A stretch of DNA of 35,501 nucleotides from Stramenopiles sp. TOSAG23-6. Lineage: Eukaryota. The notes beneath the pieces are model-generated. The model ran no database searches, had not been told where the DNA came from, and worked only from the letters and a program-made list of their open reading frames with translations. Every line of letters starts with the position of its first letter. The first letter of the stretch is position 1. The stretch is from contig LT635943.1 in NCBI GenBank assembly GCA_900128565.1, positions 1-35,501 of the forward strand, read 5' to 3'. The position numbers and the translations under genes are program-made. Positions 1 to 35,501 of the stretch are shown piece by piece.

Positions 1-60
1 GAAGAAGAAGAAGAAGAAGAAGAAGAAGAAGAAGAAGAAGAAGAAGAAGAAGAAGGAGGA
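1..60 (+). repeat. (GAA)n microsatellite, truncated at window start
   Basis: About 18 perfect GAA units from position 1, decaying into GGA. Confidence 0.95.
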
Positions 61-317
61 GAATCTTTCACCAAGGTAGAGTAAGGAAACAGAGGAAGAA
101 GATGAACAACAACAACAATAAATGAAATTCTGATCTTATTTGAAGATAGAATAAAAAAGATGCGAGAATACATTATAAAGTTTATTACAGTGGAGCCTTG
201 AGAATACTAGTTATAAGAAAACATTAGCAAAGAAAATTTTCCTTGCCGTGTTTTCTCTCGCATTTTCTCTATATAAGATATACTCTCTTATTATAAAGTA
301 TATCCTTCATTTATTAC

Positions 318-395
318 AATAGAATAAACCAGATACTTTATTCAACCGTAACCCTAACCCTAACAAAAAAATAGAATAAACCAGATACTTTATTC
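318..395. repeat. 26-bp direct repeat flanking a short telomere-like (CCCTAA) tract
   Basis: AATAGAATAAACCAGATACTTTATTC at 318-343 and 370-395; the spacer is AACCGTAACCCTAACCCTAACAAAAA. Confidence 0.9.
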
Positions 396-582
396 TATAT
401 CAGTAATATCAATAACAACCCTACTAGTGCCCGCTCCTCTGGCAAAATTATCTTGACGTAGGTCATCCATCATCAATTTTTATCAATTCAAATGGGTATC
501 TTGGTGTAAACCCGTTGTTTGTTCAACATTCTTTCAACACCTGTGTAAACTTTCAAGTACTGAGTGTCTTGTTTTCCCTATA

Positions 583-1239
583 ATGGGACAAGGTCCACCA
601 TCATCGTCATCAACAGGAGCCGTTTTGTTCGAAAGAGCAATATCTGCAGAGGAGACTGATCACACAGGAAAATGGATGGTGAATATCAAGTGGAATGGCA
701 GTGCTACCCTCATAATTGGTTGCAACGTTGTCAGCTGGAAAGGCACACACGCAACGTTTGAATCTGGAGATGCAAAATGGTCGATAAATAGCGATGGTAG
801 TGCCCGTCTTACCTGTCGTTTTTTTGTCCCTTGGCAGACAAGCGCATGGACTCAACAGGTTGGCCTTGATGAGTGTCTAGAGCTCACATTTCAAAATAGA
901 ACAGCAAGCGGATCATTTCGAAGGACTGGTGAGGGTGGACTACCTGCGTCTGCAAACTGGATTGGTAGGGACTCATCAGCAGGACCACGACTTCGCACTG
1001 CGCTAGAAAACGACCGCGTCAACCAGGAGGAAATGTGCCCAATATGTTTTGATGAATTTGACACCGCAGAAGTGAGGAAAGTTTTGACTCCCTGCCAGCA
1101 CGCTTTTTGCATTCGTTGTGTTGTTTCCGCTCTGGCTATTAGACCACCTACAAACCAAGGCGCATGTCCCCTATGCCGTAAACAGACACATGTCGGCGAT
1201 CTGTACTACGAACACAACAAGCAGTTTGTGATGCAGTAA
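583..1239 (+). CDS. C3HC4 RING-finger protein (putative E3 ligase), 218 aa
   Basis: C-terminal CPIC...PCQHAFCIRC...CPLC RING motif; intronless ORF. Confidence 0.8.
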   Translation: MGQGPPSSSSTGAVLFERAISAEETDHTGKWMVNIKWNGSATLIIGCNVVSWKGTHATFESGDAKWSINSDGSARLTCRFFVPWQTSAWTQQVGLDECLELTFQNRTASGSFRRTGEGGLPASANWIGRDSSAGPRLRTALENDRVNQEEMCPICFDEFDTAEVRKVLTPCQHAFCIRCVVSALAIRPPTNQGACPLCRKQTHVGDLYYEHNKQFVMQ

Positions 1240-1292
1240 GTAATCATATTGTTACAGAGGGACTTATTGACTTGTATAAAAATCGCTTTTAT

Positions 1293-2469
1293 TTAATCAA
1301 ATCCTTCAACGTTTTTATGTTTTACAACATATCCACCCATATCTCCAGAACCCTGTTCGACAGTGTATGCCCAGTCTTCAAATCCTTTTACATGAAGTTT
1401 ATCTTTTGAAAGCCCTGAGTCTTCTTCTTGAAGTTTAGCAGGATGACTTGAACCACATTCATCTCCATACACTGACATAGCACGTCTATATGTATTTTAG
1501 AAAAATATTTCAAAAAAAAATCGTTACGTACAAAATTTCGTACGAAAAAAAAATCGAATTTGAAAAAAAATAAAACATACATATTTTTGAAAAAAAATAA
1601 AACATACATATTTGTTCACTTAATCCGAACATTGGGGTCGGTTGACCAACTCTCTTTGACATTTGATCACCAATATTAAGATCTTTACAATGAAGCTTGA
1701 TTTCAAATCCTGGATCGAAACTTTGGTTATACATTAGAGGAACTTCAGTTTCAAATACATATGAGTTTCCCGCCGAATATCTAACACCATCAAAAAATTT
1801 ACGTAAATCTACACCAGATTTTTTTGCTAACATTGCAGCTTCCCCAGCAGCAATAAGGTGGACTCCGGCTAACTGATTTGTAATAATTTTAACAACAGAC
1901 GCTGCTGGAGTATCTCCCATCCGCAGAACTGTGTTTGCATAACACTTCATCAAAGGTTCCCATTGATTTGATAGGGTCTCATCACCCCCAACTAAAACAG
2001 TCATCATTCCAGCTTGTAATAATTGCAACCCACCTGTTAATGGTGCTTCAAGAGAAGGTATTCCTTTGGCTTTAGCCAACATATGCAGTCTTGTTGACTC
2101 ATCTGGATCTGTGGTTGTATGATCTATCCAAGTTGTTGCACCATTTGAGTCTGCAAGAACATCCAGTAAACCACCAAAATCAGTACCCTCGCCTTCCATA
2201 ACTAGGCGAACATGAGGAGGAGCAGGCAAAGCAGTGATCAAAACATCAGAACCAGTTGCTGCTAAAGACGGAGTATCCACCCAAGTTCCACCTGCAGTTT
2301 GTATTTCCTCGCGATTTTTGTTTGATACGTCAGTCACCAAAACTTCGTGACCTTCTTTGAGCAAATTAATTGCCACGGCACGCCCGATTTGGCCTGCACC
2401 AACAACACCAACTTTTAATGAAGATGTCGCAATTGAAGACAAACAACGAGATATACACGGAGAGAGCAT
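1293..2469 (-). CDS. NAD(P)-dependent beta-hydroxyacid dehydrogenase (3-hydroxyisobutyrate dehydrogenase/tartronate semialdehyde reductase family); exons 2469-1610, 1491-1293
   Basis: Motifs VGVVGAGQIG (Rossmann), EAPLTGG, VKIITN and KDL. Removing 1492-1609 gives in-frame ...EQIYRRAMSVYGDECGSSHP... (352 aa). The N-terminus resembles a mitochondrial transit peptide. Confidence 0.85.
1492..1609 (-). other. Non-canonical intron (AT...AC, or GT...AT if shifted 2 nt), 118 nt, with duplicated 5' end
   Basis: Sense strand: CAAAT|ATGTATGTTTT...TTCGTACGAAATTTTGTACGTAAC...AAAATAC|ATATAGA. Removal restores the frame. Confidence 0.85.
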
Positions 2470-2572
2470 GGTATTCAATATTGTCCAAATATTGTGGAAT
2501 TAATAGTAGGTAGTACTTTCGTAAGACTTGTGTCTTGATCGTCGTCTTCTGAGATTTTTGACCGAATGGTTG

Positions 2573-2582
2573 GTTACCCGGT
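2573..2582 (+). promoter_or_regulatory. GTTACCCGGT intergenic motif (Reb1-like), copy 1
   Basis: The identical 10-mer also occurs at 8021-8030 and 27911-27920, each upstream of gene starts. Confidence 0.5.
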
Positions 2583-2865
2583 AATCACCCAGTCAATTAT
2601 TTTTTTTTGTCGTGATGTCCAACACGAACAACAACAACAAGTTCTCCAAACCTACTATACGTATACGTACACCTACCAAGGTTTGTTGTTGCGGATATTG
2701 TTCATCACTGACCTAATATCATTATAGTCAGATTGCCAATCGAGTCGTAGGTACATTTTTATTGACGTTCATAGCAAAGACTTTGTAGCGCACCGGAAAA
2801 GATTGTAAAGCAAAACGCTGACTTCAAGGTTCTCCACGTTACATTACTTTATAGTATTAAATATA

Positions 2866-3285
2866 ATGAATACTTCTGCAGTATCCGCCGCAACTCGCCT
2901 GTATACCCCTGTAACTCCGCATCTATCCACTGAATCATTCGAAGGTGCCTATCAAGATGAAAAATTTGTTGGTGAAATTATTCACCTCAAAGATAGTTGC
3001 TTTATTTGGTTGGGTCTTCCGACTGACATTCCATGCTTTTCAACTCTTGTTTCTGCGGTCAAACTGAATGGTCTAAATAGTTCTGTCGCAGCTACTTCAT
3101 TATTTTGTGCCGGGAGTTCTAGCTTGGATACAACTACTTGTGAAACACTTGGAAGTAGGATAACTGTGAAGACAGGAAAGCATACAACTATATCGTGTAA
3201 CTTACCACCTACCACTTCACCGAGTCTCGTTAAAATGGCAGAGAAAATAATAATAAGTCGTCTTAAAGAAAAGTCTATTCAGTAA
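2866..3285 (+). CDS. PSMG4: Proteasome assembly chaperone 4 (PAC4)
   Basis: 139 aa with the PAC4-type pattern LKDSCFIWLG...ATSL...LGSRITVKTGKHTTISCNLP...AEKIIISRLKE. Confidence 0.75.
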   Translation: MNTSAVSAATRLYTPVTPHLSTESFEGAYQDEKFVGEIIHLKDSCFIWLGLPTDIPCFSTLVSAVKLNGLNSSVAATSLFCAGSSSLDTTTCETLGSRITVKTGKHTTISCNLPPTTSPSLVKMAEKIIISRLKEKSIQ

Positions 3286-3373
3286 AATTTTAAATTTATG
3301 AACTATTTCATTTTGTTAACAAAATTTGCTTGTACTATTTTAGATGATATATATTCCAGTGACTTGATACTAA

Positions 3374-5275
3374 TTAAAAAAATCCACTAAGTGCGCTTTT
3401 TTCTGATTTTTCATCTTTGGAACGCGTAAATCTATTAGCAGTAGAGTCGCGATGTTTTCGTATTGCAGCGTCTCGTTCCTTGGCTAATCTCTCTTGCTTA
3501 AGCTTCCCTGTTGTATCTTCTTTCTCACGCTGAAGTTGAGCCATTCTGTTGACAAGACCAGACGTAGCATTACCATCCGCAGCTTCTCTCTTTTGCCTTT
3601 GTACTTCTTTCTGCACTGCTGTGAGATCTTTATGAAGTTGTCGAATGTTCCAAACACCAGTACCAGTATCATAGTATGCAGAAAGGTCTTCATCTGTTGT
3701 GTATGAATCTAGTGATTTTAATAATTGCCACTGTAACTCAGGTGAAATCTTTGTGAAATCTATTTTTTCTGGCGGAATTTTTTCCTCTGTACTGTCAATT
3801 GTATCTTCTTCTTCTTCAGGATGTAACATTCTCCACGATTCATAATTTGGATGTTCTTTATGAGATTCTCTTCTATTTTCACACAACCAACTATTAAGTT
3901 GTGTTTCGGATAATTGAGAGGGTGGTGGTTGATTTTCTATTATCTGCCATTCTTCATCAGTTCGCTCTATCTCCACATCGGCAACAACCATAGCTTTTGT
4001 TTCATTCAACACATCACCATATAAGTCATCATCTTCATCATCATCATCATCACTAAAAACAACTTCTAATGGATTTGAATTCTCATTAAGAAACGAATGA
4101 ATTCGATCTCGGACTAAACTCATCATTTCTTTACCTTCCACCTGACAATGTGTACCATGAAAACAACATATAAATGCATGAACATCAAATACTGCTTGTA
4201 AAGAACCATCTTTTAAATTGCGAAACACTAATGAAGGTGTCGTATGTGTTGAACTCCAACGGGTTGGACCTGTGTTGCTGGAAAAATATTGTTTTACTCT
4301 ACATTCGTTAGGTACAAAATTTAGTATGAAAAAAAAATAAATTTAAACATAAAAATGAAAACATACCACATCCTGACACTCCTCGCTCCCAATCCTGTAC
4401 CTCTAATTCAGCGTATATATCAGAAATACGCATATCATGTGTTAGACGAGCAGTACCAACTTTTGCCCCTGTACAACAAACTAAACACCAACACTTTGCA
4501 AAAATAGTATCTGATGAAAAACGAGGAGCATCGAACCATCCAGTTGGACAACAGGGGAAACATTTACCTGTTTGTACCATATTACTAGTGCTTCTACATC
4601 GAATACATTCTCCAAATGTTTCACAACAACTATAACTAGTTTCTTCTATAGTGCATCTATCGTTTACTTTATCGAAAGTTATAGTTCGTGAAGGAGGAAC
4701 ACAACAACCACAACAAAAAGAAATCCAGAAAAAGAAAAATGTATTTTCTAAAAANATTTNAAAAAAAAAAAANCTAAANTTTGTTAGGTACAACATTTCG
4801 TATGAAAAATAAATTCGAAATTGAAAAAAAAATAAAACATACATACAAGCCACCACCAAGAGTTACCACCGAAACCCTCTATTGCATCGCGGTCTACATA
4901 TGTATGGTTTAACATAAGTGATGCATGACCATTACTAAATAAAGCAGAATTCAAAGCTTGAAGAGCTTTCCATTGTTGTGCTTCGCCATATTGTGGAGAC
5001 CAAGAAATTTTGTCTCCCATGTTAAAAGCAATGAGCCCATAGATCGACATGATGAACCAGAGCCATAAGATGAACCATATTAGTTCGGACAGGATTTTTG
5101 AAGAAACTGGATGCGTCTTGATTTCAAGTACTTCAAGATTCTGTGAAAATTCAGCAGTTTCCAGGAAAGCCCACTTATTATCAGTATGAGGTCTTGAAAC
5201 ATTTGTATCGGTTGGTCGCAAATGCCGAAACTCTGGATGGGTTTTGGCGTATCGCTTTCTAATAAATTTTCTCAT
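3374..5275 (-). CDS. Hypothetical membrane protein with Cys-rich middle and acidic/coiled-coil C-terminus; exons 5275-4845, 4740-4367, 4269-3374 (start uncertain)
   Basis: Three ORF-track fragments join in frame once introns 4741-4844 and 4270-4366 are removed; hydrophobic helices lie in exons 1-2. Confidence 0.7.
4270..4366 (-). other. Canonical GT-AG intron of the same sequence family, 97 nt
   Basis: Sense strand: TGTG|GTATGTTTTC...TTCATACTAAATTTTGTACCTAAC...CAACACAG|GTCCA; phase 1, in frame. Confidence 0.85.
4741..4844 (-). other. Non-canonical intron (AT...AC / GT...AT), 104 nt
   Basis: Sense strand: CTTGT|ATGTATGTTTT...TTCATACGAAATGTTGTACCTAAC...AAAATAC|ATTTTTC; joins WWWLV to FFFFWIS in frame. 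Contains Ns. Confidence 0.8.
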
Positions 5276-5650
5276 CTGATAACTAGCATAGTAAATAATA
5301 CAGAAAAAGTAGCATATACACACAATATAGTCAGATTTCTCGAAATAGTCTTATATAAACATGTAAAAAGCAGAGAATTGGCGGTACTCTTTAAATAAGA
5401 AGAAGGTATAGTCGCGACATCACATCATTGATTGATCGTTTTTTGTCAATTTGAATCCGACAGACCTGTTTTCGTTTTTGTTTAAAAGAAGAAAAAACTG
5501 TGTTTTTCAAACTGGATGAAGCTCTCTTCTTCTGCTGCATACACACACACAAACTCTCTCTCCGTCGGGGTATTATTACGGTGTGTATCTCTGGTGTGGT
5601 GGTTATTCGTCCTTGAAGTTTCCAAAGTAGCTGTATAATTAAAAGATCAA

Positions 5651-7773
5651 ATGTCAGGATATGTTAGACGCTCAGTTCGACGTCCAGGTAGTCAACAGTT
5701 GGAACGGAGTGATGTGAAACGACTTATTCACCTTATTAAGAACAACGACCGGTCCATTAAAGTACTTCGCCTGAAAAACTTTTTATTAGCTGAACCGAAC
5801 CAAGTAGTTATTGAGGCTGTTCTGGATGCACTCTATGACAACGCCGTGGTTGAAGTTCTATACATACAGAATTTTATACATTGTATTTACTACAAAGATA
5901 TTGTAATAATGCTCACTCAACACTGCTCTTTGTCACTCACTTTTATATACTTATTTCACAAATATTACGCACATTATATGAAAAGGCAATGTTAGATCCA
6001 CAGCTTGAAAAGCTCGCTAAAGTCCTTAGACGAGGGAGAATCTGGGCTGTTAATGTAGGTGAAAACTTTAGCATATCTAATAAAGCATGGGCTAAATTTG
6101 CTGAGGAGTTGCAGTTCACAAATATTACACATATGTATGCGAATAGTGAAACAACACTTCCTCCAGAAATAAAACTTCGTATGCGTAATGTAATACGGAA
6201 TAATCGTAAAACAGATCGACGACATCGTTCTTTACAGCACTATGATGTAATTAAAGAAATTGGTCAGATGTGGTGGAATCCGAGACTTCCAATTTGTCGT
6301 GCTTTGGCAAGAAATTCAAAAGTAGCTTGTTGGTCATGTTATAGTAACATTGCTTGCGACACTATCATGCACTGTTCTGGATACGGCTGTCAAGCTCAGT
6401 ATCATTTAGACTGTTTAGAAAAGGATAAAATTTTAAGATTTCAGTCAATGAAAAATGAAGATAAAACTTCAAATTCAAATGATAAAATAAATGTTTTGAC
6501 TTCAAAACCTGCAGAATCTACTTTATTGATGTCAAAAAAGGATAATAAATGGTTTTGTAGTTTCTGTCTAGATAATAAAATATCAAAAAAACGAGGAAGA
6601 ATTTCTACTATATCTCAAGAATCAAGAAATAGTTATAAATCAAAAAATGCACGAAATGAAAGAAACAATGATAAGTTTTTGAGTATATTAGTAAAACGAT
6701 GCTCAACTCTAGGTCGACGAATTATTGTACGCATGACAGACAATGAGGAAATAAACACAATTAACAGTAGTAGGAACTCACAAAAAAGTATAATTAAAAA
6801 AAGTGATAAAACAGAAAAATCCTTTATTGGAAAATGTCAATTCCGTAAAAAAACAGTCAATGTATCTCTGAAAAATAGCAAAAAGACAAATAATCAAAAT
6901 TCTTTTCAAAACAACAACCATAGTTATGTAAATAATTGGCGTATTGGTCATATAATTCGTCAGAAAGGTCGTTGTGGACCCGTTTTAGTACATTTTCCNG
7001 TCCAAAATAAAAAAGCGAATAAAAAGTCTAAAAAATCTTGTATTGAAGAAAAGTGGATTTACTTAGATGGACGTGATAGTTTTAGTTATTGTATTGGTAC
7101 AGAATTCGTTTGGGCAAAGTTATCTTTCAAAAATGGATATCATACCCTCTCAAATGTAGATGATATTGAAACAACAGATCATATATGGTGGCCAGGTGAA
7201 GTATTTTCTTTTTCTGAAGATTGTTGTGCTGAAGTAAAGAAAGAACGCAATGGTGAAAAATTTATTGTTTTATTTGGAAAAAATGACAATTTTGATAAGA
7301 ATAATCAATGGAAGACTTCAATGTTATCATGTATACCTAACATTTCATCATGTATCTTACCAATGCATTCTACTTGTACTACAATGAAAAATCAATCAAA
7401 TAATTTGGAAATAGAAATTATCAATGAACATATTTATTGTAAAAATAATGAAAATAATGAAGCATGGATTGCAGCACTCAATCAAGCAAAACATGAACTA
7501 GGTGTACAATACAAACTACAACAAAATCAAATTGCTGCTGAAAAGTTACGTCAAGCAGGTGAAATTGCTAAAAGTTCTACACCGAACAAAGTTTACCATA
7601 GTACTTCAAGGTCTACAGAAAATGGACCACCAAGTCCTGGACATGCAAAAAAAAGGAGAATTCAAAATGATGAAATGGTTGCTAGAGCTCTCGCATTTGC
7701 TGATCGTTCACTGCAAGAAAGACAAATTGCAACACTTGCATCCACCAAAGCCAGTTTAAAAAAACAAAAATAA
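5651..7773 (+). CDS. Putative chromatin protein: LRR-like N-terminus, PHD-like finger, PWWP-like segment; one intron at about 5876-5979
   Basis: Overlapping ORFs 5651-5995 and 5881-7773 need an intron. PHD-like CWSC...HCSGYGCQAQYHLDC...WFCSFC; PWWP-like EFVWAK...WWPGEV. Confidence 0.7.
5876..5979 (+). other. Probable non-canonical intron, boundaries ambiguous
   Basis: The frame changes between LYIQNF and EKAMLDPQ across an AT-rich stretch. In-frame solutions include 5876-5979 (AT...AT) and 5883-5974 (GT...AT). Confidence 0.55.
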
Positions 7774-7825
7774 TAAAGCTTTGTGCTGCCGACGAACAAA
7801 AAATAATAAAGCTTTGTGCTGCCGA
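7763..7825 (+). repeat. Tandem duplication of about 30 bp spanning the stop codon
   Basis: AACAAAAA(A)TAATAAAGCTTTGTGCTGCCGA occurs twice. Confidence 0.85.
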
Positions 7826-8020
7826 TGACATTTGTCTTCAAGACTTTTGTTGAATCCAATAGTAAATATAATATCAACTTTAAAAAAATCCTTTAAAATG
7901 TCTTTATAAAAAAGTTATATATAATATGAAATTTCTAATTTATGTTTTGTAAATGATGATGGAGGAAAAAAAGAAAAGTTAAAATTTTCATAAAAACAAA
8001 AAAAAGGTTCAAAAATTTGT

Positions 8021-8030
8021 GTTACCCGGT
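8021..8030 (+). promoter_or_regulatory. GTTACCCGGT intergenic motif (Reb1-like), copy 2
   Basis: About 100 nt upstream of the PUS10 ATG; identical to 2573 and 27911. Confidence 0.5.
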
Positions 8031-8122
8031 ACTTTATAGTCAGCTTTTTTCTCACAAAAAAGTCACCATAATATTCGAAATGCTTTTTATATATTTGTGA
8101 AATTGAGAGTGTATTTACAATT

Positions 8123-9670
8123 ATGACTTCACCCTCAAATGTTTCACTTGCAGATACTGCTGCAAAGTTGGGTTGTTGTCCAGCTTGTGTCTTTAGATTA
8201 ACGGCATCTTCCTCTAGTCTTTCCAATACGTCTTTTATTACGCCAGTAGATCTATCTACCTCAGATCAGCGTTGTATCGCGTGTCTTGGATTGCTACAAA
8301 AGCCAATGGATGAAATTGTGGCTCTTGTAAAAGACAAGGTTGTACAAGGAGGATACAAGCTTAACAAGAGTATTGTCGTTGATTTTTCATTACCCCCTTC
8401 GATATTAGTTCGAGAGTTTAGCATATGGCTCCAACTCGCTAAGACTCATGGCTCATCAGTATGTGGAGCCCCTCCAAGTTCATCGTCCTATTCCAGTCTT
8501 CGCTGTTTGAAACTTGCTATTCGAAATCGACTGAACCCATTATTAGCTAGTGCATTGGGTGTACCTGTAAGAGTTGCTTTAAGGAAACCTGCAGACAATA
8601 AAAAAGATGTACCTGTGGGTCAATTTAATATTCATATATTATTTGACCACTCAAAATCACAGGCTGAGTGTGTAACTATAAACCCTAAAAAATCTGATAA
8701 TAATCAAAAAAGAAGTCGTAAACGTAGACGTATTGAAACTACACCAAAAGATACAATTGCATCTGTTGTAAAAAACTTGCGTAATTTTGGTATCATGGTT
8801 GTTCAAAAAGGTATAGATGCTGTAATAGCTATGCCTGGTTTCAACTCGTCTCTAGTTGTAGTAGATGAGGCTCCTTCTTATGATATTGTTCTTTCTCGCA
8901 GCCCTATATATTTGATGGGTCGTTATATGAAGTATGCTCGTGGAGTGAGTCAATCGCCATGGTTTATTGATAATAAAAGAATGGCTGATACCTCAGTTCA
9001 TGAACTAATTGCAATAGCACCACTCAATCATTTTGGCGTAGACAAAGATTCATGTAAATTTCATACTGCAGGTCGAGAAGATGTTGATGTTCGTATGCTT
9101 GGTCGTGGTCGTCCTTTTGTTCTTGAGATTTTAAATGCTAAGCATGCATCCTGTACCCCGAGTGATTGTGTGAAATTAACTGATGAAATCAATGCATGTG
9201 CACCTGCTGAAGCTGTAGTGTCGACTGTAGATCATAAGAAATACAATGGTGCTGTTCAAGTACGTGATTTTTGTTTGTCGTCTCTTGCTGCATTTGATTT
9301 ATTAAAAGCTGGAGCTGAGTCAAAACGAAAGACATATTCTGCAGTATGTTGGATATCTAGAGATATTTCACAGGAAGAATTAAATTCAAAATTAGCAACA
9401 CGTAAAGATGTTTCTGTAAAACAATTGACACCTATCAGAGTCATGCATCGACGTACGGTTATGGTAAGAGATAAAATTGTTTATAATATTCAATGTAAAT
9501 TCATAAATAAGCGATGGTTTGTTTTAGAACTGGAAACTTCTGCGGGAATGTATGTTAAAGAATTTGTTCATGGAGATTTAGGTAGAACGACTCCCAATGT
9601 TGCTTCGATATTAGGCAATGACTGTAAATGTGATATCATCCAATTAGATGTTATGGAAGTACTGATGTAA
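8123..9670 (+). CDS. PUS10: tRNA pseudouridine synthase Pus10
   Basis: Hallmark motifs GRYMKYARGVSQSPW, AGREDVDVRMLGRGRPFVLE, QLTPIRVMHRR, AGMYVKEFVHGDLGRTTP, LDVMEV. Confidence 0.95.
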   Translation: MTSPSNVSLADTAAKLGCCPACVFRLTASSSSLSNTSFITPVDLSTSDQRCIACLGLLQKPMDEIVALVKDKVVQGGYKLNKSIVVDFSLPPSILVREFSIWLQLAKTHGSSVCGAPPSSSSYSSLRCLKLAIRNRLNPLLASALGVPVRVALRKPADNKKDVPVGQFNIHILFDHSKSQAECVTINPKKSDNNQKRSRKRRRIETTPKDTIASVVKNLRNFGIMVVQKGIDAVIAMPGFNSSLVVVDEAPSYDIVLSRSPIYLMGRYMKYARGVSQSPWFIDNKRMADTSVHELIAIAPLNHFGVDKDSCKFHTAGREDVDVRMLGRGRPFVLEILNAKHASCTPSDCVKLTDEINACAPAEAVVSTVDHKKYNGAVQVRDFCLSSLAAFDLLKAGAESKRKTYSAVCWISRDISQEELNSKLATRKDVSVKQLTPIRVMHRRTVMVRDKIVYNIQCKFINKRWFVLELETSAGMYVKEFVHGDLGRTTPNVASILGNDCKCDIIQLDVMEVLM

Positions 9671-9813
9671 AATAGTAAGCAATAATAAATTAGATTAGCA
9701 ATAATAAATTAGATGTTATGGAAGCATCAATGTAAAATAGTAAATAGTAAGTAATAATAAGCAATAATAAATGTGATTTCAAAATTATTTTTTTTTTGTC
9801 AAATTTCTAAAGT

Positions 9814-12401
9814 TTAAAATAATCCACTAAAATTGTTTGTCATATCATTCAAAGAAGAACTGTCTTCAAGAATACTACTAAACTTCAAACTGTTCAATAA
9901 GTTGACATCTAAATTCATAGTAATAGCATCATTTTTTATGCTTTTGCTTTCATCCTTTTTAGTTTCACTCAACATGATCTTCTTTTTCATAGTAGATGTC
10001 GTAGAAACCCTTTCATTTTTCATTTTAAGTTTTGCTTCTTTTCTCTTCAAACGATCTGCACGTTTTGCATCTCTTGCTTTTAACATGGCTTCATGAGAAA
10101 TTTGAGCAGGTGTTTTTGTACGAAATTCCATCGCCCCAGAGTTTAAAAGTTCTTGAAATGAAGTATCATTTGCCAATACTTTTTCAAACATCACACGTAC
10201 TCTTCTTAATTCAGATACTGAGCATATACATGCAAGAAGTTCAGACAGAGTTCGTTTTTCTAATGGCTCTTTAAACGCGGCTACAGGTGAAGTTTTACAT
10301 GTTCCAAATATGCTTGGATTTGCAACAGCAAGTAACATAAGTGAACGTTCACCATTTAATTCAGATAATTTTTTCAGAACATTTTTTCTGGAATCAGAAG
10401 ATGGAATTGGTATCAATTTACGATTTTCTTCATCCACATCTTTACTCTCAACATCATCATGAATGAGATATGCTGACTTTGCCATCATATCACACGTACT
10501 TGTAGAAGAATCGCGAAGTAAACTGTATAACTTTACTGCAGCTAAACGAGAAGTATGTATTGTGAAAAAAATTAAAATTATGTTTTTGTTAGATACAGAA
10601 ATTGGTACTACAATAAATATATTTGAAATCCATAATAAAAAAATACATCACTATCTTCAACACATCCAGGAATCCATCCAGGCATTCCTCCTTCTTTAGG
10701 CTCAGCAGTCCAACCTATTGAATCGTGAAGTAATGTCGCAATATCAAATTCTTCTCCTTTTGAATTACATTCCATAGCTAATTGTACTTCTGCACAATAA
10801 CGTTGTGTTGCTACATCATCTTCCTTGGAAAGANCTTTTGCTTTTTGAAGTTGTGTACGAGCAATAGTAGCATTTTTTTTATCTGGAGGATTTGATGATT
10901 CAGAAATCTCTAGAAGTTTTGTAAAATCCTGAATGGCTCCTTTCCAATCTTTAAAACCTAATCTCGCCATCCCACGCCTGTAAAAAGCTTTACTATGTAG
11001 TGGTGATATTAAAATTACCTCATCAGCTGCAATAAATGCTTCTATATAACGGTGAAGACGTAAAAGTACAGCAGATCGATTAGAAAGAGCAGCTACATCT
11101 GAAGGATTCAATTCAGCTGCTATATCATAATATTTCAAAGCTTTCGCATAATCCTTTTTACGAAAACAAACATTTCCCGCCTCTCTTTGTGCATTCGCTC
11201 GAACTTCTCTATCATCTACAGTAACACTTTTACTACTCAAAGACTTATCTTTACTGGTTGATGAATCCTCAGAGGAATATTTTTTTATATCCATTTCAAT
11301 ATCAGAGGAATATTTTTTTATATCCATTTCAATATCTCTTGGGTATATTGGAACTCGACCACTTTCAGTTCCTTTTAAAATGTCTTCACATTCTTTACGT
11401 GTCCGTGGAACAGAAAACTCTCCACTTTTACTTACTATATTATTTGGATAATAACGAACCCATGTATAACCTGAACGACGTAGAATCGAAGCACAAGAAA
11501 TTATAGAATCACTACTACTACTACTACTAATAGGATCGATAGGAATTAGACGGAACGGTAAAGTATGAACAATTGCAAGTGGAGTTTTTTCAACCCAGTC
11601 AAGTGTCAGATCACCCATCAAACATAATCCAATAGGATTTTTTGAACCAGAAGTGAGAACATGATTTGCTGCAACAAACATAGCAACTACATCACCTGCA
11701 TTACTTGCAGGTCTTTTTCGATCCGCTAGAATATTTGGAAATAAAACTACTCGTGTTGCATCAAAGCCATCTTTCCACCCACTTGATGCACAATTTGTTG
11801 GATGTACATCCCAAGCTCTTGTATGTGCAGTACGTTGAGATAACTCACGCGTTGCCATATCTAGAGATTTCGCAAAGGAAATACCCCAGTGTTGTAAAAG
11901 TGTATCAGTCACAGGGACACATGAACTTCCCAAATCCAGAATAGTGACTAAGGCTAGGCTATCCGTAAACATATTTTCTATACCAAGCATTGAACAGTAT
12001 GGTACACTTGTCTTTTTAGGGAGAGCTTTGTTTTTTTCAATAATCCATGAACGTGTAGTGAGCAGTGGTCTTAGTTTGCCACTAGCTGTATCAAGTGACA
12101 TCATCGATGAAGTCTCTGCATCCATCGAATTCTCTGCTTTCGAATTAGTACTATTATCAGAAGAAAAATATGTTTGAATACATTGTCCAATGAAACATGC
12201 TCGGTCAGTGTCAGTTTGGCATTGCTGGGAATATTGTCCAAACATGGTCAAAAGTGGAAGCTGTCTTTCTGATCCATTCACGGAAAGTGTCATTAAACCA
12301 GTATTACTGTCTACAGGCGTATCCTTTGTCACCTCCACATGCACAACTTTTGCAGCTTCCTGAAGAAGCCGCGTCACAAAACTTTGTAGTTTTTCTGCCA
12401 T
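9814..12401 (-). CDS. TPR-repeat protein with N-terminal DUF1444-like region; exons 12401-10649, 10556-9814 (831 aa)
   Basis: TPR triplet GNVCFRKKDYAKALKYY...SNRSAVLL...KAFYRRGMA. Removing 10557-10648 fuses the two ORFs in frame (EDSD-TSRLAAVK...MMAKS). Confidence 0.75.
10557..10648 (-). other. Non-canonical intron (AT...AC / GT...AT), 92 nt
   Basis: Sense strand: AGTG|ATGTATTTTT...GTATCTAAC...CACAATAC|ATACTTCT; phase 1, in frame. Confidence 0.8.
11269..11336 (-). repeat. In-frame 33-bp tandem duplication (DIEMDIKKYSS x2)
   Basis: Perfect direct repeat visible in both DNA and translation. Confidence 0.9.
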
Positions 12402-12705
12402 TGGAGAAATTGAAGTTTGATACGCTTCAACAAATAGTGCTGAGAAACTTGGACTGAGCTTGTCTTGTATTTACTTTTTGAGGTTTTGTTTGTTGCTGAT
12501 GATGTCAGTCATCAAAAAAATGTCCAAAAAAATCGATTTGATTTTTCAAAAAATAAAAATAAATTCGAAATTCACGAAAGAAGTCGAAGAAGTTGAACTT
12601 CGCGTCACTCATCAAAGATTTGAATTTGAATTTAAATTGATTTCAGGAATAACAAAATCTATCTACCTCCATTCTTCCACTCTCCACTCTGAAAGTGCGT
12701 TTAGA

Positions 12706-15700
12706 ATGTCGGGGGAATTAGATGTAGCACAATTAAAAAGTGAATTGAATGATGTATTAGCTGAGTTATCGAGATCAAAATTAGCACCAGAGTTATCTAC
12801 GAAACTCCAGAGCTCCCTACAGAATTATGGAGTTGATGAGTGTTCGAAGTCTCTGTACAATTCTACGTCGAAATCTTCACTTAGAGAAGTTACAAATGTA
12901 AGTGACTCTGAATTTCTTGATGTTGATTCACCGATCCATAATACAATGAATTTTTCATTTTCGCATGATAATTTATTCGAGCATAAGCAAGAAAATATTG
13001 GGTTGTCGAGTTCGCTTCACTCTCCGGGGTTGTCTGTATCTTATCCGGAAGATAATCTGAGTAACAAAAATAATCAGTGTGCTACTGAACTTCTTCACGG
13101 TAGCAACATATCACACATTCCCGGTCAAGTTTTGGATCCTGTGACAGGATTATTACGGCGAAGGCTTGCTGAAAAAGCGCATGGTGAAGCGCAATTAATA
13201 CTTCGTTTGAAAGACGGTGAAGCAGCGATGGAACAAATGCAGGGTCAATTATCACATGCAGAGGCAGCAGTTCAAGATCTCAGACAAATGATCAGTGATC
13301 GGGATCATCAAATACAAGATATGCAACGCCGAATTGAATCGGAGCAGGCTCGTGTTGATGATTTACTACGTGATAGAGAAGATCAAATGGAGCGCACAGT
13401 CACGTTAGAAGCTGAGCTATCTCAATGGGAGAAAAAACACTCACAGCAACAATTAGAAATGCGTTCATTAATTGCGCGTGAGAAAGAGATGCAAAATAAG
13501 TTAGATGAATCAGTAGTTTTGAAAACACAATTAAGAAGTAGATGTACCGAGTTATCCAGGGAGGTTCAAACTGAGAAAGAAGATGCAGCTCACAGACAAG
13601 CACAGATTACTGGAGATTTACAGTTTTCGCAGCAAACAGTTTCGCGTCTTCAAGTGGAATTGAGAGACACAAGAGATGGCGCAGTTCGTGCAGAAACCGA
13701 TTTAAACAGCATGGAAGCAACTGTGAAACAAACACGTTCATTATTAATGCAACGAGAAGAAGAAATGGCTGATCAAATTCGTTCATGGTCTCGTAAAGAA
13801 AGAGAACTTGAAGGAGCGATACTTGCTGCTCAGTCAAACACACAGCAAGAAAAACGAGCAGGTGAAATGCTGGTTGCGGAAATTCGTAGAGTTGAAAAGC
13901 GATGTGCTGATCTTGAATCCAGGCTCACAGAAAAATCTGCAAAAGAACTTCAACTATCAAGAATAGCAAGTGAAAGTCAAGCAAAAGCAGCAATGATGGA
14001 AGATCGCTTAGAAGAATGGCGTCGAGGTGAATCTCAATTGAAGGGTCATATCAATCAGTTAGAAAATTCTTTGCGTAATGAACAGGAGAAATTAGCAGAT
14101 TCAAATAGAGAAACTACTTTTGCTCAGCGTAAAACAACTGAAGAAAAGGCGAGGAGTGCTTCATTACGTGAAGAAATTGAAGCTGCAAGAATAAAAGATT
14201 TAGAGAATTATAGAAAAATACAAACGATAGATGCTGAGCGCAGGCTTATAGAAGGGAAATTATTGGCACAGAAAGAAGTAGAAAGTAGATCGGCTGCATC
14301 ACTAATAGCACTTGAGCAACAATGTGAGACATTACGTGGTCAATTAAAGTCATCAGAATTAGTCGCTTCAGATACACAACAAAAGCTAGCCGTTGAACGT
14401 GGAAAAGTACATGCTGCTGAGCAGAGACTTAAGGAGCAGCAAGCTGCTGCAATGGAGGAAGCACATACTCATAGAATGCAAACTACCGCTTTGCGTGCAA
14501 AGATATCAGATGAAAATGAGGCATTGCATCAAACTCGATCACGAGTGAAGGATCTAGAAACACGTGTGGTAGGCGGAGAGAAGGAAATCGCCCGCCAGGA
14601 AGAGTTACTAGGTAACGTTCGACAACAAGCCGATGAAAGAGATCATGATAGACTGAATGAAATCACTGCTCTTCAAGTTGCATTACAGGAAGCAGAAACT
14701 CAACAGAAGAGTATGACACAAGAATTAGTAGATACTGAGGATGTAGTGCGTGTACATGCAAGTCGTATTCGTAATTTGAAATCAGAGGCAGAAGAATGGC
14801 AACGACAAGTAGAAAGTCTTCGAGAGTCTCTCGTAATAGCTGATGAGCGAACTGAAATAATTCGTGGTGAAATTGAAATTGTAAATAAATCGCTTGAAGA
14901 AGAAAAAATGAAGAGAGCCACTTCGGATATGGCGGCATTGACAGCCAAGGAGGCAGAGCAGATGGCAAGGCGACAGATAGAAAAAATGAAATTACATGAG
15001 CAACAGAATGAACAATGTGTTCATCAATTAGAAAGGCGTGTAGAAGAAGCAAATAGATTGCGAGAGGTTGCAGAGAAGGCGCGTACTAGTGCCCTAGAAG
15101 ATTTAGAACGAGAGAATGAAAAGTTATCTAGTATGGATCATAAACTGAACACTGTAAAGGAGGAAAATAGTCAATTGAAAGCACAAATACAAGAGAAAGA
15201 TACAGAGGATGCCTGTAGAGGTGACCAACTTCTTGCTTCTCGGGCTGAAGTTCAGAAAGCAAATAAAAGAATACGAGAAATTGAAGAGAAATTAATTAAA
15301 TCACGTAGAACGGAGGATGCAAGTCTTCGTGAATTAGAATTAGCTGGTATGGCGAAAGAGCGAGTCGAGAGTGCTCTGAAAGAGGAAAGTAGATTGAGAC
15401 ATGAGGAACGTAGTAGATTTCAGTTACAGACAAAACTTTCATTGGAAAAAGGTAATGAAATGTTAAGCGACGCAGGCCAAAGAGCTATAGAAGCAGAGAC
15501 GCGTTGTCGCGAACTGACAGTGGCATTAGTAAACCAAAATGCTTCGACAGAAAAGATATCAATGAAGCTCAATGATACTTCCGAAAAAGTCGGGCAAGTA
15601 ACTGCGCGTGCTCTGGGTGCTGAACATGCTCTAAGTAAGTTAGAAAAAACACTTCATACAACAGAAACAGAAACATCAACATTACGTATGCAAGAGCAAC

Positions 15701-16266
15701 GACATCGGGAAGAAAACAAAAAATTGAAGCAAAGAATCCAAGAACAGGAGAAAGCACGTCTTAAACAAGTAGATAAATTGCGCCTCTCTCATATCACAGA
15801 ACAGCGAAGATCTGCTCAATTATTAGAAGAGATTGACGAAGTACGTCTAGCCCAAAATATTACAAATGAGCGATGTAACAATGCTATAATAAAAGCTAAT
15901 TTGGCCGAGGCAGAAGTTGTCCAGGTACTAAACTTACGCCACAACACTCTTTCTAAGCTCGAAGAATTTAGGAAGAATAATTCAAGAAATTACACTACAT
16001 CTGTTACAATGGAAGATGATGCATCAGATGATGTAGGTGCAATTGAGTGCAAGGGGGATATTATGGATTCAAAACAGTTAAAAGATATAACTAGTGAAGA
16101 TAAAAATACCACAAAATACATAAATTCATTTCTTGAAAAGCACAATAGCTCAAATGTCGATCAACATGCAGATGATCGAAATATTAATAAATTACACAAT
16201 CAGTATGATGAATTTCAAGACAGTGATAGTAAATATGGAACTTTAATTATTCCAAGACGGCGATGA
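12706..16266 (+). CDS. Large coiled-coil protein (about 1186 aa), function unknown
   Basis: Long E/Q/R/K/L-rich heptad ORF. Likely start is ATG 12706 (MSGELDV); the upstream extension looks like promoter sequence. Confidence 0.75.
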   Translation: MSGELDVAQLKSELNDVLAELSRSKLAPELSTKLQSSLQNYGVDECSKSLYNSTSKSSLREVTNVSDSEFLDVDSPIHNTMNFSFSHDNLFEHKQENIGLSSSLHSPGLSVSYPEDNLSNKNNQCATELLHGSNISHIPGQVLDPVTGLLRRRLAEKAHGEAQLILRLKDGEAAMEQMQGQLSHAEAAVQDLRQMISDRDHQIQDMQRRIESEQARVDDLLRDREDQMERTVTLEAELSQWEKKHSQQQLEMRSLIAREKEMQNKLDESVVLKTQLRSRCTELSREVQTEKEDAAHRQAQITGDLQFSQQTVSRLQVELRDTRDGAVRAETDLNSMEATVKQTRSLLMQREEEMADQIRSWSRKERELEGAILAAQSNTQQEKRAGEMLVAEIRRVEKRCADLESRLTEKSAKELQLSRIASESQAKAAMMEDRLEEWRRGESQLKGHINQLENSLRNEQEKLADSNRETTFAQRKTTEEKARSASLREEIEAARIKDLENYRKIQTIDAERRLIEGKLLAQKEVESRSAASLIALEQQCETLRGQLKSSELVASDTQQKLAVERGKVHAAEQRLKEQQAAAMEEAHTHRMQTTALRAKISDENEALHQTRSRVKDLETRVVGGEKEIARQEELLGNVRQQADERDHDRLNEITALQVALQEAETQQKSMTQELVDTEDVVRVHASRIRNLKSEAEEWQRQVESLRESLVIADERTEIIRGEIEIVNKSLEEEKMKRATSDMAALTAKEAEQMARRQIEKMKLHEQQNEQCVHQLERRVEEANRLREVAEKARTSALEDLERENEKLSSMDHKLNTVKEENSQLKAQIQEKDTEDACRGDQLLASRAEVQKANKRIREIEEKLIKSRRTEDASLRELELAGMAKERVESALKEESRLRHEERSRFQLQTKLSLEKGNEMLSDAGQRAIEAETRCRELTVALVNQNASTEKISMKLNDTSEKVGQVTARALGAEHALSKLEKTLHTTETETSTLRMQEQRHREENKKLKQRIQEQEKARLKQVDKLRLSHITEQRRSAQLLEEIDEVRLAQNITNERCNNAIIKANLAEAEVVQVLNLRHNTLSKLEEFRKNNSRNYTTSVTMEDDASDDVGAIECKGDIMDSKQLKDITSEDKNTTKYINSFLEKHNSSNVDQHADDRNINKLHNQYDEFQDSDSKYGTLIIPRRR

Positions 16267-16391
16267 CAATGTTTTTAATTTGTTTATTATTATTTATAAA
16301 AGATGTAGTATATAAGTAGTTAATTTGCTATGTAACAAACAAAAGAAAGTCACTAGTAAAACAAACATACAAAATAGAAACATCTTTTTTA

Positions 16392-18116
16392 CTACTTGGT
16401 CTCTCTGAATTCCTTTGCAAATTCACGAACACACTGTACAATAGCATTTTCGAGTAAAGGGATTACACTCTTTGCTCCTACCATATGCTCAGCTTTAGGC
16501 GAATTATTGAGCTTTAACTGATTTACCTCAATATTTTCAACTTCACCTGACTCAATCTCTGAAAGGACAACATGGTCTACTTCAGCATATACTAACTTAC
16601 CCTTAATAGTAGTCCCATCGGGAGCTGTGACAGTAAATGCAACAGTAAAATTGGATTCAAACATGTAACGTTTCTTTTTACGTATTACAGCAACTGAGGC
16701 TTCACAACCAACTTTTGTAGGTGCTGATGCTGATGCACGAATGCTATATTTCTTTGTTTCTTCTTGTACATTATTTTGTATTGAAAAGGTTTGATCAGCA
16801 ACACCACGCTTCAAACAAGAAGTTAGACAAGTTTTTGCCCAAACACTAACGTCAAGATCTTCCCATGTTTTGTAAAAAAATATGACAAATTGGATGTTTT
16901 TGTTTAGGTACAAAATTTCGTATGAAAAAAAAATAAATTTAAAATTCATGATGAAAACATACATGTTGTCCCTGACGCATTCCATGAACTTCCAGCACAA
17001 CCTGAAGCACGTAATTGTGCATCATTTTCTAATTGTTTCTTTAAAGTTCTAGGTGATAAAGCTTTTGGTTTGATATCACCGATGAGGGAAGTGTCTTCTT
17101 TAGAAAGTTCCCGTTTGAAGTAACAATATCCTTTCTCTTTAATATTTCGCATATCGTCATGTATTTTGGAAAAATATTTCAAAAAAAAAAAAACTAAAAT
17201 TTGTTAGGTACTTTTTTTGTTTAAAAAAAAAAATAAAACATACATTTTCACTTTTTGTTAATGTTGTACGTTCTTGTTGTATTGGTTTATTTGCAGATAA
17301 TAATGTTGGTGGAGGTGGGGCCATTTTTTCCTTTCGATTTTTATCTTTTTCTTTTAATCTCGCTTTTGCAAGTTTTTCTTTCTCTTCTTTTTCAGCTTTT
17401 TCAGCAGCTTCGCGGACTTTCTTTTTTTCAGCAGCAATATCAGCATTTACAGATGCAACAATGGCTTTACGTGACCGATCATGAATTTGTGGTCGCAAAC
17501 GCTTATATGCCTTCATTGCTTGTTTATGACCCTTTTCAATGTTTAATAATACAAAAAAGTCTCTAAACGCTTTTTCCACAAAACCTAATTTTTCTTGAGC
17601 TTGACCCCGACGAAATAAACCCTTTATCAAACCTAACTCCAAAGCTTCTTTTGTTGGTTCTTTACCAGATTTGAAATCACACATTTTACTCGAAAGAACT
17701 TGATTGCAGTCCTTTAGAGCTTTCTCTGCAATAGACGAATCATCTGGTGTACACAGTTTTACATAACAAAAAGCGCGGTTCAAAAGGATTTTAGACTTCT
17801 CAACCTTGCGTTGTCGTTTTGTCTGTTTCGATATTAATTTTGATTCTTCCGGCAACTCTAGAAGTGCAGCGTCATACTTTTTAACAGCATTCGTGTAGTC
17901 TCCAGCTTTAAATAGAACATTTCCTTCAGATTTCTCCGCGATACAGGCTGCAAGCGGCGGTGCAAGGTCTGGGTCGTCAATGTTTTCAAAACGGGAATAG
18001 TTGTTTACATCAGAAGTTGTTTGGTTAGAAGTGGAAGATATACTACTAGAATTAACCTCTTCTGAATTTTTCTCCACACTATCAGTAACACATTCCATAG
18101 GTGTATTCATAGTCAT
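16392..18116 (-). CDS. TPR plus Aha1 N-terminal-like domain protein (putative Hsp90 co-chaperone); exons 18116-17246, 17160-16965, 16866-16392 (513 aa)
   Basis: TPR motifs KSEGNVLFKAGDY...LLNRAFCYVKL...KGLFRRGQA. Splicing restores SSWNASGTTWEDLDVSVWAK, followed by EASVAVIRKKKRYMFE (Aha1_N-like). Confidence 0.8.
16867..16964 (-). other. Non-canonical intron (AT...AC / GT...AT), 98 nt
   Basis: Sense strand: ACAAC|ATGTATGTTTTC...TTCATACGAAATTTTGTACCTAAAC...ACAAAAC|ATGGGAA; restores GTTWED. Confidence 0.85.
17161..17245 (-). other. Non-canonical intron (AT...AC / GT...AT), 85 nt
   Basis: Sense strand: GAAA|ATGTATGTTTT...GTACCTAAC...AAAATAC|ATGACG; phase 1, in frame. Confidence 0.8.
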
Positions 18117-18215
18117 TAAATTACTGCTGTATTTCAGTGCTTATGTATATAATAAGGTAGTCTATTTCTACTGTATTGAGTGTGTACCTTGTAAGTTTTA
18201 TTACCAGTCAGCGTG

Positions 18216-18231
18216 AAACCCTAACCCTAGC
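18216..18231 (-). promoter_or_regulatory. Telomere-repeat-like motif GCTAGGGTTAGGGTTT
   Basis: 16/16 reverse-complement match to 22161-22176; about 100 nt upstream of the gene starting at 18116. Confidence 0.5.
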
Positions 18232-18359
18232 GCTATAGTATGGCATAAGAAGTAAAATAAATGAATATTCAGGGGAACTTTATAAAATGAACAGTCGCTA
18301 AACTTTCAAAAATACATTTTTCAAAAATATGGTACTACAAGATTTATGTTTTTCACTTG

Positions 18360-19766
18360 TTAAAACTGTGCAGCACACCGACCAATAATATTCACTACTT
18401 GGTCGATTTGATGTTCATTAATACAAAGAGGTGGTGCTAATCGAATTATATGCTCATGAGTCGGTTTTGCAAGAACTCCTAAATCTTTCATATCCATACA
18501 AAAATCCATAGCTGTTCGATTATTTTTTGGTGTAATTATTATTGCATTAAGTAGACCTTTACCTCTAACAATCTCAATAGGAGAAGAATCGCCACCTACT
18601 TTCTGAACTTCACGAATTCCTCTTCTTAACTTCGAACCCAAGTGTTGTAAAGAAATATTTCAAATTAGACATTCGTTAGCTATGAAATTTCGTATGAAAA
18701 AAAATAATAAATTCGAAATTGAAATGAAAACGTACATAATTTCTGCGTTTTCTGCCAGATTTTCATCACGAATCACTTCTAGTGCAGCAGTAGCTACTTT
18801 ACATGCTAATGGGTTACCTCCAAATGTTGAACCATGTTGGCCTGGTCTTATAGTGAGCATAACCTCATCAGAAGCTAAAACAGCTGAAACGGGTAAAATC
18901 CCACCGGATAAAGCTTTCCCTAGGACGAGTATATCAGGTTTTACTTGATCATGGTCACATGCTAATAATTTTCCAGTTCTTGCCAAGCCTGTCTGTACTT
19001 CATCAGCGATCAATAAAACATTATGTTGACTGCATATATCCTTGGCTTGTCTCATGAAACCTTCATCAGGAACTACGACACCAGCTTCACCTTGAATCGG
19101 TTCAACCATAAAAGCAGCACAGTTGGGATCACTAACAGCTACTTTCAAAGCATTCAAGTCATTATATGGAATTTGCTCAAATCCAGGGACAAAGGGACCG
19201 TAATTTGTGTAACTTTCTGGATCAGTTGATGAAGATACAGCTGCAAGAGAACGACCCCAAAAATTATTATTACAAAATACTACCTTTGCTTCGTTGCTCG
19301 GAACACCTTTTACTTCATATGCCCATTTACGACTAAGTTTAACTGCTGTTTCTCCACCTTCTACCCCCGAATTCATCGGAAGTACGCGATCGAAACCAAA
19401 GTATTCGGTTATAAAGCGAGAATATGGTCCAAGAATGTCATTATGGAACGCACGAGATGTCAAAGTCAAAGTCTGAGCTTGTTCTGTTAACGCCGAGATA
19501 ATCTTTGGATGGCAGTGGCCCTGATTGACTGCAGAGTATGCTGATAGAAAGTCAAGATACTCTTTTCCATCGGTATCCCATACATGTACTCCTTTTCCAC
19601 GAGCCAACACTACTGGCATGGGATGATAGTTATGTGCTCCATGTTTATCTTCGAGCGCCATACAAGTATTACCACTTGCTGGGAAAGATGTAATGCTGGG
19701 TTTGGAAATTGCAGCTGCTCTTGCACTCGATCTTCTCACAGCTCCAAGCATAGAACTAGATACCAT
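18360..19766 (-). CDS. OAT: Ornithine aminotransferase, mitochondrial; exons 19766-18738, 18641-18360 (436 aa)
   Basis: Motifs [52 protein letters not shown] (PLP lysine), [11 protein letters not shown]; exon 2 has [10 protein letters not shown] and [14 protein letters not shown]. Confidence 0.95.
18642..18737 (-). other. Non-canonical intron (AT...AC; alternative register GT...TT), 96 nt
   Basis: Sense strand: GAAATT|ATGTACGTTTTC...TTCATACGAAATTTCATAGCTAAC...ACAACAC|TTGGGT. It contains an in-frame TGA, so it must be removed. Confidence 0.9.
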
Positions 19767-20229
19767 CGTGAAAGAATGGCAATTTAGAAGTGTGCTTAAA
19801 ATTAAACGGTTGGCAAAAAGAGACACCTCCTCTGTCTTGATCTTGAACGACTTCTCTCGCATGTCTTTTTCAAAATGGTTTTCGTTTTCTTCAGTTTTTG
19901 CGTTTGAAAAAAAAAAAAATGAAAAATTAATATTGAAATTTAACGGCTGGTGGTTACGACTACTACTACTACTTATACTTACGCCACTACAATCTCAAAT
20001 CGCTATACTATCGGAGCTTACAACCAAAGGTACACAATAATTTCATCAAATATTGTTTATGCGCCATAGCAGTTTAACAAGTCATAGAAGATCATTATCT
20101 ATTGAAGCTATTCCCTACGTGCATATTCTTTGAATAATAGCTTTAAAAAAAACAACGTCTTCTAATTTACAGAAATACGTTTTTTGACATTCTTTTATTA
20201 CCATTCATTCTATTCTCATCCAAGTAACT

Positions 20230-20556
20230 ATGTCTAAAAATCAGGAAGGAAAAAACGAAGTTGAACAATCTAGTGTCTCAAGTTTACTTATGCAAGCATA
20301 TGTATTAGTAGAGCAAAAACAATTTGAAGAAGCTCAACGTTTACTTCAACAAGTTCTTAGAGAAGAACCTAACAATTCGTTGGTTATAAAATATCAGCAA
20401 GTCCTTGAAAAGGCTCAAAAGCACGCTGAAGAATCTGACTCTGAGGATTCTGATGTTGAGAACAGTGGTGAAAGTGATGGTACTGATGATACTTCAGACC
20501 TGGATACTACAGAATGTGATATTTCAGTGGATAATGACATTGTACATAGTAAATAA
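20230..20556 (+). CDS. Small protein with single TPR-like helix pair and acidic tail, 108 aa
   Basis: LMQAYVLVEQKQFEEAQRLLQQVLREEPNN followed by a D/E/S-rich tail. Confidence 0.6.
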   Translation: MSKNQEGKNEVEQSSVSSLLMQAYVLVEQKQFEEAQRLLQQVLREEPNNSLVIKYQQVLEKAQKHAEESDSEDSDVENSGESDGTDDTSDLDTTECDISVDNDIVHSK

Positions 20557-20780
20557 AGACATTTTTAAATCTTTGTTTTTCAGACTTTTTCTATCTAGGT
20601 ACACGAAATATTGATCAATTTTAATAGCAAAAACTGTTCAGTCCACGACGAGTACAAAAAATGTTGACCTAGAGCTACTGTTTACATAATTGGTTACTAT
20701 ATAGTAGTACATCTAATTACTTCTAGACTCCCGTCATAATATATATTGAGTCATTTTTGTATACACATACATATTTGGTC

Positions 20781-22043
20781 ATGTTTTCAGGAAAGTCAAG
20801 CCGCCAGAATGGTAGTCGTAGGCATAGATTTAAAAAAGAGCAGCGACGTTTACAAGAAAAGAATAAGTTAATTGACGCAGAAAATGCCACTAAACGAGAA
20901 AAGAGGCTGGTGAAAAGGAAAAAGTTGTCTGATAAAACAAAGAAAACAAATCTCAATGTGGAGTTTGTTGTCGCTGCAATAGAAAAACTTGATGAACGGA
21001 AAGGTTCTTCTTTTGGGGCTATTTCAAACAAATTAATTAAAGGAGGGTTCATGGTAAACAACCCTACAATGATTCGTCGTGCTGTACAAAAAGGTGTTGG
21101 AGTAGGTCGCCTTATTAAAGAAGGCGCTCGCTTTAAAGTTAACCCTAATTCAAAACCATTATTTAAAGATGAAAGCCCAGCAGATATTCACGAAGATGTT
21201 GTGCGGACGAATATGCGTTCACGCCTCGTGTTTTCTGGGAATCGTTTTAGAGTAGATGATAGAATTGAAGCTCGTTACAACGGTGACGATGAGTGGTATA
21301 CTGGTTTTATAGCAGCAGTGAGAAGTGACTTTACATATGACATAGCATATGATGATGGTGATATGNAGGAAAGAGTCCCACCTGAATTTGTTAGAATCGA
21401 AAAAAAATTAAGTTGTACTAGTCCTTCAGCTGTTGACAGTCAAAACGAAAATCGTTTGAAAAGTTCAAACCTAAATAGCCCTCAAGTATTTTCAGATGCC
21501 TATGTTGAGAAGGATATGTTGACGTCTTCTAGTACTAGTCCAAATTCAATGAATTTTGAATCAAACATTAAAGAGGAGAAGAAACGATGTTCAATGAAAA
21601 GAGTCCAATTTGAAATAAATGATGAAATAAATGATGAATCCAATGAACCCTCCAAAAAAAAATCGTCTATTTTGTTAGGTACAAAAAACAAAAATATTGA
21701 CCTGATGCAAACAAAAGGTTTTAAGATCAAAGACTTAATTATTGGTTCAAGTAAAAGTGAAGCTATTAGTGGTAGTAAAATTACAGTTTCATACAAAGGA
21801 AAATTACGTCATACAGGAAAAATATTTGATCAATCTAAAAGTTTTTCATTTACAATTGATGATGGTAATGTTATTAAAGGTTGGGATATAGGTATACTTG
21901 GGATGCGTATTGGAGGTAAACGTAGATTGACAATTCCATCAAGTTTAGCCTATGGTACCACGGGGTCACCTGGAGGCGTTGTTCCACCTAATTCAACATT
22001 AATATTTATAGTCAAATTAATTGGTATTGATACAATTGTTTGA
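20781..22043 (+). CDS. FKBP-type PPIase with N-terminal linker-histone H1/H5-like and Tudor/Agenet-like domains
   Basis: H15-like VVAAIEKLDERKGSSFGAI...RRAVQKGVGVGRLIKEGARFKV; Tudor-like FRVDDRIEARY...WYTGFIAAV...TYDIAYDDGD; FKBP VSYKGKL...FDQS...VIKGWDIGILGMRIGGKRRLTIPSSLAYG...VPPNSTLIFIVKL. Confidence 0.85.
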   Translation: MFSGKSSRQNGSRRHRFKKEQRRLQEKNKLIDAENATKREKRLVKRKKLSDKTKKTNLNVEFVVAAIEKLDERKGSSFGAISNKLIKGGFMVNNPTMIRRAVQKGVGVGRLIKEGARFKVNPNSKPLFKDESPADIHEDVVRTNMRSRLVFSGNRFRVDDRIEARYNGDDEWYTGFIAAVRSDFTYDIAYDDGDMXERVPPEFVRIEKKLSCTSPSAVDSQNENRLKSSNLNSPQVFSDAYVEKDMLTSSSTSPNSMNFESNIKEEKKRCSMKRVQFEINDEINDESNEPSKKKSSILLGTKNKNIDLMQTKGFKIKDLIIGSSKSEAISGSKITVSYKGKLRHTGKIFDQSKSFSFTIDDGNVIKGWDIGILGMRIGGKRRLTIPSSLAYGTTGSPGGVVPPNSTLIFIVKLIGIDTIV

Positions 22044-22160
22044 AATTAAAAAGTATATAAATTCAATTTGTCATATAGTCATATATATATATATATAGTG
22101 AATAAATTGTTTGAATGATGATGAATGTTTTATTTTTATTACATTTTGAATGGTTATCTA

Positions 22161-22176
22161 GCTAGGGTTAGGGTTT
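22161..22176 (+). promoter_or_regulatory. Telomere-repeat-like motif GCTAGGGTTAGGGTTT
   Basis: Matches 18216-18231 (minus strand); followed by degenerate GTAGGGTAGGG; about 170 nt upstream of the ATG at 22344. Confidence 0.5.
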
Positions 22177-22343
22177 CCTAGTAGGGTAGGGTCATTTTTG
22201 AGATTGACTTGACATCTGAACGTTACACAAATTTTATGTCAAAATATATATCACGTTGTGAAACACTTGACGGTACCTTCCGCTACAAATCTTGGTAAAG
22301 AGCAGCATTCAACACAGTTAAAGCTAAAGTATTTTTCAATACA

Positions 22344-23051
22344 ATGTATAGCTCAAAGCTTCCTCATTCAAAAGCTGATATGATGCATAACTTTGGAGTG
22401 AAAACAGGTTATTTACATCAAGGCGATAAATATGTCGACTCTCAAGTTGAAAAGAATGAACGTTGGGGTGGCAAACAGTTTAAGGTATTACAACAACCAC
22501 AGCCATTCAGCAAATTCATCTCATTAAATCGTGTTCCTGGTGAGACGTATAGTTCCGATCCTTATTTCAAGCCCAATCCATCGCATAAGTATACTAAAGC
22601 TCCCGCTTTTGGCAGTGGAGATGCTGCGAAGCGTGACGAGTATTCTAATGAGCTCGCTGTTATTGGACTTCGTGAAAAAATAAGAAAAGAAAATAAGCGT
22701 ATGGCTTATCAAGGGTATAACCGTGAATTACAGGCTAAACTTGCCGGGGATATGGTGTTAAGTCCTCAAGAAAAAACCAAAAGGATTCTTGCAGGGCAAC
22801 ATAAAAGTTTGTTTGATTCTGTGAGCGAAGAGGGTAATCAAGACCGTTTTGCAGGAAAAAACAAGATAGATGTTGGAAAAAAGAAATCTGTACACACATT
22901 AAATCACGGACCGCATTGGACAACAAACAGTGAAATTGGTGAAACGGCTCATAATCGCACTGATACAATGGTTAGGACGGATACTCACGCGACACCACAT
23001 GCAACAAAAGAATTTTATGATACAATCTCAAATGAAGGTTATGACGCTTAA
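22344..23051 (+). CDS. Conserved-looking hypothetical protein, possibly flagellum-associated, 235 aa
   Basis: Clean ATG ORF. GYLHQGDKY...GKQF and FGSGDAAKRDEYSN resemble motifs of ciliary proteins (weak recognition). Confidence 0.6.
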   Translation: MYSSKLPHSKADMMHNFGVKTGYLHQGDKYVDSQVEKNERWGGKQFKVLQQPQPFSKFISLNRVPGETYSSDPYFKPNPSHKYTKAPAFGSGDAAKRDEYSNELAVIGLREKIRKENKRMAYQGYNRELQAKLAGDMVLSPQEKTKRILAGQHKSLFDSVSEEGNQDRFAGKNKIDVGKKKSVHTLNHGPHWTTNSEIGETAHNRTDTMVRTDTHATPHATKEFYDTISNEGYDA

Positions 23052-23300
23052 TTAAAAATTGACGGAAATAATGTATGATACAATCTAAGGTGAAGCATAT
23101 TGGGACGTTTCATAATGACATTGATCGGAAATATTTTTATTTATTATCACGTGATTGTCTCAATGTAATGTAATCATTTATGTAACAATTTATTTTTCTT
23201 TGCAACTCAAAATAAAAGAAGAATTAGTAAATTTCTTTTTATTTTTTGTCTCTATTCAATTGATCAGTATATATACAAAATAGCCAAGTAATTACATAAT

Positions 23301-24011
23301 TTATAAAGCACGATAGGAAAGTATCATAGACCAAAGAACTCCTGCAGTGTTACTTGCAAGAGGTCTCAGTTTGTGCGGAACATTTTGGAAAACAACGAAC
23401 ATCACAGGGACCCAAAATTTCCATCCTGTGACGAGAACATTCCAGAAAAGAAGCAAAGCTCTCTTATGTGACTTTTTACAAGAAGAAACGACTTCTTTGT
23501 TGAGCATAGAAATAAAACTTGAAGTATCACTTTCGCTCAATGTAATTATGTTCTTATATTTACTATACAGAGTAAGTCTTGAAACTATTCGATTGAAAAA
23601 TGAAACATAGAACAAAAGTATATAAGTAAAAGGTCCAGAAAATAAAGTACGGTCTAATATCGTTCTCACAATTAGGTTTTGTGGTCCATAAAAACGCAGA
23701 AACTCCAACCAGAAATGAACTAATGGTCCTGTAAACAACATACCGTGACTTGCCATTGCTGATACACTAACCCAATTCACACTATTTCGCCATTTGATGT
23801 GTGGTATTTTTCTTGATTTACGCATAGTTTGCTGCAGTATTTGCCCCAAAATACTTCCTAATGCTGCTGTACAACCAGCCGTCAGACTTTTTACCAACAA
23901 TGGGTATTGCTTCAAAAACCTCATATATACTTCCTCCGTACACTTGAAAAAATTTGGCAGGTCACTTTCCTCCTCCTGAGTATTATTTCCATCACGGCTT
24001 GTTTCATCCAT
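23301..24011 (-). CDS. Mpv17/PMP22 family membrane protein (PXMP2-like)
   Basis: Motifs YPLLVKSLTAG, GMLFTGPLVHFW, ILDRTLFSGP, GWKFWVP...QNVPHKLRPL...LWSMILS. Confidence 0.85.
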   Translation of the reverse strand: MDETSRDGNNTQEEESDLPNFFKCTEEVYMRFLKQYPLLVKSLTAGCTAALGSILGQILQQTMRKSRKIPHIKWRNSVNWVSVSAMASHGMLFTGPLVHFWLEFLRFYGPQNLIVRTILDRTLFSGPFTYILLFYVSFFNRIVSRLTLYSKYKNIITLSESDTSSFISMLNKEVVSSCKKSHKRALLLFWNVLVTGWKFWVPVMFVVFQNVPHKLRPLASNTAGVLWSMILSYRAL

Positions 24012-24594
24012 GCTGTATTTTTAATGAAAGCTTATTGTTTGAGTAGGCATGACGTGGTTACTCAATTTCCGAAGATCTCTGGTATCAATCTTTAATGTTG
24101 AGATAGTGTTGGTGATCAGTGTTGGTTTTCTTTTATTGCTGTGTTGATTTAGATTGTAAAATAATTATTGTTCATGTTCTAACATGTGTGGCTGTCATAT
24201 TCTAAGTCAAAACCCCAACCCTACATCCAATAATTCTGGTACTAGTTTTTTGTAGCTGGTTCCTACGTTAAACAAAGCTAGCTGGTTCCCTGATCTTAAG
24301 ATTAGTACACACGAGTTGTGATATTCACCCCACCCACCACCACCACCTTCTTTAATGAATTATGGTACACTTTAGATGCCTTTTTATATTAAATTTTAGC
24401 AAAGCTACCTGATGTTTCGATAACATGCAACGTTGAGTTATTAAAATATTGGCACAATTCGTCAACAGCACCTATTTTATTTCGAAAAATCAAAAAATAA
24501 TTAATAAAAAGAATGATTTTTTATAATATTTTCAACATCAAATAGTATGATTATTCCCTATATTTGAGTATAAATGAAGTGCTTGAGTTTGACA

Positions 24595-25323
24595 TTACAT
24601 TGTCGATTCTTTGGTAACAAAGCATGGGGAAAATAATTTTGAAAATAGATTTTTTCTTTTTTGTCCTGACGTCATACTGTGGCGGCTTTGGGATATACGC
24701 GCGGCTTGTTTTTGTAAGAGATAATGTATCTTTGCTTCTTCTTTAGCTGCTTGTATAGCAAGAAGTCCTTCACCAATAAAAGCTAGCTGAAAAGCAGATA
24801 ATTTTTCTCCTGATGTAAATGCCTTTTTCCACTGTTGAGAAAGTAGTTCAACATGAACATCATTAATATCTTTTCGATGCAATTCATAATTTTTCGCACC
24901 ACAAAGAAGAGGATGTCTAAGGACATTTGCGAATTCCATTGCATGGTTTCTTCGATGAACTGCTGCATTAAGAATTGGATGAGATAAGGTAGGCAAAAGT
25001 TTCACTTTGTGATCTTGTTTCTCTTCCCTTGAACGTTTAAAATTATCAGCTGAAAAAGGAACTTTTTCATGAACACGTTGCATAGCACTCATATGACGAC
25101 GACGATAAGATGTTCGTTTGCACAAAGACATATATGATTTGGGGACTTCTTCGTGTACAAAACGAAGGGTTGTTGCGTGAGCACTTCTGGCAGCTGCAAC
25201 GGCTTCGTCATTTTTTCTCTTTTTCTCTTTTTTTGCACTTTTTGTTTGAATTAGATTTGATGAAAGCTTCTTAACCATTTTACGGAATACACCTTTTTTT
25301 TTTGAAACGTGTGGTGAACCCAT
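24595..25323 (-). CDS. Hypothetical basic protein, 242 aa
   Basis: ATG-initiated 729-nt ORF flanked by AT-rich spacers; no recognisable domain. Confidence 0.55.
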   Translation of the reverse strand: MGSPHVSKKKGVFRKMVKKLSSNLIQTKSAKKEKKRKNDEAVAAARSAHATTLRFVHEEVPKSYMSLCKRTSYRRRHMSAMQRVHEKVPFSADNFKRSREEKQDHKVKLLPTLSHPILNAAVHRRNHAMEFANVLRHPLLCGAKNYELHRKDINDVHVELLSQQWKKAFTSGEKLSAFQLAFIGEGLLAIQAAKEEAKIHYLLQKQAARISQSRHSMTSGQKRKNLFSKLFSPCFVTKESTM

Positions 25324-25668
25324 ATTGGTATGTGCTGTTCGAAAAGGTCACGAATAATGTATATTATACGTAAATGATCTCGATAAGAAAGGGATATATC
25401 GCTCTCTCTCTCTCAAGGTAATAAAGATCTCTCTCTCCTTGTCAAGCAAAGCTGAGGAGGATTCTTCTTCAAGATTTCAAAAAATTCGTCAGCTGCGTTT
25501 TTGGCGCGCAAACCTGTTTTTCTTATAAAGAGTCAGAGAAGCGGAGAGACATGACCGACTCCACTCCACTACCTATTATTTCATAATAACTCCTACAAGC
25601 TAATAATTACAAGGTTACTGCTTTCATTCTCCGTTCAAGATTTTGTAGAATAGCTGTTTTTCTCTAGT

Positions 25669-27171
25669 ATGGTAAACACAGTATATAGTGTATCTGAGAA
25701 CGATAATGGTCTAATGTTAGGTTGGCGAAGTAGTAGTGACGAATCAGACGAGAGTGACACAGATATTTGTGAATCATCGACAGATTCGGGAGTATCTGAT
25801 CTTCTAAAGGATGCAACTTTATTACAAGAAAATGCGCTTACTCAAGAATGTCTTGACAATGTAGAAAAAAAACTGAAGTCGGCATTACATGCAGCAAGCA
25901 TGTCTTTGGATCCATCGTGTTATGCTGGTGTAAGAGACAGATTGACACTACTATTATGCCAGCAAGGTGAGAGTCGTACGGAAGATGCATTACGTTTGTT
26001 GCGTTCGGGAGGTTATTTATATAGGTTATCACGAGGAGTTTTACATTACAAAGAAGCTTCTCAAGTAGAAAGTGAAAGAATGATCAAAACCTGTGCAGAT
26101 GATTCTCTACAAGAACAGTGTTCAAAAGATGAAGTCCAATATCAAAACTTTATAACTGTGCTGGATAATGCAATACCAAGTAAAATGTTTCGTGTAGTTC
26201 AAGAGGCATTTGCACCGACTTCTCTATTTTGGGAGGCACATAACTATGGTTCAGATAATCAAGGTTATTTTTCATATCTTCATCCGCTACAGCCAATTTT
26301 AACTGCAACAAAAAATGCAAATTCTAATATGCCTATACTTGAACAACTCATTTCTCATATATATAGTCTTGCAGTTATTCGTTTTCCACAACTCAAAAAT
26401 GCAAATTTTGCAGAGTGGTGGGCCCATTGCCGACCTCACTGTTCTGGTCATCAAATGCACTATGATTCAGATGCAGAAGGGGAATCTACTGGAACTGGCC
26501 CGCGACATCCAATACTATCTACTGTTTTATATCTCACTGATACTGTCGGTGGACCCACATTAGTCACAACACAAGACCGAAGAGGGAGTACACCTGAAAC
26601 ACTTGCATCACATGGTTGGATGAGTTACCCAAAGATAAATAGATTAAGTATGTTTGATGGTGGAGTTTTACATGGAGTGATTCCAGGCCGAGGTCTCCCT
26701 ACAAAACCAAATATAAAGGACAATAAAGAAAACGGTCAAAATGTAAAGTCTCCGAGAAGAATTACACTAATGATTGCATTTTGGAAAGACATTAAATCTC
26801 GACCTCGCCCATCAGATGGTACATTTGGTGCAAGTATGTTGTTTCCTAAAGTATCAAAATTAGATGACTATGATACAAATAAGTCAATGCCGTGTACCAA
26901 AACAATTGAGAAATGGTTGAAATCTTCGGCGACTTGTGTTCCTTTATTACAAAATGATATAATGAATGGTGATAGTACCATTGCTCAGGAAATAAGGCCT
27001 CCATTAATTTGTCCGGTTTGGGAACGTGTTGAAGAAATTTCACTGAATCAACTTGAAAAATCCCATCAAAGTAATGTAGATAAATCAAAGAAGACAATGC
27101 ATGTGAATATACCAAAAGTGAGTGATCTTAAACAGCTTCCCAGTTATCATTTATGTTTTCAAGGATTTTAA
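25669..27171 (+). CDS. 2OG-Fe(II) oxygenase-like protein, 500 aa
   Basis: EWWAH...HQMHYDSD (HxD)...STVLYL...GGPT...NRLSMFDGGVLHGV...RRITLMIAFW: facial triad plus distal Arg. Confidence 0.7.
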   Translation: MVNTVYSVSENDNGLMLGWRSSSDESDESDTDICESSTDSGVSDLLKDATLLQENALTQECLDNVEKKLKSALHAASMSLDPSCYAGVRDRLTLLLCQQGESRTEDALRLLRSGGYLYRLSRGVLHYKEASQVESERMIKTCADDSLQEQCSKDEVQYQNFITVLDNAIPSKMFRVVQEAFAPTSLFWEAHNYGSDNQGYFSYLHPLQPILTATKNANSNMPILEQLISHIYSLAVIRFPQLKNANFAEWWAHCRPHCSGHQMHYDSDAEGESTGTGPRHPILSTVLYLTDTVGGPTLVTTQDRRGSTPETLASHGWMSYPKINRLSMFDGGVLHGVIPGRGLPTKPNIKDNKENGQNVKSPRRITLMIAFWKDIKSRPRPSDGTFGASMLFPKVSKLDDYDTNKSMPCTKTIEKWLKSSATCVPLLQNDIMNGDSTIAQEIRPPLICPVWERVEEISLNQLEKSHQSNVDKSKKTMHVNIPKVSDLKQLPSYHLCFQGF

Positions 27172-27353
27172 TTATTTTTTATAAGGCTGTAAATAAAAGT
27201 ATGTTATCACTTATAAAAGAAGTATATTTTCAAAATATACTATAGACAGTACTTTTATTTGCAGATGGTACATTTATGGCATATACTTGAGTGAGAAGAG
27301 TACATATCAGTTGATATAAAATACTTTTATTCATTTTAATAATATGTTATTTA

Positions 27354-27821
27354 TCATCGCGGTAGCTTTTCATTGGCTCTTATTGGTACAATCAAATGCA
27401 ACCGAGTAAACTGCCATAATGATAGCCCTGAGATTATTATGAATATGAGTCCGAAAACAACTCTATAAACAAATCCAGTATCTTTTTCAACATCTCCAAG
27501 TTCTTCTATTTGTTTTTCCACACTTTTTGTTGCAGGACCACGAGGACAAGAGACTATGAATAAAATAACAACTAAAAGAATACTGCTTCCAATCGAACAG
27601 AAATAACAAAACTGGCGATGTAGTATTCCCCAAAGAGTAACACCGACACAACCAAGTAGAAATAATAATATGACAAAGACTCCAACACCAACACCAAGTG
27701 GACGTGGACCTGTAATTGCATCGTCCTCAGCTGCAAGAACTCTATAACAACTAAGCATCAAAAGGAAACTCAAATATGAATACATTTTATGTGTTGAAGT
27801 TGAATAGAATTTTGATTTCAT
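27354..27821 (-). CDS. TMEM218: TMEM218-like ciliary transition-zone membrane protein
   Basis: LGVGVGVFVILLF, three TM helices, PR motif after TM2, D..FVYRVV and C-terminal PIRA match the TMEM218 pattern. Start may be a downstream ATG. Confidence 0.6.
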   Translation of the reverse strand: MKSKFYSTSTHKMYSYLSFLLMLSCYRVLAAEDDAITGPRPLGVGVGVFVILLFLLGCVGVTLWGILHRQFCYFCSIGSSILLVVILFIVSCPRGPATKSVEKQIEELGDVEKDTGFVYRVVFGLIFIIISGLSLWQFTRLHLIVPIRANEKLPR

Positions 27822-27910
27822 TTTTATCTACGTTGTAGGGAAAACCTACGACCACTGTCAGTTTTATAGAATGAAACAAACAACCGTTACTTGCAAGAAA
27901 CGCTTAGTAC

Positions 27911-27920
27911 GTTACCCGGT
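27911..27920 (+). promoter_or_regulatory. GTTACCCGGT intergenic motif (Reb1-like), copy 3
   Basis: In the divergent promoter between the TMEM218-like gene and COX10. Confidence 0.5.
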
Positions 27921-28050
27921 CCACCGCCAACCGGATTGCAAATTGACAAGCACGTGTTGCGAAACACATACAAAACAACTTTGGTTTTTTAGCTATCATT
28001 CATTGTAGTTATTACGGTAGAGCTACAAGGACTGGTAGTATTATAATAAA

Positions 28051-29580
28051 ATGTCACATATATACGTTTCTAGTTTGATGTGTGCGATGAAACAGTCAAT
28101 AAGACCCGTTTGTCGAGCAACTTATATGAACAAAGCATTGCATCCGGGGCATAGAAAAGTGGTGATACGTTCCTTCCCAACAACGTATTCAGCGTCGTGT
28201 ATGAGTTCTTCATCTCGAGTGGTATCATCACAAGTAGTCTCTCCTAGTGTTACGACAGCTGATTCTTCTGCTGTAACTAGGCAAACTCCGCTGTCTGCTA
28301 AACGTGAAAGTATAGGTACATGGATTGGTATTTATAAAGAACTTTCGAAGCCCACACTTAGCTCACTCGTTGTTGGTTCAACTTCTGCTGGTTATTTAAT
28401 GGCCGGTGGTCCTATTAATGCTACTGCACTTGCAGCGGTATGTGTTGGTACTACTCTCCAAGCTTGGAGTGCAAATACATTTAATCAGGTTTGGGAAGTA
28501 AAAAATGATGCATTAATGAAACGAACTGCTCGTCGTCCTATGCCGACGGGTAGGATAAGTGCAGCTCACGCCTTGACGTGGGGTTGTTCATCAGGTATAG
28601 TAGGTACTGGCATTCTTCTTGCTGGTTGTAATCCACTGACAGCTAGTATAGGTGCCCTAAATATTGCATTGTATACTCTCATATATACTCCAATGAAAAC
28701 AAGAAGTAGATGGAATACTTGGGCTGGGTCAATTGTTGGTGCTTTACCTCCAGTGATGGGTTGGACTGCAGCTGGAGGTTCTTTACTCTCACCAGAACCA
28801 ATGCTTATTGGTACAACTTTATTTTTATGGCAGTTCCCTCATTTTTTTTCTCTTGCGTGGCGTTCACGATTGGATTATAAAGCCGGGGGGTATAAAATGG
28901 TCCCTGTAATGGACAAGTCTGGTCAGTGGACATCTTCTTTAATAGAACGATATATAATGTATATAGCACCTTTACCATTATTATCTAGTTACTTTGGTCT
29001 AACATCAGGAATGTTTGCAATTGAGAGTGTTGTTTTCAATGGATATTGGTTATGGATGGCACGAAAATTTTCAAAGAAGCGTACAAATAAGCATGCACAG
29101 CAGGTATTTCGTGCTTCATTGTGGTATCTTCCTGTGCTTTTAACACTTATGGTGTATCATTCGAGGAATTGGGATGAGACGAACAATTCAAAATCTAAAA
29201 GTCAAATGACAAATCTGATGGATAATGATATAAATAGTGCTTTTGATCTTAGCACAAAAGGTGCAAGAATTCGTGGCGATAAATTAGGTTTATGGGCAGA
29301 AGAAAAACTTGGTGAAATTAGATCTCAAGTATCTTCTTTATGTCCTCATGAGTGGATTGTGAATACTCCAGAAAATAATATAGAAAATACTAAAGATGTG
29401 AACAAACCTGTTATCATGAATGATTGTGTTGAAAATTCTAGTGGATTGCCCTTAGCTGACGATGATACTCCATTGACATCAACACCATCATCATTACTTA
29501 TTTCATTATGTCCTTCTGTGTTTTCGAAAACAATGAATAGTTTAGATGAAACTGTTACTGTTGTAGAAAAAAAGAAATAA
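28051..29580 (+). CDS. COX10: Protoheme IX farnesyltransferase (heme O synthase), mitochondrial
   Basis: Motifs ELSKP, ANTFNQVWEVKNDALMKRTARRPMPTGRIS, YTPMKT, NTWAGSIVGALPPVMGW, WQFPHFFSLAW, DYKAGGYKM. Confidence 0.95.
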   Translation: MSHIYVSSLMCAMKQSIRPVCRATYMNKALHPGHRKVVIRSFPTTYSASCMSSSSRVVSSQVVSPSVTTADSSAVTRQTPLSAKRESIGTWIGIYKELSKPTLSSLVVGSTSAGYLMAGGPINATALAAVCVGTTLQAWSANTFNQVWEVKNDALMKRTARRPMPTGRISAAHALTWGCSSGIVGTGILLAGCNPLTASIGALNIALYTLIYTPMKTRSRWNTWAGSIVGALPPVMGWTAAGGSLLSPEPMLIGTTLFLWQFPHFFSLAWRSRLDYKAGGYKMVPVMDKSGQWTSSLIERYIMYIAPLPLLSSYFGLTSGMFAIESVVFNGYWLWMARKFSKKRTNKHAQQVFRASLWYLPVLLTLMVYHSRNWDETNNSKSKSQMTNLMDNDINSAFDLSTKGARIRGDKLGLWAEEKLGEIRSQVSSLCPHEWIVNTPENNIENTKDVNKPVIMNDCVENSSGLPLADDDTPLTSTPSSLLISLCPSVFSKTMNSLDETVTVVEKKK

Positions 29581-29888
29581 ATTGAATAATTTGTTGAAAG
29601 AAAACAATTTTAGAAAATATTATAAAAATCAAAGATAAAAAATCCATTTTTTTTGTTATTTTTGTTAAATTTGATTTCGATGGATTTCGTGATATGAATC
29701 ATATGATATCGATATATCGATATTATAATATCAATCAATAATTTTGGCGCCGAATTTTTTTTTTGATTCCTCGTTTTTTGGAATGTCGAGAATGGTTCGT
29801 GGACAAAAGAGAGAAGTGAGAGAGATACAAAAGCTTCACACAAGTAAGAATCGTAACTTTCTGAAGAAACTTCAAATTAACAGTGAAA

Positions 29889-32542
29889 ATGTTTGTTGTA
29901 AAGCGATCAGGAGAGAAACAGCCTGTGCAATTTGATAAGATTACTGCTCGTATCAAAAAGCTATGCTGGGGTCTTGCTATCGATCCAACTTTGATTGCTC
30001 AAAAAGTTGTCATGGGTGTTTATCCTGGTGTGACAACCGTTGAACTTGACCGTCTTGCTGCTGAAACTGCTGCGTACTCAGCAACTGAGCATCCAGATTT
30101 TTCAAAGCTCGCTGCTCGCATTGAAGTATCTAACCTTCACAAAAATACTCTAAAGAGTTGGGCAAAGACCTGCAAAGTTCTTCACTCGTATGTTCATCCA
30201 AAGACAGGCCTCAATGCCTCTCTTATTTCCGACGACGTGATGGAAATCGCAGAAAAGTATGCTGATCAACTCGACGCAGCTATTATATATGATCGTGATT
30301 ATGATTATGGTTACTTTGGATTCAAGACCTTAGAGCGTGCATACCTACTACGTGTAAACGGAGTAATTGTTGAGCGTCCTCAACACATGCTCATGCGTGT
30401 CGCAGTTGGTATACACAAGGATAATATTCCAAAAGTTTTGGAAACGTATGAAATGATGTCAACTAAACATTACACACATGCAACACCAACCCTATTTAAT
30501 GCTGGTACTCGACGCCCTCAAATGTCATCCTGTTTTCTCATGACTATGAAAGAAGACTCTATTGAAGGAATTTATGACACTCTTAAAAATTGTGCATGCA
30601 TCTCGAAGTATGCTGGTGGTATTGGTATTTCAATTCACAATATTCGTGGATCTAACTCCTATATTCGTGGAACCAATGGTTCTTCAAATGGTCTTGTACC
30701 AATGTTGAGAGTTTTTAATGATACTGCTCGTTACGTTGATCAAGGGGGAGGAAAACGAAAAGGATCTTTCGCTGTTTATCTCGAACCTTGGCATTGTGAT
30801 ATTCTTGAATTCCTTCAACTGAAAAAGAATCATGGTAAAGAAGAAGCGCGTGCAAGAGATCTCTTTTATGGACTTTGGGTTCCTGATTTATTCATGGAAC
30901 GCGTTCAAAAGAATCAAGATTGGAGTCTCTTCTGCCCAAATGAATGCCCAGGTCTCGCTGATTGTCATTCGGAAGAATTTGTAGCTCTTTATACTAAATA
31001 CGAAAACTCAGGCAAAGCTCGTACAACGATGAAAGCTCAAAAACTTTGGTTTCAAATATTGGAGTCTCAGATCGAAACCGGAACTCCCTATATGTGTTTC
31101 AAAGATGCTTGTAATAGCAAATCTAACCAAAAAAATCTTGGAACTATCAAATCGTCAAATCTTTGTACTGAGATTATGGAATATACTTCACCAGATGAAA
31201 TTGCTGTCTGTAATCTTGCGTCTATCAATCTTTCCAAGTTTGTTGATGCTAAAAATCGAACATATGACTTTGAGAAACTCGTCAAGGTGTCTGAAATGTG
31301 TGCATATAATTTAAATCAAGTCATTGATTTGAACTACTATCCAGTTGAAGAAGCTCGTAATTCAAACATGCGTCATCGACCAATGTATGTTTTATTTTTT
31401 TTCAATATCAATTTTTTTTTCATACGAAAGTTTGTACCTAACGAATTTTTTTTTGAAATATTTTTCCAAAATACATTGGTATCGGAGTTCAAGGTCTTGC
31501 TGATGCTTTTATGCTTATGAAATATCCTTGGGAATCTCCGGAAGCGAAACAATTGAACAAAGATATCTTTGAAGCTATTTACTATGGTGCCATGAAATCA
31601 TCCATTGAATCTGCTAAAAAAGATGGACCGTACTCTACATTCCAAGGATCACCTCTTTCTGAAGGCAAGTTTCAATTTGATTTATGGGGTGTCACACCAG
31701 AATCAGGTCGTTTTGATTGGGATGCTCTTCGTACTGAAGTCATGAAACATGGTGCTCGTAATTCACTTCTCATTGCTCCTATGCCAACAGCTTCTACTTC
31801 TCAAATATTGGGAAATAATGAATGTTTCGAACCATACACTTCAAATATTTATTCACGTAGAGTTCTTGCTGGTGAATTTACTGTTGTCAATCGACATGTA
31901 CATTATCATCATTTATTTCATTTTTTTTTTTAAAACAAAAATCCTACAATTTCACAAACCTAACGAATTTTCAAATATAAAACAACATATTGTTTAACAA
32001 CACAGATGCTTACCGAACTAATTGACTTGGGCCTTTGGACACCTGAAGTTCGTAACCAGTTAATTGCTGATGGTGGCTCTGTTCAAAATATTCAAGGAAT
32101 TCCTGATGAGACAAAACAATTATTTAAAACTGTTTGGGAAATTAAACAAAAGTGTTTACTTGATATGTCAGCTGATCGTGGTGCATATGTATGTCAGTCA
32201 CAGTCTCTTAATGTTCATATGGCTGCTCCTAATACTGGAAAACTCACATCAATGCACTTTTATGCATGGAAAAAAGGACTGAAGACTGGAATGTATTACC
32301 TACGAACACGACCAAAAGTTGATGCAATTCAATTTACTGTCGATCAAGCTTCATTGAAGGTCACTCGAGCAATGAAAGACACTACTATCTCTGGCACAGA
32401 AAACAAAGCTCCTACAAATGTTTTGAAAGTAAAAAAAGAAAGTGCATCAAAATCAGCGCCTGGTAGTGGAAGTTGGAGTAAAGCTGGACCAGTTGCACCG
32501 TCTAGAAATGAAGTTGAAGAGTGCTTGAACTGTGGATCCTAA
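29889..32542 (+). CDS. RRM1: Ribonucleoside-diphosphate reductase large subunit; exons 29889-31382, 31475-31897, 32006-32542 (817 aa)
   Basis: ATP-cone [34 protein letters not shown], spliced [36 protein letters not shown]-terminal CLNCGS. Confidence 0.97.
31383..31474 (+). other. Non-canonical intron (AT...AC / GT...AT), 92 nt
   Basis: CGACCA|ATGTATGTTTT...TTCATACGAAAGTTTGTACCTAAC...AAAATAC|ATTGGTATC; exact removal restores the highly conserved RP-IGIG. Confidence 0.92.
31898..32005 (+). other. Canonical GT-AG intron (degenerate family member), 108 nt
   Basis: CGACAT|GTACAT...ACCTAACGAAT...CAACACAG|ATGCTT; gives VNRH-MLTEL and removes an in-frame stop. Confidence 0.88.
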
Positions 32543-33054
32543 GAGACGTGTACTGTGTGTACGACGTAGACTAGAGCATTTGCAATTTTACGATGTTGGG
32601 TATTTCTACGAGCATCCAACTGTTCATCAGAGTAGTAATATATGTTGATTATTTCTTTTTTTTATATTAATTGGCATACATAAAATTATTCAAAAAGACG
32701 ATTGCTATCATATTCTTTTTCATTTACTTTTTTTGAACTCTTTTGCGTAAAAAATATTTTTTAATACAATGAAAAACATAAAAAAAGATAAAGTAACAAA
32801 CAATAATAAACAAAAATAACCAGTCAAGACCATTTTACTGATAAAGTGCACTTACACCACCACAAAATAATATAAATAATAATTGTGTTTTGGTCTAAAG
32901 TAAGTAATAATATATAGCTCAAACTAAAACATCTATACGACATACTAAAAATGTACATCATATACTTGCATTAACTTGAACAAATTATTTGCGACATATT
33001 CTTAAATGAAAACATCTAAATATACGTCACCAATTCATGAAACCAATACATTGA

Positions 33055-34233
33055 TTAAGCCGCGATTGGAGCCTTGGAAGCAAGTGGACCAAGAGTCTTA
33101 TCTTTTTCAGCAGCAGTTTGAAATCGACCGTGACCAAATTTGGAAGACGTATCGATAAAGGAAAGAACAATTTCTTCACGAGCTTGAATAGAGACATTTG
33201 GTACAATGCTTTTACGGAGAGTGATGACACGCTTCTTGCAACCTACAACACAGCCCTTGAGCATAATCCAGTCATTACGGACAATACCGTAGTGAGGGAA
33301 ACCACCCATTGGAGTGATAGATTTAGCTGTGAGATCAACTTCTGTGGAGCATGAAGTTTCATCTCCTTTCTTACCGATGCGGTAAATCTTCTTGTTGACT
33401 TCGGTACGGTGATGGTAACCATTCTGACCAGCACGAGCAACAGAGAATGACATACGAGCAGGATGCCATGAACCAATACAAGCGACCTTGCGAAGACCAC
33501 GGTGAGTTTTTCGTGGAAGACGAGATGTTCCCCAACGAGTTGTTACACCTTCAAATCCTTTACCCTTGGTTACACCAATGCAATCAATCATTTCATCCTT
33601 GTTGAAAACGTTATCAATTGGAATTTGCTGTTCGAGAAGAGAGGTAGCAAAATCAACCTTTGCTGCAACATCACCACCGTTAATTTGGATTTCCATGACG
33701 TGAGCTTTCTTCTGGCGGAGGTTGAGTTCCTTCATCTGAGTGTGCGCGATGACACGGATGACTTGGCAGTATTTCTTCATGCGAGCAAGCTCATTGTTAA
33801 TGTCCTTCTCGGATTCAGTACCGTACTTCTTAGCAAACTTGGTGAAAGCTTTTTTCTTGGAAGCGTACCAGTTCTTGTAGAAGCGGCGTCTGACGCAATC
33901 ACTCAAGTGCTGAGCCCAGACAGTGGTAAGAGTACGGAGGCCACGTGGAGTTTCGACGTAACCAACAACTCCTACAACAATCATTGGTGGGGTTTCAATA
34001 ATGGTAACAGCCTCAACGATCTCTTTCTTGTGGAGACCAGAGCCAAGACGGTCAACAGTGCGCTGGATGTGAGTCATACCAGCCTTGTAGCCCATGAAAG
34101 CGGTAAGGTGAGGTGCGACGGAAACATCATCCTTTGGAAATTTACGGATGCGACCACGGTGACGTGCGCAACGCTTACGTGGGAGGAACCCAAGGGAACC
34201 ATGACGAGGAGCTTCGAATTTACGGTGAGACAT
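33055..34233 (-). CDS. RPL3: 60S ribosomal protein L3 (uL3), intronless
   Basis: [21 protein letters not shown]...GYKAGMTH...[16 protein letters not shown]...[13 protein letters not shown]. Confidence 0.98.
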
Positions 34234-34537
34234 TTTAGTTTATAGTGGTGTTAAGTGCTCAGAACAACAAAAAAACAACCACACGAGACAGCGACAACCA
34301 CTCTTCAAAAGTCGCGTGTGACTGACTACATAAGCAAAAATTCAGAAAAAGCAGGTTTGCGCAAGAATTTTTTTTTCTGAAACGTCCAAAAAAATAAAGA
34401 GTTTTTCAACTCTTCTTTTGAGTTAATCCAATAGAGCTACTAATATTTATCATATAGGTAGTAAACAATTTAAATTCATTCTCCCAAGGACATGTTCTCA
34501 TGCATCATTCAACATGTCATGAATACTAAACTGCGTC

Positions 34538-35501
34538 ATGCGTAGTAGAATATCCAGAGTCGAACCTGATATAATCATTGATACCAATGATCGACATTGC
34601 AAAAATGGTAAAGTTGTGCCGACAAAAAACAGTGATACTGAAAAGGCTGCTATCCCTTCCCTACCATCAATAAAACAACCACCAATAAGCGACGGAGTAG
34701 TTATAATGAAACAACAGCTAGCAAAAATGAAACGAGATCATCTTTTCTATTTAAATCGTGCTACGTCACCTTGGATGCTTTGGTGGGATATATATATCAT
34801 TCTTCTTTTAGTATACACTGCTATAGTCACCCCCTATCAAGTAGGCTATCTATCACCTGAGTATAATATTTTTTTTTACATTGATCGTCTGATTGATTGT
34901 AGTTTTGCATTAGATATGGTATTCTGTATATTTACAGCAATATGGGATGAAGAAAATGAACGATGGGTTTATGACCACAAAGCAATTCTTTCTAATTACT
35001 TTCGGTTTTGGTTTTTTATTGATTTTGTTGCAATCATTCCATTTGACTGGTTTGCTTTAGCAGGTGAAACAAATGGTGAAAGGGTACCTCAATGGATGGT
35101 TTATATGAGAGTTTTACGCCTTACGAGATTATTGCGTTTGTTTAAATTATTTGGTTTGCTTCAGAAACGAAATTACAATGTATACTTTGGAATTTCATAT
35201 AGTATGTACGTTTTCATTAGTAATTTCAAATTATTTTTTTCGTACGTAATTTTGTACCTAATGAGAAAACAGTGACATATTTTACACTACACATGATTTC
35301 TATATCAAAATGTGTTTGTATAATTGCCGTTGTAGCACATTTATCTGCTTGTTGTTGGGGTTTAGTAGGTAGTATTGAATTAGTTGATTGGACTGGATGG
35401 TTCGTTCATTATGGTATACAAAATGATACAGAAGTTTATATGTTTTCAAAATTGGATTGTTTACCTACATTTTTTTTTTTTTTTTGGTAAAAAAATTTTG
35501 A
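34538..35501 (+). CDS. Cyclic-nucleotide-regulated/EAG-like cation channel, 5' part (runs off window); exons 34538-35203, 35293-about 35435
   Basis: S1-S4 motifs WDIYIILLLVYTAIVTPY, IDCSFALDMVF, NYFRFWFFIDFVAIIPFD, LRLTRLLRLFK; S5 AHLSACCWG after the intron. Confidence 0.85.
35204..35292 (+). other. Non-canonical intron (AT...AC / GT...AT), 89 nt
   Basis: TATAGT|ATGTACGTTTTC...TTCGTACGTAATTTTGTACCTAAT...CTACAC|ATGATT; phase 0, joins to the S5 helix frame. Confidence 0.82.

Follow-up and report, generated by a model that had tools for sequence, protein, structure and literature searches.

Eight introns without GT...AG ends, in a 35,501-nucleotide window (the whole stretch of DNA analysed) from a marine protist, probably a stramenopile near MAST-3, are copies of one introner-like family and not the product of independent splice-site drift. 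We consider it fairly probable that the eight are spliceosomal introns derived from a single introner family and removed by the major (U2-type) spliceosome. A sequence-only reading had claimed that most introns in the window are non-canonical. The eight introns are confirmed, but because they belong to one repeat family, the non-canonical majority goes back to a single introner-like element that has spread rather than to eight separate departures from GT-AG. Being removed without the near-universal GT...AG ends, the family is a natural test case for the flexibility of the splicing machinery.

One repeat family behind the non-canonical introns

All eight segments that had been listed were recovered in place, six on the minus strand and two on the plus strand. 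Read on the gene strand, each begins with ATGTAYKTTTT and ends in AC, and AG stands at none of the eight junctions. AT follows directly in seven, the exception being 18642-18737, which is followed by TT. The window holds nine matches to ATGTAYKTTTT against 0.38 expected, a count reached in 0 of 100 shuffles; the ninth match is an internal 27-nt duplication within 1492-1609. The two GT-AG introns that the reading implied also exist, 31898-32005 on RNA evidence and 4270-4366 on the evidence of the reading frame. The ten introns are as follows.

1492..1609, minus strand: family intron of 118 nt in a 3-hydroxyisobutyrate-dehydrogenase-like (HIBDH-like) gene; AT..AC, then AT; tandem duplication of the opening 27 nt
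4270..4366, minus strand: canonical family copy of 97 nt, GTATGTTTTC...CAACACAG, in the gene that also holds 4741-4844
4741..4844, minus strand: family intron of 104 nt in a gene without family assignment; AT..AC, then AT
10557..10648, minus strand: diverged family intron of 92 nt in a TPR-repeat gene; ATGTATTTTTT...CACAATAC, then AT
16867..16964, minus strand: family intron of 98 nt just upstream of an Aha1_N domain; AT..AC, then AT
17161..17245, minus strand: internally deleted family copy of 85 nt in the TPR/Aha1-like reading frame shared with 16867-16964; AT..AC, then AT
18642..18737, minus strand: family intron of 96 nt in the ornithine aminotransferase (OAT) gene; ATGTACG...CAACAC, then TT
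31383..31474, plus strand: family intron of 92 nt in the gene for the ribonucleotide reductase large subunit (RRM1); AT..AC, then AT; RNA-verified
31898..32005, plus strand: GT-AG intron of 108 nt in RRM1; AT/GTACAT...CCTAAC...CAACACAG/AT; RNA-verified
35204..35292, plus strand: diverged family intron of 89 nt in an ion-transport-domain gene; ATGTACG...CTACAC, then AT

Pairwise identity among the eight ranges from 52 to 92%, with 84-92% among four young copies (1492, 4741, 17161 and 31383) and 52-78% for the other pairs. An nhmmer profile built from the eight recovers all of them, including the diverged 10557..10648 (E = 2e-10), together with a ninth copy at 4279-4366 (E = 8.8e-10), and nothing further in the window below E = 0.4. 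This ninth copy corresponds to the intron 4270-4366, which has GT...AG ends and whose assignment is based on the profile match and on the frame, since its removal fuses frames of 165 and 200 codons. An alternative in-frame acceptor, read by hand, lies 27 nt upstream in the same intron. The nine copies are spread over seven genes, all nine in sense orientation. The second RRM1 intron, 31898-32005, shares 54-67% identity with the family but scores a non-significant E = 3.5 in nhmmer; it is possibly a distant member.

Splicing signals are shared as well. GTAYGT is present at the 5' side of seven of the eight segments, and the CTAAC-like branch site that had been placed 31-43 nt from the 3' end is there in all eight, as CTAAC or GTAAC in six, CTAAA in 16867-16964 and CTAAT in 35204-35292. 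An internal AG between branch site and end is skipped in three copies (4741, 17161 and 35204), and in four diverged copies the AC that restores the frame is not the first AC past the branch site.

Copies of the family are numerous in an independent seawater DNA metagenome. From DNA metagenome run X3, 5026 contigs match a 20-kb stretch of the window, 2190 of them fitting two places. The four bins containing segments reach a summed word depth of 353-12,834, compared with 3.8-10 for the remaining 26; such a depth does not equal copy number, and contigs of more than one organism may contribute to it. Outside the matching part these contigs differ from one another (loose-end agreement 0.40-0.42), and likeness breaks off on one side at the A of ATGTATG, on the other right after the downstream AT; at 17161..17245 the likeness of other copies stops at 17245 and at 17157/17158. 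Searches for an autonomous element, a clear terminal inverted repeat or a locus-specific target duplication found none for the family. Apart from the invariant AT the copies have no direct repeat, and this AT may just as well reflect a preferred site of insertion. Because presence/absence polymorphism of family copies was not seen, their mobility is something that we infer.

In the proposed mechanism, all eight segments would go back to a single family of repeated introns, short (85-118 nt) and AT-rich, of the introner type; introners are mobile elements that turn into introns at their landing site. Each copy would supply its own 5' signal (GTATGT or GTACGT) and its own 3' part, consisting of a (G)TACCTAAC-like branch site, a T-rich stretch and an A/C-rich tail ending in AC. 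Insertion at an AT of the host gene would give AT[GTATGT...AC]AT, and splicing out the element together with one AT would restore the original coding sequence in the RNA. The excised piece may be written as AT...AC or as GT...AT, and neither is GT...AG. In RRM1 the AT at the insertion site is part of a conserved Ile codon, and at the OAT site the nearest relatives have Met (ATG).

Removal from RNA and restoration of reading frames

RNA and DNA contigs were compared over the 20-kb stretch of the window beyond position 15501; these are assembled contigs and not raw reads, and are blind to splicing efficiency, lariats and rare isoforms. Contigs of the polyA metatranscriptome runs X6, X8 and X11, from two studies, join 31381 to 31475, and removal at the RNA level with non-GT-AG ends is thereby borne out for 31383-31474 in three RNA runs. 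In X11 a single letter, T, stands between 31381 and 31475, which reads as a variant at 31382. The same RNA contigs carry the GT-AG joint, 31897 being joined to 32006 in all three runs without ambiguity (both = 0). RNA support thus covers one of the eight segments, 31383-31474, and the contigs did not reach the junctions of four others in the 20-kb stretch; we expect that the remaining seven copies would be removed likewise.

Short, AT-rich, precisely bounded and numerous segments flanked by 2-nt direct repeats recall the internal eliminated sequences of ciliates, which share all of these features, and would be explained if the segments were excised from DNA, leaving an expressed genome copy that lacks them. 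We regard this as highly improbable. The 31381/31475 joint occurs in the three RNA runs and not in DNA run X3, where contig 14 (29272-31412) instead passes from exon into segment and keeps the junction between them. Moreover, motifs of a 5' splice site and a branch site are present in all nine copies in the sense direction, which DNA excision would not need, and the host groups with stramenopiles, not ciliates.

Exact removal leaves at least 65 open codons on both sides of all eight segments (~200 on either side of 10557..10648), as the claim of restored frames had it, and without splicing a stop is reached within 19-45 codons at each. Restored motifs had also been claimed for three genes. In RRM1 the junction is collinear once 31383-31474 is removed, as compared with RPIGIGVQG, which we take to be a conserved RRM1 motif and used as a yardstick. 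In OAT all eight homologues are collinear across the 18642-18737 junction, where the residue is M in five, L in two and Q in one. The Aha1-like motif fared less well: the Aha1_N profile begins, at its position 3, right after 16867-16964, which lends the claim weak support. In the HIBDH-like gene, 3 of 11 homologue fragments span the 1492-1609 junction, and all three are collinear (LSEQ/IYRRAM). Collinear homologue alignment therefore covers three of the eight segments (RRM1, OAT and HIBDH-like).

These data also bear on an artefact, under which either the repeat ends were misassembled, or splicing really uses GT-AG pairs close by and the restored frames are a coincidence. Frame-keeping GT/GC-AG pairs do lie within 45 nt of all eight segments, 3-13 at each. 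For 35204-35292, the likewise frame-keeping 35202-35272 (GTATGT...AAACAG) is a credible canonical intron. One copy, 4741-4844, contains four N, and has TTTTTAG 7 nt ahead of its end; pairing the GT with that TTTTTAG, worked by hand, gives an in-frame TAA. Nevertheless, the 31381/31475 joint fits removal of 92 nt only, which refutes the artefact for 31383-31474; only exact removal makes OAT and the HIBDH-like protein collinear with their homologues; and identical ends in all eight, within one family, are not coincidence. Independently assembled 2024 metagenome contigs align through ...ATACAT to 31476 and then diverge, so the ends are not an error of this assembly. An artefact is accordingly very improbable.

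Removal machinery and terminal register

The family's signals, in our opinion, look U2-like: GTATGT with CTAAC is the textbook U2 pair, and here the CTAAC lies far from the 3' end, which suggests use of the major spliceosome. Usual U12 branch sites lie ~10-15 nt from the intron end, whereas the family branch ACCTAAC, one T short of TCCTTAAC, sits at 31-43 nt. Likewise, where a U12 5' site has C at both +5 and +6, this family has G and T, and the GT-AG copy 4270-4366 and the RNA-verified 31898-32005 use the same kind of signals. These features weigh against removal by a minor (U12-type) spliceosome in which, as in Physarum, snRNAs and altered signals have evolved together, and for which AT-AC or GT-AT ends would be ordinary behaviour and no sign of a relaxed major spliceosome. 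That explanation is unlikely, but the earlier reading dismissed it too quickly in view of Blastocystis and Physarum, even though its description of the signals as U2-like and unlike classic U12 motifs stands. Routine use of such ends by this organism and an altered major spliceosome, both put forward in that reading, are hypotheses. Read in the GT register, GTATGTTT at the 5' side agrees with U12 GTATCCTT at six of eight positions (consensus from 10.1101/2020.10.12.336362). AT-AC and other 3' ends are tolerated in introns of the U12 type (PMC10639083), and Blastocystis, itself a stramenopile, has a full U12 system with all four of the minor snRNAs; its minor introns run to hundreds, and 77% are AT-AC (PMC10639083, PMC5608401). 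For Physarum polycephalum, the portion of the source used here describes thousands of U12-type introns, transposon-like with inverted repeats and a 2-nt TA direct repeat and proposed to be of transposon origin, and a U12 snRNA that co-evolved with a new branch motif (10.1101/2020.10.12.336362). Both organisms thus resemble the present host in their many AT-AC or other non-canonical introns, but those introns are described with RTATC[C/T]TT 5' sites and a branch site near the 3' end (10.1101/2020.10.12.336362, PMC10639083, PMC5608401), while the family has a GTATGT-like 5' site and a distant branch site. The window yielded no minor snRNA, which for 35 kb carries little weight against a U12 route.

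Structure-guided, non-spliceosomal removal, as proposed for the nonconventional introns of euglenids and the hairpin introners of Amoebophrya, is scarcely probable. The family does combine non-canonical ends with a short direct repeat across its boundaries, as Amoebophrya introners do, and has a short imperfect inverted repeat (ATGTAT(G)TTTT versus AAAATACAT). Over 60% of Amoebophrya introns are given as non-canonical, some of them repeated and with direct repeats overlapping their boundaries, and its introners carry 3-5 nt direct repeats plus hairpin-forming inverted repeats of 8-20 nt; there are no common terminal dinucleotides, and U1 was not detected (PMC7789003). In contrast, the family here has uniform ends, a perfect U1-type 5' signal and no significant hairpin. 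Predicted folding was no better than shuffled for all nine segments (z -1.41 to +1.22), and a hairpin joining the intron ends was absent from their minimum-energy structures. The conserved GTATGT and CTAAC motifs favour the spliceosome over this route.

The ambiguity between AT-AC and GT-AT that had been pointed out is genuine, as AT follows seven of the eight segments and the two registers therefore yield identical mRNA; 18642..18737 is the sole copy for which they yield different mRNA (Leu or Met). Our slight preference, at somewhat less than even odds, is for GT...AT, with the 5' cut falling at the G that opens GTATGT, on the pattern of the RNA-verified GT-AG sibling; AT...AC is almost as probable, and the remainder falls to something else. 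The sibling, 31898-32005, shares the AT/GTAC context and is cut at GT; in alignment, the AT or TT next to the AC of the other introns takes the place of the AG in the two GT-AG introns. Against GT...AT, we know of no citable precedent for a G...T terminal pair. According to PMC13326754, introns that end in AT are common in Fritillaria, a tunicate with the U2 machinery only, which favours GT...AT, and A-C terminal pairs are isosteric with G-G, which favours AT...AC. AT...AC also agrees with the AT start and AC end of all eight segments and with an engineered AT-AC intron that splices in yeast, but /ATGTAT matches the U2-type AT-AC consensus /ATAAGT at only three of six positions (splicing and consensus as excerpted from PMC5029451).

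Relation to described introns

We found no description of this intron family in the literature, although supplementary tables of introner surveys may list families with non-canonical sites; introners with non-canonical ends are a known kind, to which this family adds another example. For Fritillaria borealis, a larvacean tunicate, and related species, non-canonical introns were reportedly described by Henriet et al. 2019. In the excerpts of PMC13326754, most Fritillaria introns escape GT-AG and are processed by a U2-type spliceosome, their 3' ends are often AT or AC within a YAY triplet, a YAY triplet is often repeated just upstream of the 5' site, and the authors discuss a tie to introner transposons that have weak splice sites. 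The same source describes a changed 5' end (AG/AC, AG/AT), very diverse termini and loss of the minor spliceosome, whereas the family here keeps GTATGT intact, is dominated by one uniform end type and resides in a protist.

The introners of Micromonas, Aureococcus and aquatic protists offer another likeness. As excerpted (PMC9860276, PMC12130899, PMC11282704), they are short, near-identical introns in many unrelated genes, precisely spliced, often carrying one splice site and recruiting the other from the duplicated target, and their hosts are marine microbial eukaryotes, stramenopiles included. The families described there have GT/GC...AG ends and mostly 3-9 bp target duplications, unlike the AT-AC or GT-AT ends and sole AT repeat found here. 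Because such surveys, as these sources present them, start from annotated introns, they would miss this family.

Finally, AT...AC ends are also processed without U12-type motifs in U2-type introns of animals and in the engineered or RPL30 AT-AC introns of yeast, the A-C terminal pair being able to replace G-G; known U2-type AT-AC introns number a few dozen per genome and have a strong /ATAAGT consensus (PMC5029451). If the AT-AC register holds, the family here would instead use /ATGTAT, in eight of the ten introns in the window.

A family of short introns

An earlier sequence-only reading had proposed eight short introns with non-GT-AG ends, and each of the eight segments has exactly the coordinates it gave; the minus strand carries six of them and the plus strand two. 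Its description of their signals also holds: read on the gene strand, all eight begin with ATGTAYKTTTT and finish with AC, AG is absent from every junction, and each carries a CTAAC-like branch motif 31–43 nt upstream of the segment end (CTAAA in 16867-16964, CTAAT in 35204-35292). Removal leaves, as claimed, 65 or more open codons on each side in every case, while the unspliced frame meets a stop within 19–45 codons. The start motif occurs nine times in the window against 0.38 expected, a count reached in none of 100 shuffles; the ninth comes from a tandem duplication of 27 nt within 1492-1609. Ten introns are visible in the window:

1492-1609, minus strand, in a 3-hydroxyisobutyrate-dehydrogenase-like (HIBDH-like) gene; its own 5' end is duplicated in tandem (1583-1609 and 1556-1582, 27 nt), giving two identical 5' sites spaced by 27 nt (nine codons)
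4270-4366, ninth copy of the family, with GT...AG ends
4741-4844, family segment
10557-10648, family segment
16867-16964, family segment
17161-17245, family segment
18642-18737, family segment in the ornithine aminotransferase (OAT) gene
31383-31474, family segment in RRM1
31898-32005, GT-AG intron in RRM1, verified by RNA and possibly a distant family member
35204-35292, family segment

The eight segments share a consensus over their full length, comprising ATGTATGTTTT, a T-run, TTTCATACGAAATTTTGTACCTAACGA, a further T-run and GAAATATTTTTCCAAAATAC. Copies 1492, 4741, 17161, and 31383 show 84–92% mutual identity, and the remaining pairs among the eight 52–78%. A profile built from the eight recovers all of them together with the ninth copy (4279-4366, E = 8.8e-10), and nothing further in the window scored better than E = 0.4. 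The ninth copy reads tg/GTATGTTTTC...GTACCTAACGAATG...CAACACAG/gt, with canonical GT...AG ends, and excising 4270-4366 fuses frames of 165 and 200 codons. Introners are recognized as near-identical introns in unrelated genes, and here nine copies occupy seven genes within 35.5 kb. The family would then be an introner, whose short copies disperse among genes and are tolerated because each supplies its own splicing signals.

Introners are well described, marine stramenopiles included, and in the available portions of the reports the described families have GT/GC...AG ends (PMC9860276, PMC12130899, PMC11282704). The accessible text on Amoebophrya describes non-canonical introners (PMC7789003), and that on Fritillaria mass non-canonical splicing (PMC13326754). 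Literature on non-canonical, AT-AC, introner, MAST-3, and stramenopile topics contained, in the parts available, no U2-like AT-AC/GT-AT stramenopile introner, although supplements of introner surveys might list one; the accessible text of MAST genome papers mentions introns in passing, twice at most, and has nothing on splice sites.

At the window's end (35440-35501, plus strand), an ion-transport gene runs into ...GAAGTTTATATGTTTTCAAAATTGGATTGTTTACCTAC and then a T-run cut by the window end, which looks like the beginning of a further family copy except that ATATGT stands in place of GTATGT; 35460-35501 was handled as repeat when metagenome contigs were placed on 15502-35501. Seven N bases occur in the window (4755, 4760, 4773, 4779, 6999, 10834, and 21366), the first four inside intron 4741-4844, which suggests that the reads or the assembler had difficulty in a high-copy, T-run-rich repeat.

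Junctions in RNA, DNA, and protein

Contigs from three polyA metatranscriptome runs of two studies (X6, X8, and X11) and from one independent 2024 seawater DNA metagenome (X3) were placed on 15502-35501. All four runs are assembled contigs, and within this stretch the RNA contigs reached the family junction of 31383-31474 only. RNA contigs in all three runs join 31381 to 31475, with 53, 49, and 29 letters on the shorter side; in X11 a single T stands between the two sides, which we read as a synonymous variant at 31382. The DNA run contains no such joint, and its contig 14 (29272-31412) passes from the exon into the segment. Hence, the 92-nt piece 31383-31474 is lost in RNA and retained in DNA. 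The same RNA contigs join 31897 to 32006, removing a GT...AG intron without positional ambiguity. The original observation is borne out; one junction is proven by RNA, and the family nature is clear. Against elimination of the segments at the DNA level, as with ciliate IES elements, the independent DNA metagenome has a contig running across the boundary between exon and segment, and the RNA joint occurs in no DNA contig; we consider excision of this kind highly improbable. The polyA RNA contigs of X8 and X11 are likewise rich in family sequence (16836-17502, 30843-31509), with summed depth at 17181 of 103 in X8 and 525 in X11 versus roughly 2–50 in covered exon bins; a sum over many genes of copies still unspliced or already excised would be expected to look like this.

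Precise splicing is shown by RNA contigs for one of the eight segments and supported by collinear homologues for three and by frame restoration in all. At the OAT junction, all eight homologues are collinear (NAEI-L/M-GSKLR versus NAEKMGSRLR and similar), which excludes canonical alternatives, since those would delete 5–6 residues. Of 11 homologue fragments for the HIBDH-like gene, three span the junction, each of them collinearly. A protein search for spliced products of this organism, using OAT and the HIBDH-like product as queries, gave no identical match (best identity 83% and 72%), and Pfam gave no informative match on the short downstream exons (HIBDH tail, ion-channel tail, TPR/Aha1 middle exon). 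Every segment has 3–13 GT/GC-AG pairs that keep frame within at most 45 nt, and for 35204-35292 the canonical pair 35202-35272 (GTATGT...AAACAG) is a real alternative. That the family as a whole is an artefact, or that its true introns are nearby canonical pairs, is nevertheless very unlikely.

The independent metagenome also bears on the abundance and the ends of the element. On the 20-kb stretch, 5026 X3 contigs were placed, of which 2190 fit two places. Summed word depth reached 12,834, 5,748, 441, and 353 in the four segment-bearing bins against 3.8–10 in the other 26 bins, and 121,349 and 80,157 at single positions within two copies, although summed depth is not copy number and may mix organisms. 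We infer that the matching contigs derive from one organism. Their flanks are unlike (loose-end agreement 0.40–0.42), and the similarity has its limits at the A of ATGTATG and, on the opposite side, shortly beyond the downstream AT. A repeat with precisely these ends, dispersed and very abundant, is therefore present in an independent assembly, so assembly error at the ends in this window, named in the earlier reading as one thing that would overturn it, is ruled out. A scan of metagenome contigs with the internal family motif, termini left free, returned five loci, none family-like on inspection.

The exon dinucleotide after the segment is AT in seven of the eight cases and TT after 18642-18737. 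With AT on both sides of the element, in the arrangement AT[GTAYGT...AC]AT, removal of AT...AC and of GT...AT gives identical mRNA, and the ambiguity between these registers noted from the sequence stands. In RRM1 this AT is part of the Ile codon in MRHRP/IGIGVQG; together with the Met at the junction in the closest OAT relatives, it indicates that a single AT predates the intron. Possible signs of transposition are the AT direct repeat (7/8) and a short, imperfect inverted repeat. The direct repeat is the same at all loci, which fits either a target-site duplication or an element landing beside AT, and no locus-specific repeat was found beyond the AT.

Spliceosome type and excision register

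The family signals are U2-like, with GTAYGT present in seven of the eight copies and a CTAAC-type branch site distant from the 3' end. The U12 5' splice-site consensus is /RTATCCTT (available text of 10.1101/2020.10.12.336362). Against it, /ATGTATGT agrees at 4/8 positions and /GTATGTTT at 6/8, with GT here in place of CC at +5/+6; the U12 branch TTCCTTRAC near the 3' end is replaced by a (G)TACCTAAC-like motif, one T short and 31–43 nt from the end. Intron classifiers search a 45-nt branch window, which includes this distance, and the usual U12 spacing is 10–15 nt. The interpretation first offered is partly supported: the U2-like signals and the absence of the classic U12 motifs stand, but it missed that the eight introns form one repeat family.

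The serious rival is a diverged minor spliceosome. The stramenopile Blastocystis retains a full U12 system with mostly AT-AC introns (portions of PMC10639083 and PMC5608401), and Physarum U12 introns are transposon-like, with a co-evolved U12 snRNA (portions of 10.1101/2020.10.12.336362). The departure of both 5' site and branch motif from the U12 consensus argues against such a machinery here, and we regard it as improbable. An Rfam search of the 35-kb window returned no family at threshold. Hairpin-guided removal by a euglenid- or Amoebophrya-type route is unsupported, since the nine segments are predicted to fold no better than shuffled sequence (z −1.41 to +1.22) and predicted structures have no helix linking the intron ends; its likelihood appears very small.

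The two registers differ in the predicted start of the intron RNA, GUAUGU for GT...AT and AUGUAUGU for AT...AC. Excision of GT...AT comes close to an even chance in our estimation. In that register GTATGT is an ideal U1/U6 partner, and the RNA-verified intron 31898-32005 shares the AT/GTAC context and is cut at GT and AG despite ...CAACAC before the AG, not at AT/AC. Furthermore, in an alignment the AG of both canonical introns falls at the AT or TT that succeeds AC in the remaining introns, and in Fritillaria, which is U2-only, introns commonly have AT at the 3' end (available part of PMC13326754). Only the OAT junction could tell the registers apart from mRNA: there the AT-AC reading gives ...ATT/TTG (Leu) and the GT-TT reading ...ATTAT/G, retaining the Met of the four closest relatives. 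Homologues have M in five of eight (including these four), L in two, and Q in one, and the residue, which would be one conservative change under either reading, is not decisive.

Excision of AT...AC is also quite possible, although we lean somewhat against it. AT and AC are each present in 8/8 segments and the downstream AT in 7/8; an A-C terminal pair is isosteric with G-G (part of PMC13326754), and yeast splices an engineered AT-AC intron (part of PMC5029451). In addition, 4741-4844 has a good TTTTTAG 7 nt before its end, whose use with GT would create TAA and which would naturally be passed over if the intron starts with A. Counters exist to each of these arguments: a downstream AT missing from a single segment among eight yields no statistics, and in the GT-AG copy 4270-4366 an AG likewise lies 8 nt ahead of the end that fits the frame. 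The AC 3' end (8/8) agrees with U2-type AT-AC introns, but /ATGTAT matches their consensus /ATAAGT (available text of PMC5029451) at 3/6 positions. As rules for the 3' end after the branch site, neither 'first AG' nor 'first AC' survives: an AG is passed over in three copies, and in four the frame is restored by an AC later than the first.

On a bolder reading, which we hold somewhat less likely than not, an abundant free-living marine stramenopile may carry thousands of copies of one introner with an A-C or G-U terminal pair in place of G-G, so that most of its introns depart uniformly from GT-AG while keeping a perfect U1-type 5' signal and a U2-type branch. If so, the major spliceosome would either cut two nucleotides upstream of U1/U6 pairing or accept an ACAU 3' site past upstream AGs. 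In both cases a protist would be choosing splice sites across its genome in a new way, one made by a mobile element rather than slow drift.

The GT-AG rule covers about 99% of introns in almost all eukaryotes, and large-scale rule breakers are few (Fritillaria, Amoebophrya, euglenids, and the minor introns of Physarum). Such lineages are the main natural experiments on the limits to splice-site choice, and this case would add a simple system, with one family, one end type, and 5' and branch signals intact; because these signals are intact and GT-AG siblings lie in the same genes, one can separate out what the terminal nucleotides do. As an element spreading without canonical ends, the family is also relevant to intron gain. 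In practice, gene predictors restricted to GT/GC-AG will yield broken models for many genes in this uncultured group, and surveys of introners that rest on GT/GC-AG annotations will miss the family.

Host organism and neighbouring genes

The window is gene-dense, with about 36% G+C. For its RPL3, two EukProt proteins show 87% and 84% identity, and one of them carries the name GSMAST32; they are followed by named matches at 72–75% that include oomycetes, Ectocarpus, Heterosigma, and Aureococcus, and the top four by bit score include three named plant or fission-yeast entries of 497–584 residues at 59–72% identity. The organism is probably a heterotrophic marine stramenopile, near MAST-3 as far as the name of one match indicates.

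The best matches to OAT (18360-19994, minus strand) are a few eukaryotic relatives (up to 83%), followed by many Bacteroidota and other bacterial proteins at 72–77%, unusually close for a eukaryote-bacterium pair; gene transfer in either direction could account for this. Without its two family introns, 16392-18140 (minus strand) joins a TPR-like frame (weak Pfam match), a 196-nt middle exon, and Aha1_N in one frame, which suggests that TPR and Aha1-N belong to one co-chaperone-like gene. In the 620-codon frame of a minus-strand TPR gene, 33 nt are perfectly duplicated in tandem at 11269-11334 (plus-strand coordinates), with near-perfect repeats of like kind at 7766-7828 (33-nt spacing) and 9642-9755 (65-nt spacing). 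Finally, the one open frame at 20727-22043 (plus strand) carries an FKBP peptidyl-prolyl isomerase domain at its C terminus, together with a linker-histone-like stretch and a weak Tudor-like match.

Follow-up and report, generated by a model that had tools for sequence, protein, structure and literature searches.

A spreading family of short introns, most likely spliced at a non-AG acceptor, in the genome of a marine protist

The introners of Micromonas pusilla and Aureococcus anophagefferens are short introns of similar sequence, present by the thousand in genes that have no relation to one another (PMC11282704; surveyed in PMC9860276 and PMC12130899). In the portion of PMC11282704 accessible to us, the element provides one splice site and the duplicated target the other, so that one copy of the repeat is spliced out; the ends are canonical (for example, a 3' AG from a TCA duplication), the duplications are at least 3 nt long and the inverted repeats are clear. 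The tunicate Fritillaria borealis has non-canonical introns derived from MITEs (PMC11282704, PMC13326754). According to the accessible sections of these papers, the transposon-like introns of Fritillaria depart from GT-AG at their ends since their boundary lies inside the target repeat. Many of them finish in AC or AT, and a spliceosome that copes with acceptors other than AG is required; their 5' ends deviate as well (AG-AC, AG-AT), and divergent paralogues of U2AF have been implicated. The introners of the parasitic dinoflagellate Amoebophrya, as far as the available text of PMC7789003 describes them, are repeated non-canonical introns with hairpin-forming inverted repeats of 8-20 nt, direct repeats of 3-5 nt that overlap the exon/intron borders and make the cut site ambiguous, highly variable end dinucleotides and an undetectable U1.

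The window, which is the whole 35,501-nt stretch of DNA analysed here, is compact, eukaryotic and ~36% GC, and comes from an uncultured marine organism, probably a stramenopile. Eleven introns were found in it (Table 1), ten of which form one sequence family of 85-118 nt spread over seven unrelated genes, so that 7 of the ~21 genes in the window are affected. Phases 0, 1 and 2 are represented by three, five and three introns, respectively. The eight non-canonical introns were re-checked on the sequence and lie where an earlier note had placed them; the family members with AG ends, i2 and i10, and the non-family intron i11 are additional to its list. As in the Micromonas and Aureococcus introners, the element would give one splice site and the duplicated target the other, with one repeat copy spliced out, but compared with what the cited text describes, the repeat is only 2 nt (AT), the inverted repeat 4-6 nt and the acceptor non-AG. 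The likeness to Fritillaria lies in a boundary inside the target repeat and in 3' ends that would require tolerance of non-AG acceptors; in contrast to the published account of that tunicate, the family has a perfect GTATGT donor. With Amoebophrya it shares repeated non-canonical introns and an ambiguous cut site, but, set against that description, it lacks the hairpin and has a donor and a branch site of conventional, conserved sequence.

Table 1. Introns of the window. Coordinates are given in the register GT...NN/; the slash marks an inferred exon/intron border.
Intron	Position	Strand	Length (nt)	Phase	Reads	Host gene	Class
i1	1490-1607	-	118	1	AT/GTATGT...AAAATACAT/	HIBADH-like dehydrogenase	family
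i2	4270/4297-4366	-				same gene as i3	family, AG ends
i3	4739-4842	-	104	1		same gene as i2	family; 4 N inside
i4	10555-10646	-	92	0	AT/GTATTT...CACAATACAT/	TPR protein	diverged family member (profile E = 2.3e-9)
i5	16865-16962	-	98	1	AT/GTATGT...ACAAAACAT/	TPR + Aha1_N	family
i6	17159-17243	-	85	0		same TPR + Aha1_N gene as i5	family, internal deletion
i7	18640-18735	-	96	2	AT/GTACGT...CAACACTT/	ornithine aminotransferase (OAT)	family
i8	31385-31476	+	92	2	CCAAT/GTATGT...AAAATACAT/TGG	ribonucleotide reductase (RNR) R1	family
i9	35206-35294	+	89	2	AT/GTACGT...CTACACAT/	ion channel	family
i10	31898-32005	+	108	0	AT/GTACAT...CAACACAG/AT	RNR R1	old family member, canonical (profile E = 4.5e-9)
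i11	~5883-5974 (or 5876-5979)	+					not recognisable as family member

Pairwise identity in MAFFT alignments was 84-92% among i1, i3, i6 and i8, 74-81% among i2, i5, i7 and i9, and 56-74% when i4 and i10 were compared with the remaining copies. The best conserved blocks include the donor, which is GTATGTTTT or GTACGTTTT, the branch site and the T tracts. The identity also covers spacer that carries no signal, for example TTCAAATTCGA and TTGAAATATTTTTCC. When the window was searched with the family profile using nhmmer, ten copies were recovered at E <= 1.6e-7, the next match having E = 0.049; all ten lie on the sense strand of the host gene (two-sided P = 0.002) and none is antisense. The internal similarity that had been claimed for introns of unrelated genes, whatever their phase, was borne out by both methods and reaches well past the splice signals. 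The proposed layout was also confirmed, seven of the eight non-canonical copies having the form AT[GTAY...AC]AT and i7, the sole one with TT instead of the 3' AT, the form AT[GT...AC]TT. Over the ten family copies the flanks are AT...AT in seven and AT...TT, AT...AG and TG...AG in one each. In 9/10 copies the last two bases of the 5' exon are AT, a dinucleotide whose frequency is 0.089 (P ~3e-9). AC occupies positions -4/-3 in 9/9 full-length family copies, and GTA forms the first bases of all 11 introns in the register GT...NN/.

Removal of GT...AC alone left the reading frame broken at all eight non-canonical introns. Removal of the core plus 2 nt opened the frame at all eight, across all seven gene models; the chance of one rule fitting 8/8 is 1.5e-4. 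The earlier claim that taking out the element with one AT leaves a seamless junction held when homologues of RNR, OAT and the ion channel were consulted, conserved protein sequence being regained. The spliced RNR is 817 residues long without a stop and shares 81.7% identity with P0002 across 777 residues, with both junctions gapless. Removal of i8 yields RHRPIGIGVQG, and RHRP[IV]G.G[VI]QG is present in 108 of 120 homologues; no canonical pair with the family donor keeps this reading frame open. For i9, the family rule was compared with a strong canonical alternative over 131 homologues and gave the better alignment in 110 and the poorer one in 14. The i1 host needs the loss of 2 nt in addition to the core for its frame to open. 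GT-AG alternatives that keep the reading frame open, and with which homology is compatible, exist for i1 (where six codons would be deleted and homology accommodates either version), i4, i5 and i6. Taken from the frames and from the homologue alignments, which are gapless for i7, i8, i9 and i10, the family copies would be removed from the mRNA.

In the register GT...AC+2, i2 and i10 are ordinary GT-AG introns; it follows that the likely register of the family is GT...(AC)AT/, with the 3' splice site at the duplicated AT. The signals most likely used in splicing are therefore a GTATGT donor like that of yeast, TACCTAAC as the branch site and CAU/ as the acceptor. The GT-AG form of i10 gives VVNRH/ML, and it must be the correct one because, among 94 homologues, 80 have this H, 10 have Y, 4 have F and none has Q. 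When the register of i2 is shifted 2 nt upstream, an in-frame TGA is read from the sequence. Two versions of i2, both in frame, can be drawn, 97 nt (GTATGT...CAACACAG/) or 70 nt (GTAGAG/ end at 4297), and the family profile aligns full length over 4366-4271. The 5' exon of i2 ends in TG, not AT, an observation that counts against the AT-site model. In i3 a TTTTTAG lies 9 nt, and in i6 a TTTTAG 35 nt, upstream of the inferred 3' end, and both UAGs would need to be bypassed; joined to the family donor, the AG in i3 leads to an in-frame TAA, again as read from the sequence. The branch-like motif TACCTAAC stands 25-45 nt from the 3' end in full-length copies where it was located.

AT-AC introns comprise a U12-type and a rare U2-type, and compensation between the first A and the last C is established for them. 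The signals of the U12-type are the donor [AG]TATCCTT and, 10-20 nt upstream of the 3' end, the branch site TCCTTAAC. The family has no ATATCCTT donor and, near the 3' end, no TCCTTAAC branch site, and assignment to the minor spliceosome was rejected. The possibility was considered, and is judged unlikely though worth weighing, that the non-canonical copies are AT-AC introns of the major spliceosome (/ATGTATG...AC/AT), in which the first-A/last-C pair replaces G/G and only the mutated i2 and i10 have moved to GT-AG. All eight non-canonical copies can indeed be read with AT...AC termini, and i7, on termini alone, fits better in this way. At its junction, which is gapless in the alignment with 120 OAT homologues, the register AT-AC gives L, the commonest residue (84/120), and GT-TT gives M (32/120), but M is the residue of the nearest OAT relatives, P0122 being the closest. 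Furthermore, an AT-AC register would place Q in i10 where 0/94 homologues have it, is excluded for i2 by the in-frame stop, and would use AUGUAU as donor in place of a perfect GUAUGU 2 nt further in; U12-type signals are absent, with no ATATCCTT and with 25-45 nt separating the branch motif, where one was located in the long copies, from the 3' end. Unlike AT-AC introns, the family also includes two GT-AG members, whose register is offset by 2 nt. The AT-AC reading is therefore less likely than GT...(AC)AT/.

As to origin, the explanation that we favour, with about even confidence, is that the copies belong to a spreading element, an Introner in the broad sense, which was inserted as DNA at AT, duplicated the AT and is spliced as AT/GT...CAU/. 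Each copy would bring its own donor (GTATGT or GTACGT), TACCTAAC branch site, T-rich tracts and conserved 3' ...AC. The element would enter the DNA at an AT dinucleotide and duplicate it, although insertion internal to the A/T would produce the identical sequence. The spliceosome would then cut at AT/GT and 2 nt beyond AC (CAU/), the element would be excised with one AT, and the original reading frame would be kept. Later point changes in the intronic AT may have produced CAG/ (i10, probably i2) or CUU/ (i7). The case for an Introner-type family of spreading introns is well supported, and DNA transposition with AT duplication is plausible; we infer the DNA-level insertion, the AT duplication, the use of CAU/ as acceptor and splicing itself. 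Three origins would account equally well for the AT repeat: duplication of 2 bp, entry of the element between the A and the T, or an RNA-level process that prefers such targets.

The earlier note had called the family Introner/MITE. One spreading intron family was recovered, but MITE-type terminal inverted repeats (~10 nt or more, hairpin-forming) were not. The inverted repeat is weaker than had been claimed and measures 4-6 nt: ATGTAT/ATACAT, 6 nt including the AT, is present in the five copies named earlier (i1, i3, i4, i6 and i8), the others having GT/AC only, and its GTAT part coincides with the donor consensus. Both halves of the element are T-rich on one strand. Nine of ten RNA folds were no better than those of shuffled sequences (z from -0.8 to +1.6), the exception being i8 (z = -3.8). 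A terminal helix was predicted in i8, i6 and i1 and was absent in i5, i7, i9, i4, i10, i11 and i2; with the helix missing in 7/10 folds, hairpin-defined non-conventional introns of the euglenid or Amoebophrya type were rejected. No transposase domain was detected in 23 translations of reading frames or exons scanned in the window.

Some of these features would also suit a copying route through RNA, to which we give clearly less credence, in which the intron reverse-splices after AT in other transcripts, is reverse transcribed and recombines into the gene. The second AT would then belong to the intron itself, as its 3' end, and the AT in the exon would reflect a preferred target, with no duplication. 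Consistent with such a route, all ten copies are genic and sense, every element is a complete intron (donor, branch site, T tract), the inverted repeat is minimal without a hairpin, and the window has no transposase. However, accepted transposon-type introners are also reported to be sense-only in the accessible part of PMC11282704, and selection against unspliceable antisense copies explains the bias equally. The lack of intergenic or antisense copies (0/10) is uninformative because the window is ~83% genic (P = 0.16), which is too much for intergenic copies to be tested in it. Moreover, the GT...AC termini are identical on both strands, like transposon ends.

Copies of the element are abundant in seawater metagenomes. 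In DNA metagenome X3, from which 5799 contig pieces matched the window, the summed depth of bins with i5, i6 and i8 was 5085-8438 and that of unique bins 4-11, the excess being at >= 90% identity; in DNA metagenome X4 the corresponding values were 1827-2732 and 0.3-7. Since these sums may include related organisms, they are not a copy number. Contig ends diverge at 16964, 17158 and 31476 (26-27 contigs each, flank agreement ~0.4), which indicates that the similarity among the metagenome copies includes both ATs and is lost immediately beyond them. Together, the several-hundred-fold excess and this divergence point to thousands of copies. No depth excess was seen at i10. An X3 contig (record 2) terminates within i6. 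Three X3 contigs cross from the exon into the element at the loci of i6, i7 and i8; since their study and year differ from those of the likely source run, the elements are not an artefact of the source assembly. Scans for more copies gave one true copy in the metagenomes and none in viral or prokaryote genomes. This copy is on a metagenome contig (L004), in sense orientation in a DNA-polymerase-like reading frame, with an exon ending in AT.

That these are ordinary old introns, alike through long, strict splice signals and AT-rich sequence and without mobility, is very improbable: donor, branch site and T tracts are indeed among the best conserved blocks, but the similarity of the closest copies extends into the spacer, the metagenome excess is hundreds-fold at >= 90% identity with sharp boundaries, and the old copies i10 and i11, presumably still spliced, show no such similarity. 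More improbable still are sequences eliminated from somatic DNA rather than RNA, like the internal eliminated sequences of ciliates, which are likewise short, AT-rich, in any phase and bounded by 2-nt repeats of which one is left, since orientation is strictly sense (10/10), intron signals are present, and the elements are in place in three DNA data sets, with no element-free joint (precise deletion or empty site) among the metagenome joints listed.

Among the RNA-library contigs examined over the elements there was no spliced form; the element excess was about equal to that in DNA, and one contig enters i9 unspliced. We tentatively suggest, at somewhat less than even confidence, that nearly the whole intron complement of this marine protist has been replaced by one Introner family with a non-AG 3' splice site. 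The GUAUGU donor and CUAAC branch would have been kept, the cut would fall 2 nt beyond a conserved AC, at CAU/ or even CUU/, and good upstream UAGs (i3, i6) would be skipped; if so, acceptor recognition has been retuned or is set by the element. Such a protist would be an independent parallel to Fritillaria, and single T-to-G changes would then mature its copies into GT-AG introns. If confirmed, a free-living, abundant marine protist would join the very few lineages with bulk intron creation by a spreading element whose ends break GT-AG. With only the acceptor unusual, 3' splice-site recognition would be isolated as the altered step, and a natural series would link recent insertions, with CAU/, to introns that have matured to CAG/. 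Gene prediction that relies on GT-AG would frameshift or truncate a large share of the organism's genes, about a third of those in the window, and such miscalled genes would distort protein catalogues from single-cell and metagenome assemblies of this kind.

Two models of i11 were drawn, one GT...GCACAT/ (5883-5974, 92 nt) and the other the removal of AT...AT (5876-5979, 104 nt); YIQNFEKGMLD is found in five homologues, which lack the 4 residues that the 92-nt model would add. The 5' end of i1 carries a tandem duplication of 27 nt x2 at 1559-1612.

A repeat finder linked eight places in the window with one another, six in the same orientation and two inverted; when the copies were turned to the direction of their host genes, one common reading emerged for all. 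The family begins AT/GTA[TC]GTTTT (the slash marks the cut) and continues with a T-rich spacer, the internal motif C[AG]TACGAAAnTTTGTACCTAAC, a second T-rich stretch, often TTGAAATATTTTTCCAAAATAC, and then AT. A family profile searched against the window with nhmmer gave ten matches at E <= 1.6e-7 (i1 to i10), all in host sense, the next best having E = 0.049. Intron lengths are 85-118 nt, and the 11 introns are divided among the phases as 3, 5 and 3. Removal of the core (GT...AC) by itself left all host genes out of frame; the length needed was always the core + 2 nt, a rule that opened all seven gene models. The core as the excised unit was ruled out, as the frames failed in 8 of 8 copies, and the chance of one rule fitting all eight is 1.5e-4. 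The common layout, the core + 2 nt frames and the profile matches therefore bear out the earlier note, which had described AT[GT...AC]AT introns in unrelated genes with shared length and sequence in all phases. Three introns were added to its list: i2, a family member with an AG end; i10, an old family copy in the ribonucleotide reductase (RNR) gene ending in CACAG; and i11, not recognisably of the family.

Introns, associated features and motif sites (blank cells, nothing assigned)
Feature	Position	Strand	Host gene
Intron i1	1490-1607	-	HIBADH-like dehydrogenase
Tandem duplication, i1	1559-1612	-	HIBADH-like dehydrogenase
Intron i2	4270-4366	-	
Element-like segment, i2	4270-4296	-	
Intron i3	4739-4842	-	
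N positions, i3	4755, 4760, 4773, 4779		
Intron i4	10555-10646	-	TPR gene
Intron i5	16865-16962	-	TPR + Aha1_N gene
Intron i6	17159-17243	-	TPR + Aha1_N gene
Intron i7	18640-18735	-	OAT
Intron i8	31385-31476	+	RNR R1
Intron i9	35206-35294	+	ion channel
Intron i10	31898-32005	+	RNR R1
Intron i11	5876-5979	+	
Flanks of i11	5876-5882, 5975-5979	+	
Possible intron at window end	35434-35501	+	ion channel
Part flagged as repeat when contigs were aligned	35460-35501		ion channel
Branch-site-like segment	21660-21686		FKBP
Tandem duplication, TPR gene	11269-11334	-	TPR gene
AACCCTAACCCTA site, <= 2 mismatches	344-362		
AACCCTAACCCTA site, <= 2 mismatches	18217-18235		
AACCCTAACCCTA site, <= 2 mismatches	22163-22175	-	
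AACCCTAACCCTA site, <= 2 mismatches	24211-24223		
AACCCTAACCCTA site, <= 2 mismatches	30482-30494		RNR R1

Identity is 84-92% among i1, i3, i6 and i8, 74-81% among i2, i5, i7 and i9, and lower for i4 and i10, tiers that look like subfamilies differing in age. The four N in i3 all lie inside the element copy; the assembly is ambiguous exactly there, as expected of a high-copy repeat. Intron i1 carries a perfect 27-nt tandem duplication of its 5' end, giving two in-frame donors 27 nt apart, and use of the second would add 9 codons and no stop. Downstream of the first acceptor of i2, 27 nt (VKQYFSSNT in a 70-nt model) align to the element's 3' part (AATATTTTTCCA...CAACACAG); the intron would be 97 nt long, or a piece of the element may have turned exon. 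At the window end, GTTTATATGTTTTCAAAATTGG...TTTACCTACA with a T run after it is possibly another diverged family intron, starting at about 35434 and cut short. A 27-nt stretch of FKBP coding sequence resembles the branch-site region of the element in antisense (nhmmer E = 0.049), a likeness that may be due to chance.

Canonical splicing was considered copy by copy. For i1, i4, i5 and i6, canonical alternatives deleting 2-8 codons remain compatible with homology, and the non-canonical status of these introns would rest on the rule shared by all eight. Purely canonical models for i7, i8 and i9 were ruled out by the homologues. The ion-channel copy, i9, has a strong canonical alternative of 71 nt (GTATGT...AAACAG), but of 131 homologues, 110 aligned better to the family-rule product and 14 worse. 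The junction of i7, in the ornithine aminotransferase (OAT) gene, was gapless against 120 homologues under the family rule, whereas the canonical alternatives lose 5-6 residues. Removal of i8 restored RHRPIGIGVQG, a motif found in 108 of 120 RNR homologues, and no GT/GC-AG pair with the element's own donor keeps the frame. The spliced RNR model has 817 aa without a stop and is 81.7% identical to its nearest relative (P0002), gapless at both junctions. A U12-type reading was rejected because of the donor, the branch site and the spacing.

Because AT stands on both flanks, the AT-AC, TG-CA and GT-AT registers yield identical mRNA, and the register was judged from the copies with broken AT symmetry (i10, i2 and i7). 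As GT-AG, i10 gives VVNRH/ML; in the 94 of 120 homologues that matched the pattern (26 did not), the residue is H in 80, Y in 10, F in 4 and never Q, which AT-AC would place at the junction. By this comparison the register of i10 must be GT-AG. In i2 the upstream register would bring a TGA into frame, judging by the nucleotides themselves, and every intron has a good donor in the GT register (GTATGT, GTACGT, GTACAT or GTATTT). By its termini, AT-AC against GT-TT, i7 favours the other register: AT-AC gives L at the junction and GT-TT gives M, and 120 OAT homologues have L in 84, M in 32 and other residues in 4, M being present in the nearest relative (P0122) and in three more of the closest twenty. 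Since i10, the TGA in i2 and the good donors throughout are weighed against i7, GT...ACAT/ would probably be the register used, AT-AC being less likely. In the GT...ACAT/ register the acceptors are CAT/ in seven family copies, CTT/ in one and CAG/ in two. Both i3 and i6 have TTTTAG upstream of the inferred 3' end. Paired with the family's own donor, the upstream AG would put TAA in frame in i3, where it lies 9 nt before that end, and would break the frame in i6, as read directly from the nucleotides; the ORF is kept open only with weak, shifted donors. If the host genes are functional, these upstream AGs would be skipped.

Under the family rule, with an intron of 92 nt, i11 gives YIQNF-IHLY-EKAMLD where five homologues have YIQNFEKGMLD, ungapped; its 12 flanking nt correspond to the 4 residues missing from them. 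These nucleotides (ATACAT-T + TA-TAT) may be translated; otherwise the excised piece would measure 104 nt and have AT...AT ends. Both readings are non-canonical. The upstream 6 nt are ATACAT, that is, AT+AC+AT, and to call them an excision footprint is speculation. An antisense family copy was rejected here, with an nhmmer match on neither strand.

The earlier note had also proposed terminal inverted repeats and an AT target-site duplication. The inverted termini ATGTAT/ATACAT were confirmed in five copies; they are short, the others have GT/AC alone, and GTAT is the donor consensus anyway. An exonic AT precedes the element in 9 of 10 copies (P about 3e-9) and is judged a real signature, but a 2-bp duplication, insertion between A and T, and a reverse-splicing target preference all fit it equally well. 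The element is T-rich in both halves on one strand, which makes MITE-like folding impossible. RNA folds gave a terminal helix in 3 of 10 copies, and i8 alone beat its shuffles (z = -3.8) because its target, ACCA-AT-TGGT, is itself palindromic; a hairpin or structure-guided splicing is unsupported by the folds. All ten copies are sense (P = 0.002) and genic, and since the window is 83% genic, the lack of intergenic copies is uninformative (P = 0.16). A Pfam scan found no transposase among the window genes, and no empty site was found among the joints listed for metagenome contigs on 15600-35501 or in the contig pattern scans.

Two independent seawater DNA metagenomes, X3 (5799 contig pieces) and X4, were aligned as contigs to 15600-35501. 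Summed depth in the three bins holding i5, i6 and i8 was 5085-8438 in X3 and 1827-2732 in X4; in X3 it was about 400-500 in the i7 and i9 bins and 4-11 in unique bins, the i10 bin included. These depths point to thousands of copies, as sums over all organisms in a sample and not as a copy number. Loose contig ends lay exactly at 16964, 17158 and 31476 (26-27 contigs each, with long flanks and agreement of about 0.4), indicating that the copies have both ATs in common and differ just beyond. Three X3 contigs join unique exon sequence to i6, i7 and i8, so the insertions were not created by the source assembly. Pattern scans of metagenome contigs gave 44 loci, 43 by chance and one true copy; all matches were chance in viral contigs (0 and 5) and genome contigs (5). 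The true copy, on the sole such outside contig in these scans (L004), lies in sense orientation in a polymerase-like ORF after an exon ending in AT. This contig of 1076 nt is chimeric, about 170 nt being eukaryote-like and the rest unrelated and low in GC, with a sequencing-adapter-like end. In metatranscriptome contigs (X6 and X7), none of the joints listed lay at any intron and no spliced reads were found among them; the RNA-library excess over the elements was about equal to the DNA-library excess, and one RNA-library contig ran unspliced into i9.

According to the portions of the literature available, introners of Micromonas and Aureococcus take one splice site from the duplicated target but stay with GT/GC-AG, and MITE-like introns with the ends AG-AC and AG-AT occur in Fritillaria (PMC11282704), where the non-canonical 3' ends are tied to divergent U2AF paralogues (PMC13326754). 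In Amoebophrya, introners carry direct repeats of 3-5 nt, inverted repeats of 8-20 nt that form hairpins, and ends that vary (PMC7789003). Set against these systems, the window family works by the same logic, but its repeat is 2 nt, its inverted repeat is near nil, and the acceptor alone is unusual, next to a conventional donor and branch site. No GT-AT or AT-AC introner family was found described in stramenopiles in the text portions searched; survey supplements (PMC9860276, PMC12130899) could list one. A study of uncultured stramenopiles by single-cell genomics speaks of introns only in its methods.

The most likely history would start with insertion at AT of an element that brings along a donor, a branch site and T tracts, and splicing would take out the element with the downstream AT. 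Later change in the intronic AT could have given CAG/ in i10 and CTT/ in i7; i2 probably followed the same route from a TG target. Another AT opens the exon after i10, which is what an ATAT target would have left. The copies that end in AG belong to the more diverged part of the family, i10 clearly and i2 less so, and i10 lacks the depth excess. This fits old insertions that would mature into ordinary introns, two cases being an anecdote only.

The window (35.5 kb, GC about 36%) is gene-dense, with ordinary eukaryotic genes by Pfam and homologues: a RING protein, HIBADH-like dehydrogenase, PAC4, Pus10, TPR proteins, an FKBP with H1 and Tudor domains, Mpv17, UbiA, RNR R1, RPL3, an ion channel and OAT. 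The best named matches of RNR R1 are stramenopiles (69-72% identity); taxon assignment from this gene is weak because Flavobacteriales score equally. Sampled window words were present at 38-70% in 2024 seawater metagenomes and 13-15% in two metatranscriptome runs, and one small DNA run of 2015 is the likely origin of the assembly. Rfam and tRNA scans of the window gave no matches, and dehydrogenase exon 2 alone gave no useful match in PDB. The telomere-like motif AACCCTAACCCTA has 7 matches at <= 2 mismatches, with 0.43 expected; six lie in four intergenic clusters, which suggests a promoter or terminator box resembling the plant telo-box, and the match at 30482 falls within coding sequence. 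The duplication in the TPR gene is a perfect 33-nt tandem that doubles 11 residues (DIEMDIKKYSS). Orthologues of the genes at 5651-7773 and 18360-19766, about 10 kb apart, are g1920 (P0242) and g1924 (P0122) in the nearest relative's proteome, a numbering that may reflect gene order shared with a relative whose genome is sequenced.
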